A stretch of DNA of 64,000 bases from a virus. The notes beneath the pieces are model-generated. The model worked only from the letters and a program-made list of their open reading frames with translations. It did not search any database and was not told where the DNA came from. Of the stretch, positions 1-64,000 are shown piece after piece. The first letter of the stretch is position 1. Every line of letters begins with the position of its first letter. The position numbers and the translations under genes were made by a program. The stretch lies in IMG/VR virus record IMGVR_UViG_3300042563_002443. The stretch is one strand, 5' to 3'.

Positions 1-1
1 T

Positions 2-739
2 GTTAATGCAGCTGCAGCAATTGCATATACAAAATTAAATTTAGCTTCTTCTGGTATTGTTTCAGGATCAACTTTAGCAGCAGGTTCAGGTCAAGGTACA
101 CATACATTAACTACTAACGGTGTCAGCTCAGGTGATATTACAGCAACTGGATTAGGAACAGCAGGAACACCAACATTTGCAGGTTTAACAATTACCAATG
201 GTAACATTGCAATAAACAATGGTACTTCAACCGCTCTTACTACAACAGGTACAACTGCAGCAGTATTCAATACAACAGCTACAACCGTTAACGCATTTGG
301 AGCAGCAACTACGTTAAATTTAGGTGCCGCAACTGGTACAACAACAGTTGGAAACAGCTTAGTAGTAACCGGAGACTTATTTGTTAACGGAACAACTACA
401 CAAGTAAACACTACAGACTTACTAGTTGAAGATAAGTTTATTATATTAGCATCCGGATCTGCAACAGCAGGTGATGGTGGTATTATAATTGACCGCGGAT
501 CAGATGGTGCAGGAAATATTGCATTTGGTTTTGATGCAACAACAGATCGTTGGGGTTATCAAAACGGATTGACAGATTCAACCAATGCAATTGTTATTGG
601 AACAAACGGCAACTCAGCATTTGCAGGATATGTATTTACAGAAGCTGATCACACTGCAACAAAACCAACTACGGGTGAATTTGTACAAGCAGGAGCAATA
701 TATACAAATACAGATGGAACAATTTGGATGTATGCATAA
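2..739 (+). CDS. Virion structural / tail fibre-like protein, 5'-truncated by the window edge
   Basis: Open frame from position 2 to TAA at 737-739, not in the ORF track. G/T/A/S-rich, ending ...LVVTGDLFVNGTTTQVNTTDLLVEDKFIILASGS...GDGGIIIDRGS...TIWMYA, a style typical of phage fibre proteins. Confidence 0.75.
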   Translation, partial: VNAAAAIAYTKLNLASSGIVSGSTLAAGSGQGTHTLTTNGVSSGDITATGLGTAGTPTFAGLTITNGNIAINNGTSTALTTTGTTAAVFNTTATTVNAFGAATTLNLGAATGTTTVGNSLVVTGDLFVNGTTTQVNTTDLLVEDKFIILASGSATAGDGGIIIDRGSDGAGNIAFGFDATTDRWGYQNGLTDSTNAIVIGTNGNSAFAGYVFTEADHTATKPTTGEFVQAGAIYTNTDGTIWMYA

Positions 740-769
740 AATTCTATATATTAACTAAAAAAGGTTATA

Positions 770-961
770 ATGAGTATTCTTTCTAAAATAATAGGCGAAT
801 CAAAGCAACCGGCGGTTGAAACAAAAAATCAATTGGTTCAAGAAGAATTAGAATTTGTTTTAAATTCTTTAAAAGATGTAACAATCGCCGGTTCGCAAGT
901 TGAAATGTTTTATAATCTTGTAGTTAAATTACAAAATCAATATATAGAACAATCCAAATAA
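770..961 (+). CDS. Small hypothetical protein, paralogue of the next ORF; possible fibre chaperone
   Basis: 63 aa. EELEFVLNSLKDVTIAGSQVEMFYNLVVKLQ aligns with the next ORF. Confidence 0.6.
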   Translation: MSILSKIIGESKQPAVETKNQLVQEELEFVLNSLKDVTIAGSQVEMFYNLVVKLQNQYIEQSK

Positions 962-967
962 ACAAAC

Positions 968-1150
968 ATGAATATTTTTTCAATTGAACTAACATTGCCT
1001 GAAATTCAGACATTGCGACAATCTCTAGATGTTATTACTATTGCAGGAAAAGATGCACAGTTTTTAGCTGCATTGCAAATCAAATTAGAATCTGAGATTC
1101 AACAAATTGCAAACATGCAGTCTGCACCTCAACCAAAGAAATCTAGATAA
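968..1150 (+). CDS. Small hypothetical protein, paralogue of 770-961
   Basis: 60 aa. PEIQTLRQSLDVITIAGKDAQFLAALQIKLE shares the TIAG...KL pattern. Confidence 0.6.
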   Translation: MNIFSIELTLPEIQTLRQSLDVITIAGKDAQFLAALQIKLESEIQQIANMQSAPQPKKSR

Positions 1151-1153
1151 CCC

Positions 1154-1162
1154 ATATTTATA
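1154..1162 (+). promoter_or_regulatory. Late-type promoter motif ATATTTATA
   Basis: The same 9-mer lies upstream of many structural genes (also 7403, 8361, 10900, 11506, 12521). Confidence 0.6.
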
Positions 1163-1172
1163 ATAAATAACT

Positions 1173-1234
1173 TGTTGTTGGCCGCAAGGAAGTAGGCGCA
1201 CACACGGCATAAGTGTATGTATCTAACCGCAACA
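1173..1234 (+). ncRNA. Candidate structured RNA (multi-stem junction) in the 5' leader of the tail-fibre gene
   Basis: GC-rich island in an AT-rich spacer. Closing stem TGTTGT/GCAACA, hairpin CC-GCAA-GG (GNRA loop), hairpin GCACACAC-GGCATAA-GTGTATGT (one mismatch), possible TAGG/TCTA pairing. Confidence 0.45.
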
Positions 1235-1249
1235 TAATTAAGATATAGT

Positions 1250-4200
1250 ATGCCAGCATGGAAACGCGTCATAGTATCGGGATCTGATGCAACCCTCACC
1301 TCTGTAACAGCAACTGCCGGATTTACCGGTTCATTATTTGGTACCGCTTCATTTGCTCAAACAGCATCATATGTTAACCCACTAAACCAGCAAATTCTAT
1401 TATCTGGTAGTTTAAAATTTGACCCAACACAAGATCCAGACCCATTAGGTATTGATTTAGATTCAACAGTTTTATTTCAAAGCAGTTCCAACACGGCATT
1501 AGGATATGATCTATATGTTCGTCAAAATGGAAATCTTGTAAAATGGAAATGGATTGAAGGTACTTTAGAAACTGGATTATTATATGGAGGAGTAGTTACC
1601 TATAGTGGAAGTAATGTTTTTGTTTCTCCTGGTAGTGGTATTATAGCGGATCATAACCCAACAACTGGTTCCGAAGCTTCACCTATGATAGAGTACGTTA
1701 CTTGGAATGCAATCACACAAAGTATTACAAATATTGCAACTCAACAAGTAACTTATTTATATATTGATAATAATGGAACTTTACAACAACAATCAACTAG
1801 ATTTACATCACAACAATACCACGATTATATACCATTAGGGGCCGTAGGTCATTTTGATTATACACAGGTATCTGTATTTGGTGGTGGAGTGCAAACCGCA
1901 TATGATCAAATATCACAAATATCAAATTTCATAGATGCATTTGGACCATTAAAGATGTCAGGATATGGGTTGACGGGTCAAGCAGGTAGTTTAAGATTAT
2001 CTGTCGGGTCTGGTACTTCTTTTATACATGGTGGATTTTATCAAAATGATCCTGAGTTTCCATCCCAAATAACAACACCATTACAAACAACGGCTAGCAT
2101 GGCTTATGTATATAGATCGGGTTCGGGTGTAAGATTTGATACAAATGGAGGCAACTTATACACTCAATTAAAACCTGGATTTTATGATCCCGGAACAGGT
2201 GTTACTGGTTCTGTTTCAAACAATGATTGGACTATACAACGAGCATATTCTGATCCCAAAACCGGTGTATTGTATGTTTACTTTGGTCAAAATATATACC
2301 CGGATTTTTTAACAGCAGTTGCAAACATATCAGCAGACTCGTTCACTGAAGGATCTACATTTGATTTTACTACTTTTGTTGGTTTTCTTATATTAAAAAG
2401 CAATGAAACCGATATAACAGCAGCCGATAATAAGATTGTATCTGCTGGGTTATTCCGCGGTTCTGGTCAAGGTAGCGGTGGAGGAATAGCAATATCTAAT
2501 TTACAAGATTTAACAGATGTCTCAATCGTTGGTCCTACAAATGGGCAAGCACTTATATATAATAGTGGAACATGGGTAAATGGAGTACCAACAAGTGCAT
2601 CATTTGCAACACAAGCACTAAGTGCTTCCTATGCACCATCCACACCTGCGTTTCCATTCACAGGATCCGCTCAAATAACAGGATCTTTAGGAGTAACAGG
2701 ATCATTCAATCAAGCATCTGCATCTTTAGCATCAGGCCTATTTGCTTATGCTCAAGGATTTGCTGTTACAGCCTCCGGAATATATTCACACGCAGAAGGT
2801 CAAGCAACAATAGCAGATGGATTATATTCACACGCAGAAGGACAAGAAACATCGGCAACCGGAGCATCATCACACGCTGAAGGTTATGCTACATTAGCAC
2901 AAGGCAACTATTCACACGCAGAAGGTCGAGAAACAACCGCCACCGGAGATTTTTCACACGCAGAAGGCAATTTTACAGTAGCATCTGGAGATTATCAGCA
3001 CGTACAAGGTCAATTTAACCAATCATCCTCAGCACAAAGTGCATTTATTGTAGGTAATGGAACAGGAACCGGAGCACTTCGATCAAACTTAATCTTTGCT
3101 TCAGGTTCACAAGTTCAAATAACAGGTAGTGTTATTGCAACTGCAGGATTTACAGGATCATTTACAGGATCATTGTTTGGAGGAGCATTAACAGCAGTAA
3201 CAGCTTCATATGTAGCAACAGCTCAAAATGTAACAGTATCTCCAAGTAGTTCTGCAGCTATTGTAGATGCAGCAGGAAATCATAAATTTTATCCTTTGTT
3301 TGGAGCCGTGAGAAATGATGGCAATTTTACCAACGTAATTACATATGCTAACTCTGGTAGTTTTCAATACATAATGGGTACAAATACCTTAACAGTTACA
3401 TCATCCTACGCTAATCAAGCATTAAGTTCATCATTTGCAGTAAGTGCATCTAGAGCAGTAAGCTCAAGCTTTGCAACAACGGCTTCTTTTGCAGTAAGTG
3501 CATCTAGAGCAGTAAGCTCAAGCTTTGCAACAACTGCTTCATATGCCACGGTTGCACAAACAGTTTTAAATGAATCATCATTTGCATTACTAGGATCTCC
3601 CAACAACTTTACTAGTGCTCAAACAATAACAGCAACATTAAATCAAGGTAATAGTACAAATACAGGAACTACTAAAGCATATTCTTGTGATATATCAAGC
3701 GGTGTTGTAACTTTAAATGCTCTACTATATGGAGATGTAACTGCAGATTTCAATGTAGATGATCAATTGTTAATATATGATGCACCATTTGATAATAACT
3801 ATGGTATCATAACATCAAAAATAGCGTCAGTAATTTATGATGGGTTTGTTACTTTTAGTACTATTATAACCTTGTATGATACTTCAATTAGTACTACTAC
3901 AGCATATGTTGGAGATCTTACCCTAGGCGTATCAAATTGGCTCGGAGATCAAACAATACCTGCAAGTTATTCACACGCAGAAGGTTCTGGCACAACAACA
4001 TTAGGAGATTACTCACACGCAGAAGGTGCTAATACAAACGCATTAGGATCATATTCACACGCGGAAGGTAATAACACAATAGCACAAGGTGATTACCAAC
4101 ATGTACAAGGAGCGTATAATATAGCATCATCAGCTCAATCAGCGTTTATAGTAGGTAATGGTACAGCAGATGGTTCGAGATCAAATCTTATATTTGCATC

Positions 4201-4414
4201 TGGATCTCAAGTACAAATAACTGGATCTTTAACAGTATCTGGATCAAGCACATTTACAAACATAGGTCCTGCCGTATTTAGTGGAAGTGTTGCGTCGACT
4301 GCCGGCTTTACTGGATCATTGCAAGGTACTGCTTCATTTGCTTTAGCAGTAGCAGGAGGTGGCGGCGGAGGTGACACAACAGCTGTTGAAGCACAGTTTT
4401 ATTTTTTAATGTAA
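1250..4414 (+). CDS. Tail fibre / adhesin-like protein with YadA/Hep-Hag-like 14-aa SHAEG repeats
   Basis: 1054 aa. Two blocks of (Y/F)SHAEGxxTxAxG repeats, each followed by HVQG...SAFIVGNGT...RSNLIFASGSQVQITGS, plus SASFA-type low-complexity repeats. Confidence 0.75.
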   Translation: MPAWKRVIVSGSDATLTSVTATAGFTGSLFGTASFAQTASYVNPLNQQILLSGSLKFDPTQDPDPLGIDLDSTVLFQSSSNTALGYDLYVRQNGNLVKWKWIEGTLETGLLYGGVVTYSGSNVFVSPGSGIIADHNPTTGSEASPMIEYVTWNAITQSITNIATQQVTYLYIDNNGTLQQQSTRFTSQQYHDYIPLGAVGHFDYTQVSVFGGGVQTAYDQISQISNFIDAFGPLKMSGYGLTGQAGSLRLSVGSGTSFIHGGFYQNDPEFPSQITTPLQTTASMAYVYRSGSGVRFDTNGGNLYTQLKPGFYDPGTGVTGSVSNNDWTIQRAYSDPKTGVLYVYFGQNIYPDFLTAVANISADSFTEGSTFDFTTFVGFLILKSNETDITAADNKIVSAGLFRGSGQGSGGGIAISNLQDLTDVSIVGPTNGQALIYNSGTWVNGVPTSASFATQALSASYAPSTPAFPFTGSAQITGSLGVTGSFNQASASLASGLFAYAQGFAVTASGIYSHAEGQATIADGLYSHAEGQETSATGASSHAEGYATLAQGNYSHAEGRETTATGDFSHAEGNFTVASGDYQHVQGQFNQSSSAQSAFIVGNGTGTGALRSNLIFASGSQVQITGSVIATAGFTGSFTGSLFGGALTAVTASYVATAQNVTVSPSSSAAIVDAAGNHKFYPLFGAVRNDGNFTNVITYANSGSFQYIMGTNTLTVTSSYANQALSSSFAVSASRAVSSSFATTASFAVSASRAVSSSFATTASYATVAQTVLNESSFALLGSPNNFTSAQTITATLNQGNSTNTGTTKAYSCDISSGVVTLNALLYGDVTADFNVDDQLLIYDAPFDNNYGIITSKIASVIYDGFVTFSTIITLYDTSISTTTAYVGDLTLGVSNWLGDQTIPASYSHAEGSGTTTLGDYSHAEGANTNALGSYSHAEGNNTIAQGDYQHVQGAYNIASSAQSAFIVGNGTADGSRSNLIFASGSQVQITGSLTVSGSSTFTNIGPAVFSGSVASTAGFTGSLQGTASFALAVAGGGGGGDTTAVEAQFYFLM
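3434..3540 (+). repeat. 54-bp tandem duplication (FAVSASRAVSSSFATTAS x2) inside the tail fibre
   Basis: tttgcagtaagtgcatctagagcagtaagctcaagctttgcaacaac occurs at 3434 and 3488. Confidence 0.9.
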
Positions 4415-4421
4415 TAACGAT

Positions 4422-7370
4422 ATGGCTAAAAAAGACAATAATGGATATATAGGTAATCCAACACTAGGACTTGATAATCAAGGTATAATATCTAGAAACA
4501 AAAATTTTGATACTAGATTTTTTACACAAAATGATGCATATTCTAATGACACAAATCTAATGTCAAGTCCTCCTTATATTGATACCACCCCACTTTTAAC
4601 CGGGTCTGCAACAGGAGGAGGTTCTGGCTCGATTGCTACCGCATCATTATCAAACGGGTCAATAGCCAACATGATAACATATAAGGGCGGTACAGGATAT
4701 CCTGTTTTGTTTCAAAACACTACAATGAGTTTTTCTGGAGGCGGCGGTCAAGATGCTGCAGCATATGCATCTACTGTCACCGCTCAAGGTGTTATAACTG
4801 TAGTTGCTCCCCTCTACTCAATTCAAGATGTAATTATAGCAGATGCCGGAGGGCCATACACCTCACCTCCAACATTATCCTTTTCAACCCCCGCAGTAAC
4901 CAATATCACTTGGAGACCACATATAACTGCAACAGGAACAGCTACAATAACAAATGGACGTGTAACAGGTGTTACTATTACAACATCAGGTAGCAATTAT
5001 ATTTCTACATCTTTTCCAACAATAACAGTAAGTGGCGGAGGGTTAGCAGCTGGAGGAACACACGCTGTGCTAGTACCTGTAATACGTTGTGGTAGAGGAT
5101 ATACTTCAAATCCAACTTTAACAATAACAAGTCCTACTGGAACCGGAGCAGTTATATCATCATCTCTTATAGCCGGAATAGGTTCTATTGATATTATAAA
5201 TGGGGGTGGTGGATATACTACTCCACCAACTGTACAAATACAAGGAGCAGCCTTACAAGACACATCAGCAACTGCAGTATTATCTGGAAACACAGTATCA
5301 ACAATATCTGTTACATCTGGTTCATCACGTTTTTCAACTGCACCTACAATTAATATAAGCGGCGGTTTGCCACCACTTCCTGCAATATCTAACAACCAAA
5401 TAGTGGCATGGTGTAGGGTTTATAACAATAACTCAAATTTTGTTGGGTTACAACTTTCAACAAATGGAGGTGGAGGATACTTGGTTAATTGGGGAGATGG
5501 TACTTCAAACAATTATAATTCAGGTGCAACTGGATCAAAACAATATACAACTGATTCATACGCAGCCTTAACAAGCTCAATATATTCAGTAGCTGACTTA
5601 TACAAACCAGCTTTAATTACTGTAACTTTATCAGGCAGTGCTACAAGTTTTAGTACTGTCAATTTTACCACTCGACCAACACTATCAACAGGATCCTTAG
5701 TTAACGGCAGCCATAATAACTGGAAGTCAATTAAAATGTCCGGTAATCTAGTTACGTCAGTAGTGCTGAGTCAGAGTAGCACCTCCTCTTTATCACTAGG
5801 GCAATTAGAAAGATTTGAGTATTCTGGATCAAATAGCATATCGAACTTTACCGCCATGTTCATCAACCTTCAAAATTTAGTAGAAATTGTATCCCTTGAT
5901 ACAAGAAACGCTACCACTTTTAGCAACACGTTTCAACAATGTAACAACTTGCGAAAACTCCCTCCATTAGATCTTATTAATGCAGGTTCAGCTATAAACA
6001 TGTTTAACGCATGTCCTAACCTTAGAGAAATAACACTATTAAACTCTCAAAATGTAAATAATTGGTCAAATGCTTTTCAAGGATGTTTAACACTGCAAAA
6101 AATAAATGCTACATTTAGTAGTGCTGTTACATCCTATAGTAGTACATTTGCTAGTTGTTATGCTTTAGAAAAACACCCTCCTTTAAATGTTAGCAACAAT
6201 ACTAGTTTCAGTGCTACATGGCAAAACTGCTTTAGTTTAAAACAAGTTAAATTTATTGGCACTACTTCAAAAGTTACTTCTTGGTTTGCTGCGTTCAACA
6301 ACTGTTACCAATTAGAATCATTACCATCAACGTTGAATCTAAGTGCAACTACAACGTTGACAAGTATGTTTACCGGCTGTTCGTCACTTAAAACATGTCC
6401 AATTTTTACAAACACACGTAATTTAACAGGTATAAATTCAATGTTTTCATCTTGTAGGAGTTTAGTAACCATACCATGGTTTGATACAGTAACTGTGACA
6501 AGCGCAACCTCACTATTTTCCAGTTGTACATCATTAAGATCTATACCAAAATTAAATTTTGCTAGGATCACAAGCTGTGATAGTATGTTTTCAAGTTGTA
6601 CTAGTTTAGTATCAGTTCCTGCACTTGAAACTTCTAATGCAACAAGTTTTGCGTCCATGTTTACAAGTTGTGGTATCAAGGAAGCACCATTTCTTAATAC
6701 ATCTAAAGGAACTAATTTTTCGCAAATGTTTCAAAGTTGTACTAATTTATTAAAAGTCCCGGCTTATGATTTAGGAGAAGCTACAAGTGTACAATCTATG
6801 TTTAGTGGTTGTACAACACTTACAACTATACCAATTTTTAATTTAACTAAATGCATTAATATGTCCGGCATGTTTAATGGATGCACTTCATTAAGATCAG
6901 TACCATATTTAGATACTGCAGTAGCTACATCGTTTGCTTCTCTGTTTGCAAATAACACTGCATTAGTAGATGTTGGTGGTTTTAATTCATCCAAAGTAAC
7001 TGATTTTGGTAGTTGTTTCGCTAACTGTCCGCCACTACAAAATATTCCATTAATGGATACATCTCGTGGAGTTTTTTTCTCCAACATGTTTCAAGCCGGC
7101 GGCACTACTGAAATCCCGGCATTAAATATGACTTCTAGTGCAGCTATTGGCAACCTAGGTAGTGGTAACTTAAGAAGAATGCGCGCAACCGGAATGAATG
7201 CTAGCTTTGATGTTTCAAACAATCTTTTAGATTCAATAGCATTAAATGAAATTTATACCAATGCATCTGCAACAGGTGCAGGAAAAACCATTACAGTTAC
7301 TGGTAACTGGGGTACAGCAAATGATACTCCATCAATTGCAACAGCAAAAGGATGGGCTGTAACAGGATAA
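4422..7370 (+). CDS. Virion adhesin-like protein with BspA/DUF285-type ~23-25-aa repeats
   Basis: 982 aa. N-terminal G/T-rich GxGYTxxPT(V/L) repeats; the C-terminal half has about 20 repeats of MFxxCxxLxxIPxxxTxxxT. Confidence 0.75.
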   Translation: MAKKDNNGYIGNPTLGLDNQGIISRNKNFDTRFFTQNDAYSNDTNLMSSPPYIDTTPLLTGSATGGGSGSIATASLSNGSIANMITYKGGTGYPVLFQNTTMSFSGGGGQDAAAYASTVTAQGVITVVAPLYSIQDVIIADAGGPYTSPPTLSFSTPAVTNITWRPHITATGTATITNGRVTGVTITTSGSNYISTSFPTITVSGGGLAAGGTHAVLVPVIRCGRGYTSNPTLTITSPTGTGAVISSSLIAGIGSIDIINGGGGYTTPPTVQIQGAALQDTSATAVLSGNTVSTISVTSGSSRFSTAPTINISGGLPPLPAISNNQIVAWCRVYNNNSNFVGLQLSTNGGGGYLVNWGDGTSNNYNSGATGSKQYTTDSYAALTSSIYSVADLYKPALITVTLSGSATSFSTVNFTTRPTLSTGSLVNGSHNNWKSIKMSGNLVTSVVLSQSSTSSLSLGQLERFEYSGSNSISNFTAMFINLQNLVEIVSLDTRNATTFSNTFQQCNNLRKLPPLDLINAGSAINMFNACPNLREITLLNSQNVNNWSNAFQGCLTLQKINATFSSAVTSYSSTFASCYALEKHPPLNVSNNTSFSATWQNCFSLKQVKFIGTTSKVTSWFAAFNNCYQLESLPSTLNLSATTTLTSMFTGCSSLKTCPIFTNTRNLTGINSMFSSCRSLVTIPWFDTVTVTSATSLFSSCTSLRSIPKLNFARITSCDSMFSSCTSLVSVPALETSNATSFASMFTSCGIKEAPFLNTSKGTNFSQMFQSCTNLLKVPAYDLGEATSVQSMFSGCTTLTTIPIFNLTKCINMSGMFNGCTSLRSVPYLDTAVATSFASLFANNTALVDVGGFNSSKVTDFGSCFANCPPLQNIPLMDTSRGVFFSNMFQAGGTTEIPALNMTSSAAIGNLGSGNLRRMRATGMNASFDVSNNLLDSIALNEIYTNASATGAGKTITVTGNWGTANDTPSIATAKGWAVTG

Positions 7371-7424
7371 TTGTACTAAATAAAGAATATAAACACATTA
7401 GAATATTTATAATAAATAAAGAAT

Positions 7425-7688
7425 ATGGATACACCAGGATTTTATAAAGTAGACCCAAGCGGAATAGTAATATATGGCCCTAACTATATATTCGGGCCTC
7501 ATGACCAATACAAACTGCTAAAAGAAGAAAAAGATACTTATACATATCCAATAGATGGATGGTATTGGTTTGACACAGAACAAGAAGCTTATGAATTTTT
7601 TCAAATAGAATGGTATCCTGAAGTATACACAATGGGACTATCTAAACCTTTATTAATCGAAACAAACAATATACAAAATAATGGCTAA
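7425..7688 (+). CDS. Hypothetical protein (fibre-associated)
   Basis: 87 aa with TYTYPIDGWYWFDTE; ATATTTATA at 7403. Confidence 0.6.
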   Translation: MDTPGFYKVDPSGIVIYGPNYIFGPHDQYKLLKEEKDTYTYPIDGWYWFDTEQEAYEFFQIEWYPEVYTMGLSKPLLIETNNIQNNG

Positions 7689-8007
7689 TACTTACAAAAT
7701 AAACGCAAACAAACTTAACGCAAGTGGTTTTACAACAATTTACACAACACCCTTAGGTACAACTACTCTTGTAAAAAGTTTATACATTGCAAATGTATCT
7801 TCTAGTGGAGTTACCATAGATGTTATTTTAAACAAGAGTGGATCTGCTACTAATTTTTATTTAATTTCAGGATCATCCGTTCCGGTTCAAGCATCATTTC
7901 AACCTATATCAGATACAATAGCATTACAGACCGGTGATTCACTAAAAATTAGTACACCATTTCAAAGTGGTTCTGACACACTATTATCTTATATGGAAAT
8001 AACTTAA
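7681..8007 (+). CDS. Small beta-rich virion protein
   Basis: 108 aa: MANTYK...IYTTP..TTTLVKSLYIAN...LQTGDSLKI...LSYMEIT, a pattern common in phage structural regions. Confidence 0.6.
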   Translation: MANTYKINANKLNASGFTTIYTTPLGTTTLVKSLYIANVSSSGVTIDVILNKSGSATNFYLISGSSVPVQASFQPISDTIALQTGDSLKISTPFQSGSDTLLSYMEIT

Positions 8008-8021
8008 ACCATACATAATAC

Positions 8022-8050
8022 TTGGATTATCATGATAAATTACATATATT
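8022..8050 (+). promoter_or_regulatory. Sigma70-like promoter TTGGAT-N17-TATATT
   Basis: The same architecture recurs at about 18907, 23014, 26092, 30351, 33017, 37275, 43813, 44370 and 55357. Confidence 0.5.
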
Positions 8051-8071
8051 AAAATAAAAAGGAAACAAGTT

Positions 8072-8341
8072 ATGACCAAAAAACTGGACATGGAACATCT
8101 AGATGAAATTCAACAATTACGTGAAGAATTTGCAAAGAATACAAACATTCTAGGAAACATTGTATTAGAACAATATGCAACGGAATCTAGATTAAAAACA
8201 ATTGATTTAGAAAAACAACGCTATTTAGATCAATTTGAAACCCTACAAAAACAGGAATCTGCATTGCTAGAAAAAATGCGTGAGCGTTATGGCGAAGGCC
8301 AAATTGATATTGCTGAAGGAACATTTACTCCAAATGCATGA
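8072..8341 (+). CDS. Coiled-coil hypothetical protein
   Basis: 89 aa with a heptad pattern, ending YGEGQIDIAEGTFTP. Confidence 0.65.
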   Translation: MTKKLDMEHLDEIQQLREEFAKNTNILGNIVLEQYATESRLKTIDLEKQRYLDQFETLQKQESALLEKMRERYGEGQIDIAEGTFTPNA

Positions 8342-8394
8342 TGTTTGACACTAAACAATCATATTTATAATAAAATAAAACAAGGAGTATATTA

Positions 8395-10842
8395 ATGGCA
8401 GAAAGAATAGTTTCAGCAGGCGTATTTACAAATGAAGTAGATCAATCGTTTTTAGCTGGCGGCATTGCACAAATCGGTGCAGCAATTGTAGGACCAACAG
8501 TAAAAGGTCCTGCACTAATTCCTACACAAATAACTTCGTTCGGCGATTTTACGGCAATATTTGGATCATATACAGATGATTCATATGTACCATTCGTTGT
8601 ACAAGACTATTTGAAGAATGGAAATGTAATTACAGTAACAAGATTATTGTATGAAGATGGGTATACATTAGCTGCTGGAGCCTTAGCAATTATTGCTAAA
8701 TCAGGTTCGGGTGCCGGAGCGGTACAAGTTGTAACTCATGTGCTTCATCCAACCAATCCGGTTGCATATGTTGCAACAAATTTATTTGAAAAATCGGTAT
8801 TAAGCAATTTAGGTTCTGGTTCATTCACAATCAAAGTTTCAGGATCATATACTCCAAGCCCAGACTTTGCATCAGATGCAACGTCGGCAATTAGTTGCTC
8901 ATTAGTATCATCAACAAACAATTACATACAAAAGAAATTTGGGTCATCTCCTAAATCAGTAGATTATCCAGTATATGTGCAATATGAAAATGCTAATGCA
9001 TCTGCATTGTTTAACAACCTAGGCGATGTTACCATGGAATTAGCATCAGCATCAAGTTATGCATTTGCACAAGGATTTCAAGCAGCAGCAACACCAATGA
9101 TCACATCACAAAAAATTGGCACAACTGTTAAAAATTTATTTCAATTTTATACAATCTCACATGGCACATCAGTTAACACCGAAGTTAAAGTTGGTATTAG
9201 AAATATAAGAACTGCTGCTGAAGTTGCTGATCCAAATGGATATGGAACATTTACAATAGAAGTTCGTCGAGTAAATACTGCAAATATTCCAAATTCTCCA
9301 TATTCATCTAATGATACAGATCGCCAACCGGATATTATTGAAACATTTAACAATGTTAATTTAGATCCAAACTCATCAAAATATATTGGTCGCGTAATTG
9401 GTGATAGATATAGCACAATTGATACTGCAGGTAACTTGATTGTTAATGGAGATTATCCAAACATGTCTCGTTTCATTCGTGTAGCAGTTGATGCTGGAGT
9501 ATCTAATGCAACTAATGCAAAAACATTGGTACCATTTGGATTCCGTGCAATGAATGCACCAATTCCATTAATGTCTGGGTCATTGAATTTGAATGCAACA
9601 TCATATGCAACATCACAAGTACCTTCATCATCATCATATTACTCAAACAATTATTTTGGATTTGATTTTACCAATTTAAACAATTTAAATTATTTAGCTC
9701 CACTTCCAACAACAGGAGCAAATACAGGAAGCAATTCTGATTTCTATCTTGGAAATGTATCACAAAATGCTGAAGCAGCTTTCCCAACAGCAACACCATA
9801 TTCAGGGTCATTAGAAACTGCATTGACTGCTGGAACATTTACAACAAATGTTGCATTATCAACACGTAAATTTATTGTTGGATTCCAAGGAGGTTTTGAT
9901 GGCACTCGTCCAAACTTAGCTAAATTTTCCGGCGAAGATATTACAGCGGCAAATACATTTGGATTTGATTGCTCCGGGACTGGTACAAGTGGAACAACAT
10001 CATATAATAAAGCATTTGCATTGTTAGCAAACACTGATTATTATGATATGAACATGTTAATTACACCGGGTATTATTGACAGTCTGCACAGTGTAATAAC
10101 AAGTGCAGCACGCAATTTGTGTGAAACTCGTCAAGATACATTTTATGTGATGGATTCAAATGAATTAACAGATTCTGTAAGTCAGGTTGTCAGTCAAGCA
10201 ACAACTTTAGATAGCAATTATACTTCAACTTATTGGCCTTGGGTAAGAATTTTAAACCCAGCTAAAAATGTTCCATTATGGGTACCGCCATCAGTAGTAG
10301 TTCCGGGAGTATTGGCATTTAATGATGCAGTAGCTGCACCATGGTATGCACCAGCAGGTTTAACAAGAGGTGGTTTAACAAGTGTATCTGATACGTATAT
10401 GAATTTATCACAAACAATGCGTGATTCATTGTATGAGGCCCGTGTTAATCCTATTGCGAACTTCCCTAACGAAGGACAAGTGATTTGGGGTCAAAAGACT
10501 TTACAGGCTCGACCAAGTGCATTAGACCGCGTAAATGTACGTCGATTATTGATCACAGTTAAGAAATTTATTGCTTCTTCAACTCGTTATTTGGTATTTG
10601 AACAAAACACAGATGCAACTAGATTAAGATTCTTGAGCATAGTTAATCCATATTTAGATCAAGTAAAAGCTAAACAAGGTATTTACCAATTTAAAGTGAT
10701 TATGGATCAATCAAATAACACAGCAGATATGATTGACCAAAATATTTTATACGGACAAATACTTATTCAACCGACTCGTACGGCTGAATTTATTATTTTA
10801 GATTTCAATATTCAACCAACTGGAGCAAGTTTCCCGGAATAG
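8395..10842 (+). CDS. Contractile tail sheath protein
   Basis: N-terminal SAGVFTNEVDQS...AAIVGPTVKGPA; C-terminal PWYAPAGLTRG, VNPI, IWGQKTLQ, DRVNVRRLL, FEQN, IQPTRTAEFIILDF. Confidence 0.95.
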   Translation: MAERIVSAGVFTNEVDQSFLAGGIAQIGAAIVGPTVKGPALIPTQITSFGDFTAIFGSYTDDSYVPFVVQDYLKNGNVITVTRLLYEDGYTLAAGALAIIAKSGSGAGAVQVVTHVLHPTNPVAYVATNLFEKSVLSNLGSGSFTIKVSGSYTPSPDFASDATSAISCSLVSSTNNYIQKKFGSSPKSVDYPVYVQYENANASALFNNLGDVTMELASASSYAFAQGFQAAATPMITSQKIGTTVKNLFQFYTISHGTSVNTEVKVGIRNIRTAAEVADPNGYGTFTIEVRRVNTANIPNSPYSSNDTDRQPDIIETFNNVNLDPNSSKYIGRVIGDRYSTIDTAGNLIVNGDYPNMSRFIRVAVDAGVSNATNAKTLVPFGFRAMNAPIPLMSGSLNLNATSYATSQVPSSSSYYSNNYFGFDFTNLNNLNYLAPLPTTGANTGSNSDFYLGNVSQNAEAAFPTATPYSGSLETALTAGTFTTNVALSTRKFIVGFQGGFDGTRPNLAKFSGEDITAANTFGFDCSGTGTSGTTSYNKAFALLANTDYYDMNMLITPGIIDSLHSVITSAARNLCETRQDTFYVMDSNELTDSVSQVVSQATTLDSNYTSTYWPWVRILNPAKNVPLWVPPSVVVPGVLAFNDAVAAPWYAPAGLTRGGLTSVSDTYMNLSQTMRDSLYEARVNPIANFPNEGQVIWGQKTLQARPSALDRVNVRRLLITVKKFIASSTRYLVFEQNTDATRLRFLSIVNPYLDQVKAKQGIYQFKVIMDQSNNTADMIDQNILYGQILIQPTRTAEFIILDFNIQPTGASFPE

Positions 10843-10861
10843 TAGAATAAACATTTAAAAG

Positions 10862-10890
10862 AAAGGTAGGACTTAGGTTCTACCTTTTTT
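10862..10890 (+). terminator. Rho-independent terminator after the sheath gene
   Basis: AAAGGTAGGAC-TTAG-GTTCTACCTTT followed by a T-tract. Confidence 0.8.
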
Positions 10891-10931
10891 ACTTTACTTA
10901 TATTTATATAAAACAAATAAGGAAGAAAAAA

Positions 10932-11447
10932 ATGCCATTAACGCCAACATTACCAGATATTAGTCAAAGTGATTTATTCACTAGTGCATTTTCGTGGGAA
11001 CCAAAATATGCTAACCGATTTATCATGCAACTTGCAGGAACAAATATACCAGCATACTTAATTAAGGCAGCAGCACGACCTACAATTACTAACGGTGAAA
11101 TTGTTTTAGATCATATCAATATTGACCGAAAAGTTAAAGGCAAGTCTCGTTGGAGTGATTTAGCAATTACATTGTATGATCCAATTACAAGTGAAGGCGC
11201 ACAAGCAGTAATGGAATGGGTACGTTTACATCACGAATCATTAACAGGTCGCGACGGATATTCATCTGATTACAAACGTGACATTGAATTTTATGCTTTG
11301 TCTGCAATGGGCGAAAAAATTGAAAACTGGACATTAAAAGGAACATTTATTTCAGATGCAAATTTTGGACAAATGGATTGGGGAACAGAAGAAGCAATGA
11401 CAATTGAATTAACATTGAAATTTGATTACGCAATACATCAATATTAA
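10932..11447 (+). CDS. Tail tube protein (T4 gp19-like)
   Basis: Follows the sheath gene; EPKYANRF, WSDLAITLYDPI, AVMEWVRLHHES.TGRDGY, YKRDI, LTLKFDYA. Confidence 0.9.
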   Translation: MPLTPTLPDISQSDLFTSAFSWEPKYANRFIMQLAGTNIPAYLIKAAARPTITNGEIVLDHINIDRKVKGKSRWSDLAITLYDPITSEGAQAVMEWVRLHHESLTGRDGYSSDYKRDIEFYALSAMGEKIENWTLKGTFISDANFGQMDWGTEEAMTIELTLKFDYAIHQY

Positions 11448-11470
11448 TCTATAAAATAGTAGAATCATTA

Positions 11471-11496
11471 ATGGGGGCAAATTGCTCCCATTTTTT
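11471..11496 (+). terminator. Rho-independent terminator after the tube gene
   Basis: ATGGGGGCA-AAT-TGCTCCCAT followed by a T-tract. Confidence 0.8.
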
Positions 11497-11535
11497 GTGT
11501 TCTATATATTTATAATAAAGTTATAAAGGATAAAC

Positions 11536-12297
11536 ATGGCAGGAATGACAGATAGAGTTTCAGATCAAACAATAATTCAACTAGCAAAACAGCAGTACGA
11601 ATCACAAAAACAACAAAGTATGCCTTCGGAAATATTTCCATTGGTAAGCAACGGTATGGTATATCCAAAAGATCATCCATTGCGTTCCGGAAAAATTGAA
11701 ATGCGATACATGACCGCATATGATGAAGATATTTTAACTAATTCATCATATATGCGAGAAGGAGTTGTATTAGACAAATTGCTTGAAGCATTGATAGTGA
11801 CACCTGTTGATTATTCTACAATTGCTAGAATTGACAAAAACGGATTAATTATTGCAGCACGCATTGTAAGTTATGGAAAAGATTACAATGTTATTGTAAA
11901 AGATCCGAAATCGTTAGTAGAATTAGAACGAGTTGTTGATTTAACTAAATTAAAAAATTCAACGTTTGAATTACAATCTGACGACATTGGTGAATTTGAT
12001 TACGTTTTAGAAGATAAAACTCAATTAAAATTTAAATTTTTATTAAATAGTGATTCTGAAGACTTAAAAATTTCAGAATTTTTAGAGCGAACAATTACAC
12101 AAATTAACACATCTAGAAAACTTGAAGACATACAAGATTTTATTCGTTATAAATTTATGGCACGTGAATCAAAACTATTTAGAACATACATCATAAAACA
12201 TACACCTAGTGTATTAATGGACTATGAATTTGAAGGTGAAGACGGGAGCACCTTCAACTCCGGGTTTCCGTTTGGAGCAGACTTTTTTTGGTTTTAA
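11536..12297 (+). CDS. Tail/baseplate-hub assembly chaperone (T4 gp26/gp51-like)
   Basis: LVSNGMVYP..HPLRSGKIEMRYMTAYDEDILT...LIIAARIVSYGKDY; ends DFFWF; lies between tube and tape measure genes. Confidence 0.75.
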   Translation: MAGMTDRVSDQTIIQLAKQQYESQKQQSMPSEIFPLVSNGMVYPKDHPLRSGKIEMRYMTAYDEDILTNSSYMREGVVLDKLLEALIVTPVDYSTIARIDKNGLIIAARIVSYGKDYNVIVKDPKSLVELERVVDLTKLKNSTFELQSDDIGEFDYVLEDKTQLKFKFLLNSDSEDLKISEFLERTITQINTSRKLEDIQDFIRYKFMARESKLFRTYIIKHTPSVLMDYEFEGEDGSTFNSGFPFGADFFWF

Positions 12298-12520
12298 ACC
12301 AGAAGACCGCGTACAATTGCATTCTAGCCTGTTTGATTTAATATGGTTTGGAGCCGGTCGTTGGGATTGGCAAACATTGTATACGATGCCGGTACATATT
12401 CGAAGATTCTGGATTAGCAAAATCAATAAAATGCAGGATGAAAAAGCCGCAGCTATTGAACAACAAAAATCTAAAGCATCAATGAAGAAAAAGCCTACGA
12501 TAGTAAAATCTCCACTGTAA
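12224..12520 (+). CDS. Tail assembly chaperone extension, likely reached by frameshift from the upstream gene
   Basis: Overlaps the 3' end of the upstream ORF in the +1 frame across a T7 run (12283-12289). Contains WDWQTLYTMPVHIRRFW. Confidence 0.6.
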   Translation: MNLKVKTGAPSTPGFRLEQTFFGFKPEDRVQLHSSLFDLIWFGAGRWDWQTLYTMPVHIRRFWISKINKMQDEKAAAIEQQKSKASMKKKPTIVKSPL

Positions 12521-12541
12521 ATATTTATATTAAATAGGATA

Positions 12542-14233
12542 TTGTCGATGCTAGATACTAATGAAATTCAACTAATCAAACGTTTGAAATCTAAACCTAG
12601 ACTAGGCATGGCCGCAGCTGCCGATCCACTTGGTGAAGTCACTAAAGCATTAACCGCTGTATTTTCAGCATATAAAGATCAAGGCGGCGAAGTAATTCGT
12701 CAAAACGTTTTTGGTATTTTAGCTGGACAAGTACAAACATTAAATAACAATTTAAATGTTCTAGAGCAACTTAATTTAACAGTACAATCCGGATTTAATA
12801 AAAGTACAAAAAATGCAGCTGCATTTGGAGTACAATTAGATGCAGTTGCAAAAAGTGCAGGAGTCAATGCAACTAAGTTCAAACAATATGCCGGAGAACT
12901 TAGAACAGTGTTTGCAGGCCAAACCAAATTTTACAAAGATAATGGAAAGTTTTCACAACAACTCGCAAAACAATCAGATGTTATACGAAATCAATTAGGA
13001 GTATCTGAAGAAGCATATCGTAACTTTGTTAAATATCAAGGTACAGCGTTTGGCAGATCAAAAGATGCAGCTCAGTTAGCAACCAATTTTGAAAGCGTAA
13101 ATAGAGAATTAGGCAATGTTGCTGAATCTGTAGCAGGATTTTATGAAGGCGGATTAACGGATATTATTGAAGGGATGGGAACTTTAGGTCAAGCAACTTT
13201 AGCAACGTTTGGACGTATGCCTAAAGAATTAGGATTAGCTATACTCAAATCAAAATCTTTGGGACTTGAACTAGAAAAAATTACTGGAATTGGTAAAGGA
13301 TTTTTAGATATAGAACAATCAATTGCAGCTGAAATTGAATTTCAAATTTTATCAGGTGAAGAATTATTAACACAAGATGGTAAAAGTTTAACTGCTGAAT
13401 TTCAAAAGGCTGCATTTGCACAAGATGCAAATAAACAAGCAGATTTATTGGTTGGATTCATTGAAAAATTTGGAGAAAAACTAAAAGACAATGTCCCCTT
13501 GCAAGAACAAGCGGCATCCATGTTAGGTCTTACCGCTGATGATTTATTTGGTGCAATCAATCAATATAATGCCGCCGGCGCCATTAGTCAAGATATTTTC
13601 AAAACACAAACGGCGGATATTAAGGATCAAGGAAAAACATTTTCGCAAATTGCGGCTGAAGAAGACAAACGAACCAATGAAACAGTATTATCAGATGATG
13701 CCACAAAAACCTATATAGAAACCTTAGGCAATTATACAAATAAAGTAACAGGACTCCAAAAAGCAACAGCAGATTTAAATAAAACAGTATTAGACGGAGC
13801 CGCAGATATTGGAGAATCATTAGCAACTAATCCAGTTGTTAAAACGGCGTACGCCGGCGCCCAATCATTGAAAACAGGCAAGGATGTAGTCAATACAATA
13901 AAAACAGGAACTGGTGACAATACAGCTTTACAAGTAGGTCAAACGATTGTTAAAGATGTTTTTATTCCTGCAGGAGGCAACAATGTTATTACCGGCCCAC
14001 TTGGATCATTTTCATTGGATCCTAAAGATGATATAATTGCAATGCCAAATGCTAGAGAAGCCTTAGCAAATCAGGGTTCTACTACACCAAATAATACAAC
14101 ACAAGGCGGAACAGATACAGCAGCATTAGTTGCCGCATTACAAGGAATGAGTTTTCACGTAACAAATACATTTGATGGAGATAAAATACAATCTCAATTA
14201 ACAATACGACAAGGTCAACGACTTAATGCTTAA
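12542..14233 (+). CDS. Tape measure-like protein
   Basis: 563 aa, helical and A/Q/K-rich; FLDIEQSIAAEIEFQILSGEEL; follows the chaperone genes. Start may be the ATG at 12548. Confidence 0.7.
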   Translation: MSMLDTNEIQLIKRLKSKPRLGMAAAADPLGEVTKALTAVFSAYKDQGGEVIRQNVFGILAGQVQTLNNNLNVLEQLNLTVQSGFNKSTKNAAAFGVQLDAVAKSAGVNATKFKQYAGELRTVFAGQTKFYKDNGKFSQQLAKQSDVIRNQLGVSEEAYRNFVKYQGTAFGRSKDAAQLATNFESVNRELGNVAESVAGFYEGGLTDIIEGMGTLGQATLATFGRMPKELGLAILKSKSLGLELEKITGIGKGFLDIEQSIAAEIEFQILSGEELLTQDGKSLTAEFQKAAFAQDANKQADLLVGFIEKFGEKLKDNVPLQEQAASMLGLTADDLFGAINQYNAAGAISQDIFKTQTADIKDQGKTFSQIAAEEDKRTNETVLSDDATKTYIETLGNYTNKVTGLQKATADLNKTVLDGAADIGESLATNPVVKTAYAGAQSLKTGKDVVNTIKTGTGDNTALQVGQTIVKDVFIPAGGNNVITGPLGSFSLDPKDDIIAMPNAREALANQGSTTPNNTTQGGTDTAALVAALQGMSFHVTNTFDGDKIQSQLTIRQGQRLNA

Positions 14234-14244
14234 CAAGGAAAACT

Positions 14245-15921
14245 ATGCCATATTCATATAACGCGCCGTACGGCTTTACATTGTTTTCATTAGGTGGATC
14301 TGGAAATTATGCAACACCAAACACTGTATACTTGCAAGATAGTATAGGTTTAGGATCAACAACCTCCGGAACAGCATTACATCCAATACAAGCAGAAAAA
14401 CCCATAATTGCAGGCAACACTGCAGCATATGACAAAAAAAAAAATATAAAAACTGTATATGCTAATTTTGACAATGACTCTGCCAACCCAAGCGGATACA
14501 CATATCCAAATCGAATAGATATTATTGGCAATATAGGAAACGTTGCCCCAGGAGCTATATTTGCAAATGTTGCTAAAAACGCAATACTTGGAGCTGCATC
14601 CGGCCTTGGAAATCCTATAACTCAGCAATTTGTTCAACCAGCAGTATCTTCTTTATTCAAAATAAAAACATTGGATGGTATTTTAGATGATCGCAGTGAA
14701 AACATGGGACAGCCATATTCAATAATGCCATTTACTAGACTAGAACAAATTGCAAAATGGCCAGGCAAATACAAAGATTTTAGATCCTTTAAAGGATATA
14801 CGTTTAATGTTAACACTGTTAGATTAGATGGAGCGTCTGCTGCAACTCGAGGAGTTGCAAATAAAGATGCTAAAGGGAGCATAATTGGAGCTGCGTATGC
14901 AGCTGCTTCAGTATTACCAGGTGGAGCTTATCAAGTATTTAATATTGAATCCATATATGGTTGGGGAAACCATGGCGAACCAAACGCAGCACATCGAGAT
15001 TTTACATCAAGAAGTCATGTTGCAACAAGATGGAAAGTAGAAATTGGATTAGATGAAGTTACAGGCAAACCTAAAAAAGGAAGCTGGGCACCTACAAATA
15101 ATCCTATAGAAAAGGCAACGGAATTCCGCGGAGATAAAATTACTGTTATTGATTATAGTCAAAGAAAATTATCTCAGGCATATCAATGGAAATCTCCATT
15201 ATTCCCAGGAGCTGAAAAATGGAATAAATTTGTAGCTGCAACTGATTTAACTAGAGATTTTATCAAGTTTTATTTTACAGGACCAAAATTACAAAACGGA
15301 GTGGATGAAATTGATGATATAATTGTATTTCGTGCAATTATTGATTCATTTACTGATACACATTCACCAAGTTGGTCATCAGTTCCCATGATTGGTCGAG
15401 CGGATCCTAATTATACATATACTGGTTATTCACGTGAAGTAAATATATCATTTACTGTATTTGCAACTAGCCGTGATGAAATGAAACCTATATATCGAAA
15501 ATTAAATGCATTGGCATCATATACAGCACCAGAATATGGTACCGGGACAATTGCAATGAAATCACCATGGATGCGTATGACAATTGGAGACTTATTAGTT
15601 CAACAACCTGTACTTATAAATTCATTGTCATATACATTTGCAGATGGAGATACAACTTGGGAGATCAACATTGAAGATGATCCTACAATGATGCAAGCTC
15701 CACACAAAATTTCAGTGTCATTAGGATTAAATGTAATTACAGATTATCTTCCTGAGAAAAAAGGCAAAATGTATACATTAGCTAAACAATTCAATTCCGA
15801 AGCAACACCAATTGAAGGTGGAAATAATTGGTTAAGTGATTTTGGAACAACTGCAATGAGCGATGAACTTTTAAGACAAGCAGCAAATAAACAACAAGAT
15901 AACAAAACCAAAATAGAATAA
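14245..15921 (+). CDS. Baseplate / tail-tube initiator-like protein
   Basis: C-terminal IVFRAIIDSFTDTHSPSWS...IGRADPNYTYTGYSREVNISF...MRMTIGDL..QQPVLINSLSY...WEI; position after tape measure. Confidence 0.7.
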   Translation: MPYSYNAPYGFTLFSLGGSGNYATPNTVYLQDSIGLGSTTSGTALHPIQAEKPIIAGNTAAYDKKKNIKTVYANFDNDSANPSGYTYPNRIDIIGNIGNVAPGAIFANVAKNAILGAASGLGNPITQQFVQPAVSSLFKIKTLDGILDDRSENMGQPYSIMPFTRLEQIAKWPGKYKDFRSFKGYTFNVNTVRLDGASAATRGVANKDAKGSIIGAAYAAASVLPGGAYQVFNIESIYGWGNHGEPNAAHRDFTSRSHVATRWKVEIGLDEVTGKPKKGSWAPTNNPIEKATEFRGDKITVIDYSQRKLSQAYQWKSPLFPGAEKWNKFVAATDLTRDFIKFYFTGPKLQNGVDEIDDIIVFRAIIDSFTDTHSPSWSSVPMIGRADPNYTYTGYSREVNISFTVFATSRDEMKPIYRKLNALASYTAPEYGTGTIAMKSPWMRMTIGDLLVQQPVLINSLSYTFADGDTTWEINIEDDPTMMQAPHKISVSLGLNVITDYLPEKKGKMYTLAKQFNSEATPIEGGNNWLSDFGTTAMSDELLRQAANKQQDNKTKIE

Positions 15922-15955
15922 TGCGGTTTTTGCGTAAAAATAAAAGAAACTAATT

Positions 15956-16255
15956 ATGAATAGATACGAAACAGCATCTGCAATTAAAGACAGTAATGAA
16001 AAAAGAAAACTATCAACCATAATAACACCTACGCCAGAAGCAAATACTGCTGATGTATACATACAAACAAGATCTATAGAACGATTGGATTTATTGGCTT
16101 ATAAATTTTATAATGATCAAACACTTTGGTACATTATTGCTGCAGCAAATGGATTAGGCAAAGGATCCTTATATGTACCAGCAAATAGCAGATTGAGAAT
16201 TCCATCCAAAGATACAATACAACAACAAACTGAACAAACAAACAAAACTAGATGA
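15956..16255 (+). CDS. Baseplate wedge / LysM-like tail X protein (gp53-like)
   Basis: ERLDLLAYKFYNDQTLWYIIAAAN...RLRIP motif. Confidence 0.8.
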   Translation: MNRYETASAIKDSNEKRKLSTIITPTPEANTADVYIQTRSIERLDLLAYKFYNDQTLWYIIAAANGLGKGSLYVPANSRLRIPSKDTIQQQTEQTNKTR

Positions 16256-18294
16256 GTACAATATTTTATTCGCAAGTAAACAAATCGTTACAACAAGAAT
16301 TGATAGCGCGAGGTACAGCTGGCACGATAAATCGTACTACTGCTGCAATAGACTATATGGTTAGTAAAATAGCAAATGTTCAAATTGAAGCATATGATAC
16401 AAAGCCAACTGCCGATACAAAAGCTATGCCTGGATTCGGAACTTTAGGAGGAACAACCGTTCGTGCAGGAGCATATATGCCAAGTGGTGAAACTGGATTC
16501 TTAAATGATAAATTAAGACCTGCCAATAGGATACCACCGATTATAACTGGATTAAGTATTTCAATAAATGACCAATCTAAATCATATATCAATAAAGCAA
16601 GTGTCACCATATTAGTACCAGATGCTACAACTGATATGGATGGCAGTTATGGTATGGAAGCAATATATTGTAAACCCGGACGTTACGTTAAAATTGCTAT
16701 AATACATCCAGCAAGTGCATTGCTAACAGATGGAATCTTAGATGATGATAAATTACCATCGATTGATTTTTTAAAAACTTTATATCCAAACACAGATGTT
16801 TCAAGTTTACGAAAAATGAATGAATTGTATTTTCAAGGACGAATTACAACATTTTCATACACGTATAATTCTGACGGAACATTAGCATTAACATTTGAAT
16901 TAATTGGAACAAGCAATACATATGCAGAAGCAAAAATTTATATAGATAATAAACCAAATGCTACTGCAACAGGAACAAAAACTGAAAATCAAGTAACAAG
17001 TTTATATACTTCGCTGAGTGATGAAGTAAATGCAATCAAAAAAACATATGAGGAAAAAGGCATAAATGATTTTGAACACCTAGTAGCAAATACAACGGAC
17101 CAAAGCATATTAGTAGGAAAACCATATGTAATTGGAAATACAGACTCAATAAATACAACGCGTATGATATCATTGGGATATTTAATACAACATATTAATA
17201 CAAAAATAACAGCAGCAATAGGCGCTAGAATACATTGTGATGACGTTGTATGCAAAAGCAATTATTATGAACGATTAGTTTCAGCAAATCCATTAAGCCT
17301 GTTACTTTGGCGCGGCAAAACTGATTTGTTGCATGACACATATAAATTTGATTATCCGGAATCTGATCGTATTAAAAACTTAAGCCCAACAAATGCTGCA
17401 GCATTTAATGCATCATTACAAATGTTTCCTAATATTAAAAAAGCAGATATTAAAACAGACGGATTTTCAGTTGTATCTGCAAATTCTTCATATTCATTGC
17501 CGTCTAGAATATACATTGATTTAGAATTAATTCGAACTCTTATTAAAAAAATTGAAACTAAAAACGATCCATCAATTAACAACTTTTTAACTGAGGTATC
17601 ACGTGAAATTGCAGAAAGCACCGGCAATGCAATAATATTAGCACTAATACAGCATCCAACAATTTTTGATGCCCTAATTTATTATGATACAAATTATGTA
17701 AATGTAGAAGGTGCACCTACATTAGAATTTACATTACCAGTTTTTGCAACAAAAACAGGAGCGTCGATTGTTAGAGAGTTTTCATTAACATCAAAAGTTC
17801 CAAACAATGTTAAAACCATGGTATACGGTATTGATTCTAATAAAACAGGAACTCAACGTGTAACTACATATAATCCATATATATATGCTGATGCAGAGAC
17901 AAGAAAACAATTAGCAGACGATTGGAAAACAGAACATAAACAAGCAATACGTAAGTTAGCGGAAGCAAAAGAAAAAATTGCAAAGAAACCAGAAAGAGAT
18001 GAACAAATTATTAAAGAGTTAAAACAAGTACTAGAAAAATATGTTACATATTTTACTGATGATATTGAAAAATCAATTGGGAACAACAAATCAATCTTCC
18101 CAATGGAATTAGAATTTACAATTGATGGTATTAACGGATTTAAATTTGGAGACGTGTTAAACTTTAACGGATTACCAAAAAGATATACAGATTCATTTGT
18201 ATTTACAGTACTGGGAATGGAACATACAGTTTCTAATGAAGGAGAGTGGACAACTAGAATTAAATGCAATCCTAGGATTCGAATAAAAGAATAA
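16252..18294 (+). CDS. Baseplate hub protein (putative)
   Basis: 680 aa; C-terminal PMELEFTIDGINGFKFGD...LP.RY...F.V.G.EH.V....W.T.I; baseplate gene order. Confidence 0.6.
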   Translation: MSTIFYSQVNKSLQQELIARGTAGTINRTTAAIDYMVSKIANVQIEAYDTKPTADTKAMPGFGTLGGTTVRAGAYMPSGETGFLNDKLRPANRIPPIITGLSISINDQSKSYINKASVTILVPDATTDMDGSYGMEAIYCKPGRYVKIAIIHPASALLTDGILDDDKLPSIDFLKTLYPNTDVSSLRKMNELYFQGRITTFSYTYNSDGTLALTFELIGTSNTYAEAKIYIDNKPNATATGTKTENQVTSLYTSLSDEVNAIKKTYEEKGINDFEHLVANTTDQSILVGKPYVIGNTDSINTTRMISLGYLIQHINTKITAAIGARIHCDDVVCKSNYYERLVSANPLSLLLWRGKTDLLHDTYKFDYPESDRIKNLSPTNAAAFNASLQMFPNIKKADIKTDGFSVVSANSSYSLPSRIYIDLELIRTLIKKIETKNDPSINNFLTEVSREIAESTGNAIILALIQHPTIFDALIYYDTNYVNVEGAPTLEFTLPVFATKTGASIVREFSLTSKVPNNVKTMVYGIDSNKTGTQRVTTYNPYIYADAETRKQLADDWKTEHKQAIRKLAEAKEKIAKKPERDEQIIKELKQVLEKYVTYFTDDIEKSIGNNKSIFPMELEFTIDGINGFKFGDVLNFNGLPKRYTDSFVFTVLGMEHTVSNEGEWTTRIKCNPRIRIKE

Positions 18295-18295
18295 T

Positions 18296-18904
18296 ATGAG
18301 AAATCGTTTACATTATACACCTAACCAAATAACACTTAACTTGTATACAACTGGGTCGCAATGGATGACTGATGATGGAGTTGAGTTCATTGGGCCATAT
18401 CATACATATACTACAGGTGAAATTTTTTCAGAATCCAAATGGAATGCAAAAACATCAAAAAAATTAGTGCCATTAGTTTTACATGCAACAGACAATTATG
18501 TATATAAACAATTAAAAACGGTTCAAACTAAATTTGATAACCCACAACCTATACAACCCGTAATTACAGAACAAGACAAAGCTGTAGGATTTATTACTAG
18601 ATATTTCTTGAAAAAAACAAATGAATATGTAATTACTGAAATTGATGAACCACAATATGATAAATGGGTAATACAAGAAATTGATTCATATATGTGGACC
18701 GCTAAAAAAATTACATGGTATATAACTGGCAATTTGCATGATGCAATGCAAAATGGCGTATTAGCACCAGGTGTAATTGAAAAAAATTTTCAAGAAATAC
18801 GAAAAGCAGAAACGGAAATACCTGGAATATCATTAATATTAACAAATCCAATACAATATTATTCAGACTCTGATTTTGTAATTCCAAAAGATATCAATTC
18901 ATAA
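18296..18904 (+). CDS. Hypothetical baseplate-associated protein
   Basis: 202 aa: NLYTTGSQW...GPYH...GFITRYFLKK; starts 1 nt after the hub gene. Confidence 0.55.
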   Translation: MRNRLHYTPNQITLNLYTTGSQWMTDDGVEFIGPYHTYTTGEIFSESKWNAKTSKKLVPLVLHATDNYVYKQLKTVQTKFDNPQPIQPVITEQDKAVGFITRYFLKKTNEYVITEIDEPQYDKWVIQEIDSYMWTAKKITWYITGNLHDAMQNGVLAPGVIEKNFQEIRKAETEIPGISLILTNPIQYYSDSDFVIPKDINS

Positions 18905-18943
18905 CATTGGATTCCTAAGATTTTATCATTATTATATTAATGT

Positions 18944-20266
18944 ATGATAGTGGACTCAGAATCGGAATTGAATACATTATTCACATACATAAAAGGACGA
19001 AAAACTTTGCTAGTTCCAATATTAGCAGATCCACTTCTCCATGCCGCTGTGAATAAAGTAACATGTATATATGTATACACTGAAGATGCAATAGAACGCA
19101 TTGTGCCTATTCAACATACTGAACAGCTAAGGGGCTTTACTGAACATCTACAACAATTCATGGATCTGACTGATATCTTTGTATATGACAAAAAACAATG
19201 GCTTCAAATAGGAGGAAACAATGCTGTATGGGATGTTAAAACATTGTGGTGGTACACATATAATGAAGCATATGACGAAACTCATTATTATACACCAGCA
19301 CATCAATTTTATTGGAGACGGCACACCGCACTTCCAAATATAAATGCACTTATTCCAATAATGCAACATTTGGCAATGTGTCAAAAAATTAGAAAATATG
19401 CTTGGCCAATGTGTGTGAATTCAAAATTAACTCAATCATATTTGCAATTCAATTCAACATACCCGGAAACATTTGCAGCAATTGAGCGTAATGGATTACA
19501 AGTTAATGAAACATTTAAAATGCCTGAACTAGTTAAAGATAATCTGGTTTATTCGCAGTACAATTATTATACAATGACAGGTCGTCCTAGCAATGCATAT
19601 CGAGGATTTAACTTTGCTGCAATGAACAAAGAAGATGGCACAAGAACAGCCTTTTGTAGCAGGTTTGAAAATGGAGCATTAGTTGAAATGGATTTTGATT
19701 CATATCATGTTAGATTGATTGCTCGATTGATTGGGTATGATTTGCCGACATCATCAATACATGATTATTTAGGCCGATTTTATTTTGGTGTAACCGAACT
19801 AACTGAAGAACAACGTGCGGAAAGCAAACAAATAACATTTCGATTGCTGTATGGAGGCATTGACTCAGAATTTTTATCAATTCCATTTTTTGAAAAGGTA
19901 AATGCATTTGTATATGATCTTTGGGCTAAATGGAAAGCAAAAGGACGCATTGACACGCCCATATTGAAACGACCTATTACCAAGGATATGGTAAAAAATA
20001 TGACTGCAAACAAATTGTTTAATTACTATTTGCAAGCCGTTGAAACAGAAGTATCAGTTCAAAAAATACAACAAGTACAATCATTATTAAAGACCCATGA
20101 AACGGTTATAATTTTATATACGTATGACAGTATTTTATTTGATGTGCCAGTAACTGAAGCAAAAGCGTTATTGCCTCAAATCAAACACGTGTTAGAACAA
20201 GGCAACTTTCCCACGAAAGTGAAGTGTGGGAATATTTATAATAAATTAAACACAATATCTTTATGA
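18944..20266 (+). CDS. Divergent family A DNA polymerase (PolA-like polymerase domain)
   Basis: TMTGRPSN; motif A EMDFDSYHVRL, motif B SKQITFRLLYGG, motif C YTYDSILFD. Confidence 0.75.
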   Translation: MIVDSESELNTLFTYIKGRKTLLVPILADPLLHAAVNKVTCIYVYTEDAIERIVPIQHTEQLRGFTEHLQQFMDLTDIFVYDKKQWLQIGGNNAVWDVKTLWWYTYNEAYDETHYYTPAHQFYWRRHTALPNINALIPIMQHLAMCQKIRKYAWPMCVNSKLTQSYLQFNSTYPETFAAIERNGLQVNETFKMPELVKDNLVYSQYNYYTMTGRPSNAYRGFNFAAMNKEDGTRTAFCSRFENGALVEMDFDSYHVRLIARLIGYDLPTSSIHDYLGRFYFGVTELTEEQRAESKQITFRLLYGGIDSEFLSIPFFEKVNAFVYDLWAKWKAKGRIDTPILKRPITKDMVKNMTANKLFNYYLQAVETEVSVQKIQQVQSLLKTHETVIILYTYDSILFDVPVTEAKALLPQIKHVLEQGNFPTKVKCGNIYNKLNTISL

Positions 20267-21474
20267 ACATTGATTCAATATTAACAGAATGGAGTTACAG
20301 ATTACCTAGCGGGTATCCAACTCGCGCACAAGATTATGAAGTATTATATGATGTTTTAATTGAAACTGCAAAAATAACACCTACCGAAGCCCGGCAAATT
20401 GTAGAACGAGCAAAAGGCACTGTTATTAATTCTATTAATGAAGCAATCAAAATAGATTCTATAGAAAATCAACTTTTACTAAAAGCAGTAAGTGATGTTA
20501 ATAAAGTTGAAGATTTAACAAAATTTTTAAGTTTGTTACCGTTAGAAGCCGAAATGGTAACTTTACAATTTTTAAATAATTTATCAAATGAACAATCGCA
20601 ACAATTTGCAAATTTATTATATTCTGAAACTGAGGTTAGTGAAGAATTATTAAATTCATTTAATTTTAAATCAGGAATATACGGCGAAATATTTCGATTA
20701 CATAAACCTGGCTTAGGAAAAGGTGAAATACTTTTAGCAACACTTGTTCGAGATTCATATATACAAGGCGGCACCGTCTCATATGATTTAAATGTTAATG
20801 GTAAAAAGTATGAAGTAAAAGATTACAGTAATCCAGATAAACCTAATGCATCAATTCGTTTAGGAACAAAAGGTACAGTAACAAGATTCCGATTTTGGGA
20901 TGAAATTACAACAACATTTCAACGATTATCACAATTGCGAGGTATAGATACACCTAAATTTGATTTAGATAAACTATTGCCAGAACCATTATTAAATGCA
21001 ATTTACTATTTAGAACGCCGAAGAGATGTTATTCTTGCCGGAAATTTAGGTATAAAAGATAAGCAATATTTAGAACAATTTTATCAAGAAGCAAATAAAT
21101 TACAATCTGAAATTAAAGGTTATACCAATGTAATTTTAAGAGGTCCAAATGCAATTCCAATTGAAATGTCAATTGAACCTATTAGTGATGCTAATGGCGA
21201 CTCTTTTGTAATTCGCCCTATACGAGATACAAGTCAAAATTTAACATATGTTAATACAGAATTACGACGATTAAAATATGTTAGAAATCCATTAGATTTA
21301 AATAAAGATATGCAAGAAGCAGTTACAACTATTATCAACGATGTAACGTTTATCATATTCCGTAGAGATCGTACAAACGTAACACAAGATGTCCGCTATG
21401 CAGCAACTGATGCCGGCAAGATACGTATTATAGAAAAAGATATAACTCCATCAACAGACGAATTTGAAGTATAA
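20263..21474 (+). CDS. Hypothetical protein with a putative PD-(D/E)xK nuclease-like motif
   Basis: GKGEILL...SYDLNVNGKKYEVKDY. ATATTTATA at 20232 lies inside the upstream gene. N-terminus MNIDSILTE. Confidence 0.5.
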   Translation: MNIDSILTEWSYRLPSGYPTRAQDYEVLYDVLIETAKITPTEARQIVERAKGTVINSINEAIKIDSIENQLLLKAVSDVNKVEDLTKFLSLLPLEAEMVTLQFLNNLSNEQSQQFANLLYSETEVSEELLNSFNFKSGIYGEIFRLHKPGLGKGEILLATLVRDSYIQGGTVSYDLNVNGKKYEVKDYSNPDKPNASIRLGTKGTVTRFRFWDEITTTFQRLSQLRGIDTPKFDLDKLLPEPLLNAIYYLERRRDVILAGNLGIKDKQYLEQFYQEANKLQSEIKGYTNVILRGPNAIPIEMSIEPISDANGDSFVIRPIRDTSQNLTYVNTELRRLKYVRNPLDLNKDMQEAVTTIINDVTFIIFRRDRTNVTQDVRYAATDAGKIRIIEKDITPSTDEFEV

Positions 21475-21483
21475 GGACATGAA

Positions 21484-21867
21484 TTGAAAACACAATTACT
21501 TTGCACATTTGCACATAGATCAGACTTAAACATTGTATCAGATTACATACAACAAAGCTACGTCATACCAGAACAACGAATATTTGTGTTTGCAAATGCT
21601 GATGCTGGAGATAATTTGTATTGTACATATAATGCAGATGCAGGAACACGCAGAGGTCAAAATACAATAAGCATTCATCGTAAAAAAGAAACCAATACAC
21701 TGTATACTGTTAATGCACTCAATCAAATTATAAAGGCAGTTAATAACGGCGTAATAGACAAAACATTTCAACTCGATTGGAGCATTTATCAAAATTCATT
21801 TATACTTACAGACGAGGCAGGATATCGAGTGATTGATTTGATATTCTTCAAGAAAATAACGTGGTAA
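21484..21867 (+). CDS. Phage hypothetical protein
   Basis: 127 aa, TTG start after AAGGA; QLLCTF...TISIHRKKETNTLYTVNALN. Confidence 0.65.
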   Translation: MKTQLLCTFAHRSDLNIVSDYIQQSYVIPEQRIFVFANADAGDNLYCTYNADAGTRRGQNTISIHRKKETNTLYTVNALNQIIKAVNNGVIDKTFQLDWSIYQNSFILTDEAGYRVIDLIFFKKITW

Positions 21868-21891
21868 CAATATTTATATATAAAAAACATC

Positions 21892-22323
21892 ATGATAAAA
21901 CTAAAAGATTTATACACAAAAAATTTAACAGAGGCAGAAATGCCAGATACAGAAAAACTTGGTAGAAACAATCCTGATTGGATTAATTTGGTTTCTAAAT
22001 TAAAAACTCTTTCTTATTCACCAAGAATATTAACATTTATGGACTTTGATGGTATCCCATCTCAAAGTTTGAATTGGGGAACTACTAAATCTGCTCGAGG
22101 TAAATACGGGTTTGCACTTGCATCAACCTCTCCAAACTTACCTAAAGAACGTATGGATTTATTTAACACTGAAGATAAAGAAAATCAAATAGAGATGATC
22201 AATTGGTGGAAAAGCCGCGGATATCAAATAGATAATAGATCTGAAATTTCAATAAACTTTAAAGATGCAAACAACTTAAGAAATGATATTGAATCATTTT
22301 TTAAAATTTATCCGCCAGAATAG
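21892..22323 (+). CDS. Leader-family protein (MIKLKDLYTKNLTE), unknown payload
   Basis: ATATTTATA at 21870; leader shared with 22331, 29654, 36898 and 43873. Confidence 0.65.
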   Translation: MIKLKDLYTKNLTEAEMPDTEKLGRNNPDWINLVSKLKTLSYSPRILTFMDFDGIPSQSLNWGTTKSARGKYGFALASTSPNLPKERMDLFNTEDKENQIEMINWWKSRGYQIDNRSEISINFKDANNLRNDIESFFKIYPPE

Positions 22324-22330
22324 GAACATC

Positions 22331-22990
22331 ATGATAAAATTAAAAACATTATTAGATGAATCATTTGGTGGCATGCTAGCAGCTGCAATTAGAGCAAACA
22401 ACGCAATAACGCCACATAAAAACAAATTTAAAGTTGATCCTAAACAGGTAAAAGTTGGCGATGAATTAGAGTGGTATGGCAAGGATAAAGATCCTAGAGT
22501 AACTGGTACAATTTCAAAGATTGACTCTAAAGGCATAGAGATTACTAATCTTAAGGCAGTAGGTACTAAGAAGATGGATTATGGCCTTAAAGGAGTCACA
22601 ATCAACGCTAATACAAAGTATTTTTATTTTGGTTCCTACAACAAAATGTTAAATCATTGGAAACTTAAAGACTCACAAGATACAGATCAAAACAATAATG
22701 GTTATCCAGATTCAACGGAAGGATCCTCAAATAATGAATTTACAGCATTGTTATCATCGTTAGAGTCTGATTTAAAGGCATATAATGGTGAAGAAATAAC
22801 ATATGAAGACGATGACGAAACAATGGAAATAACTGTAAGCATTTATCCAAGTGAACTCAAAAAAGAAATTGTCCAAGCCATTAACGTTATACTAAAAAAA
22901 CATCCATTATTTGAGATAGACAAAGACACTATTGATCGATATCGAGATGAAGACGGCGTTACTTTAACATTTGATATCATTAAAAAATAA
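22331..22990 (+). CDS. Leader-family protein (MIKLKTLLDE) with an SH3/KOW-like segment and a DQNNNGYPD motif
   Basis: True start is probably the ATG at 22331: context AACATCATGATAAAA is identical to that of 21892. The ORF track gives 22283. Confidence 0.65.
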   Translation: MIKLKTLLDESFGGMLAAAIRANNAITPHKNKFKVDPKQVKVGDELEWYGKDKDPRVTGTISKIDSKGIEITNLKAVGTKKMDYGLKGVTINANTKYFYFGSYNKMLNHWKLKDSQDTDQNNNGYPDSTEGSSNNEFTALLSSLESDLKAYNGEEITYEDDDETMEITVSIYPSELKKEIVQAINVILKKHPLFEIDKDTIDRYRDEDGVTLTFDIIKK

Positions 22991-23090
22991 ACAAAAAAAA
23001 CTTAACCAATTACTTTGAATTAACCCATTTATTAATTATAATTAATAAGTAAACAGAATATATTATTAACAACTTAACAAAAGGCAAAAA

Positions 23091-23852
23091 ATGGCTTTAA
23101 ATTTAGACGCTATCAAAGCGAAGCTCAACCAGCTGAATAAGCAGGATGACAAAAAACAAAATTTGTGGAAACCTGAAACAGGCAAAACTCGTATTAGGAT
23201 CGTTCCTTATATACACCGCAAAGACAATCCGTTCTTAGAATTGTATTTTCATTATGACATTAGCAAAAGATCTATGCTATCTCCGATTTCATTCGGTAAT
23301 GCAGATCCAATTGTAGAGTTTGCAGAAAAACTAAAAAAGACGGGTGACAAAGACGAATGGTTAATGGGTCGCAAGATTGAACCAAAAATGCGTACATATG
23401 TTCCCGTAATTGTTCGTGGTAAAGAATCCGAAGGAGTTAAATTTTGGGGATTCGGCAAACAAATTTACACGGAATTATTAAGCATTGTTTCAGATCCAGA
23501 TTATGGTGACATTACAGACTTGATGAATGGACGTGATATTGATGTTGAATTTACTCCAGCAGAAGGTGCAAATTTTCCAAAAACAACAATTCGTGTTAAG
23601 CCTGCAACTAGTGCAGCAACGGAAGACAAAGAAATTGCAACAAAAATCATGACTCAACCAGAGATTACAGATTTATTTCCTGAACCAACTTATGAAGAAC
23701 TAGAAACAGCTCTTAAAGAATGGATGAATCCTGAAAATGCAGACGCAGATGTTGATTCTGAAGAAGCACCAGCAACTCCAACTAAAACCGCAAAACCAAT
23801 TGCTGGTAAAGTAGAGGATGTTGCATCAGCATTTAACGATCTATTTAATTAA
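23091..23852 (+). CDS. Single-stranded DNA-binding protein (T4 gp32-like)
   Basis: LWKP..GKTRIRIVP, ELYFHY, GVKFWGFGK, DYGDITD...GRDI; acidic tail ending FNDLFN; adjacent to RecA. Confidence 0.85.
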   Translation: MALNLDAIKAKLNQLNKQDDKKQNLWKPETGKTRIRIVPYIHRKDNPFLELYFHYDISKRSMLSPISFGNADPIVEFAEKLKKTGDKDEWLMGRKIEPKMRTYVPVIVRGKESEGVKFWGFGKQIYTELLSIVSDPDYGDITDLMNGRDIDVEFTPAEGANFPKTTIRVKPATSAATEDKEIATKIMTQPEITDLFPEPTYEELETALKEWMNPENADADVDSEEAPATPTKTAKPIAGKVEDVASAFNDLFN

Positions 23853-23862
23853 GGAGTAACAA

Positions 23863-25026
23863 ATGGCAAAGAGCAAAAGCAAGTCAGAACTGGAAGACAG
23901 TTTAGCAAATACCCTAGCAGAAAGCATTAACAAGCAATTTAAAGGGCAGGCATTAAAAACTGCATTCTTTTTAGATGGTGATGATGATTCACCCAGCAAT
24001 GTTAAAGAATGGATATCATCGGGATGCTCAATGCTCGATTTAGCAATTTCAAACCGTCCATATGGTGGATTTCCTGTTGGACGGATTACTGAAATTACCG
24101 GATTAGAAGCATCTGGTAAATCATTATTAGCAGCACACACTTTAGCAGAAACGCAAAAGAAAGGTGGATTGGCTGTATATATTGATACTGAGTCGGCTAC
24201 TAGTTCCGAATTTTTATCAGCAATTGGTGTTGATTTAAAAACCATGTTGTATGTTCCATTAGAAACAATTGAAGAAATATTTGAAACCATTGAAACAATT
24301 GTTGAAGGTGTACGCAAATCAGACAAAGACCGTTTAGTTACAATTGTAGTAGACTCAATTATGGGTGCATCCACAAAAATTGAAATGTCAGCTGAATATG
24401 ATAAAGATGGATATGCAACCAGCAAATCTATTATTTTATCAAAGGCAATGCGTAAAGTTACCAATTGGATTGCACGTGAACGAATTTGTTTGATATTTAC
24501 CAATCAATTACGTGTCAAAATGGGCGTATCATTTGGTGATGCTTGGACAACGTCGGGTGGTAAAGCAATTCCATTCCATGCATCGGTTCGTCTTCGTCTT
24601 AAAAATACGGGGCAAATCAAAGCAAAGGTAAATGGAGCTGAACAAATTGTAGGAAGCAAAACAAATGTGCAAGTAGTTAAAAACCGAATGGGGCCTCCAC
24701 ATCGTAAAATAGATTATGAAATTTATTATGATAGTGGAATTGATAATTGGGGCGGATGGCTAGGCGTAATGAAAACATTTGATATAGTTGCACAATCAGG
24801 TGCATGGTATACAATGCAAGATGTAGATCATGAAACTGGAGAAACCTTTGGAGACGTTAAATTCCAAAGCAAAGATTTCATTGAAAAGGTAATCAACAAC
24901 CCGGAAATGAAAGACAGGTTATATAAAAGAATTTGCGATGCTTACATATTCAAATATCAAGCAGGTGTCGATGGTGGAATTGATGATGTTATCATTGTCA
25001 ATGAAGTAATTGATGAAGAAGGATAA
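23863..25026 (+). CDS. recA: RecA/UvsX recombinase
   Basis: GRITEITGLEASGKS Walker A, YIDTE, IVVDS, FTNQLR, TTSGGKAIPFHASVRL, KNRMGPP. Confidence 0.95.
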   Translation: MAKSKSKSELEDSLANTLAESINKQFKGQALKTAFFLDGDDDSPSNVKEWISSGCSMLDLAISNRPYGGFPVGRITEITGLEASGKSLLAAHTLAETQKKGGLAVYIDTESATSSEFLSAIGVDLKTMLYVPLETIEEIFETIETIVEGVRKSDKDRLVTIVVDSIMGASTKIEMSAEYDKDGYATSKSIILSKAMRKVTNWIARERICLIFTNQLRVKMGVSFGDAWTTSGGKAIPFHASVRLRLKNTGQIKAKVNGAEQIVGSKTNVQVVKNRMGPPHRKIDYEIYYDSGIDNWGGWLGVMKTFDIVAQSGAWYTMQDVDHETGETFGDVKFQSKDFIEKVINNPEMKDRLYKRICDAYIFKYQAGVDGGIDDVIIVNEVIDEEG

Positions 25027-26090
25027 TGAACAAGTTTCAAAAATTATTTAACGAGTTACAACAAGAAAGAAGTTTAGGTCCATCAAACGTCAATGATCAT
25101 CTCATGGTGTTTGATGGCTTAAACACCTTTATAAGAAGTTTTGGTGCTACTCCGGCATATAACGAAGATGGTGATCACGTAGGTGGTATTTCCGGATTCT
25201 TGTATTCAGTCGGCAAAACAATCAGAGACTTTAAACCTACTCGATGCATCATTGTGTTTGATGGTCGAGGCGGCTCGGCAAAAAGAAAACGAATTTATAA
25301 AGATTATAAAGGGAACCGAGCAAACAAAACCAAGTTGCGCAGACACGATCATCATGAGTCAACATTGGAACAAGAACAAGAATCAATGCGACATCAATTT
25401 AGTCGATTGATTTCATATCTAGATAATTTGCCTGTTACATTCATTTCAATGGATGGAATTGAAGCAGATGATACAATTGCATATATTGCTCAAATGTATG
25501 AAGACACTTGCAAAAAAATGACAATTGTTTCTACGGATAGAGATTTTTATCAACTAGTAGATGATCGAATTCAAGTTTGGTCTCCAATTAAAAAGAAAAT
25601 GTATTCGGTTGATACTGTAATAGAAGAGTTTGGTGTTCATCCAAACAATATGGTTGTGTATCGATCATTTACAGGCGATGCGTCAGATAATATTCCTGGA
25701 GTTAATGGTATAGGACCAAAAACCATTTTAAAAGTAATTCCACAACTAGTAGAATCTACGGAATATACATTGGATAATTTATTTGCATTAAGCACTGAAT
25801 CAGTATCTGCAAAGTCACCTAATTACAAAACATTTACAAAAATATTAGAAAATTCACATACGCTAAAACAAAATTGTGAATTAATGAATATTAAATTGTT
25901 GGACATTCCTGCGCAGACCGCCACAAAAATACGTGGGATAATGGAACAACCAATACCTGAATTAAATAGGGCAGAATTCCAACGCATGTTTTATGAAGAT
26001 AAGCTGTGGGCAATAATGAAAAATGTTCCTGAATGGATAACTAATACCTGGTTATCGTTAAATGCATTTGCAAAACAAACGCACAAATAA
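25026..26090 (+). CDS. 5'-3' exonuclease / RNase H (T4 Rnh, FEN family)
   Basis: VFDGLNTFIR, VFDGRGG, YKGNR, EADDTIA, STDRDFYQL, GDASDNIPGVNGIGPKT. Confidence 0.9.
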   Translation: MNKFQKLFNELQQERSLGPSNVNDHLMVFDGLNTFIRSFGATPAYNEDGDHVGGISGFLYSVGKTIRDFKPTRCIIVFDGRGGSAKRKRIYKDYKGNRANKTKLRRHDHHESTLEQEQESMRHQFSRLISYLDNLPVTFISMDGIEADDTIAYIAQMYEDTCKKMTIVSTDRDFYQLVDDRIQVWSPIKKKMYSVDTVIEEFGVHPNNMVVYRSFTGDASDNIPGVNGIGPKTILKVIPQLVESTEYTLDNLFALSTESVSAKSPNYKTFTKILENSHTLKQNCELMNIKLLDIPAQTATKIRGIMEQPIPELNRAEFQRMFYEDKLWAIMKNVPEWITNTWLSLNAFAKQTHK

Positions 26091-26126
26091 ATTTGAATTT
26101 ACAGTAATTTTACTTATAATTGTTAT

Positions 26127-27482
26127 ATGACAGATAAATTATCGGACTACGGTTGGGGCTTTCAAGTTAAAGTTCTTGCTGCTATGTTTACGGATAGACT
26201 ATTTTTACAGCAAATTTCAGATATTATACGTGCTGAATATTTTGAGTCTGATGCAAACAGTTGGTTATTAGATATCATATTAACACATTTCCGAGAATAT
26301 AAAACACCGCCTAGCAAAGATGTTTTAAAAGTAAAAATAACGGAAATTGAAAATGACATATTAAAGGCAACCGTATTAGAACAATTGAAAGATGTGTTCA
26401 GATATATGGAGTCAGATGACTTGACATTTGTAAAAGATGAAATTTTAAAATTTTGCAAGAATCAGGAAATTAAACAAGCTATAATGGATTCGGTTAGTTT
26501 GTTAAAACATGGAAATTTTGACGAAATAAAAAGCAAAATTGATAGTGCCATGAAAGCTGGCGCCGATACCAATATTGGATTAGAATATGTAACGGATGTT
26601 GCTGCACGATACAATGAAGCAGCACGACATACAATAACAACCGGTTGGGATGTAATTGATGATTTGATGGATGGTGGACTAGCCCCAGGAGAATTAGGAG
26701 TTGTAATGGCACCTGCGGGAATTGGTAAATCTTGGCTTCTTATCAATATTGGAGCAAATGCAGTAAAAGACGGAAAAACAGTTATACATTATACATTGGA
26801 ACTCAATGAAAATTATGTAGGCCAACGCTATGATTCAGTATTTACAGGAATTCCAGCACAAAATTTAAAAAATTATCGAGACGACATTGAAGCAAAAATG
26901 CTAACACTTAAAGGCGATTTAATTGTAAAATATTTTCCTACCAAATCAGTAGGAGTAATGGGCTTAAAGGCTCATATAGAAAAAACAATAATGCTCGGCA
27001 AAAAACCAGATCTGGTAATTGTGGATTATGGTGATTTGCTTAAAGTTAACATTAAAAAGGACAAGCACGAAGCCTTAGAGGACTTGTACGAAGAATTACG
27101 TGGTATGGCAGGGGAATATGAAATTCCAGTATGGACCGCATCACAAGCAGGAAGAAGCGCCTTAGAAGAGGATATTATTGAAGCAGACAAAATTGCATCA
27201 TCATATGGAAAAGTAATGGTTGCTGACTTTTTAATGTCGCTTTCTAGAAAGGTAGAAGACAAAATGTCAGGAACGGGTAGAGGTCACGTTATTAAAAATA
27301 GATTTGGACCAGATGGCATAACATTGCCATGCAAAATTAATACAAATAATGGACAATTTCAATTCTTTGAACCACAAACTCAACAAGGAAAACAAACCAC
27401 ACAAATCATGAAAACAGGAGAAAACATGGTCAAGAAAAATTTAGCACAAAAGTTCAAAGATTTAGGCGGAACTTTAGGATAA
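26127..27482 (+). CDS. Replicative DNA helicase (DnaB / T4 gp41-like)
   Basis: GELGVVMAPAGIGKS Walker A, HYTLEL, IVDYGDLL, WTASQ, IKNRFGPDG. Confidence 0.92.
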   Translation: MTDKLSDYGWGFQVKVLAAMFTDRLFLQQISDIIRAEYFESDANSWLLDIILTHFREYKTPPSKDVLKVKITEIENDILKATVLEQLKDVFRYMESDDLTFVKDEILKFCKNQEIKQAIMDSVSLLKHGNFDEIKSKIDSAMKAGADTNIGLEYVTDVAARYNEAARHTITTGWDVIDDLMDGGLAPGELGVVMAPAGIGKSWLLINIGANAVKDGKTVIHYTLELNENYVGQRYDSVFTGIPAQNLKNYRDDIEAKMLTLKGDLIVKYFPTKSVGVMGLKAHIEKTIMLGKKPDLVIVDYGDLLKVNIKKDKHEALEDLYEELRGMAGEYEIPVWTASQAGRSALEEDIIEADKIASSYGKVMVADFLMSLSRKVEDKMSGTGRGHVIKNRFGPDGITLPCKINTNNGQFQFFEPQTQQGKQTTQIMKTGENMVKKNLAQKFKDLGGTLG

Positions 27483-27501
27483 AAACATATTTATATAAAA
27501 T

Positions 27502-27532
27502 GGGTTAGGAAAGTGATTTCCGCCCTTTTTTT
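27502..27532 (+). terminator. Hairpin plus T-tract between helicase and nrdJ
   Basis: GGG-TTA-GGAAA-GTGA-TTTCC-G-CCC-TTTTTTT. Confidence 0.6.
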
Positions 27533-27574
27533 ATCTAAAATCATTTACATATACAAACAAGGAGATTACGAACA

Positions 27575-29431
27575 ATGGACATTTCAAACAAAATTTTAAG
27601 TGAAATTACGGTATACATGAAGTATGCAAAATATCTTCCAAACCTCAATAGAAGAGAATCTTGGGAAGAACTAGTTACAAGAAACAAACAAATGCATATT
27701 AAAAAATATCCGGCGTTAGTTGATGAAATCAATGCCGCATATGAATTTGTATATGCAAAAAAAGTATTGCCATCAATGCGTAGTTTGCAATTTGGTGGGA
27801 AATCAATTGATATATCACCCAACCGAATTTACAATTGTGCATATTTGCCAATTGATGACCACCGTGCATTTGGAGAAGCAATGTTTCTTTTATTAGGAGG
27901 CACGGGTGTTGGATATTCGGTTCAAAAACATCATGTAGAATTATTACCAGAAATACATAAACCAAATCCAAAAAAGATGCGTCGTTATTTGATTGCAGAT
28001 TCAATTGAAGGATGGGCCGATGCAGTTAAGATGCTTGTTAAATCATATTTTGTTGGCGGATCATCTTACAATTTTGATTTTTCAGATATTCGTGCCAAAG
28101 GTGCAAGACTTGTTACTTCAGGAGGAAAGGCTCCAGGACCTCAACCATTAAAAGAATGTTTGATGAAACTGCAAGGAATTTTAGATACAAAAGAAGATGG
28201 CGACAAATTATCTCCAATTGAAGTTCATGATATGGTTTGCCATGTTGCAGATGCAGTATTAGCAGGTGGTATTCGTAGAGCAGCACTTATAGCATTATTT
28301 TCAGCAGATGATGAAGAAATGATTGCATGCAAATCAGGTAATTGGTGGGAAATCAATCCACAAAGAGGTCGTGCTAATAATTCAGCTACATTAATGAGAC
28401 ACAAATTAACAAAAGAATTCTTTATGGATCTTTGGAAGCGTGTTGAATTATCTGGAGCAGGAGAACCTGGTATATATCTTACAAATGATAAAGATTGGGG
28501 AACTAACCCATGTTGTGAAATTGCATTACGTCCATTTCAATTCTGTAACTTGTGTGAAGTAAATGCATCTGACATTGATTCTCAAGAAGATTTTGAAAAT
28601 CGAGTTAGAGCAGCAGCATTTATTGGAACATTGCAAGCAGGATATACCAACTTTCATTACCTACGTCCAATTTGGCAACGTACAACTGAAAAAGATGCAC
28701 TTATTGGAGTATCAATGACAGGCATTGGATCTGGAACAGTATTGGGATATGACATGAAAGCTGCAGCAAAAACGGTTAAAACGGAAAATGAAAGAGTTGC
28801 TGCACTTATTGGTATTAATCGATCCGCACGAACAACCACAGTAAAGCCTGCAGGAACAACATCATTAACATTAGGCACAAGTTCAGGAATACATGCTTGG
28901 CACAATGATTATTATATTCGTAGAATCCGTGTTGGAAAAAATGAAGCAATTTACACGTATTTAGCAAAAAATCATCCCGAGCTAATTGAAGATGAATATT
29001 TCCGTCCACACGACACGGCAGTAATTTCTATACCACAACAGGCACCAGAAGGAGCAATTATGAGATTCGAGTCACCATTTCAATTATTAGATCGAATCAA
29101 AAAAGTTCATTTAGAATGGGTGAAGCCAGGTCATAGATCAGGAAACAATACACACAATGTATCGGCAACAGTTTCATTGAAAGATGATGAATGGGAATTA
29201 GCAGGTGATTGGATGTGGAACAATAGAGATCATTATAACGGCCTATCAGTTTTACCATATAATGGCGGAACCTATATTCAAGCCCCATTTGAAGATTGCA
29301 CCAAAGAAACATATGAATCAATGATGAAATCTTTGAAGGGTATTGATTTGAGTCAAGTAATTGAATTGGATGATAATACAGACCTATCAGGCGAATTGGC
29401 TTGTGCAGGCGGAGCGTGTGAGATTAAATAA
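27575..29431 (+). CDS. nrdJ: Class II (adenosylcobalamin-dependent) ribonucleotide reductase
   Basis: LPSMRSLQFGG, IYNCAY, GGIRRAALI, GEPG, TNPCCEI, TTVKPAGT, C-terminal ELACAGGACEI; no beta subunit nearby. Confidence 0.88.
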   Translation: MDISNKILSEITVYMKYAKYLPNLNRRESWEELVTRNKQMHIKKYPALVDEINAAYEFVYAKKVLPSMRSLQFGGKSIDISPNRIYNCAYLPIDDHRAFGEAMFLLLGGTGVGYSVQKHHVELLPEIHKPNPKKMRRYLIADSIEGWADAVKMLVKSYFVGGSSYNFDFSDIRAKGARLVTSGGKAPGPQPLKECLMKLQGILDTKEDGDKLSPIEVHDMVCHVADAVLAGGIRRAALIALFSADDEEMIACKSGNWWEINPQRGRANNSATLMRHKLTKEFFMDLWKRVELSGAGEPGIYLTNDKDWGTNPCCEIALRPFQFCNLCEVNASDIDSQEDFENRVRAAAFIGTLQAGYTNFHYLRPIWQRTTEKDALIGVSMTGIGSGTVLGYDMKAAAKTVKTENERVAALIGINRSARTTTVKPAGTTSLTLGTSSGIHAWHNDYYIRRIRVGKNEAIYTYLAKNHPELIEDEYFRPHDTAVISIPQQAPEGAIMRFESPFQLLDRIKKVHLEWVKPGHRSGNNTHNVSATVSLKDDEWELAGDWMWNNRDHYNGLSVLPYNGGTYIQAPFEDCTKETYESMMKSLKGIDLSQVIELDDNTDLSGELACAGGACEIK

Positions 29432-29652
29432 TGATACAACCAGCATCAAAAGATTGGATACAACAAACCTTTGTAAGGGAGTTTGGAAACAAGCTCCTGG
29501 CTACGGACTTTTACTATAATGAAGACGGATATCGTGTAATGACTGAATCATATCATGTACGACGCGGATCATGTTGTGGTAATGGTTGTTTGCATTGTCC
29601 ATACACGCCAAAACATGAGACCAATAATACCAAGTTGAATAATATTTATTAA
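29431..29652 (+). CDS. Small Cys-rich protein (DUF5522-like)
   Basis: YHVRRGSCCGNGCLHCPY. Confidence 0.75.
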   Translation: MIQPASKDWIQQTFVREFGNKLLATDFYYNEDGYRVMTESYHVRRGSCCGNGCLHCPYTPKHETNNTKLNNIY

Positions 29653-29653
29653 T

Positions 29654-30334
29654 ATGATTAAACTAAAAAATTTATTATTAGAAGTACATATTGATAACAA
29701 ATTCCAACGTGAATTAATTGATAGGATAAATGATGAGTATAGGGAAGATTACAAATCATTAACACCACAAGAAATTAACGATGGTTATTGTGATATGTGG
29801 GCTTCATTGTTTGTGGATCGTTTTGGCGGAGATCATCAATGGTCTTTTGATTTTCCAAATGATCCAAATGGACATTCGTGGGTAAAATTAAATAATAAAT
29901 TTTATGATGCTGAAATGACTACGGGTACAACAAAATTAATAAATTTGCCGCATTTTCAACGAGCTATAAAAAAATATGGCACTGATTGGTTAGATACTAA
30001 ATTCTTTAATAATATTCAAAAAACAAAATATGATGCATCAAATATCAATAAAATTGAGGAAATAGGACCTCAAAATTTTATTGAGATGTATTTGGATTGG
30101 CTAGAAGAGTTATTAAATGATTTAGAAGATTCTAATGATATTGAAGCCATTAAACGGTACGATACAGTATTAAATGCTAGGTTTGCATTAGAAGATGCTG
30201 ATTCTACGGAAATTATACAATATCTACAACGAAAATATGGCAATGATGTCGATCAGATAATATTAAAAATAATCGGCGATACAACAAAATATGATGCATC
30301 AGGCATTGATACACCTGGCAATCCTAACATGTAA
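29654..30334 (+). CDS. Leader-family protein (MIKLKNLLLE) with a putative transglutaminase/papain-like Cys-His-Asp domain
   Basis: INDGYCDMWA...GHSWVKLNNKFYDAE; ATATTTATT at 29642. Confidence 0.6.
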   Translation: MIKLKNLLLEVHIDNKFQRELIDRINDEYREDYKSLTPQEINDGYCDMWASLFVDRFGGDHQWSFDFPNDPNGHSWVKLNNKFYDAEMTTGTTKLINLPHFQRAIKKYGTDWLDTKFFNNIQKTKYDASNINKIEEIGPQNFIEMYLDWLEELLNDLEDSNDIEAIKRYDTVLNARFALEDADSTEIIQYLQRKYGNDVDQIILKIIGDTTKYDASGIDTPGNPNM

Positions 30335-30395
30335 TAAGTTTGCATAAAACTTTGAAATTCCAATAAAATATATTATATTAATATAAGAACAAGTT

Positions 30396-31085
30396 ATGAC
30401 AAGAAAACATCTAGAAACAGTTGCCCCTGGATATGCGAACGGTATATCATTGCAATTAGCAGTAAAGCAAACTTTAGAAGGTCCTGACGCTCAATTAACT
30501 CAGCAAGAAAAACAACAAATAATTGATAACGCTGCATATCATTACGGTTTATTTTTAACGGCACTAGGAGTATCTTGGGAATCAGATCCAAATTCATCTA
30601 ATACTCCTAATCGAGTTGCAAAAGCATATGTAAACGATTTATGGAAAGGCAGATATGAACCAATGTCAGACATTACTTCATTTCCAAGTGATGGGTATGA
30701 CGGAATTGTATTCGAAGGCGGTATTCCATTAACATCAATGTGTAGCCATCATCACCAAACCATTTCCGGAAAAGTTCATGTTGCATATATTCCAGCAGAA
30801 AATGGAAATGTAGTTGGATTAAGTAAAATTAATCGAGTAGTAGAACATTTCGGCAGACGCGGAGCTATACAAGAACAATTAACTGTAGCAATACAACATG
30901 CAATTGATGAACTTATAGAAGATAACAAAGGTGTTGCTGTAATGATTGAAGCAACTCATAATTGTGTATCTTGTAGGGGAGTAAAACATATAGGCGCTTC
31001 AATGAAGACCGCAAAATTATCCGGAGCCTTTTTAGATGATGGAAATGCTAGGTCTGAATTTTATCAATTTGTAAAAGGTTATTAA
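30396..31085 (+). CDS. folE: GTP cyclohydrolase I
   Basis: TPNRVAK, SMCSHHHQ, GLSKINR, IQEQLT, EATHNCVSCRGV. Confidence 0.95.
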   Translation: MTRKHLETVAPGYANGISLQLAVKQTLEGPDAQLTQQEKQQIIDNAAYHYGLFLTALGVSWESDPNSSNTPNRVAKAYVNDLWKGRYEPMSDITSFPSDGYDGIVFEGGIPLTSMCSHHHQTISGKVHVAYIPAENGNVVGLSKINRVVEHFGRRGAIQEQLTVAIQHAIDELIEDNKGVAVMIEATHNCVSCRGVKHIGASMKTAKLSGAFLDDGNARSEFYQFVKGY

Positions 31086-31384
31086 TGAAAAGATTACACG
31101 TAAAATTAATTAAATGGATATCCAATAAATTTGGATACAAGATTGCAATGCTTAAAGCAGCAAACGGAACAACAACTGTTGAAGGAGATATTGAACTATT
31201 AAGATATGTTGATATATCCGGATATTTCTTTAAGAAAAAACCAATTTCTAGAATACAAGCTTCTAGAGCTCCAAGATCAGCCAAAGAAATGTTTTTAGCT
31301 GAACCAGTTCCTAATATTGATAATGTTGAACCGATAGTAAAACTTACATCGAAGCAACTTAAAGATTTACAAATAATAAAATAA
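31085..31384 (+). CDS. Hypothetical protein
   Basis: 99 aa; coupled to folE by a TAATG overlap. Confidence 0.55.
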   Translation: MKRLHVKLIKWISNKFGYKIAMLKAANGTTTVEGDIELLRYVDISGYFFKKKPISRIQASRAPRSAKEMFLAEPVPNIDNVEPIVKLTSKQLKDLQIIK

Positions 31385-31387
31385 ACT

Positions 31388-31852
31388 ATGGCAAAGTATA
31401 ATTCAACAAAATTATTTGATGGTTACTCAACTTGTTTCCGGCAATGGCGAGCAGAGGATACTCATTGCAAATTCTTACATGGATATGCAGTATCTTTTAA
31501 AGTTTGGTTCGAAGGCGAATTAGATCATCGTAATTGGGTATGGGACTTTGGTGGTATGAAGCGATCTAAAACTAAAATTGCTGGAATGTCTCCTATAGAA
31601 TATTTTTCATTTTTGTTAGATCATACTACAGTTGTAGCTATTGATGATCCATATTTAGAGAAATTTCAACAAATGGATGAAGATGGTATCATACAATTAC
31701 GCATACTACCGGCAACAGGATGTGAAAAATTTGCAGAACATTTATATTATATAATCAATGCATTCTTAAAAGAAGAAACACAAAGTAGAGTAAAAGCAAT
31801 AAAAGTAGAAGTTTATGAACACGAACGAAACAGCGCAAGCTACAGTGAATAA
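31388..31852 (+). CDS. queD: 6-carboxy-5,6,7,8-tetrahydropterin synthase
   Basis: HCKFLHGY, WVWDFGG, LDHT, GCEKFAE, EVYEHERNSA; lies between folE and queE. Confidence 0.88.
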   Translation: MAKYNSTKLFDGYSTCFRQWRAEDTHCKFLHGYAVSFKVWFEGELDHRNWVWDFGGMKRSKTKIAGMSPIEYFSFLLDHTTVVAIDDPYLEKFQQMDEDGIIQLRILPATGCEKFAEHLYYIINAFLKEETQSRVKAIKVEVYEHERNSASYSE

Positions 31853-32216
31853 TGATACGTATGTATCACTTTATGAATATTTAGGTAAAGGGTCTCGAGA
31901 CACCGGAGTTGGAAAACTAGTTTCGGCCGAAGCATTAAAACGTGGTATTAAACCTCAAGTTAAATTGCTGCCTAAAGAAATGCAAAGGCCAGAATTTAAT
32001 TCAGTACAAGCATACCCAATGTCATTCTTAGATGAATACTTTGCTAATAATCTAGAACATGATATGACGCCATTTGTACGAAGATCTGCATTAACTATAG
32101 TACAAGCAAGAATTGATACCCTAGAAAAAAATTATGCAGAGTTAATTAAACTACTGCCAAATGCAACAATTGAATTAACAGCAGAAGATACACAAGACGA
32201 CGATTTACCATTTTAA
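31815..32216 (+). CDS. Hypothetical protein (start may be the GTG at 31845)
   Basis: YVSLYEYLGKG...YPMSFLDEYF; acidic C-terminus DDDLPF. Confidence 0.55.
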   Translation: MNTNETAQATVNNDTYVSLYEYLGKGSRDTGVGKLVSAEALKRGIKPQVKLLPKEMQRPEFNSVQAYPMSFLDEYFANNLEHDMTPFVRRSALTIVQARIDTLEKNYAELIKLLPNATIELTAEDTQDDDLPF

Positions 32217-32218
32217 TT

Positions 32219-32992
32219 ATGAATAAAAGAATAGAAGATTACAACAAGACACTACCAATTCTAGAACTATACCGCTGTATACAGAGTGAAGGTTCAAGAT
32301 TTGGACGTCCAACAATCGCAGTAAGAACTACCGGATGTACTCACCGATGCTTTTTTGGTGAAGGAGGGTGGTGCGACAGCTGGTACACAAGTATTCATCC
32401 GGAAAAAGGAACATTTACGTTCCAGGACATTATTAACATTTATGATGAGAACCCACACATTAAAGAAATGATGTTGACGGGTGGATCACCCACAATGCAT
32501 CCAGCATTGGTAAACGAACTAACACACTTTGCACATGAAAGAGATATACTCATTACTATTGAAACTGAAGGTAGCCATTTCGTACCTACCGACTATCCTA
32601 TTGGCCTTATATCTCTCAGTCCAAAGTTTGGTAATTCTGTACCCGTACTTGGTGCTGTTACGCCTCAAGGAGCGATTGTGGATCAAAGAATGATTGATCA
32701 ACATAACAAGTTTAGAATGAAGCTTGCTACAATGAGCCAGATGATTCACTTCCATACAGATTACCATTTTAAACCAGTATGGGACGGAACGGACAAGAAT
32801 CTACAAGAAATTGAAAACATTCGCACTCTACTTAATATCCCAAAAGACAAAACATATATCATGCCCGCAGGAGATACTAGAGAAACTCTTGTAGAGATGT
32901 ATCCACTCGTATTCGATATGTGTGCTGAGAAGGGATATAACATGACCGGCAGAGACCATATAATTGCATTTGACACTAAACGAGGAGTATAA
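32219..32992 (+). CDS. queE: 7-carboxy-7-deazaguanine synthase (radical SAM)
   Basis: IQSEGSRFGRPTIAVRTTGCTHRC...WCDSWYT, LTGGSP, TIETEGS, SLSPK, YIMPAG. Confidence 0.9.
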   Translation: MNKRIEDYNKTLPILELYRCIQSEGSRFGRPTIAVRTTGCTHRCFFGEGGWCDSWYTSIHPEKGTFTFQDIINIYDENPHIKEMMLTGGSPTMHPALVNELTHFAHERDILITIETEGSHFVPTDYPIGLISLSPKFGNSVPVLGAVTPQGAIVDQRMIDQHNKFRMKLATMSQMIHFHTDYHFKPVWDGTDKNLQEIENIRTLLNIPKDKTYIMPAGDTRETLVEMYPLVFDMCAEKGYNMTGRDHIIAFDTKRGV

Positions 32993-33053
32993 TGAACTAC
33001 ACAGTAACAACAACATTTGGAAATAACGTAAAAATTACATATATTATAACAAA

Positions 33054-33305
33054 ATGAAAAAGATACTTTATTTTACAGCAGATTGGTGCGGACCATGCAA
33101 AATGATTAAACCACAGCTTCTAGAAGCTTCTAATCAAATATCAATAACATTTATCGATGTAGATACAAATTCATCAACCGCAGAACGATACAATGTTAAA
33201 AATATACCTTGTGCTATATTAATTGATTTAAATGGCCAAGAAAATGGAAGATTGGTTGGATCAAATATATCTAAACAATCAGTAATAAATTTATATAACA
33301 AATAA
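33054..33305 (+). CDS. Thioredoxin
   Basis: YFTADWCGPCK. Confidence 0.92.
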   Translation: MKKILYFTADWCGPCKMIKPQLLEASNQISITFIDVDTNSSTAERYNVKNIPCAILIDLNGQENGRLVGSNISKQSVINLYNK

Positions 33306-33321
33306 AAAAAAAGAATCAGTT

Positions 33322-33621
33322 ATGAATTGGAAACCAATTGGAGATCAAGTACTCCTAAAACAACTAGAAAAACAAGACAAAACAAAGAGTGGTATCATTA
33401 TAATGAACTCATTGGATGATTATATTGAATGTGATGTTATGGCCGCAGGAGACGGGTTATTTACGCAAACAGGTACAAAAATACCAATGACTGTTAAAGT
33501 TGGAGATCGCATAAAAATCTATTCCGGAAATTTAGGAGCACAAAAGAAAGTGCAAGTAGAAAATAACGATTTTATTTTGGTTCGAGAACATGAAATTGCT
33601 ATGATAAATACAAAACCATGA
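33322..33621 (+). CDS. groES: Co-chaperonin GroES-like protein
   Basis: KPIGDQVLLK...KTKSGII...AAGDG...PMTVKVGDRI...LVREHEI. Confidence 0.9.
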   Translation: MNWKPIGDQVLLKQLEKQDKTKSGIIIMNSLDDYIECDVMAAGDGLFTQTGTKIPMTVKVGDRIKIYSGNLGAQKKVQVENNDFILVREHEIAMINTKP

Positions 33622-33854
33622 TTGAAATCTTAGGGTGGCTTAGTACAACCTTAGTTTTAGCTGGATATGTATCAAATGCTAGAGGGTGGACTAAGACAGC
33701 CATGATTACCTGGATTATAGGAGATACTGGATGGATTACGTATGACTTTTTTATTGATAATTTTAGTCATCTTGTATTAAGTTTAGTTATTATAGCAATT
33801 AATGTTTACGGAATTTATAGATTATGGAAAAACTTATCAGTCAAGAAAAAATAG
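33618..33854 (+). CDS. Small three-TM membrane protein
   Basis: EILGWLSTTLVLAGY...WIIGDTGWITY...LSLVIIAINVYGIYRLWK; resembles short PnuC/YgjV-like proteins. Confidence 0.6.
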   Translation: MIEILGWLSTTLVLAGYVSNARGWTKTAMITWIIGDTGWITYDFFIDNFSHLVLSLVIIAINVYGIYRLWKNLSVKKK

Positions 33855-34330
33855 CACACCGAGTAAAACGGTTAGCAAAAGAAATTTCAAAAGATCATAT
33901 ACAAAGCGGTAACACGTTGCCACCAATAATGATTTGCATATTAAATGGTTCTATACATTTCTTTTCAGATTTAATTAGGGCAATGAAAATTGATTGTGAA
34001 ATTGATTTCATTCGATTAAAATCGTACAAAGGACAAGATAATTCAGGCGGTATACAAGTCCTTAAAGGATTGGAATTAGAATTAAAAGGTCGTCGAGCAT
34101 ATATTGTTGATGACATTTGCGATTCTGGCAGCACACTATTAGAAGCACTGTTTATGTGCAATAGTAAATTAGTACAAGAAGTTAGAGTTGTTACATTGTT
34201 GAAACGCAAAGATGGTGTCGATATGACTGATTTTTGCGGATTTACTATCGACAAAGAATGGGTTGTGGGCTATGGGCTTGACAATAATGGAACACAACGA
34301 GAATTACCACACATATATAAATTAAATTAA
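33824..34330 (+). CDS. hpt: Hypoxanthine/guanine phosphoribosyltransferase
   Basis: ILNGSIHFFSDL, IVDDICDSGSTL PRPP-binding loop, WVVGYGLD. Confidence 0.88.
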   Translation: MEKLISQEKIAHRVKRLAKEISKDHIQSGNTLPPIMICILNGSIHFFSDLIRAMKIDCEIDFIRLKSYKGQDNSGGIQVLKGLELELKGRRAYIVDDICDSGSTLLEALFMCNSKLVQEVRVVTLLKRKDGVDMTDFCGFTIDKEWVVGYGLDNNGTQRELPHIYKLN

Positions 34331-36849
34331 TGTATAAAGCAATCGGTTATGATAAAAAAGCGGGCATCATGCACGTTTGGGATGATGAATTAGGACATCG
34401 CAAATTTCCTTTTCAGGCATATGGATATTTACCAAATCCAAATGGAACATATCAAGCACTTGACGGAACACGATTGAATCAAGTACCTGGCAATCATCGA
34501 GATAATCCTAAATCATATGAATCTGACTTAAATGAAGAAGTTAGAACATTGATTGATTTATATTATGAATCAGATGAGCCGTCTAAAGGACATAAAGATT
34601 TCTTTTTTGATATTGAAACTGCAAAAGATGAAAATGGCTTCAGCACAATACAAGATGTTCGCACCGCAATTACTTCGATTGCATATTATGATAAAGCAGG
34701 AAAAGATCGAAGAGTATTGATCTTAGACGAACAAGGTCGCATCAAAGAACGTGAAATACAAGGCGAAGGATATGCAATAGAAATATTCCGCAATGAAAAA
34801 GATCTATTAACTAGATTTATCAACATATTTGCACAAATACAACCAACAGTTATAACCGGGTGGAATACAGACGGATATGATGTTCCTTATTTGTTAGGCC
34901 GATGCAAAAAAGTATTGGGTGCACAAGCAATCAAGAAATTTTCTCCTGCCGGCATAGTAGAACAAGGCAGAACCGGTAAATGGAAGATACTTGGAGTTTC
35001 TAGTTTAGATTACATTAAATTGTATAAAAACTTTACATATACCGAACTACCTAATTATCGATTAGACACAGTTGCTAAAAAAGAATTGGATCGAGGTAAA
35101 GTTGAATATGATGGAGACTTGGATACATTGTTTACCCAAGATATTCATAAATTTGCATATTATAATATGACGGATGTTGATCTTGTTTATGAAATGGATG
35201 AAAAGCTTCAACTTTTAAATTTAGCAAGATCGATTTGTCACAAAGGGCATGTTCCATATGAAGATGTATATTATGCATCCAAATATTTGGATGGTGCTGC
35301 CATTGTTGATTTAAAACGCAATGGATTTGTTGCACCGAACAAGCAATTTAGATTTATTGAAGAAGAAACAATGGCAGATGCATTAGCTGGTGCATATGTA
35401 ATGGCACCTGTACCTGGCCTGTATAAATGGATATATGACTTAGATTTAACTTCATTGTATCCAAGCATCATTATGACTGCAAATATATCTCCAGAAACTA
35501 AAGTAGGAGTTGTAGAAAATTGGAATCAAGAATGCATGTTAAACTCAGATTCAATGCCGGCTACAATAACATTGGCTTCTGGTAAAACACAACAAGTTGA
35601 TAATGTTAAAACATGGTTGGCACAACACAATTATAGTATTGCTAGCAACGGCGCTACATATAACAATGAACAACGAGGGTTTCTTCCAACTATTCTAGAA
35701 AAATGGTTTAATGAACGTGTTATCTTTAAAGATAAGCGTGACACATTTAAATTTGGTACAGAAGAATATAAATTTTATGATGCATTGCAATTAACACAAA
35801 AAGTATTGCTTAATTCATTTTATGGAGTTTTAGGACTTAAAACATTTCGTTTCTATGATTTAGATAATGCCGGAGCTATTACAGCAGTAGGTCAAAGTGT
35901 AATAAAATTTTCAGCTAAGGTTATTAATAACTATTACAAAAAAGAATTGGGAGTTGACCACTTTATTAATGATAGCGGAGACAAAGCAGAATTTGCATTT
36001 TACACTGATACGGATTCAACCTTTTGTAGCAGTTTGCCATTAATTGAACACCGATTTCCTGGATGTGACACTAACGATGAAACATTCATGATTGAACAAA
36101 CTAATGCAATTGCATCTGAAATACAAACAACGGTTAATACAATGTATGACCAATATGCAAAAGTATTCCATAATACAACCGCACATCGATTCCAAATTAA
36201 ACAAGAATATATTGCAAAATCCGGTTTATGGATTGCCAAAAAAAGATATGCCCAATGGGTTATATTCAAAGAAGGCAAATCTACGGATAAATTGGATGTA
36301 AAAGGATTAGATGTTGTTAGATCCAGTTTCCCGGAAGATTTCAAAAAGATAATGAAAGAAACATTGTGGTATATCCTTAAAGGAAGAAACAAGCAAGATA
36401 CTTCAACATTGATACATAACTTTAAAAATAACATTAAAAGTTCCAAAGTATTGAATGTAATGAAGAATTCAAGTGTTAAAGAATTATCTAAATATATCAA
36501 AAAACGTAAACCGTTTACCGGTTATATAAAAGGATCGACAGCACACGTAAAAGCCGCAATTAATTTTAATGATTTATTGAGTACATTAACTACGGATATA
36601 TTACCTATATCAGACGGCGAAAAAGTAAAGTGGGGCTATTTAGTAGGCAATCCGTACGGGTTTGAAACTATTGCATTACGAGGTTATTTAGATCCACCCG
36701 AAATAGTTGCATTTGCAGAACAATACATTGATCACAATAAAATGTTCACGGCAGACCTAAGCAACAAATTCAATGATTTCTATGCAGCAATGAGTTGGGG
36801 TGCATTACCAGAAAATAACAATGCAAAAAAGTTTTTTAACTTTGGATAA
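34330..36849 (+). CDS. Family B DNA polymerase with 3'-5' exonuclease
   Basis: FFDIET, TGWNTDGYDVPY, YNMTDV; DLDLTSLYPSII, KVLLNSFYG, YTDTDS, KKRYA, KGLDVVRS. Confidence 0.95.
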   Translation: MYKAIGYDKKAGIMHVWDDELGHRKFPFQAYGYLPNPNGTYQALDGTRLNQVPGNHRDNPKSYESDLNEEVRTLIDLYYESDEPSKGHKDFFFDIETAKDENGFSTIQDVRTAITSIAYYDKAGKDRRVLILDEQGRIKEREIQGEGYAIEIFRNEKDLLTRFINIFAQIQPTVITGWNTDGYDVPYLLGRCKKVLGAQAIKKFSPAGIVEQGRTGKWKILGVSSLDYIKLYKNFTYTELPNYRLDTVAKKELDRGKVEYDGDLDTLFTQDIHKFAYYNMTDVDLVYEMDEKLQLLNLARSICHKGHVPYEDVYYASKYLDGAAIVDLKRNGFVAPNKQFRFIEEETMADALAGAYVMAPVPGLYKWIYDLDLTSLYPSIIMTANISPETKVGVVENWNQECMLNSDSMPATITLASGKTQQVDNVKTWLAQHNYSIASNGATYNNEQRGFLPTILEKWFNERVIFKDKRDTFKFGTEEYKFYDALQLTQKVLLNSFYGVLGLKTFRFYDLDNAGAITAVGQSVIKFSAKVINNYYKKELGVDHFINDSGDKAEFAFYTDTDSTFCSSLPLIEHRFPGCDTNDETFMIEQTNAIASEIQTTVNTMYDQYAKVFHNTTAHRFQIKQEYIAKSGLWIAKKRYAQWVIFKEGKSTDKLDVKGLDVVRSSFPEDFKKIMKETLWYILKGRNKQDTSTLIHNFKNNIKSSKVLNVMKNSSVKELSKYIKKRKPFTGYIKGSTAHVKAAINFNDLLSTLTTDILPISDGEKVKWGYLVGNPYGFETIALRGYLDPPEIVAFAEQYIDHNKMFTADLSNKFNDFYAAMSWGALPENNNAKKFFNFG

Positions 36850-36897
36850 CAAATTGTTTTTTTTTTGTGTTATATTTATATGTAAATAAGGAAAATT

Positions 36898-37188
36898 ATG
36901 ATAAAATTAAAAACCGTACTTGCAGAAAATATGCGCCGATTTGGTACGAAAAACTTAAACGAAGGAATGTTCAGTAATTTTTTACAAAGTATATTAGGAA
37001 AAACTGATGCGATGGTTGATTTTCTTACTATTTTAGAATTTGCAAGAAAAGATAAAGACGGAGAAAACGCCGATGAAGCGGTTCAGTATTTAATGGATAA
37101 ACATAATGTATCTGCAGATGAAGCGTTAAAAACTGTTACCCATGTTTATGAAAAATTTGGTCCATGGATCGAATTAACTAGAAAATAA
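36898..37188 (+). CDS. Leader-family protein (MIKLKTVLAENMRRFGTKNLNE), small helical payload
   Basis: ATATTTATA at 36872; 43 bp identical to the 43873 gene. Confidence 0.7.
   Translation: MIKLKTVLAENMRRFGTKNLNEGMFSNFLQSILGKTDAMVDFLTILEFARKDKDGENADEAVQYLMDKHNVSADEALKTVTHVYEKFGPWIELTRK
36922..36964 (+). repeat. 43-bp exact dispersed repeat, copy 1 (copy 2 at 43891-43933), encoding AENMRRFGTKNLNE
   Basis: gcagaaaatatgcgccgatttggtacgaaaaacttaaacgaag at both sites. Confidence 0.92.
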
Positions 37189-37230
37189 ATAATTATTTAT
37201 ATGTAAGATAAAGAACCAAAATGACAAATT

Positions 37231-37261
37231 AAAGTACTAGCAGCAATGTTAGTACTTTTTT
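37231..37261 (+). terminator. Rho-independent terminator
   Basis: AAAGTACTAGCA-GCAA-TGTTAGTACTTT followed by a T-tract. Confidence 0.85.
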
Positions 37262-37308
37262 ACTGTTATAAAGGTTGGATAATATAAATACATTTATTAT
37301 AATATAGT

Positions 37309-37740
37309 ATGATTGGTTATAAAACACATTGGTACGGCAAAGAAATAGAAGGCCGTTACACTGATATCGAAACATTGTTTATTGCAGACATTAAAGCACT
37401 AGACAGAATTGTAGCAGGAAAAAATCCACACGTTTATTTTTGTTCCGGTGCAACCGCCCAATTGATCGACGATGATCGATGGGCTACGGTATTCAGAATG
37501 ATTTCTGATACTAGTTTCATAACAATCGAAGTTACTCCCGGTATGTTAGAAAAGATACCACCAATGATTCGAATTCGCGCACACATCTTGTTAATGTTAA
37601 ATTGTACTGATGCCGCATTGTTAAAACAATCAGACAGCATTAAGGTTGTATATGCAGATTATTCTTTGTATTGTACAACGGTACATAATATGCAACATGT
37701 TGTCCCAGATATGTATAAATTTGATAGAGATAAACAATGA
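37309..37740 (+). CDS. Hypothetical protein, first gene of the dpdA-containing operon
   Basis: 143 aa, WYGKEIEGRYTDIETLFIAD; sigma70-like promoter at 37275-37303. Confidence 0.6.
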   Translation: MIGYKTHWYGKEIEGRYTDIETLFIADIKALDRIVAGKNPHVYFCSGATAQLIDDDRWATVFRMISDTSFITIEVTPGMLEKIPPMIRIRAHILLMLNCTDAALLKQSDSIKVVYADYSLYCTTVHNMQHVVPDMYKFDRDKQ

Positions 37741-38138
37741 TAAGAGGAGTTATAGCAGGAAACTTTGATGTAATACATCCAGGATACATTGCCATGTTTG
37801 ATGAATGCAAAAAGCACTGCGATAGATTAATAGTGTGTCTACATGAAGATCCATCCGTTGAACGACCAGAAAAACTTAAACCAATATTACATTGGAGCGA
37901 CCGAGTAAAGATACTTGATTCACTTAGGCAAGTTGATTTTGTATTTCCATATCAAACAGAAGCTGATCTATATGAAGCTCTAGTTAAAGGAGACTTTGAT
38001 GTTAGGTTCTTAGGCGATGATTATGTAGGAAAAACTTATACCGGTTATGAATTAAACATTCCTATAAAATACCTAAACAGAGACCATGGATGGTCAACAA
38101 CTAAATACAAACAATTAATAGCAGATTCATTAAAATGA
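37737..38138 (+). CDS. Cytidylyltransferase (TagD / HxGH superfamily)
   Basis: AGNFDVIHPGY, LIVCLHEDP, RFLGDDY, RDHGWSTT. Confidence 0.85.
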   Translation: MIRGVIAGNFDVIHPGYIAMFDECKKHCDRLIVCLHEDPSVERPEKLKPILHWSDRVKILDSLRQVDFVFPYQTEADLYEALVKGDFDVRFLGDDYVGKTYTGYELNIPIKYLNRDHGWSTTKYKQLIADSLK

Positions 38139-38485
38139 AATACAGCGTAGTAGTAACATTTAACATTGAAGGATTTCATAATTGGCCTGATGCAAAAGAA
38201 ATATTTCCACAAGTAGCATTCTTATCGGATAGACATAGACATATGTTTGGATTCCGTTGTTATGCAAACGTAACACATACTGATCGCGATGAGGAATTTA
38301 TATTGTTAAACAGAAAAATACAAAAAGGATTGCGAATTGGATTTTCTGGATCTGAAACAAATGTATTAGAATTTGGATCAATGTCGTGTGAAATGATTGG
38401 AGAATGGTTGTTAGAATCATTTCCAACGTTGTATAAAGTAGAAGTTTGGGAAGATTGGGAGAATGGAGCAATAATTGAAAGATAA
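38135..38485 (+). CDS. QueD-paralogous T-fold protein, DpdL-like (putative CDG decarboxylase)
   Basis: EGFHNWP...FLSDRHRHMF (LxxxHRHxF), DRDEEFI, SCEMI, VEVWEDWENGA; lies in the dpdA operon. Confidence 0.6.
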   Translation: MKYSVVVTFNIEGFHNWPDAKEIFPQVAFLSDRHRHMFGFRCYANVTHTDRDEEFILLNRKIQKGLRIGFSGSETNVLEFGSMSCEMIGEWLLESFPTLYKVEVWEDWENGAIIER

Positions 38486-38486
38486 T

Positions 38487-39524
38487 ATGAAAATATTTTT
38501 AGTAGACTTAGAATCAATACCGACACGATATACTTGCGAGTGGAAGACACATGTTCCACAATTATTGCGTGATAATGGATTTGATGTTCAAGTTATAGAA
38601 GGAGATCATACAATTCCAGAATCAACAACACCTGGTGCATTTTTGAACTTTGGTGGTACTAACATGTACAAAGCAACACAGCTTCACAAGTTGTCTGAAT
38701 TATTTACATTAGGTAAGATTACCGCAGGAGACCATATCATTTTTACAGATGCATGGCACCCAGCTATTATCAATGTAAAATATATGAGTGAACTTCTAAA
38801 TATTCCGGTTGTAATGCACGGACTTTGGCACGCGGGTTCATATGACCCGAATGATTTTTTAGGTCGGCTCGTAGGAGATAAACCATGGATTAGGCACGCT
38901 GAACAAGCCTTTATTGGAGCACTAGATCATAATTGGATTGCAACCGCAGCACATTTTCAAATGATATGTAAAACATATGATGTATTTTTAAATTCAACGT
39001 TTGATCAAACAGGCTGGCCAATGGAATATACCCATAATATGATTACGCCTAAACCATTTAATGAAAAAGAAAATATTATTGTTTTCCCGCACCGAATAGC
39101 ACCTGAAAAACGATTAGATTTGTTTCAAGAATTAGCATCGCAGCCAGAATTAGCACATTATCAATTTATTGTAGCAATGGATCTAAATTTGACTAAAACA
39201 CAATATCATGAACTTCTTCAAAGAGCAAAGTTTGCAGTATCATTTGCAGATCAAGAAACATTGGGAATTTCAATGTATGAATCAGCTTGTGCAGGAGCAT
39301 GTACAATTGTTCCTAATAGATTATCATATATGGAAATGTATCATCCTATGTTTAAACATGCAGATTCAGTAAATGAGGCTGTGGCTGCAATATTAAAATA
39401 TGAACAACAAGACTTAACAAATGATATTGCTAAATTAACAAATTATTTACATGACCGATTTTTTTCAGCAACAAGATTAATTAATTTACTAAAAGAATAT
39501 AAAAACAATGAAAGAACAAGATAA
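38487..39524 (+). CDS. GT-B glycosyltransferase in the dpdA operon
   Basis: IFTDAWHP, GLWHAGSYDP, VFPHRIAPEK, QETLGISMYESACAG, VPNRLSYMEMY. ATG at 38487; the track starts at TTG 38475. Confidence 0.75.
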   Translation: MKIFLVDLESIPTRYTCEWKTHVPQLLRDNGFDVQVIEGDHTIPESTTPGAFLNFGGTNMYKATQLHKLSELFTLGKITAGDHIIFTDAWHPAIINVKYMSELLNIPVVMHGLWHAGSYDPNDFLGRLVGDKPWIRHAEQAFIGALDHNWIATAAHFQMICKTYDVFLNSTFDQTGWPMEYTHNMITPKPFNEKENIIVFPHRIAPEKRLDLFQELASQPELAHYQFIVAMDLNLTKTQYHELLQRAKFAVSFADQETLGISMYESACAGACTIVPNRLSYMEMYHPMFKHADSVNEAVAAILKYEQQDLTNDIAKLTNYLHDRFFSATRLINLLKEYKNNERTR

Positions 39525-40770
39525 GCGGTTCATATATTTTCCGTCGTTGTCTGCAGGCTCAATGGTCTCGGCATTCAAGAAAGATATGAAATTTGAAAAT
39601 GGAGACCCGGTAAAGTTCTTCGACTCAAGATATCCAGATAAGTGGAGGCACCCATATTTTCTAATCACAGCAGGACACCATTACAAGAAAATGGATTTCC
39701 GAGACACGATGGGCTTAGAAAAAGATGTTCTAGTATTTGGAGATTCAGGAGGATACCAAATAGCAACAGGAGCATTACCATATAGCAACGAATTGCGCGA
39801 AAAAATATTTCATTGGTTAGAAGCTAATAGTGATGTAGCAGCAAACTTAGATATTCCACCTAAAACAAAATATCGAAATAAATTTGCAGAATGTGCTGAC
39901 ATTAGTTATGACAATTTTGCTTATTTTGAAAAACATCAAAGCGGTAAGACAAAATACCTTAACATGTTGCAAGGCTCTAACACTGATGAATATACTTGGT
40001 GGTATCATAAATTTAAACATTTTGATTTTCAAGGTTGGGCAATTGGAGGTCCACAAAAATTAGTAGACTTTATGTTTGCGGTTGCATTGATGCTCAAAGA
40101 AAAAACATTTGAAAATCCTAGACTAGAATATTTGCACTTATTGGGTATTAGCAAAATATCCGACTTTTTTATTCTAGCAACATTGCAAAAATTAATGAAT
40201 AAAAATTATGGCAATAGAATCTATGTAACAACGGATTCATCATCGCCAGGACAATATCCGGTATTTGGAACATATCTTCATTCAGCAAATTATAAAACAC
40301 AAACCTTTTCGGAATTGTATTTTCCTAAAAATGCTGAATATAGAAGACAAGCTCATATTCGTCAAGGAAAAATTGGAGAAGTATCTATTGATCTATCACA
40401 ACATGTACCATGTGCATTACATTGTCCAGCATGCACCGACTTTACATATGATTTGCTAGGAGGAAAAACAGATGCTGGATTAGATCGATATTCACAAGAA
40501 GCTATGCCTAGAATGGTTGTTCACAATGTGCATTTATATGTGCAATGTGCAGAAGAAATCAATCAACTAGTAGACAGCCATGTAGAATTGCTAGAAACAG
40601 TAATACCAAGAGACTTGTATGATGTTATCTTGTCACTGCATGAAATGTTTGCCGATCCTGACGCAGCATTACAAACATATGAAAAATATATTAAAACATA
40701 TAAAAAGTTTGGTGGAAGTAGTATATCAACCACCGATGCCGAAAATTTCAATAAATACTTTACATTTTAA
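39508..40770 (+). CDS. dpdA: TGT-fold 7-deazaguanine DNA transglycosylase (DpdA-like)
   Basis: FGDSGGYQI, NLDIPP, NMLQG, GWAIGG, LHLLGIS, TDSSSP, Zn motif CALHCPAC...HN; folE/queD/queE are in the same region. Confidence 0.72.
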   Translation: MKEQDKRFIYFPSLSAGSMVSAFKKDMKFENGDPVKFFDSRYPDKWRHPYFLITAGHHYKKMDFRDTMGLEKDVLVFGDSGGYQIATGALPYSNELREKIFHWLEANSDVAANLDIPPKTKYRNKFAECADISYDNFAYFEKHQSGKTKYLNMLQGSNTDEYTWWYHKFKHFDFQGWAIGGPQKLVDFMFAVALMLKEKTFENPRLEYLHLLGISKISDFFILATLQKLMNKNYGNRIYVTTDSSSPGQYPVFGTYLHSANYKTQTFSELYFPKNAEYRRQAHIRQGKIGEVSIDLSQHVPCALHCPACTDFTYDLLGGKTDAGLDRYSQEAMPRMVVHNVHLYVQCAEEINQLVDSHVELLETVIPRDLYDVILSLHEMFADPDAALQTYEKYIKTYKKFGGSSISTTDAENFNKYFTF

Positions 40771-40784
40771 AAACAAATAAAACA

Positions 40785-41495
40785 ATGGAAAAAAGCAAAT
40801 TACAATCATTTATTAATCGTTATTATTTAGCAGGAAATTGCGAGGCAGTTATCCTTAAAGAAAACGAAACAGGTGTCGGCTGTGAATTAATCGACATGGA
40901 TCAAACCGTAGTTGGAAAGATTCAATGGAATACAACTCCTTTCATGAAAGGCATGTTAGGTATCAATCATACAGGTGCATTAACTAAGATGTTAAGTGCA
41001 TTAGGTGAAAAAATTGAAATTGAAGTTAAAGATGCAGCCGGCAAGAATTATGCAATGTGTATTTCGGAAGGAAGCACCCGCGCAACATTCATGTTAGCAG
41101 ATACAACGGTTATTCCAGCAGTTCCAAGCATTAATGCAGAACCAGAATATGTTGTACAAGTTGCCGTTAATGATGACTTTATTAACAAATTCATTAAAGC
41201 AAAAAATGCATTACCAGACGCAAAGAATTTTGCAGTACAAGTTAAATCAGGAGTTGTTAAATTTATTATCAATTATACAACAGTTAATTCCGATAACATT
41301 ACTTTTGAAGTAGGAACAACAACGGCTGACGATATGGAGCCTGTATGCTTTTCGGCAGACAAATTAAAAGAAGTATTAGTTGCAAATAAAGGCGACGTAG
41401 GACAATTGCATGTTTCTCCCGATGGATTATCTCGAATAGATTTTGTTGGAACTGATTTTGAATCTAGCTATTGGTTAGTAATGTTACAAAATTAA
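40785..41495 (+). CDS. DNA polymerase sliding clamp (gp45/PCNA-like)
   Basis: 236 aa; FINKFIKAKNAL, FSADKLKEVLVANK, ends SYWLV; upstream of the clamp loader genes. Confidence 0.7.
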   Translation: MEKSKLQSFINRYYLAGNCEAVILKENETGVGCELIDMDQTVVGKIQWNTTPFMKGMLGINHTGALTKMLSALGEKIEIEVKDAAGKNYAMCISEGSTRATFMLADTTVIPAVPSINAEPEYVVQVAVNDDFINKFIKAKNALPDAKNFAVQVKSGVVKFIINYTTVNSDNITFEVGTTTADDMEPVCFSADKLKEVLVANKGDVGQLHVSPDGLSRIDFVGTDFESSYWLVMLQN

Positions 41496-41496
41496 T

Positions 41497-41922
41497 ATGC
41501 AGATAGATATAGTAAATAAATCACCCAATGCGCTACCGGCATATGAAACTCCTAGTAGCGCAGGAATGGATGTTCGTTGTGTGGATAAACTTACAGTAAA
41601 CCCAGGCGAACGAATATTAGCAAAAACGGGACTTTATGTAGAAATTCCAATTGGATATGAAATACAAGTAAGACCTAGAAGCGGATTAGCATTAAAACAA
41701 GGAATAACTGTATTGAATACTCCCGGCACTATTGATGCTGACTACCGAGGAGAAATAGGAGTAATATTAATAAATCATAGTTCAACTGTTGTTGAGTTTA
41801 TGCCAGGAGACAGAATTGCACAAATTGTATTGAATAAAATTGAAATAATACAATGGAACCAATCCAATTCATTAACTGGAACAAAACGTGGCACTGGAGG
41901 ATTTGGATCAACAGGAAAATAA
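41497..41922 (+). CDS. dut: dUTPase (trimeric type)
   Basis: SAGMDV, RPRSGLA, GTIDADYRGEI, RIAQ, RGTGGFGSTG. Confidence 0.96.
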   Translation: MQIDIVNKSPNALPAYETPSSAGMDVRCVDKLTVNPGERILAKTGLYVEIPIGYEIQVRPRSGLALKQGITVLNTPGTIDADYRGEIGVILINHSSTVVEFMPGDRIAQIVLNKIEIIQWNQSNSLTGTKRGTGGFGSTGK

Positions 41923-41925
41923 CAT

Positions 41926-42852
41926 ATGTACGGACAACAAGAAAATACACTTTGGACAGAATCATTCCGTCCTAACACATTAGAAGGATATATCGGTAAT
42001 GAACATATCATCGAAAAAGTTAAAATATTTATTGCCAATGGTGATGTGCCGCATCTATTATTTTACGGCTCGGCAGGAACCGGTAAAACTACATTGGCAA
42101 AGATTATTGCAAATAGCGTCGATGCTGATCTAATGTATATTAATGCATCAGATGAAAACTCAGTTGATGCAGTTAGAGATAAAATTAAACGTTATGCATC
42201 AACAGTAGGATTTAAACGTTGGAAAATCATTATTCTAGATGAAGCAGATTATTTGACACCAAATGCCCAAGCAGCTCTTCGTAACTTGATGGAAACATAT
42301 AGCAAAACAACACGTTTCATTTTAACATGCAATTATGTTGAAAAGATTATCGATCCAATTCAATCACGTTGTCAAACATTTGCTATTATGCCTCCCAACA
42401 AAACAGATGTAGCAAAGCGACTAGTATCAGTATTAGAAGAAAAACAAGTGCAGTATGACATCAAAGATATTGCAGCAATCATTAATGCATCATATCCAGA
42501 TATTCGTAGAGCAATTAATACAGCTCAAAGTTGTGTAATTGAAAATCGATTAACATTGGATAAGGCAAGTGCAATACAAGCAAATTACATGACCGAAGTA
42601 CTTGAAATGCTTAAGAATGCTAAAGACAAAAAAGTTGCATTCACTAACATTAGACAATGCATTGCTGATAGCAAAGTTAGAGACTTTACTCCAATGTATA
42701 CTTTCTTGTATGATAATTTGGATGAATTTGCTCACGGCCACATTGCTCCATGCATTTTGATTATTGCAGAATCGCAATTTAAAGATGCTAGCGTGGTTGA
42801 TAAAGAAATTAATATAATGGCAATGTTTGTAAACATACTAGGAGAAATTTAA
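41926..42852 (+). CDS. Clamp loader AAA+ subunit (RFC / T4 gp44-like)
   Basis: WTESFRP, GSAGTGKTT, INASDE, ILDEAD, AQAALRNLME, IQSRC, PDIRRAIN. Confidence 0.93.
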   Translation: MYGQQENTLWTESFRPNTLEGYIGNEHIIEKVKIFIANGDVPHLLFYGSAGTGKTTLAKIIANSVDADLMYINASDENSVDAVRDKIKRYASTVGFKRWKIIILDEADYLTPNAQAALRNLMETYSKTTRFILTCNYVEKIIDPIQSRCQTFAIMPPNKTDVAKRLVSVLEEKQVQYDIKDIAAIINASYPDIRRAINTAQSCVIENRLTLDKASAIQANYMTEVLEMLKNAKDKKVAFTNIRQCIADSKVRDFTPMYTFLYDNLDEFAHGHIAPCILIIAESQFKDASVVDKEINIMAMFVNILGEI

Positions 42853-42856
42853 AATA

Positions 42857-43072
42857 ATGTCGATATCGTATCACAAAAGCATGGTAACTGTTATATTTAA
42901 AACATCTAATAGAGCTAATGCTAAAACAAAAATAAAAACGTTTCGCAACAAATCAATTGATGATATTTTATCGGCTAAACGAATAATAGGAATTCCAGAG
43001 ACTTCAATTATTTTGGAATTAGGAATCGGCAAAGAATTAGAATATCAATACAGAAAACGATATAAATTATAA
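42857..43072 (+). CDS. Small basic hypothetical protein
   Basis: 71 aa within the clamp-loader operon. Confidence 0.55.
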   Translation: MSISYHKSMVTVIFKTSNRANAKTKIKTFRNKSIDDILSAKRIIGIPETSIILELGIGKELEYQYRKRYKL

Positions 43073-43545
43073 TGGCAAAGCAAAAAGTTATTAAATCAGC
43101 TAATACTATTAAAGCGGCAACATTGTTTGATTTTATTGATGGTGTTACTCATAAAAAGAAAGAATGGTCTGCCTGGACTGATATGGATCAAAAAGCATTT
43201 AGTCCATTCATGACAAATCGATTCTTATCAATGCGTATGGAGCTTACGGAACTTATTAATGAGTTTCAAACATATACAATTGGATTATTACGGCCACAAG
43301 AAACTTATCGATTGTATTATGATTTATTGCCTACTAACAAAACATATGCAAAATACATAAAAGGCAAATCCGAAGATAAATTCGATAAAGCATTAGTTGC
43401 TCAAATTGCAGAACATTATCAAATTAGTTTGTATGAAGCTGCAGATTACGTGGAATTAATGGATACGGCTGAATGTGAACGAATCTTAACGTTATATGGA
43501 TATAGTGATGGCGACAAGAAAAAATTATTAAAAGGAATCAAATGA
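43072..43545 (+). CDS. Clamp loader small subunit (T4 gp62-like)
   Basis: LFDFIDGV..KK, FSPFMTNRFLSM, YAKYIK, EAADYVELM. Confidence 0.7.
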   Translation: MAKQKVIKSANTIKAATLFDFIDGVTHKKKEWSAWTDMDQKAFSPFMTNRFLSMRMELTELINEFQTYTIGLLRPQETYRLYYDLLPTNKTYAKYIKGKSEDKFDKALVAQIAEHYQISLYEAADYVELMDTAECERILTLYGYSDGDKKKLLKGIK

Positions 43546-43811
43546 GCAATATACATACACAATCACATTACAGAGGTAAAGACAGCCTTTATAAATTTGC
43601 TGAAGAGTGGGCATTAAACGCCTATGAATTTGATATCATTAAACGTGTTGTAAGATGTCGACACAAAGGTTCCTTTACGGAAGACTTAACAAAGACTCAA
43701 GACTTAATTGACATTTATCTACAAGAGCAACAACATAAATATATCAAGGTAACGCCAGATTACCTAGAGCTCGATGATCCATTTATTTCTACAGATGTAA
43801 TGCCGTTATAG
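43542..43811 (+). CDS. DUF3310-like protein
   Basis: QSHY...EFDIIKRVVRCRHKGSFTEDLTK. Confidence 0.55.
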   Translation: MSNIHTQSHYRGKDSLYKFAEEWALNAYEFDIIKRVVRCRHKGSFTEDLTKTQDLIDIYLQEQQHKYIKVTPDYLELDDPFISTDVMPL

Positions 43812-43839
43812 GTTTGAATATGCAATAAAATTTTATATA
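43806..43839 (+). repeat. 34-bp direct repeat, copy 1 (copy 2 at 44363-44396), flanking the 43873 gene
   Basis: ttataggtttgaatatgcaataaaattttatata at both sites; it contains the sigma70-like promoter. Confidence 0.9.
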
Positions 43840-43872
43840 CTATATTTATATAAAAATTTAAAGGATAGTATT

Positions 43873-44295
43873 ATGAAAAAAAACATCTTAGCAGAAAATA
43901 TGCGCCGATTTGGTACGAAAAACTTAAACGAAGATGAAGATCAAAATAACAATGGATACCCAGATGATTCCGAATCAGTCCTTAAAGGCGGAACTGGAAT
44001 TGATGGTATTAAACGATCCACCGGGAATAAAGTAAAACAATTTATTAAACTAATAGGTAAAGATTCTGTAGATTGGTTTGATAACTTAGATGTTAATTAT
44101 CTCCCATCACAATATGCGTCAGCATTAAAAAAATTAGGAATTAATCAACATACTGCATTAGTAGCACCATATGAGCTTCGAGGTAATGATATTAGCGATA
44201 TTATCAATGCAGCAAATCAATCTAATATACGCTATATTGAAATTTTAGACAGAGCCGGAGGCGGGCGACTAATTATATTTACATCAAGACAATAA
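43873..44295 (+). CDS. Leader-family protein (MKKNILAENMRRFGTKNLNE-DEDQNNNGYPDD)
   Basis: ATATTTATA at 43842; shares its leader with 36898 and DQNNNGYPD with 22331. Confidence 0.7.
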   Translation: MKKNILAENMRRFGTKNLNEDEDQNNNGYPDDSESVLKGGTGIDGIKRSTGNKVKQFIKLIGKDSVDWFDNLDVNYLPSQYASALKKLGINQHTALVAPYELRGNDISDIINAANQSNIRYIEILDRAGGGRLIIFTSRQ

Positions 44296-44328
44296 GTTAA
44301 AATTAATACTTTTTAAAACTAAGATACG

Positions 44329-44356
44329 GTGCAATCATTAACGGTTGCACTTTTTT
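44329..44356 (+). terminator. Rho-independent terminator
   Basis: GTGCAATC-ATTAAC-GGTTGCAC-TTTTTT. Confidence 0.75.
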
Positions 44357-44362
44357 ACTGTT

Positions 44363-44396
44363 TTATAGGTTTGAATATGCAATAAAATTTTATATA
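44363..44396 (+). repeat. 34-bp direct repeat, copy 2
   Basis: Identical to 43806-43839. Confidence 0.9.
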
Positions 44397-44411
44397 TTAT
44401 ATAAAAAAGTT

Positions 44412-44978
44412 ATGGCAAATCATGTTTATACTCAATTAGACATTGAATTTATAAATCAGCAAGATACAGCAAAATTTTCGGAATGGATTGGACATACTCC
44501 TACTATTGAAAATACAACGTTTGGTGCACGCATTGAAGCATGTTGCAATATCATGTTAGATAATTTATATCCAGACAAACAAGATACCAATGCATACTAC
44601 ATTGAAAATTTAGGTGCTAAATGGATTTATTTTGATGATGTAGATCAGTCTGAAACTACTATGCATATTTCATGGACAACTGCATGGGACTTCCCAGAAA
44701 AATTATTTTGGAAATTATCTGATTTTCTTCGTATTGAATACCCAGGTGCAAAAATACAAGGAACATTTGAAGATGAAGGATTTGGCTTTGTAGGTGCATG
44801 TGCATCAAATCAACAATCACGCAATATTGAATATTTTAATCCAGATGAAGAATTTTTTGAAGGCTCCGAATATAAAGATGAGGATGATTGTTTTACTGAT
44901 GAATTCTATAATGATATAATTAGCAAAAAACAAGAATTGTTAGATACATGTATTAACAATATTATTCCAACCATATGA
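44412..44978 (+). CDS. Acidic hypothetical protein (DUF1281/YubB ferredoxin-like)
   Basis: MANHVY, ENLGAKW, WTTAWDFP, FEDEGFGFVG. Confidence 0.5.
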   Translation: MANHVYTQLDIEFINQQDTAKFSEWIGHTPTIENTTFGARIEACCNIMLDNLYPDKQDTNAYYIENLGAKWIYFDDVDQSETTMHISWTTAWDFPEKLFWKLSDFLRIEYPGAKIQGTFEDEGFGFVGACASNQQSRNIEYFNPDEEFFEGSEYKDEDDCFTDEFYNDIISKKQELLDTCINNIIPTI

Positions 44979-45931
44979 AATCCGGAAATTATTTAGCTCC
45001 TATATATCGTTTATCAATACGAGATGCAGCAACCGTACCTAGAAAGATATCATATTCTCAATGGTCCATGTATGAACGATGTCCCCTATCCTGGAAGTTG
45101 GCATACATTGATGGACTAGCCCCATTCCAAGCATCAATTGATACATGTTTTGGAACTGCCTTTCACGAAACATTTCAACACTTTCTAACGGTATTGTATA
45201 CAGATTCAGTTAAGAAAGCAGAAAACATAAATTTTCAAGAAGTATTGACAAATAAACTTCGCGAAGAATATGCTCGATGTGTTGCAGAGTCAGGAGGAGT
45301 TCATTTTTCAACTGCCTTGCAAATGGCAGAATATTTAGAAGATGGCGTTGCCATTTTTGATTGGTTTGCAAAAAGACGTTCACAATATTTTTCTAGCAAA
45401 AATTATGAATTAGTAGCAATTGAAATGGAACTATGTACTCCAGCATCAAAAGCAAATCCATCTGTATTTTGGTATGGGTTTATTGATGTTGTTATTAGAC
45501 ACGTTCCTACCGGCAACATTGAAATATATGATATAAAAACATCCCGACAAGGTTGGAACAAATATCAAAAAGCAGACAATTTAAAAGCAGCACAGCTAAT
45601 TGCATATAAAAATTACTTTGCACAACAATTTGGTACGCCTATAGAAAAAATTGATGTTGAATTCTTTATTGTGAAACGAAAGATGATTGAAGAATCAATG
45701 TTTCCACAAAAGCGAGTGCAAAACTTTAAACCTGCATCAGGAACAGTAACACAACGCAAAGTACAAAAACAAATTGATGCATTTGTTGAATCATGTTTTG
45801 ATTTGGACGGAAATCGCAATGCCGAAAAAAAATATATGGCAATATCAGGTAAAGGCGATAAAAATTGCAAGTATTGTGCATTCAAAACAGATTATGAAAA
45901 TTGTCCTAAAGATGCTAGGATTCGTGAATAA
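44975..45931 (+). CDS. PD-(D/E)xK RecB/Cas4-like exonuclease
   Basis: ISYSQWSMYERCP, FGTAFHE, GFIDVV, IYDIKTS, QLIAY, CKYCAF. Confidence 0.85.
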   Translation: MKSGNYLAPIYRLSIRDAATVPRKISYSQWSMYERCPLSWKLAYIDGLAPFQASIDTCFGTAFHETFQHFLTVLYTDSVKKAENINFQEVLTNKLREEYARCVAESGGVHFSTALQMAEYLEDGVAIFDWFAKRRSQYFSSKNYELVAIEMELCTPASKANPSVFWYGFIDVVIRHVPTGNIEIYDIKTSRQGWNKYQKADNLKAAQLIAYKNYFAQQFGTPIEKIDVEFFIVKRKMIEESMFPQKRVQNFKPASGTVTQRKVQKQIDAFVESCFDLDGNRNAEKKYMAISGKGDKNCKYCAFKTDYENCPKDARIRE

Positions 45932-45949
45932 AATTCATTATAATAATAT

Positions 45950-46162
45950 ATGTACAAGCACCAACATGTTTATGTTTATCAATTTGAAATGAATAATCAT
46001 AGTACCTGGCCAGGCAAACATACATGCAATATGAATTATGTATTATGCACAAACATAACTGATCCGAATCACAAAGAAAATAAAACATTGTTGGAACACA
46101 TGTTACGTACAATTTATGGGTTTATGCCAAAGTATGTTAAATTTTTATATGAAAAGAAATGA
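45950..46162 (+). CDS. Hypothetical protein
   Basis: 70 aa; overlaps the next gene by ATGA. Confidence 0.5.
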   Translation: MYKHQHVYVYQFEMNNHSTWPGKHTCNMNYVLCTNITDPNHKENKTLLEHMLRTIYGFMPKYVKFLYEKK

Positions 46163-46563
46163 CACAAATTGCAATAATTGGAAATACAGATTGGCAAAAC
46201 AAACGCAAAGTACAACAAACACTTCAGGAACTAAAAAAACGATTTAACGAAGATTTAATAGTTGTTGGTGCAGGAGGCACTGAAGGAGCAAATAGTATGG
46301 TTAGAAAATATTCATTAGAGTTTGGGATACAATACAAAGAATATAATCCATCATTTTCAGGACGCAACATGTATTCAGCAATGCCTGATTCATATTATGG
46401 AAAGCCATATCATTTTTCTCAGTTGCATCACCGCATGAAACTTATTGCAGAGCAATGTGATCATATGTTGATACTAACAAATGAAGATACATTGGATCCA
46501 GTATTAAAAACAGCATTCAACAACATAAATAAACTAAAAAAACCGGTTGTTATATTGGGTTGA
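46159..46563 (+). CDS. SLOG-fold (YspA / DUF2493-like) protein
   Basis: IAIIGNTDW, VVGAGGTEGANSMV, HRMKLIAEQCD, KKPVVILG. Confidence 0.6.
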   Translation: MTQIAIIGNTDWQNKRKVQQTLQELKKRFNEDLIVVGAGGTEGANSMVRKYSLEFGIQYKEYNPSFSGRNMYSAMPDSYYGKPYHFSQLHHRMKLIAEQCDHMLILTNEDTLDPVLKTAFNNINKLKKPVVILG

Positions 46564-46564
46564 T

Positions 46565-46573
46565 ATATTTATA
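46565..46573 (+). promoter_or_regulatory. Late-type motif ATATTTATA at the head of the glycan island
   Basis: Same motif as in front of the structural genes. Confidence 0.55.
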
Positions 46574-46605
46574 TAAAAGTTATAATAAAAAAGGAATAGT
46601 TACAA

Positions 46606-48099
46606 ATGGAATTACCGAAATTACAAAAGTTCGATCCGAACAAACCAACAAAAAAGAAAATTTTATTGTTAGGCGATGATTTTCGTTTACCATCCGGTAT
46701 CGGAACAATCAGCAAAGAAATTATTTTTAATACAGTTAAAGAATTTGATTGGGTTCAATTAGGAGCCGCAATGCAACATCCTGATGCAGGGCAAGCATTT
46801 GACCTTTCTGCTGAAGTCGTCAAAGAAACAGGCATTGAAGATGCATCTGTTAAATTGATTCCATGGAACGGTTATGGAGATCGAAATATTCTTTTTGCAA
46901 TTATCAATCGAGAACAACCAGACGCAATCCTACACTTTACAGATCCTCGTTATTGGACATGGTTATATGCAATCGAACATGAAATAAAAACAACATTCAA
47001 TATTCCAATTACATATTATTCTATTTGGGATGATTTACCATATCCTATGTGGAATGCTCCTTTTTACGGTAGCTGCGATATGATTATGGGAATAAGCAAA
47101 CAATCAGATAATATACATAGAGAAGTTCTTAAACAGAACGGATTTGGGGTGATTAATTATGATGAATCAGACGATTTACCGGCAATAAAAAAATGGAACT
47201 CTGTTTTAACCGGATATGTACCTCACGGATTGAATCATAACATGTTTAAACCATTAGATTCAAACGATGCCGGATATATTGCAATGCACAAACAAATTAA
47301 AGATGCAAACAAAGTTGATTTTGTTGTAATGTGGAATAATCGAAACATAAGAAGAAAACAACCAGGCGATGTTATTTTAGCATTCAAAACATTTGTAGAT
47401 TTGTTACCAACCGATCAACAAAGCAAAGTAGCATTATTAATGCATACACAACCGGTTGATGAAAATGGAACAGACCTTAAGGCTGTTTGGAAAGCTATAG
47501 CTCCTAATTGTAAAGTAATTTTTTCAGAACAAAAATTATCAACACCTGATCTTAATGCAATGTATAATGTTGCAGATGTAGTAATAAACATTGGGTCTAA
47601 TGAGGGATGGGGACTTAGTTCAACTGAAGCAATGTTGTCAGGAACACCGATTATTAACAATGTAACAGGAGGATTGCAGGATCAATGTGGATTTGAAGAT
47701 GAAAACGGAGAATGGCTTCGATTCGATGGCGATTTTGCAACTAACCATACCGGCAAATACAAGAAACATGGTATATGGGTTAAACCAGTATTTCCTAGCA
47801 ATAGAAGTTTGCAAGGATCACCGCAAACACCATATATCTTTGATGACCGCGCAAAATATGAAGATGTTGCAGACGCAATTGCATATTGGTACGAACTTTC
47901 TCAAGAAAAACGTGCAGCGTGTGGGTTCGAAGGAAGAACATGGGCATTAGCTAATGGTTTAACGGCAGAACAAATGGGACAAAAAATGATTTCAATGTAT
48001 CGCGATTTATTTGCAATGAATAGAGAATTTAGACCGTTATACACTGTAACTAAAACACAAACAATTAAATATGAACGAACAGGAATAGTAGCACAATGA
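46606..48099 (+). CDS. GT-B (GT4-like) glycosyltransferase
   Basis: LLLGDDFRLPSGIG, NNRNIRRKQPGD, NEGWGLSSTEAMLSGTPII. Confidence 0.85.
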   Translation: MELPKLQKFDPNKPTKKKILLLGDDFRLPSGIGTISKEIIFNTVKEFDWVQLGAAMQHPDAGQAFDLSAEVVKETGIEDASVKLIPWNGYGDRNILFAIINREQPDAILHFTDPRYWTWLYAIEHEIKTTFNIPITYYSIWDDLPYPMWNAPFYGSCDMIMGISKQSDNIHREVLKQNGFGVINYDESDDLPAIKKWNSVLTGYVPHGLNHNMFKPLDSNDAGYIAMHKQIKDANKVDFVVMWNNRNIRRKQPGDVILAFKTFVDLLPTDQQSKVALLMHTQPVDENGTDLKAVWKAIAPNCKVIFSEQKLSTPDLNAMYNVADVVINIGSNEGWGLSSTEAMLSGTPIINNVTGGLQDQCGFEDENGEWLRFDGDFATNHTGKYKKHGIWVKPVFPSNRSLQGSPQTPYIFDDRAKYEDVADAIAYWYELSQEKRAACGFEGRTWALANGLTAEQMGQKMISMYRDLFAMNREFRPLYTVTKTQTIKYERTGIVAQ

Positions 48100-49331
48100 G
48101 AAAAGTAGTTATAGCGTCGCCAGTAGCGACACAATCAGGTTATGGACATCACGCGCGTGAAATTATAACAAATATTATTGAACAACGAGGATCTGAATGG
48201 GACGTAAAACTAGTTTCATTGCCATGGGGACATACTCCAATGACATATCCAATTTCCGTAGATTTACAATTACGTATAATTGCATTGCCATTAAATGAAC
48301 AGCCTGAAGTTTGGATTCAAGTATCAGTGCCAAATGAATTTCAACCGGTTGGAAAATATAATATTGGAGTTACTGCCGGCACCGAAGGAGATATTTGTCC
48401 AGAAGCATGGATCGATAATCTTAATGCAATGCAGTTAATTATTGTACCGTCTGAATTTACTAAAGCAGTATTTGAAAACACAGCAAAACAAAAGAACAAA
48501 TTAATTACGACGCCTATAGAAGTAGTCCCAGAATATTTTGATGAAACCATATACAACAACAAATCAATTACAGCTTCTATACCAGACTTAAATTCAATTG
48601 AAGAATCATTTGCATTCCTATCGGTAGGACATTGGTTGCAAGGTGATGCTGGAGAAGACCGCAAAAATATTAGTGGTATGTTGCATTGTTTCTTCAATAC
48701 ATTTAAAGATACTAAAAATCCACCTGCTTTAATCATGAAAACTAGTGGCGCAACATATAGTATTATGGACAAAATGGATATTGAAAATAGAATCAATCAA
48801 TTCCGTGATATGTTTCCTAATGCAAAATTACCAAATGTATACTTAGTTCATGGAGAATTAACAGATGAAGAAATGAATGCATTGTATAATCATCCAAAAG
48901 TTAAAGCAATGGTTTCTTTTACAAAAGCAGAAGGATTTGGAAGACCATTATTAGAGTTTTCAACTACCAGCAAGCCAATCATTGCTCCACATTATTCCGG
49001 CCAAGCAGACTTTTTGAAAAAAGATTTTATATGTGCCTTACCGGGACAATTGACACCAATTCATCCGTCTGCTGCAAATGAATTTTTAATTGCTGAAGCA
49101 AAATGGTTTACTCCTGATTACGGGCAAGCCATGGCTATGATGCAAGATGTACAAAAAAATTATAAAAAATGGTGTGAATTAGCAAAACGTCAACGATATT
49201 TTGTTAATACTACATTTACTCGTACAGCTGTTGCTAAAACATATGAAACTGTGTTGAGTGTTATTGATGACGGCGTTAACAAGATTCCAAAGGCTATTGA
49301 ATTAAAATTACCTAAATTGCAAAAGATATGA
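48096..49331 (+). CDS. GT-B (GT4-like) glycosyltransferase
   Basis: SGYGHHARE, FLSVGHW, DRKNI, KAEGFGRPLLEF. Confidence 0.85.
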   Translation: MRKVVIASPVATQSGYGHHAREIITNIIEQRGSEWDVKLVSLPWGHTPMTYPISVDLQLRIIALPLNEQPEVWIQVSVPNEFQPVGKYNIGVTAGTEGDICPEAWIDNLNAMQLIIVPSEFTKAVFENTAKQKNKLITTPIEVVPEYFDETIYNNKSITASIPDLNSIEESFAFLSVGHWLQGDAGEDRKNISGMLHCFFNTFKDTKNPPALIMKTSGATYSIMDKMDIENRINQFRDMFPNAKLPNVYLVHGELTDEEMNALYNHPKVKAMVSFTKAEGFGRPLLEFSTTSKPIIAPHYSGQADFLKKDFICALPGQLTPIHPSAANEFLIAEAKWFTPDYGQAMAMMQDVQKNYKKWCELAKRQRYFVNTTFTRTAVAKTYETVLSVIDDGVNKIPKAIELKLPKLQKI

Positions 49332-49951
49332 AAATAACATATGCCGTTACGGTATGTAATGAGTTTATTGAAATTCAAAGACTTGTGCATCACTTACTTA
49401 AGAATAAACGAGCACAGGATGACATTGTTATCTTATATGACTCTAAAAACGGAAATGCTGATATTGAAACATTTCTCCGGTCACATAGCGTAAATGGAGA
49501 ATTTATGTGGCACAAGAGTGAGTTTGAAGGCCATTTTGCTAATTGGAAAAATAAACTAACTAGCTACTGTACAGGAGATTATATTTTTCAAATAGATGCA
49601 GATGAACTACCTACTAAAACATTACTAGAATATTTACCTGATATTATTGAGGGTAACCCAACAGTAGATGTGTTATTAGTACCTCGAATTAACACAGTAG
49701 AAGGATTAACAGATAAACATATTCAACAATGGGGATGGAATGTTAATTCAAATGGATGGGTAAATTTCCCCGACTATCAATGGCGCATATGGCAAAATAA
49801 ACCAGAAATTAAATGGAAAAATAAAGTACATGAGGTGTTAGCCGGTTATAAAATAATGTCTACATTACCTTCGAAAGAAGAGTATTGTTTACATCACCCG
49901 AAAACAATAGATAAACAAGAAAAACAAAATAACTATTACGATACGTTATAG
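49328..49951 (+). CDS. GT2-family glycosyltransferase
   Basis: ITYAVTVCNE, FANWKN, YIFQIDADE, NKVHE. Confidence 0.85.
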   Translation: MKITYAVTVCNEFIEIQRLVHHLLKNKRAQDDIVILYDSKNGNADIETFLRSHSVNGEFMWHKSEFEGHFANWKNKLTSYCTGDYIFQIDADELPTKTLLEYLPDIIEGNPTVDVLLVPRINTVEGLTDKHIQQWGWNVNSNGWVNFPDYQWRIWQNKPEIKWKNKVHEVLAGYKIMSTLPSKEEYCLHHPKTIDKQEKQNNYYDTL

Positions 49952-49956
49952 ATGAT

Positions 49957-50757
49957 ATGAAAATGATTACTTCGAAATTAATGGGTGGTTTAGGCAATAT
50001 GCTATTCCAAATTGCAGCAGGATATGCATTATCAAAAAGAACAGAATCTGAATATTTAATCAATACACAATATACAAAAATTGGCCATGGACATTCAAGA
50101 CCAAAACCACCGAGTGATTATCTAGATACAATTTTTAATAAACTTATCCCATATACTCATAACCATAATCTAATTAAATTTCACGAACCAAGTTTTCGAT
50201 ATACGCCAATTGTCAATATTGCATCTAATATTATATTACATGGATATTATCAATCTTATAAATATTTTGATGATTTTGATAATGAAATACAAAAATTATT
50301 TGCACCAAATGATATTATATTAACTAAATTAAATAACAAATATCCAGTATTACAAGAAAACACCGTTTCATTGCATATACGTCGAGGCGACTATTTAACA
50401 TTATCGGATTTTCATCATAATTTATCTATTTCGTATTACTTAAATGCGATTAAACAATTTCCTGCAGGAACAAGGTATTTAGTATTTAGTGATGATATTG
50501 ATTGGTGTAAAACTGTGTTTGTTGGAAATGATTATATATTCATAGAATCAGAATCTGATATAAAAGATTTATACTTGATGTCTTTATGCAAACATAATAT
50601 TATAGCAAATTCCACTTTTAGTTGGTGGGGTGCATGGCTTAATTGTAATCCAACTAAAACAGTAATATATCCCAATCGATGGTTTGGGCCTATAACTATT
50701 AATAATTTATCAACAATAGATATGTTCCCAGAAAATTGGGTATGTATTAATGAATAA
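49957..50757 (+). CDS. GT11 alpha-1,2-fucosyl/colitosyltransferase-like protein
   Basis: GGLGNMLFQ, GYYQS, SLHIRRGDY, FSDDIDWC, IIANSTFSWWGAWL. Confidence 0.9.
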   Translation: MKMITSKLMGGLGNMLFQIAAGYALSKRTESEYLINTQYTKIGHGHSRPKPPSDYLDTIFNKLIPYTHNHNLIKFHEPSFRYTPIVNIASNIILHGYYQSYKYFDDFDNEIQKLFAPNDIILTKLNNKYPVLQENTVSLHIRRGDYLTLSDFHHNLSISYYLNAIKQFPAGTRYLVFSDDIDWCKTVFVGNDYIFIESESDIKDLYLMSLCKHNIIANSTFSWWGAWLNCNPTKTVIYPNRWFGPITINNLSTIDMFPENWVCINE

Positions 50758-51604
50758 CATAATTATGGAAATTAACTTATTTGATACGGCATTTGATCAT
50801 TTAGTAACAGCTGATGGCAAATATTCACACGTTTTCTCTAAAAGCACAAACTATACAACATATGTAAAAAATCAAAGTAATTGGCAAGGAATTACATTGT
50901 TTACTGATAGTTTTATAAATTCAGGCACTGCTACCAGAATTAATAGTAAATACAAGATTGGTTGGTTAATGGAGTCTCGAGAATTACATCCTCATTTTTA
51001 TAATACGTTTGATCAATATAAAGATCATTATGATTTTGTACTAACCCATGATCCTGACTTATTAAAAACCTATCCGGAGAAAACTAAAATGTACCCAATT
51101 GGCGGCTGTTGGATTAATGAATCCAATTGGAAAATTCATGACAAAACAAAGTTAGTTTCGATGATATACTCGGGACGACAACAATTAACTGGACATCGAT
51201 TACGACACGTAATTGCAAATAGATTTCAATCATCTGGGATTGATTATTATGGACATGGATCTGCCAGACCATTAGTCAACAAAGAAGATGGATTACAAGA
51301 TTATCAGTTTTCAATAATAATAGAAAATTCGAATCAATTAAATTATTTTACCGAAAAAATTGTAGATTGTTTAGTTGTAGGAACAATACCAATATATTGG
51401 GGCTGTCCCAATATATCAGAATTTTTTAATACCGATGGTTTTATTTGTTTTACCTCAACTGATGAACTAGATGATATTTTGGCATCACTTACTCCAGAAT
51501 TATATGAATTAAAATTAAAATATGCATATGAAAATTTAGAATTAGCAAAACAATATGCAGTGACAGAAGATTGGTTGTTTAAAAATATATTTACTACGTT
51601 ATGA
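50750..51604 (+). CDS. GT10 fucosyltransferase-like protein
   Basis: YQFSIIIENS...YFTEKIVDCLVVGTIPIYWG. Confidence 0.8.
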   Translation: MNNIIMEINLFDTAFDHLVTADGKYSHVFSKSTNYTTYVKNQSNWQGITLFTDSFINSGTATRINSKYKIGWLMESRELHPHFYNTFDQYKDHYDFVLTHDPDLLKTYPEKTKMYPIGGCWINESNWKIHDKTKLVSMIYSGRQQLTGHRLRHVIANRFQSSGIDYYGHGSARPLVNKEDGLQDYQFSIIIENSNQLNYFTEKIVDCLVVGTIPIYWGCPNISEFFNTDGFICFTSTDELDDILASLTPELYELKLKYAYENLELAKQYAVTEDWLFKNIFTTL

Positions 51605-52098
51605 TATTTCCAGAAGTTACCGTATATCAGCCAGATATTTTTACTGATTTTAGGGGCGATTTATTAACTATTTGGAATCAGGATGACTTTGAACCAAAAC
51701 TAAATTTTAAACATGATAAAATATCATCATCTAGACAAAATGTAATAAGAGGATTACACGGAGATAATAAATCGTGGAAACTAACTAGTTGTTTGTCTGG
51801 AGAATTATATTTTATCGTAGTAGACAATCGTTGCGATTCTGTAAACTATCTAAAGTGGGATTGGATAATATTAGATGACAAAAGCAGAAAACAAGTATTA
51901 ACTCCCCCTGGGTTTGCAATTGGATTCTTAGTATTAAGCAAACAAGCATTACTTCATTATAAATGGGCATATGACGGAGCATATGCAGATGTAGATGATC
52001 AGTTTACATTAAAATGGAATGATCCTAACATTAATATTTATTGGCCTATTGTTTCGCCGATATTATCACAACGAGATACAAAAACTAAACTAATATAA
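51601..52098 (+). CDS. rmlC: dTDP-4-dehydrorhamnose 3,5-epimerase-like (cupin)
   Basis: FTDFRG, IRGLHGD, PPGFAIGF, WNDP...WP...PILSQRD. Confidence 0.8.
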   Translation: MIFPEVTVYQPDIFTDFRGDLLTIWNQDDFEPKLNFKHDKISSSRQNVIRGLHGDNKSWKLTSCLSGELYFIVVDNRCDSVNYLKWDWIILDDKSRKQVLTPPGFAIGFLVLSKQALLHYKWAYDGAYADVDDQFTLKWNDPNINIYWPIVSPILSQRDTKTKLI

Positions 52099-52102
52099 AT
52101 TT

Positions 52103-52846
52103 ATGGAAAAAGAAATTAGAAAATTAATTGTAGACGCAGCATTTCATGCTAAGCATGGCCATATGCCTAGCGCGTTATCAATTGTAGATATCATGTGTGC
52201 ATTACATGAAATCATGACGATAGACGATATTTTTATTTTAAGTAAAGGGCACGGATGCTTAGCATATTATGCATACTTGGTTATGTGTGGTGAGTTAACA
52301 ATTGATGAACTTCGTAACTTCGGTAAGACCGGCAGCAAACTAGGAGGACATCCAGATAAAAATAAAATTAGCAAAGTATATACATCAACTGGATCGTTAG
52401 GCCAAGGCTTACCAACAGCAATTGGGGCAGCATTGTCAAGAAAAATATTAAATAAACCAGGAAAATTTTATTGTATAGTTGGCGATGGCGAATGTAATGA
52501 GGGGAGTATATGGGAAGCTGTGATGTTAGCAGTTGAACATAAATTAGATAATTTAGTTTGTATTGTCGATTACAATCAATCTCAAATTCGTTCACTACCC
52601 GTATCTAATTTGAAAAATAAATTTCAATCATTTGGATGTAACTCAATTGAAACAAATGGTCACAACATAAAAGAAATTATACAATCATTAATAAATACAA
52701 AGGAAAATATGCCTACATTTGTTATTGCGAATACTATAAAAGGAAAAGGAATCAGCCAGTTAGAATCAAATATGTTTACTTGGCATCATAAAGCTCCTAC
52801 ATTAGAAGAATATACACAATTTATACAAGAAATATATGAGAACTAA
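52103..52846 (+). CDS. Transketolase-like protein, N-terminal (TPP-binding) subunit
   Basis: GHMPSALS, LSKGHG, LGGHP, STGSLGQGL, GDGECNEGSIWEA, NTIKGKG. Confidence 0.9.
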   Translation: MEKEIRKLIVDAAFHAKHGHMPSALSIVDIMCALHEIMTIDDIFILSKGHGCLAYYAYLVMCGELTIDELRNFGKTGSKLGGHPDKNKISKVYTSTGSLGQGLPTAIGAALSRKILNKPGKFYCIVGDGECNEGSIWEAVMLAVEHKLDNLVCIVDYNQSQIRSLPVSNLKNKFQSFGCNSIETNGHNIKEIIQSLINTKENMPTFVIANTIKGKGISQLESNMFTWHHKAPTLEEYTQFIQEIYEN

Positions 52847-53705
52847 ATTCGCGGAAATTTGTAAAAATATTATACAAGCTGATGACAAATCTGTGATATT
52901 AATCGGAGATATTAGTCACTACTTATTACGGGATGCACAAGAATGCGCCCCCGCAAGATTTTTTAATATAGGAATCTGCGAACAATCGACAGTTAATGTT
53001 GCTGCTGGAATGGCACTAGAAGGAATGCGACCAATCATACATACAATTGCGCCATTTGTTGTAGAACGAGCATATGAACAAATAAAAATTGGTCTAGGAT
53101 ACCAAAAAACCGATGTAACAATTATTACAGTTGGCGGAACATATGACTATGCCGATTTAGGTTGCACACATCATTGTTATAGTGATATTGCATTGATGAG
53201 ATGCATTCCGGGCATGCATGTATATGAGCCCGGTACCGCTTCTGAATTTGAACAATTATTTACTCAATCTTGGTCCAATGGCAATCCTAAGTATTTTCGA
53301 TTATCAAACCATTCTCATACTCAGAATTTTACAGTTAACTCTGATGAAATTAATATTATTAGAAAGTCTAAAAATAATAAGTACGTTTTTGTATCAGGCC
53401 ACTTATTAGATGATGTATTACAAGACGACGAAATTGGAATATTATATGTTTCTACATTGTCAAATATATCATTAACTTCTATCAATGAAATTTCAAAATT
53501 ATTTAACAATGAGAGTAAAATATTTTCAGTGGAGAATCATTTTATAACTGGCGGCTTAGGTGATTTAATAAGTTCTACATTTAATATACCTGTAACTAGA
53601 ATTGGTATACAAAATAAATTTATTACTGAATACGGGACGTATGATGACTTAAGGATTGCTTCAGGTATAGATACTGCCACAATATTAAACAAATTAAAAT
53701 CATGA
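52836..53705 (+). CDS. Transketolase-like protein, C-terminal subunit
   Basis: FFNIGICEQ, AAGMALEG, RAYEQIK, GCTHH, ENHFITGGLG. Confidence 0.88.
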   Translation: MRTKFAEICKNIIQADDKSVILIGDISHYLLRDAQECAPARFFNIGICEQSTVNVAAGMALEGMRPIIHTIAPFVVERAYEQIKIGLGYQKTDVTIITVGGTYDYADLGCTHHCYSDIALMRCIPGMHVYEPGTASEFEQLFTQSWSNGNPKYFRLSNHSHTQNFTVNSDEINIIRKSKNNKYVFVSGHLLDDVLQDDEIGILYVSTLSNISLTSINEISKLFNNESKIFSVENHFITGGLGDLISSTFNIPVTRIGIQNKFITEYGTYDDLRIASGIDTATILNKLKS

Positions 53706-54718
53706 AACCAGACTACGAAAAAATTATATCACAAATAGATTTATCAAATTTAATTAATTCTAATATTTTAATTACGGGTGCTAATGGACTCATTGGAGGT
53801 TTTTTGGCAGATTTGTTTGCATATCTAAATGATACATATGACTATAATATTAAACTAACATTAACAAGTTTATCGAAGATACCAATCAGGATAAAACATT
53901 TATTAATTAGAAATGATGTTACTTATATAAGTACCGATTTATCAGTTGAGGCTATAACGATCAAGGATGTTGACTTTTGTTTTTATTGCGCCGGGTATGC
54001 ACAACCATCAAAGTTTTTATCCCAATCAATGACTACCTTATTACTTAATTCATACGGCGTAGCTAATACATTTGATAACATTTTTTTGAGTAATCCAAAA
54101 GCAACGTGTATATATTTAAGTAGTTCAGAAATATATTCAGCATCTGATAAACAAACAGCCCATACCGAATTAGATAATATCAATATTGATATGAACAATA
54201 AACGAAACTTTTATATCTTGGGAAAAGTTAATGGCGAATTAATTGTTAATAATTTACGGAATCAAGGATATAATGCAATATCTGCCAGAGTTTCATTATG
54301 TTACGGCCCAGGAGTGTTAGAAGATGATTCTAGAGTGTTAAGCGAATTAGCACAGAAAGCACACAGTTTAGATGATGTAATACAATTATTTGATGATGGC
54401 AGTGCTAAACGAAGATATTTACATGTTACTGATTTTACATTAATGTTATTGAATATTGCATTGCGTGGCACTCAAAACGTATATAACATATGCGGAGAAG
54501 AAGAATGTACTATTTATGATTTAGCTAAAATTATCGGATCTGCTACAAACAAAAAAATTGTAAAGGGTACATTGAATAATGTAGTAGCTACTTCGGCGCC
54601 GAATGTTGTATGGAACTCATTAGATCGATACACCTCAGAATTTGGTAAGTTTCAATTTAAATCATTAAATACTGGAGTTATTGAATTTATAACATGGTAT
54701 AATACAATACTAAAATAA
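53702..54718 (+). CDS. NAD-dependent epimerase/dehydratase (extended SDR)
   Basis: LITGANGLIG, YLSSSEIY, YILGK, CYGPG. Confidence 0.85.
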   Translation: MKPDYEKIISQIDLSNLINSNILITGANGLIGGFLADLFAYLNDTYDYNIKLTLTSLSKIPIRIKHLLIRNDVTYISTDLSVEAITIKDVDFCFYCAGYAQPSKFLSQSMTTLLLNSYGVANTFDNIFLSNPKATCIYLSSSEIYSASDKQTAHTELDNINIDMNNKRNFYILGKVNGELIVNNLRNQGYNAISARVSLCYGPGVLEDDSRVLSELAQKAHSLDDVIQLFDDGSAKRRYLHVTDFTLMLLNIALRGTQNVYNICGEEECTIYDLAKIIGSATNKKIVKGTLNNVVATSAPNVVWNSLDRYTSEFGKFQFKSLNTGVIEFITWYNTILK

Positions 54719-54730
54719 AAATACAAAAAT

Positions 54731-55348
54731 ATGAAATTTTACGTACCATTCGATGTCAATGTATATAATAATTTTGTTCATGACAATAACACACGCGGAT
54801 TACAAACATTATATAATTTAAACTCGGAGTCACTTGTTATAGATGCTGGAGGATATAATGGAGAATTTACAGAAACAATACATGCAAAATATAATTGTTC
54901 GGTGCATATATTTGAGCCAATAAAATCAATGTTTGATGCATTAGAATCTAAATTTAGTTCAAATCCAAAAATTATCGTTAATCAACTAGGATTATCAAAT
55001 TCAACTAGAGATGATATAATTTATCTAGATAATGATGGATCTTCGTTGTATGGTACTGGTGATTCTGAAACAATTCAGTGTATTGACGTTTCTAAATATT
55101 TACAGTTAAATAAAATACAGTTAGTCGATTTATTTAAGTTAAATATAGAAGGCGCTGAATATGATGTAATAGAGCGATTAATTGATCAAAAGCAACTAAC
55201 GACTATAAAAAACTTGCAAGTGCAGTTTCACAGATTTATCCCAGATTGCGACATACGTAGAGCAAATATTCATAAACAACTATCTAAGACACATACACTA
55301 ACATGGAATCATGATTGGATTTGGGAAAGCTGGGCAATAATTGAATAG
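54731..55348 (+). CDS. FkbM-family methyltransferase
   Basis: VIDAGGYNGEF, FEP, LFKLNIEGAEY, QVQFH. Confidence 0.85.
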   Translation: MKFYVPFDVNVYNNFVHDNNTRGLQTLYNLNSESLVIDAGGYNGEFTETIHAKYNCSVHIFEPIKSMFDALESKFSSNPKIIVNQLGLSNSTRDDIIYLDNDGSSLYGTGDSETIQCIDVSKYLQLNKIQLVDLFKLNIEGAEYDVIERLIDQKQLTTIKNLQVQFHRFIPDCDIRRANIHKQLSKTHTLTWNHDWIWESWAIIE

Positions 55349-55401
55349 AGGTTAATTTGGATTAATCAAATAATTTAATTATATTAATAAAAAGAATTAC
55401 T

Positions 55402-56565
55402 ATGGATAATACAAATATACAACTAGTAAGTGATACAATCGACCGCGCCGATATCGATAGTTTAATCGAATGGCTAAAACAAGATCCGATACCTAGATTA
55501 ACAAAAGGAGAACTTACAGTTGAATTAGAAAAAAAATGGGCTAGTAAATTAGGAACAAAATATTCAGTATTTGTTAATTCAGGGTCATCAGCAATACTAT
55601 TAACATTAGCAGCATTGAAACATGCATCTGGCTTAAAAAATAATAAAATTGTTATTCCTGCATTAAGTTGGGCTACAGATGTATCGTCGCCAATATTATT
55701 AGGATATGACCCAATACTATGTGATTGTAACTTAACTGATTTATCGTGTGATTTAGAACATCTAGAGACATTATTTAATAATGAATCACCTGCAGTATTA
55801 ATACTAGTTTCTGTTTTAGGCCTAGTTCCACAAATGGATCAGATTATACAATTGTGCAATAAATATGATGTTATTTTATTAGAAGATGTATGTGAAAGTA
55901 TGGGTTCTAAGTTTAATGATAAATATTTAGGTACCTTTGGGCTAGCTTCATTTTTTTCAATGTATTTTGGCCATCATTTAAGTACAATTGAAGGTGGATT
56001 TATTAATACCAACGACGAAGATTTATATTATGCTTTGGTGATGATGCGTAGTCATGGCTGGGCAAGAGATTTGCCAGAACATAAACAAACTGAATTCAAA
56101 GAAAAATATAATTTAACTCATTTTGATAATTTATATAATTTTTACTTACCCGGAATGAATCTTAGGTCGACAGATTTACAAGCTCATATAGGTATTAGAT
56201 CGATTGATAAACTAGATAAATATTCTATTACACGCAATGCAAACTTTAATTATTATGTATCTAACATTAAAAATACCGATTTAGATATACATATATCTAC
56301 TAGAAATTTTATATCAAATTTTGCAATGCCAATTGTATGTAAAAATAAAGATACAATTGTAAATACATTGGCTAAACATAATATCGAATGTCGTCCATTA
56401 ATAGCAGGAAACTTAGCTAATAAACCATTTTGGTATGAACAATTCCCAAAACCAAAACTAAAAAATTGTGAACTAATAGACCAATACGGATTTTATATTC
56501 CAAATCACCAAAATTTAACTAACATCGATTTAGATCGAATAATACAAATAATTAATAATGATTAA
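55402..56565 (+). CDS. DegT/DnrJ-family PLP enzyme; ColD-type GDP-4-keto-6-deoxymannose 3-dehydratase candidate
   Basis: FVNSGSSA, LEDVCESMG, FSMYFGHHLSTIEGG (His where aminotransferases have Lys); adjacent to gmd. Confidence 0.75.
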   Translation: MDNTNIQLVSDTIDRADIDSLIEWLKQDPIPRLTKGELTVELEKKWASKLGTKYSVFVNSGSSAILLTLAALKHASGLKNNKIVIPALSWATDVSSPILLGYDPILCDCNLTDLSCDLEHLETLFNNESPAVLILVSVLGLVPQMDQIIQLCNKYDVILLEDVCESMGSKFNDKYLGTFGLASFFSMYFGHHLSTIEGGFINTNDEDLYYALVMMRSHGWARDLPEHKQTEFKEKYNLTHFDNLYNFYLPGMNLRSTDLQAHIGIRSIDKLDKYSITRNANFNYYVSNIKNTDLDIHISTRNFISNFAMPIVCKNKDTIVNTLAKHNIECRPLIAGNLANKPFWYEQFPKPKLKNCELIDQYGFYIPNHQNLTNIDLDRIIQIINND

Positions 56566-57538
56566 AAAAGCATTAATAACAGGAATTAACGGCCAAGATG
56601 GATCGTATTTAGCTGAATTATTATTATCTAAAGGATATGAAGTAACGGGCACATTAAAACGAAATTCAGTAGCAGAAAATCAAACATTTCGATTAGATTC
56701 AGTATTCGATTGCATACAATTGGAATATGCAGATTTAACTGATATGGCTTCATTAGTAAGAGTTATCACAAAAGTTATGCCCGATGAAGTATATAATTTA
56801 GCAGCACAATCACACGTAGGTATATCATTCGATCAACCAGTATATACCGCACAAGCAACTGGAGTTGGAACATTAAATTTATTAGAAGCTATTCGATTGA
56901 TAAAACTAGATACTAAAATATACCAAGCATCTTCTTCTGAAATGTTTGGCAATAATATAGATAGCGACGGATATCAGCGAGAAACAACTTCCATGCATCC
57001 GGTATCTCCATATGGCTGTGCAAAAGTATATGCTTATAACATATGTAGGAATTACCGACATTCATATAATATGTTTATTTCAAATGGGATATTATTTAAT
57101 CATGAATCACCTAGACGTGGCACTAACTTTGTGACTAATAAAGTTTGTAAAGAAGCAGTTAGAATTAAATTGGGACTATCTGATAAACTAAAATTAGGTA
57201 ATCTAGATGCAACTAGAGATTGGGGCCACGCAAAAGATTATGTAGAAGCTATGTGGTCAATGTTACAAATGGATGAACCTGATGATTATGTTTGTGCTAC
57301 TGGTATATCTCACTCAGTAAAAGATTTATGTAATTATGTGTTTTCATATCTAGATCTAGATTGGAAAGATTATGTAATCACTGATAATCGATATTTACGT
57401 CCAGAGGAACTACATAATCTTAAGGGAGATCCAACTAAATTAATACAAAAAATTGGTTGGACACACACATACACGTTTGAAACACTGTTAGATGAAATGA
57501 TAGAATATTGGTTAACTACGTATAACAAAGGCCTTTAA
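56558..57538 (+). CDS. gmd: GDP-mannose 4,6-dehydratase
   Basis: ALITGINGQDGSYLAE, YNLAAQSHV, YQASSSEMFG, SPYGCAK, FNHESPRRG, RDWGHAKDYV. Confidence 0.96.
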   Translation: MIKKALITGINGQDGSYLAELLLSKGYEVTGTLKRNSVAENQTFRLDSVFDCIQLEYADLTDMASLVRVITKVMPDEVYNLAAQSHVGISFDQPVYTAQATGVGTLNLLEAIRLIKLDTKIYQASSSEMFGNNIDSDGYQRETTSMHPVSPYGCAKVYAYNICRNYRHSYNMFISNGILFNHESPRRGTNFVTNKVCKEAVRIKLGLSDKLKLGNLDATRDWGHAKDYVEAMWSMLQMDEPDDYVCATGISHSVKDLCNYVFSYLDLDWKDYVITDNRYLRPEELHNLKGDPTKLIQKIGWTHTYTFETLLDEMIEYWLTTYNKGL

Positions 57539-58125
57539 TGATACCTACATACATAATAAATTTAAAAGAACGAGTTGATAGAAAATCATATATTCTCGAA
57601 GAAATAAAAAAACTCCCGGGACTATCATATGAAATTGTCGAGGCAATTCGTGATGAAACAAATACATGTTTTGCATCGCATATTAAATGCATACAACAAG
57701 CTAAAGATAATAGTTTACCATATGTATTAATTTTAGAAGATGATGCCATGTTTACAGATGATTCCATTGCAGTATTTAATTCAGCATTTTCTAAAATTCA
57801 TTCACAACAATGGGATATGTTATATCTAGGCGCGAACTTAAATTCTCCAGCGTATAGTATTACTTCGTCACTACTTAAATTATCAGGCGCATATACAACA
57901 CACGCATACATGGTTCATGAACGATTTTATGATACTATTTTAAATTTGAAATTAGATTTTGAAATAGATGTGTGTTATTCAAAATTAATGAATAAAAATA
58001 ACGTATATATGTGTGATCCAATAATTGCATATCAACTACCATCACATTCCGATATACAACACGGATTCAGAGATTATAATTCAGCAATACATAATAACTA
58101 TTTAAAACATAAAAAACTAATATGA
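57538..58125 (+). CDS. GT25-family glycosyltransferase
   Basis: YIINLKERVDR, CFASH, LILEDD, WDMLYLG, TTHAY. Confidence 0.85.
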   Translation: MIPTYIINLKERVDRKSYILEEIKKLPGLSYEIVEAIRDETNTCFASHIKCIQQAKDNSLPYVLILEDDAMFTDDSIAVFNSAFSKIHSQQWDMLYLGANLNSPAYSITSSLLKLSGAYTTHAYMVHERFYDTILNLKLDFEIDVCYSKLMNKNNVYMCDPIIAYQLPSHSDIQHGFRDYNSAIHNNYLKHKKLI

Positions 58126-58748
58126 ATAAAGAATTAGAACAAACGTTTACTACTATATATAGTACGAGAGCATGGCATAGTAAAGAAAGTATTTCCGGTA
58201 ATGGGTCAGAATTAATTCAAACCAAACAAATTATCGAGGAACTACCTTTTTTATTTAAAAAATACAATATTCAGTCTGTATTGGATATTCCGTGTGGCGA
58301 TTATAATTGGATGCGCTACGTTGACAAAACTAATATTAAATATATTGGAGCTGACATAGTAGAAGAATTAATAAATTCAAATACTGCGAAATACCCAGAT
58401 GTTAACTTTATGCATTTAGATTTAACAAAATCTGAGTTACCAACCGTTGATTTAATATTAGCCCGGGACGTATTTGTGCATATGACATATGAAACAATTG
58501 TAAGTGCATTAGAAAATATTATTAAAAGTGGAGCTAAATATTTATTAACAACATCATTTACTGGCTTAAATCTAAATACTGATTTGCATCAAAATGGTGA
58601 TTGGAGATGTTTGAACTTACTAGCAGCCCCATTTAGATTTAAACCAGTATATTTGATTAATGAAGATTGTACCGAAGGAGTTGACAATCAACATAATGAT
58701 AAATGTTTGATATTATTTGAAGTTTCTGGATTATATATTGGAAGTTAA
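58122..58748 (+). CDS. Class I SAM-dependent methyltransferase
   Basis: ESISGNGS, VLDIPCGDYNW, YIGADIV, DLILARDVFVH. Confidence 0.82.
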   Translation: MNKELEQTFTTIYSTRAWHSKESISGNGSELIQTKQIIEELPFLFKKYNIQSVLDIPCGDYNWMRYVDKTNIKYIGADIVEELINSNTAKYPDVNFMHLDLTKSELPTVDLILARDVFVHMTYETIVSALENIIKSGAKYLLTTSFTGLNLNTDLHQNGDWRCLNLLAAPFRFKPVYLINEDCTEGVDNQHNDKCLILFEVSGLYIGS

Positions 58749-58749
58749 T

Positions 58750-59619
58750 ATGAAAATACTCTTAGCATGTATCAATGCCAATGGATGTGGTGGCAGCGAA
58801 ATGTATCATTACGAATTAGCTCGAGAATTAGATCAATCCGGACATGATGTGACATTATTTACATTACGTCAAATTGATTGGACAGATCAAGTTCGATTAA
58901 AATTAAAACATATAAGACAATTGGATACTACAAATTTGGATACTACTGAGAATTTTGATATAATAGTAGCAAGTCAGCCAGAAGTCAATTTGTTTGTATT
59001 GGAACACTTTAAAGAAACGCCGATTGTTAGTATTATACATTCAGAAATTAGATCTGAGGATCCAATATTGAATCCTAGGATATTACATTACATTGCAATT
59101 AGAAAACCAATATTGGATATGCTGATTAATGAATATAAAATTCCAGCAAATAAAGTAAGTTTAATTTATAATCCAATTGATCAGAATAGATTTAATTCAG
59201 CTGAAACTAAAAAGTTGGAACGACATTCTGGAATATTTGTTGGGGAAGTATTAGATCCAATAAGATTTAATGCAGTTCAACATATTGTACAACAATGTGT
59301 AAAAAATGATTGGGATTTATACTTAATGAGTGAAAGTAGATTTAATTTCAATCACCCTAATATTAAATACGTAGATAAACGTTGGGATACTGAAAACTTT
59401 GTTCAAATGATGAATTTTACTGCAGGAATTTTATTAGGACGAACTACATTGGAAGGTTGGTGTTGTGACGTTCTTGGCTACATGTATATTATTGATATAC
59501 ATGGCGCCATTCATTCAATTGAAACTGACGCACCTATTAATATCAAACAACTTTGCAATAGTACATATGTTGCTGCAAAACATGTTGAATTATATAAATC
59601 TATTATAGATACAATATGA
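58750..59619 (+). CDS. GT-B glycosyltransferase-like protein
   Basis: MKILLAC...GGSEMYHYELAREL..GHDVTLF, IYNPID, GRTTLEGW; in-frame ATG at 58750. Confidence 0.7.
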   Translation: MKILLACINANGCGGSEMYHYELARELDQSGHDVTLFTLRQIDWTDQVRLKLKHIRQLDTTNLDTTENFDIIVASQPEVNLFVLEHFKETPIVSIIHSEIRSEDPILNPRILHYIAIRKPILDMLINEYKIPANKVSLIYNPIDQNRFNSAETKKLERHSGIFVGEVLDPIRFNAVQHIVQQCVKNDWDLYLMSESRFNFNHPNIKYVDKRWDTENFVQMMNFTAGILLGRTTLEGWCCDVLGYMYIIDIHGAIHSIETDAPINIKQLCNSTYVAAKHVELYKSIIDTI

Positions 59620-60311
59620 AACATTGCATTATTTTACATTTGTATTATCAGGATCTTTGGCCTGAATTCAAAGAAAAACTGATTCCGATAATAAACAAAA
59701 ATATAGATTTATATGTATCGGTAACTACTTTAGAATCCAAATTTATATCAGATATAGAAACATATGCAACCAAAGTTTTTTTAGTAGAAAATCGAGGAGC
59801 AGATATTGGACCATTTATTTTTGTATATGACAAAATAAAACATAATGATTATGCTACTTATTTAAAATTGCATGGAAAAAAAACAATGCATAATCCAAAA
59901 TTCGGAAAAGCATGGCGACAGGAATTATATTTTGGAATCGTAGATCATTATGAAACTATTCTTAAACACGTATCGACGATATTGGGTCATTGGATGTTAG
60001 GAAATGGATATCATTTAATGGATATGAATAGTGAATCTAATGATCATATTAATAGAATTCAATCATTAGAATTCATAAAACAAGCAGCAGCATATTTAAA
60101 CGTTACATATGAGGGAGCATTTTTTGCTGGGACAATGTGGCTAACAAATAAAGAATATCTAGAAAAATTGTTTGATAATATCAATTTAGATGACTTATAT
60201 AAACAATTTCAACCAGGTCATTTAACAAATTCTCTTGCACATGGAATGGAACGAGTACTTTGTTATGGTGTTGAACATCATGGCGGTCAATATATTAAAA
60301 TCGGAAATTAA
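59616..60311 (+). CDS. Rhamnan synthesis protein F (RgpF)-like protein
   Basis: ILHLYYQDLWPE, VENRGADIGPF, LKLHGKK, FFAGTMW, LAHGMER. Confidence 0.8.
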   Translation: MKHCIILHLYYQDLWPEFKEKLIPIINKNIDLYVSVTTLESKFISDIETYATKVFLVENRGADIGPFIFVYDKIKHNDYATYLKLHGKKTMHNPKFGKAWRQELYFGIVDHYETILKHVSTILGHWMLGNGYHLMDMNSESNDHINRIQSLEFIKQAAAYLNVTYEGAFFAGTMWLTNKEYLEKLFDNINLDDLYKQFQPGHLTNSLAHGMERVLCYGVEHHGGQYIKIGN

Positions 60312-60314
60312 CTT

Positions 60315-61463
60315 ATGTCAAACATTTCACTCTTAGTAGGCCTTAAAAATAATTTAGACTACAATAAGAATTTTTATCAAACAACCCGAGAACTTTATCC
60401 AGAAGTTGAATTGTGTTTTGTAAGTTTTGGATCAACAGATGGGACTCATGAATGGTTAGAAACATTAGCAGACAACAATGTTAAGTATTTTTATTCAGAA
60501 GAACAAAAAACATTTTCTGATACATTTAATAAGGCAGCAGAATTAGCAACAAAGGATTATGTAGCATATCTTCACAATGATATTGTGCTAGCACCTAGAT
60601 TCCTAGAAAACTTGGAAAAACATGTAGCACCAACCAATGTAGTGTCATATACCACAATAGAACCGCCTATATTCGCAGATCATGAGCGCCCTGGTAAATT
60701 GATTCATGATTTAGGTTCATCGTTAGAGACGTTTGATACGGGGGCTTTATATGAATATGTAAAACATAAAGAATTAGAATATTCCAATAAAACAGAACCT
60801 GGAATTACGTTTTTTATGTGTATGCCTCGCATTGCATTATTAGATATAGGCGGAATGGATAATTTATTCAATCCAATGTTTTGCGAAGATGATGATTTGA
60901 TTCGCCGTTGGAAATTGCTAGGGATGACATGTTTTACGACACTAGATGCAATATGTTATCACTTTGTAAGTAAAACGTCTAGATTTTCAGAAGAATATCA
61001 AAACAGAACTCAACAAATAGAAATTGCATCTAATAGAAATTATATTAGAAAATGGGGAACTAAATCTAACGCTCCTAAATATAACATTGCATTTCAAGTT
61101 ACAAATTGTAATATAAATTTATTACAAACATTGGAGCCATGGTGTGATCGAATCTATATAGACGATGCAATGCAAGTATTAACTGATTCATACATTGAAA
61201 CAGAACAACCAAATACCAAATTTGATTTAACTAAACGTGTATTTTGTATTGGATATAACGATCCTGCAGGAGAAAATGATATAGTTGTGGCAATTGATGG
61301 AAACACCTTTACGCAAACAGATTTTCAATACATACAACAACTATCAGAAATACTGCAAGACTCCGGGCAACCAGGAACATTTCGATTAGGAAATTGTCAA
61401 ATAACAATTGTTAGTTTAATTGCTATGGAATCTGAATTAATTGTATGTAATCGCGGAATTTAA
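60315..61463 (+). CDS. GT2-family glycosyltransferase
   Basis: STDGTHEW, YLHNDIVL, GGMDNLFNPMFCEDDDL, CYHFVSKTSR. Confidence 0.85.
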   Translation: MSNISLLVGLKNNLDYNKNFYQTTRELYPEVELCFVSFGSTDGTHEWLETLADNNVKYFYSEEQKTFSDTFNKAAELATKDYVAYLHNDIVLAPRFLENLEKHVAPTNVVSYTTIEPPIFADHERPGKLIHDLGSSLETFDTGALYEYVKHKELEYSNKTEPGITFFMCMPRIALLDIGGMDNLFNPMFCEDDDLIRRWKLLGMTCFTTLDAICYHFVSKTSRFSEEYQNRTQQIEIASNRNYIRKWGTKSNAPKYNIAFQVTNCNINLLQTLEPWCDRIYIDDAMQVLTDSYIETEQPNTKFDLTKRVFCIGYNDPAGENDIVVAIDGNTFTQTDFQYIQQLSEILQDSGQPGTFRLGNCQITIVSLIAMESELIVCNRGI

Positions 61464-61534
61464 TCCAAATATTTTTCAATAAAATTATAGTCCTTGTTAT
61501 TTGATATTGTCCCATATTTATCTTAAAGGGCAAT

Positions 61535-61756
61535 ATGAACAATCTATTAAATGACGAGTCAGGCAACGCATCATCAAAACGAATATCCGGTTTACTATGT
61601 GTTATTTTTTTAAATGTTACATTGTTAGCTAATTCATTTTCACACGGCGACATAAAACCATCAGACATACTAGTGCAAACCGTTGGTATGTTGGCGTTTG
61701 GCTGTTTAGGATTAACAAGTTTAGACAAATACACAAAAAATAAGATTAACAAATAG
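61535..61756 (+). CDS. Small two-TM membrane protein (holin-like)
   Basis: SSKRISGLLCVIFL...LAFGCLGLTSLDKY; ATATTTATC at 61514. Confidence 0.55.
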   Translation: MNNLLNDESGNASSKRISGLLCVIFLNVTLLANSFSHGDIKPSDILVQTVGMLAFGCLGLTSLDKYTKNKINK

Positions 61757-61761
61757 TTTAG

Positions 61762-62163
61762 ATGGATGATTTAGGAAAATTTATACCGTTATTTATTGGC
61801 GGAGGATGGATTGTATTAGTGATCGGAGCTGCAGGAATGTTGGCCCGAGTCGCTACAAGCAAAAATCCCGAAGAGAAAACAATCTTACAAATTATTAATA
61901 ACATGGTCGCTGCCATGTTAGCATCTTTGATATCATGGTTTATCCTAGAACAGTTTGAAATTGCAGCTATATGGAAAGCATTAGTTTACGGTTTAGTAGG
62001 ATTAAATTCTCCAGAATTATTATCTGGTATTATTAAAATATCAACCAAATTTTCAGAAAATCCAGGTGAATTTATTTCAAATGCGAGAGCAGGCAAGATT
62101 ACATCAATAAAAAAAGCGCCAACTAGAACAACTAGAAAGCCTACAACAAGAAAAACAAAATGA
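61762..62163 (+). CDS. Three-TM membrane protein with a basic C-terminal tail (holin-like)
   Basis: Hydrophobic helices, GLNSPEL, tail KKAPTRTTRKPTTRKTK. Confidence 0.6.
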   Translation: MDDLGKFIPLFIGGGWIVLVIGAAGMLARVATSKNPEEKTILQIINNMVAAMLASLISWFILEQFEIAAIWKALVYGLVGLNSPELLSGIIKISTKFSENPGEFISNARAGKITSIKKAPTRTTRKPTTRKTK

Positions 62164-62876
62164 AACAAACAACGTTAATGGTTATTTTAACTGGTATTAT
62201 TATTGTTATAGCCAGTTTCGGAAAATATGTCGAGTCTAATATCACTACATCAGCAACAAGTATATTAGAGAATCGATTAAAGCCTGTCCCGGCGCTATCT
62301 CGCATTTTTGACTATTACGGCACGACTGTACAAGATGCAATAACAACTTCCAATATTAACATACAAAACATTCAACAGCATCGCGACGCTATACTTGAAG
62401 AGAAAATAAAAAGAGATACTTTATGGAATCAATACACCAACACATATTTAGTAGATTCGGAATCTAAAATGGTTGATAAAGTTAAAATTGAAATGAATGA
62501 ATTGGATAATACTATTGATTTTATCCTAACATCACCCGATACAATAAAAGTAAAATCAATTATAACTTCAGATAGATTCAACGCTGATATGAATACAACC
62601 ATGAATGATATAAATTGGCTACTTGATTTACAAACTCAAGTTGGACAAGAAGAGACAATGAAAATGATAGCGTTACTAGAAAGATTCTCTCATTTTATGG
62701 TTGGGGCAATTGCTTTAGCATTTATAATGCTTGGTTCTATAATATACCCAAAAATATTTAATAAAGAAAAATTACCTATTAAGCCAGTTAGAAGAACAAA
62801 AACAACACCGGCTAAAAAATCAACAACCCGCAAACCAGTTGCAAAAAAACCTGCAGCTAAACCTAGAAAAGCATAA
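62160..62876 (+). CDS. Two-TM protein with an MCP-type four-helix-bundle extracytoplasmic domain and a basic tail
   Basis: TM1, SILENRLKPVPALSRIFDYY, LWNQYTNTYLVDSE, LLDLQTQVG, TM2, then a K/R/P/A-rich tail. Confidence 0.55.
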   Translation: MKQTTLMVILTGIIIVIASFGKYVESNITTSATSILENRLKPVPALSRIFDYYGTTVQDAITTSNINIQNIQQHRDAILEEKIKRDTLWNQYTNTYLVDSESKMVDKVKIEMNELDNTIDFILTSPDTIKVKSIITSDRFNADMNTTMNDINWLLDLQTQVGQEETMKMIALLERFSHFMVGAIALAFIMLGSIIYPKIFNKEKLPIKPVRRTKTTPAKKSTTRKPVAKKPAAKPRKA

Positions 62877-63310
62877 TGAAAAAACTAATCACAATCTTAT
62901 TTTTATGTTTTAGCACAGTTGCTATTGCACAGGCATCCTACTACGTAATGGTTGCCCCAAATGTTGCATTTGATACAAAAGTTAGTGATCCAAAAAACTT
63001 ATTGGGTGCTACTGTTGAGATAGGTAAATATTTTGGAGATATTGCTGTTGGTATTAATACTGGTCTATTTTCTTTAGACATAAAAGATTTGTATTCAGAG
63101 TTAATGATTACATCTCCTATATATGGCCCATTTTCAGTTTCTGTTGCTGGTGGTTGGTTTTTTTATAAAAAAGATATTACCATGGAATATGATATTAATT
63201 ATAATTTTCCAAGAATAAAAGGATATACTCCAGTATTTTCATATTCTTTACAAACTGCGTTTGGCACTTCGTATAAATCATTTTCAATTGGCATTAACAA
63301 AGATTTTTAA
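62876..63310 (+). CDS. Exported protein, small outer-membrane beta-barrel-like
   Basis: Signal peptide MKKLITILFLCFSTVAIAQA, alternating beta-strand pattern, C-terminal Phe (SIGINKDF). Confidence 0.6.
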   Translation: MKKLITILFLCFSTVAIAQASYYVMVAPNVAFDTKVSDPKNLLGATVEIGKYFGDIAVGINTGLFSLDIKDLYSELMITSPIYGPFSVSVAGGWFFYKKDITMEYDINYNFPRIKGYTPVFSYSLQTAFGTSYKSFSIGINKDF

Positions 63311-63377
63311 CAAAAAAATTAAAAAAGATATTTATAATAAATTAGAAACCAATTAAAAAGAAAGCACCAATAAAAAA

Positions 63378-63980
63378 ATGAGCCTTAAGGAACAAAGATT
63401 ACAAGAATTAACTAACATTGCTCCAACAGTATCAGTCAAAATGGATATGGAGTGGTTAGGTGCAACAACAAACACTGCAGACTTTCAGATACGTTTAACA
63501 AGCACTGGTACAACAGCAGTTAAATTCAACGCATTGATTATTCGTGGAGTTCATTCTCCAAAGATAACAACAGGAACAATAACTTGGAAAGCATTAAATG
63601 AAAATGCGCATTCGTTATTGTTAGGCTGGCCTAATAAAGGAACTACTAATTTACCATATATCTCAGGTGCAAGAAAATTAAACTTCTCTTCAGCAACAAA
63701 CATCTTTACCAATGAAACAGCTCCTATTATACCAACTGGAGATGGGGCAGTTATGGGTACATTTAGAGTTTCAACATCAACAACATGGAACCCAAATACC
63801 GATTTTGGTTTTGTATGGGAAATGACAACAGGTGGAGTTGTTGGTTATGTAAATTTTGACAAACCGTCTTCAACTACATCACTACCAGTTGGGTTTTTAC
63901 ATTACGGACCAATAACAAATACAGCAATAGGAAAATGTTTAACAGTAACAGCACCAAGTGCACAAATATTAAATAAATAA
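63378..63980 (+). CDS. Beta-sandwich hypothetical protein
   Basis: 200 aa, T/G-rich; ATATTTATA at 63328. Confidence 0.55.
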   Translation: MSLKEQRLQELTNIAPTVSVKMDMEWLGATTNTADFQIRLTSTGTTAVKFNALIIRGVHSPKITTGTITWKALNENAHSLLLGWPNKGTTNLPYISGARKLNFSSATNIFTNETAPIIPTGDGAVMGTFRVSTSTTWNPNTDFGFVWEMTTGGVVGYVNFDKPSSTTSLPVGFLHYGPITNTAIGKCLTVTAPSAQILNK

Positions 63981-64000
63981 AATAAAATGGCAAAGTACAC

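What the first reader, a model, noticed from the sequence alone, without database searches (positions are those of the whole stretch)
21870..44295. Dispersed family of late-promoter cassettes with a shared N-terminal leader: a candidate capsid-targeting (injected cargo) system
Seen: five genes with unrelated bodies, scattered through the replication region, share a mosaic N-terminus: 21892 MIKLKDLYTKNLTE, 22331 MIKLKTLLDE, 29654 MIKLKNLLLE, 36898 MIKLKTVLAENMRRFGTKNLNE, 43873 MKKNILAENMRRFGTKNLNE. 20263 (MNIDSILTE) may be a sixth. Four of them, plus 20263, sit just downstream of the ATATTTAT(A/T) motif that also precedes the structural genes; 22331 is the second gene of the 21892 unit. Every leader ends in L-x-E. 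Established: T4 internal proteins IPI/II/III carry a ~10-aa capsid-targeting sequence that the prohead protease gp21 cleaves after Glu; they are packaged and injected, and IPI* blocks the GmrSD restriction enzyme. Inference: this is an analogous, larger, modular system in which a reusable promoter-plus-leader routes variable effector or anti-defence payloads into the capsid for delivery at infection.
Basis: partly seen in the sequence, partly recalled or inferred. Interest (0 to 1): 0.85.

Follow-up and report, generated by a model that had tools for sequence, protein, structure and literature searches.

The report
Shared virion-targeting leader on swappable phage genes
An uncultured T4-like phage of lake Bacteroidota puts one short N-terminal tag, ending in the cut site of its head protease, on many unrelated late genes, so the tag probably loads these proteins into the virion, as T4 does with its injected internal proteins.

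Summary
Five ORFs (21892, 22331, 29654, 36898, 43873) start with one mosaic leader. 20263 is not a member.

The leader has a 10-aa short form (MIKLK-x-LL-x-E) and a 20-22-aa long form. The long form is the short form plus NMRRFGTKNL-x-E, so it holds two [L/I]-x-E sites.

- **Spread:** a profile of the long form finds 1,079 protein clusters (50% identity) among 1.84 billion, almost always at residue 1. Conservation stops right after the Glu.
- **Level of constraint:** synonymous codons vary freely, so selection acts on the peptide.
- **Host phages:** the carriers are T4-like. A gp21-type (S77) prohead protease was found in 5/5 complete relatives, in 7/10 contigs found through the leader, and in 2/5 fragments of the window's closest relatives.
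- **Head link:** in some relatives a leader gene lies inside the head module. Head-module proteins have similar N-termini.
- **Expression:** leader genes sit behind the late motif of the structural genes more often than other genes do.
- **Cargo:** cargoes swap between near-identical phages. They are small, mostly acidic unknowns, plus peptidoglycan hydrolases and a probable papain-like enzyme.

Best reading (about 0.55): a T4-style capsid-targeting propeptide. Packaging, cleavage and injection are untested.

The scan noted this leader in another window of the same genome, not on other DNA.

The parts
21870..21878 (+). Late-type promoter motif ATATTTATA, 13 nt before the ATG of 21892.
   Evidence: The same motif precedes the sheath, tube and hub genes.
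21892..22323 (+). Leader gene 1 (143 aa). It has a hybrid 14-aa leader, MIKLKDLYTKNLTE, which is the short-form start joined to the TKNL-x-E end. The cargo is 129 aa, pI 5.6, with no known family.
22331..22990 (+). Leader gene 2 (219 aa), second gene of the 21892 unit. It has the 10-aa leader MIKLKTLLDE. The cargo is a mosaic of two modules joined by an NNNGYPD linker.
   Evidence: L208 has leader plus N-half only. L182 has leader plus linker plus C-half only, at 96% identity.
22679..22720 (+). D-x-D-Q-NNNGYPD-x-T-E linker module inside gene 22331.
   Evidence: 24/28 nt identical to the copy in 43873, with differences at third codon positions. The linker is present in 17 of 109 long-leader cargoes.
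29654..30334 (+). Leader gene 3 (226 aa). It has the leader MIKLKNLLLE, a conserved domain of about 115 aa with Cys46, His74 and Asp85 (probably a papain-like hydrolase), and a variable helical tail. A motif variant lies at 29642-29650, only 3 nt from the ATG.
   Evidence: 57 homologues; the leader is kept in nearly all of the 30 aligned. (pLDDT 90). (weak but uniform papain-like, NlpC/P60 and protein-glutaminase matches).
36872..36880 (+). Late-type promoter motif, 17 nt before the ATG of 36898.
36898..37188 (+). Leader gene 4 (96 aa). It has the full 22-aa long leader, which is the short form plus NMRRFGTKNLNE. The cargo is 74 aa, pI 5.0. The gene occupies a slot after polB that is empty in most relatives.
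37231..37258 (+). Hairpin terminator that closes the 36898 cassette, followed by TTTTACTGT.
43806..43845 (+). Left copy of a 40-nt direct repeat that brackets the 43873 cassette. It contains an early-type TTGAAT-N16-TATACT promoter. The right copy is at 44363-44402 (39/40).
43842..43850 (+). Late-type promoter motif, 22 nt before the ATG of 43873.
43873..44295 (+). Leader gene 5 (140 aa). It has a 20-aa long leader, MKKNILAE plus NMRRFGTKNLNE, followed at once by the NNNGYPD linker (43933-43974). The cargo is 120 aa, pI 5.3.
44328..44351 (+). Hairpin terminator that closes the 43873 cassette, followed by TTTTTACTGT.
20263..21474 (+). Not a member. This late gene (403 aa) has its own conserved N-terminal module. 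In relatives it is a frequent upstream neighbour of leader cassettes.

Best explanation
**What it is.** The leader is a cleavable virion-targeting (capsid-targeting) propeptide of a T4-like head-assembly system.

**Proposed course of events.**
1. Late in infection the cassettes are transcribed from the promoter type used by the structural genes.
2. The N-terminal 10 aa (M-I/x-K-L-K-x-[IL]-L-x-E) dock the protein onto the scaffolding core of the prohead. The long form adds a second 12-aa segment.
3. The gp21-type S77 prohead protease then cuts after the Glu of the [L/I]-x-E site or sites and frees the cargo inside the head.
4. The cargo leaves with the DNA at the next infection.

**How the repertoire changes.** Because only the leader is needed, cargoes are exchanged by recombination at three places: the leader, an NNNGYPD linker, and the flanking promoter and terminator sequences. 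This gives a large, fast-changing repertoire.

**Shown here.**
- The leader family exists and has a sharp boundary at the Glu.
- Constraint acts on the peptide, not the DNA.
- The leader co-occurs with the S77 protease and with T4-type head genes.
- Leader genes are enriched behind the late motif.
- Leader genes occur inside the head module.
- Cargoes are swapped between close relatives.
- Some cargoes are peptidoglycan hydrolases.

**Inferred, not shown.** Docking to the core, cleavage, packaging, ejection, and any anti-defence role.
For: **1. Format.** T4's capsid-targeting sequence is 10 aa, MKTYQEFIAE (PMC8442874). Residues 4 and 7 serve targeting, and residues 8 and 10 serve processing (PMC9026906). 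Known gp21 sites include ITE-6, LTE-619 and LIE-9 (PMC5694885, PMC9026906). The short leader here is also 10 aa, with I/L at position 7, L at position 8 and E at position 10.

**2. Boundary.** Among 132 distinct long leaders, 123 have [LI]-x-E straight after TKN. Column entropy is at most 2.8 bits up to the Glu and at least 3.1 bits from the next residue on. All 148 motif-bearing proteins among the top 149 library hits have Glu at P1, and the leader starts within the first 11 or so residues in 144 of them.

**3. Peptide-level constraint.** At fixed residues the codons vary freely. One Arg uses AGA 52, CGT 21, CGA 20, CGG 17 and CGC 5, and a Leu uses four codons.

**4. Protease.** PF03420 (S77) was found as follows, always at E about 1e-32:
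- 5/5 complete or near-complete relatives
- 7/10 partial contigs found through the leader alone
- 2/5 fragments of the window's closest relatives, at 85-86% polB identity
Portal, protease and major head protein were confirmed with PHROGs.

**5. Head module.** In L106, L168, L195, L200 and L204 a long-leader gene lies between the bS21-like ORF and the scaffold gene, with two different cargoes. Head-module proteins of G003 and G004 have related N-termini ending in [LI]-x-E: MKKLKHSKYKNTGILFE, MKTPNLKFILE, MMNSLKKLYRDFFGLTE, and the protease MSKQLIVE...LTE-20.

**6. Late motif.** 12 of 23 leader genes have the exact motif within 25 nt upstream, against about 15% of all genes. Most of the rest follow another leader gene.

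**7. Cargo turnover.** The slot after polB is empty in most relatives. It holds different leader cassettes in the window, in L001 (100% polB identity), L003 (99%), L005 and others.

**8. Entry enzymes.** Leader-bearing proteins include M23 plus tail lysozyme, lysozyme plus LysM, PG_binding plus GH19, and lysozyme2 plus SLT. G003 also has a leaderless Amidase_2 flanked by membrane proteins, the likely true endolysin.
Against: - There is no direct evidence that any of these proteins is in a virion or is cleaved.
- No cultured phage in the collection carries the leader, so no proteome can be consulted.
- [LI]-x-E is a frequent tripeptide. A loose N-terminal pattern also hits RNR and RNase H.
- The window's own head genes and protease lie outside the window and could not be read.
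- Most cargoes are acidic (68% with pI below 6), unlike the highly basic T4 internal proteins.
- 9 of 132 long leaders lack the Glu.
- 29654 has no credible late promoter of its own.
- Modular hydrolases with a peptidoglycan-binding domain could be endolysins rather than virion proteins.
- The leader has no sequence similarity to the T4 capsid-targeting sequence.
Confidence: 0.55

Rival explanations
1. The leader is a real peptide tag, but for some other shared fate. Candidates are incorporation into the tail or baseplate rather than the head, docking to a common phage or host partner (chaperonin, membrane), export towards the cell wall, or keeping enzymes inactive until late proteolysis.
For: - Several tagged proteins are peptidoglycan hydrolases, including 'phage tail lysozyme' domains. 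In many phages such enzymes sit in the tail or act from inside as endolysins.
- The phage lineage encodes GroES, and its relatives encode GroEL.
- Peptide-level conservation fits any protein-protein docking role.
Against: - The leader has no hydrophobic core, so it is not a Sec, Tat or lipoprotein signal (direct reading).
- Its length, its Glu end and its doubled [LI]-x-E match prohead-protease substrates.
- Leader genes lie inside the head module next to the protease and scaffold genes.
- A leaderless amidase next to membrane proteins already fills the endolysin role in G003.
- A test for an amphipathic helix was not significant.
Confidence: 0.22
2. The shared sequence is mainly a DNA-level device: a promoter plus translation-start cassette and recombination junction that lets late accessory genes be duplicated and swapped. 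On this reading the conserved peptide is a by-product.
For: - 36898 and 43873 share 43/43 nt.
- The 43873 cassette is bracketed by a 40-nt direct repeat.
- Both cassettes end in similar terminators.
- Three tandem copies in G003 share their upstream region.
- Cargo modules recombine at the leader and at the linker.
- The arrangement ATATTTATTAAT-ATG recurs.
Against: - Across phages the peptide stays fixed while third codon positions vary, and even the Arg codon family changes.
- The long leader uses G+C-rich codons, so A+T-rich start-site selection does not explain it.
- Conservation ends at one residue, the Glu, in hundreds of unrelated proteins. This points to a protein boundary, not a DNA boundary.
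- Recombination at the leader is compatible with the main reading and is expected under it.
Confidence: 0.12
3. The resemblance is chance, or an artefact of ORF calling in A+T-rich DNA.
For: The motif ATATTTATW alone is not over-represented in shuffles of the window (19 found against 12.8 expected).
Against: - All four MIKLK occurrences lie at start codons of long + strand ORFs.
- A profile finds 1,079 cluster representatives at E <= 1e-3.
- The motif is strand-biased and position-biased at p = 2e-12 to 1e-28.
Confidence: 0.01

Closest known systems
T4 and T-even internal proteins (IPI, IPII, IPIII and further Ips) with their capsid-targeting sequence, processed by the gp21 prohead protease
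   Same: - A roughly 10-aa N-terminal leader is the only thing shared by otherwise unrelated proteins.
- The leader ends in hydrophobic-[I/L]-x-Glu.
- The phage has a gp21-type S77 protease and T4-type head genes.
- The genes are non-essential-looking, variable between close relatives, and sit in hot spots (PMC3012670, PMC9026906, PMC12373910).
   Different: - There is no sequence similarity to MKTYQEFIAE.
- A second, 20-22-aa bipartite form exists with two cut-type sites.
- There are about 10-15 tagged genes per 160-kb genome and over 1,000 cargo clusters overall, against about ten Ips reported for T-evens.
- The genes are dispersed as self-contained promoter-to-terminator cassettes.
- Cargoes are mostly acidic, and some are peptidoglycan hydrolases.
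- Packaging and injection are untested.
Ejection proteins of giant phages phiKZ and SPN3US, processed by a gp21-related protease
   Same: - Many head-internal proteins carry N-terminal propeptides that are cut after Glu at a three-residue motif.
- Paralogues can share identical N-termini with two candidate sites, which may give fragments that clear the head easily (PMC5694885).
   Different: - The motif there is A/S-x-E, not L/I-x-E.
- The protease family there is S80.
- The propeptides there are long and are not one portable tag shared by hundreds of unrelated proteins.
P1 Dar system (the N-terminal 30 residues of DarB direct packaging)
   Same: An N-terminal signal is enough to load a protein, including an anti-restriction protein, into a myovirus head (PMC9024508).
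   Different: The Dar proteins share no consensus signal, and P1 lacks a gp21-type L-x-E processing logic. Here one conserved tag is reused.
PeSL-type mobile regulatory cassettes of T4-type phages (from my own knowledge of Arbiol, Comeau and Krisch 2010; not read here)
   Same: Short conserved regulatory sequences flank small accessory ORFs in plastic regions and act as crossover points. The 43873 cassette is bracketed by a repeated early-type promoter.
   Different: PeSLs are early promoters with stem-loops and carry no shared coding leader. Here the unit is late and the conserved block is translated.
T7 gp16-type internal core proteins with a lytic transglycosylase domain (from my own knowledge)
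   Same: A peptidoglycan hydrolase is carried inside the capsid and ejected at infection. This is the precedent for the tagged hydrolases seen here.
   Different: T7 is a podovirus whose core proteins have no cleavable shared tag. No homology was tested.

Membership tests
T4-type internal proteins bearing a capsid-targeting sequence | A short N-terminal leader shared by otherwise unrelated proteins of one phage | tested here: met
   There are five genes in the window and 10-15 per related genome. 109 cargoes fall into 51 unrelated clusters, and 140 further cargoes fall into 76.
T4-type internal proteins bearing a capsid-targeting sequence | The leader ends in the prohead-protease site [L/I]-x-Glu | tested here: met
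   5/5 in the window, 123/132 in IMG/VR and 148/148 among the top library hits. Conservation stops at the Glu.
T4-type internal proteins bearing a capsid-targeting sequence | The phage encodes a gp21-type (S77) prohead protease and a T4-type head module | tested here: met
   Met in relatives: 5/5 complete genomes, 7/10 contigs found through the leader, and 2/5 close fragments. The module was annotated. The window's own head genes lie outside the window and no genome is held.
T4-type internal proteins bearing a capsid-targeting sequence | Sequence similarity of the leader to the T4 sequence MKTYQEFIAE | tested here: not met
   Direct comparison shows that only the format is shared: 10 aa, hydrophobic at P4 and P3, Glu at P1. 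So this works like the T4 sequence but is not a homologue of it.
T4-type internal proteins bearing a capsid-targeting sequence | Late transcription together with the head genes | tested here: inconclusive
   The motif is shared with the structural genes and is enriched at leader genes. No expression data were available. 29654 lacks a usable copy.
T4-type internal proteins bearing a capsid-targeting sequence | The protein is packaged in the head, cleaved, and injected | not testable with these tools
   This needs virion proteomics or a leader-reporter fusion. No cultured carrier was found.
T4-type internal proteins bearing a capsid-targeting sequence | Small, highly basic cargo (T4 IPI-III; PMC8442874) | tested here: not met
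   Cargoes are small (median 124 aa) but have a median pI of 4.95, and 68% have pI below 6.
Sec, Tat or lipoprotein signal peptide | A hydrophobic core of about 10 or more residues after a charged N-region, and a lipobox Cys for lipoproteins | tested here: not met
   The leaders are 10-22 aa, charged throughout, with no hydrophobic run and no Cys.
Papain-like, NlpC/P60 or transglutaminase-like Cys-His-Asp hydrolases (cargo of 29654) | Cys at the N-terminus of a helix, then His and Asp on successive beta strands, in a shared fold | tested here: inconclusive
   Cys46, His74 and Asp85 are conserved at at least 90% (D85 invariant) and lie at a helix start and on strands 74-79 and 82-85. All fold matches are weak: protein-glutaminase Z 4.5; Tae3 and Tse1 Z 3.9; LapG Z 3.8; MepS Foldseek E 0.04. 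Nearly all of them are of this superfamily. There is no Pfam hit.
PeSL-type mobile regulatory cassettes | An early promoter plus stem-loop repeated on both sides of small accessory ORFs | tested here: inconclusive
   A 40-nt repeat with an early-type promoter flanks the 43873 cassette, and terminator hairpins close two cassettes. The other three genes show no such repeat.

The most novel reading that the evidence does not exclude
The leader is a general virion-loading and injection tag. If so, it marks the largest known repertoire of phage-delivered proteins: over 1,000 cargo families in T4-like phages of aquatic Bacteroidota. The repertoire includes cell-wall hydrolases, a minimal papain-like enzyme and hundreds of small acidic proteins of unknown function that are likely counter-defence factors. 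The bipartite long form may give two-step release through two protease sites.
Probability: 0.45. Interest if true: 0.8.

Novelty: new variant of a known kind. Interest (0 to 1): 0.64.

Why it matters
Which phage proteins travel inside the virion and act in the first seconds of infection is known for only a few model phages. It is almost unknown for uncultured ones.

If this tag works like the T4 capsid-targeting sequence, a 10-22-aa motif would identify over a thousand candidate injected proteins from sequence alone. They belong to an abundant group of lake and marine Bacteroidota phages. That would give:
- a ready list of candidates for counter-defence and entry functions;
- a natural example of cargo shuffling at a coding tag;
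- a possible handle for loading foreign proteins into such phages, as is done with T4.

These phages also carry deazaguanine DNA-modification genes, so inhibitors of modification-dependent restriction are a reasonable guess for some cargoes, by analogy with T4 Ip1-3 (PMC12373910). This last point is speculation.

Tried and rejected

- Megablast of the polB region against cultured phages found no match.
- tblastn of the 36898 protein against cultured phages found no leader match even at E <= 10.
- No whole genome is held for the window.
- Pfam and PHROGs on the five window proteins gave no hit above the curated cut-off. On 58 leader proteins they gave one chance-level hit each.
- The ESM Atlas gave nothing usable for 21892 or 22331.
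- Fold searches with the full 29654 model were swamped by its C-terminal helical hairpin. The N-domain had to be modelled alone.
- tblastn of that domain against cultured phages hit only a jumbo Pseudomonas phage ORF annotated as a dual-specificity phosphatase (31.7% identity, E 3e-6). I did not follow this up.

**Ideas tested and dropped**
- 20263 as a sixth member.
- The leader as a signal peptide, because it has no hydrophobic core.
- The leader as an amphipathic helix: its helical hydrophobic moment is no higher than in shuffles.
- A loose rule, hydrophobic-hydrophobic-x-E near residue 10, as a detector. It is enriched 3-fold at N-termini and among late genes (OR 3.9, p = 7e-4), but it also picks up RNR and RNase H.
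- The NNNGYPD linker as a calcium-binding loop of the thrombospondin type. This is only a by-eye resemblance, and no Pfam hit supports it.

Full report
**What the window is.** The window is part of an uncultured T4-like myovirus.
- It carries a tail sheath (8395), tube (10932) and hub (11536).
- It has a T4-type replication set: gp32-like SSB, RecA/UvsX-like protein, RNase H, helicase, RNR, family-B polymerase, clamp, and clamp-loader proteins 44 and 62.
- It also carries deazaguanine genes and many glycosyltransferases.
- There is no nucleotide match among cultured phages. The nearest cultured polymerase is that of Microcystis phage Mel-JY01 at 42.5% identity.
- IMG/VR holds many relatives, including complete genomes of 158-169 kb.
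- Their head module contains a bS21-like gene. This places them with the bS21 phages of freshwater Bacteroidetes described by Chen et al. 2022 (PMC9723584).

- MIKLK occurs four times in six frames, each time at the ATG of a long + strand ORF (21892, 22331, 29654, 36898). AENMRRFGTKNLNE occurs in 36898 and 43873.
- All five leaders end in L-x-E.
- The motif ATATTTAT[AT] precedes four of them and 20263, and also precedes the sheath, tube, hub and other structural genes.
- Raw counts of the 9-mer are not above shuffles. Its strand bias is 17:2 in the window, 49:7 in G003 and 45:11 in G004. Its position just upstream of starts is far beyond chance (p = 2e-12 to 1e-28).
- 20263 is not a member.
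- At 29654 the motif variant sits 3 nt from the ATG and cannot be that gene's promoter.

**Anatomy of the leader.** There are two forms.
- The short form is 10 aa: M-[I/x]-K-L-K-x-[IL]-L-x-E.
- The long form is the short form ending in L-A-E, followed by NMRRFGTKNL-x-E. It therefore carries two [L/I]-x-E sites.
- 21892 has a hybrid of the two: the short-form start joined to TKNLTE.
- In a degenerate-pattern scan of IMG/VR that did not require the final Glu, pooled with an earlier scan that did, 123 of 132 distinct leaders have [LI]-x-E right after TKN. Column entropy jumps from at most 2.8 bits to at least 3.1 bits at the first residue after the Glu.
- In polB-anchored loci, which were found without reference to the leader, every AENM-type leader was followed by TKNL-x-E.

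**Breadth.**
- A profile of 106 leaders, each with 12 cargo residues, was searched against 1.84 billion cluster representatives. It gives 1,079 proteins at E <= 1e-3.
- Of the best 149, 148 carry the motif, all with Glu at P1. In 144 the leader starts within about the first 11 residues.
- Their 140 cargoes of at least 40 aa fall into 76 BLAST-unrelated clusters.
- 109 complete cargoes from IMG/VR fall into 51 clusters.

**Peptide constraint or DNA constraint.**
- Across phages the fixed residues are written with freely varying codons. One Arg uses AGA 52, CGT 21, CGA 20, CGG 17 and CGC 5. Leu, Thr, Lys and Phe also vary. Selection therefore acts on the peptide.
- Within one genome, recent DNA exchange is also visible. 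36898 and 43873 share 43/43 nt. Both cassettes end in a hairpin terminator with the same tail.

**Link to head assembly.**
- PF03420, the T4 gp21 prohead protease family, is present in 5/5 complete or near-complete relatives. It is present in 7/10 partial contigs reached only through the leader. The three contigs without it are 31-40% complete. It is also present in two of the five nearest fragments (85-86% polB identity), about 47 kb upstream of polB.
- That distance would put the window's own copy roughly 12 kb before the window start. An earlier, unchecked note agrees with this.
- The head module of G003 and G004 reads: terminase, portal, two ORFs, protease, two ORFs, bS21-like ORF, scaffold, major head protein.
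- Its small ORFs and the protease begin with sequences that end in [LI]-x-E: MKKLKHSKYKNTGILFE, MKTPNLKFILE, MMNSLKKLYRDFFGLTE and MSKQLIVE. Some of these resemble the leader.
- In L106, L168, L195, L200 and L204 a long-leader gene, with either of two cargoes, lies inside this module just upstream of the scaffold gene.

**Late expression signal.**
- 12 of 23 leader genes in the window, G003 and G004 have the exact motif within 25 nt upstream, against about 15% of all genes. Most of the others directly follow another leader gene.
- Orthologues in G003 and G004 are not independent, so the enrichment is real but its size is uncertain.

**The cargoes.**
- The window's cargoes have no family.
- Cargoes are small (median 124 aa) and mostly acidic (68% with pI below 6, against 42% of all genes).
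- They turn over fast. The gap between polB and the next conserved gene is 24 nt in most relatives. It holds a 96-aa cassette in the window, a different 161-aa one in L001 (100% polB identity), a 401-aa one in L003 (99%), none in L004 (99%), two in L005, and still others elsewhere.
- 22331 is a mosaic. L208 has the leader plus its first half, and L182 has the leader plus linker plus its second half.
- The NNNGYPD linker occurs in 17 of 109 cargoes, and in 11 of them directly after the Glu.
- 29654 is different. It belongs to a conserved family that keeps the leader. Its N-domain models at pLDDT 90, and Cys46, His74 and Asp85 are conserved. Every weak fold match is a papain-like, NlpC/P60, transglutaminase-like or deamidase enzyme. 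The best match is Z 4.5, so this is a lead and not an assignment.
- In G003 and G004 the short leader also fronts peptidoglycan hydrolases: M23 plus tail lysozyme, lysozyme plus LysM, PG_binding plus GH19, and lysozyme2 plus SLT. At one syntenic position two unrelated hydrolases replace each other while the leader stays.
- G003 has a separate leaderless Amidase_2 between membrane proteins, the likely endolysin. The tagged hydrolases therefore look like extra, entry-type enzymes.

**Most likely mechanism.**
- The leader most likely acts as a capsid-targeting propeptide. It docks on the prohead core, is removed by the S77 protease after the Glu, and the cargo is carried in the head and delivered at infection.
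- This is what T4 does with its internal proteins. Their only shared feature is a 10-aa leader cut by gp21, and they are diverse inhibitors of host restriction (PMC3012670, PMC9026906, PMC8442874, PMC12373910).
- Shown here: the tag, its boundary, its peptide-level conservation, its association with the protease and head module, its late motif, and the cargo turnover.
- Inferred: docking, cleavage, packaging, ejection, and what the cargoes do.
- I put this reading at about 0.55.

**Rivals.**
- A tag for another shared fate, such as the tail, a common partner or export, keeps about 0.22. The main reason is that hydrolases are among the cargoes.
- A mainly DNA-level cassette keeps about 0.12. 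Recombination at the leader is real, but the codon data argue that the peptide is what is selected.
- Chance is excluded.

**Comparison and novelty.**
- The principle is known from T-even phages, and in looser form from phiKZ-like phages and P1 (PMC5694885, PMC9024508).
- This leader is not homologous to the T4 sequence.
- It has a bipartite long form.
- It sits in free-standing late cassettes scattered through the genome.
- It tags far more cargo families, of a different character.
- I class it as a new variant of a known kind.
- The scan had noted the same leader in another window of this genome, but not on other DNA.

Noticed in passing
window 43806-43845 and 44363-44402: A 40-nt direct repeat (39/40) brackets the whole 43873 cassette. 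It holds an early-type TTGAAT-N16-TATACT promoter. It looks like the footprint of cassette insertion or excision at a promoter.
   Followed up: partly
window 22679-22720 and 43933-43974; 17 of 109 cargoes in IMG/VR loci: A D-x-D-Q-NNNGYPD-x-T-E linker module is reused between the leader and the cargo, or between two cargo modules. By eye it resembles a calcium-binding loop. There is no Pfam support.
   Followed up: partly
window 29642-29656; also at several leader genes of G003 and G004 (for example G003 oriented 19601, 105711, 146717): The arrangement ATATTTATTAAT-ATG recurs, with the late-type motif only 3 nt from the start codon of MI[KR]LK genes. It may be a leaderless transcript or a conserved translation-start context. 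It remains unexplained.
   Followed up: no
L090:6754-6990 (G003 head module), with counterparts in L106, L168 and L204: A ribosomal protein bS21-like gene lies between the protease and scaffold genes. AAGGA-like motifs precede many late genes in the window, for example before 8395, 10932, 36898 and 43873.
   Followed up: no
window 36849-37309 and the same slot in L001-L080: The polB-downstream gap is an insertion hot spot. It is empty (24 nt) in most relatives, holds leader cassettes in some, and holds an HNH endonuclease in L062 and L063.
   Followed up: yes
window 20263-21474 and relatives (L182, L129, L103 and others): This late gene family has a strongly conserved N-terminal stretch of about 45 aa (ILTEW-x-YRLP-x-GYP) and a very divergent remainder (24-75% identity). 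It often lies just upstream of leader cassettes.
   Followed up: partly
window 30396-32992 and 37309-40770: The window carries folE, queD and queE genes, a second QueD-like gene, a cytidylyltransferase-like gene, a glycosyltransferase and a DpdA-like gene. Together they suggest deazaguanine-modified DNA. This may bear on what injected cargoes have to counter.
   Followed up: no
G003 oriented 126.3-129.0 kb (L092:6342-9627): Three tandem long-leader genes lie on the minority strand. They share a cargo family (AAQRQLVVKSIMETI...), and at least two of them have near-identical promoter regions. In some members of this family elsewhere the P1 Glu is replaced by Asp, Gly or Ala.
   Followed up: no
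P0074 (236 aa, from the protein library): A degenerate leader-like stretch (KNMRRSGTKNLSE) is followed five residues later by a full leader inside one called protein. It is either a gene fusion or a read-through of two cassettes.
   Followed up: no
window 33322-33621; G003 oriented 153254-154864: The phage encodes a GroES-like co-chaperonin, and its relatives encode a GroEL-like chaperonin behind a late motif.
   Followed up: no
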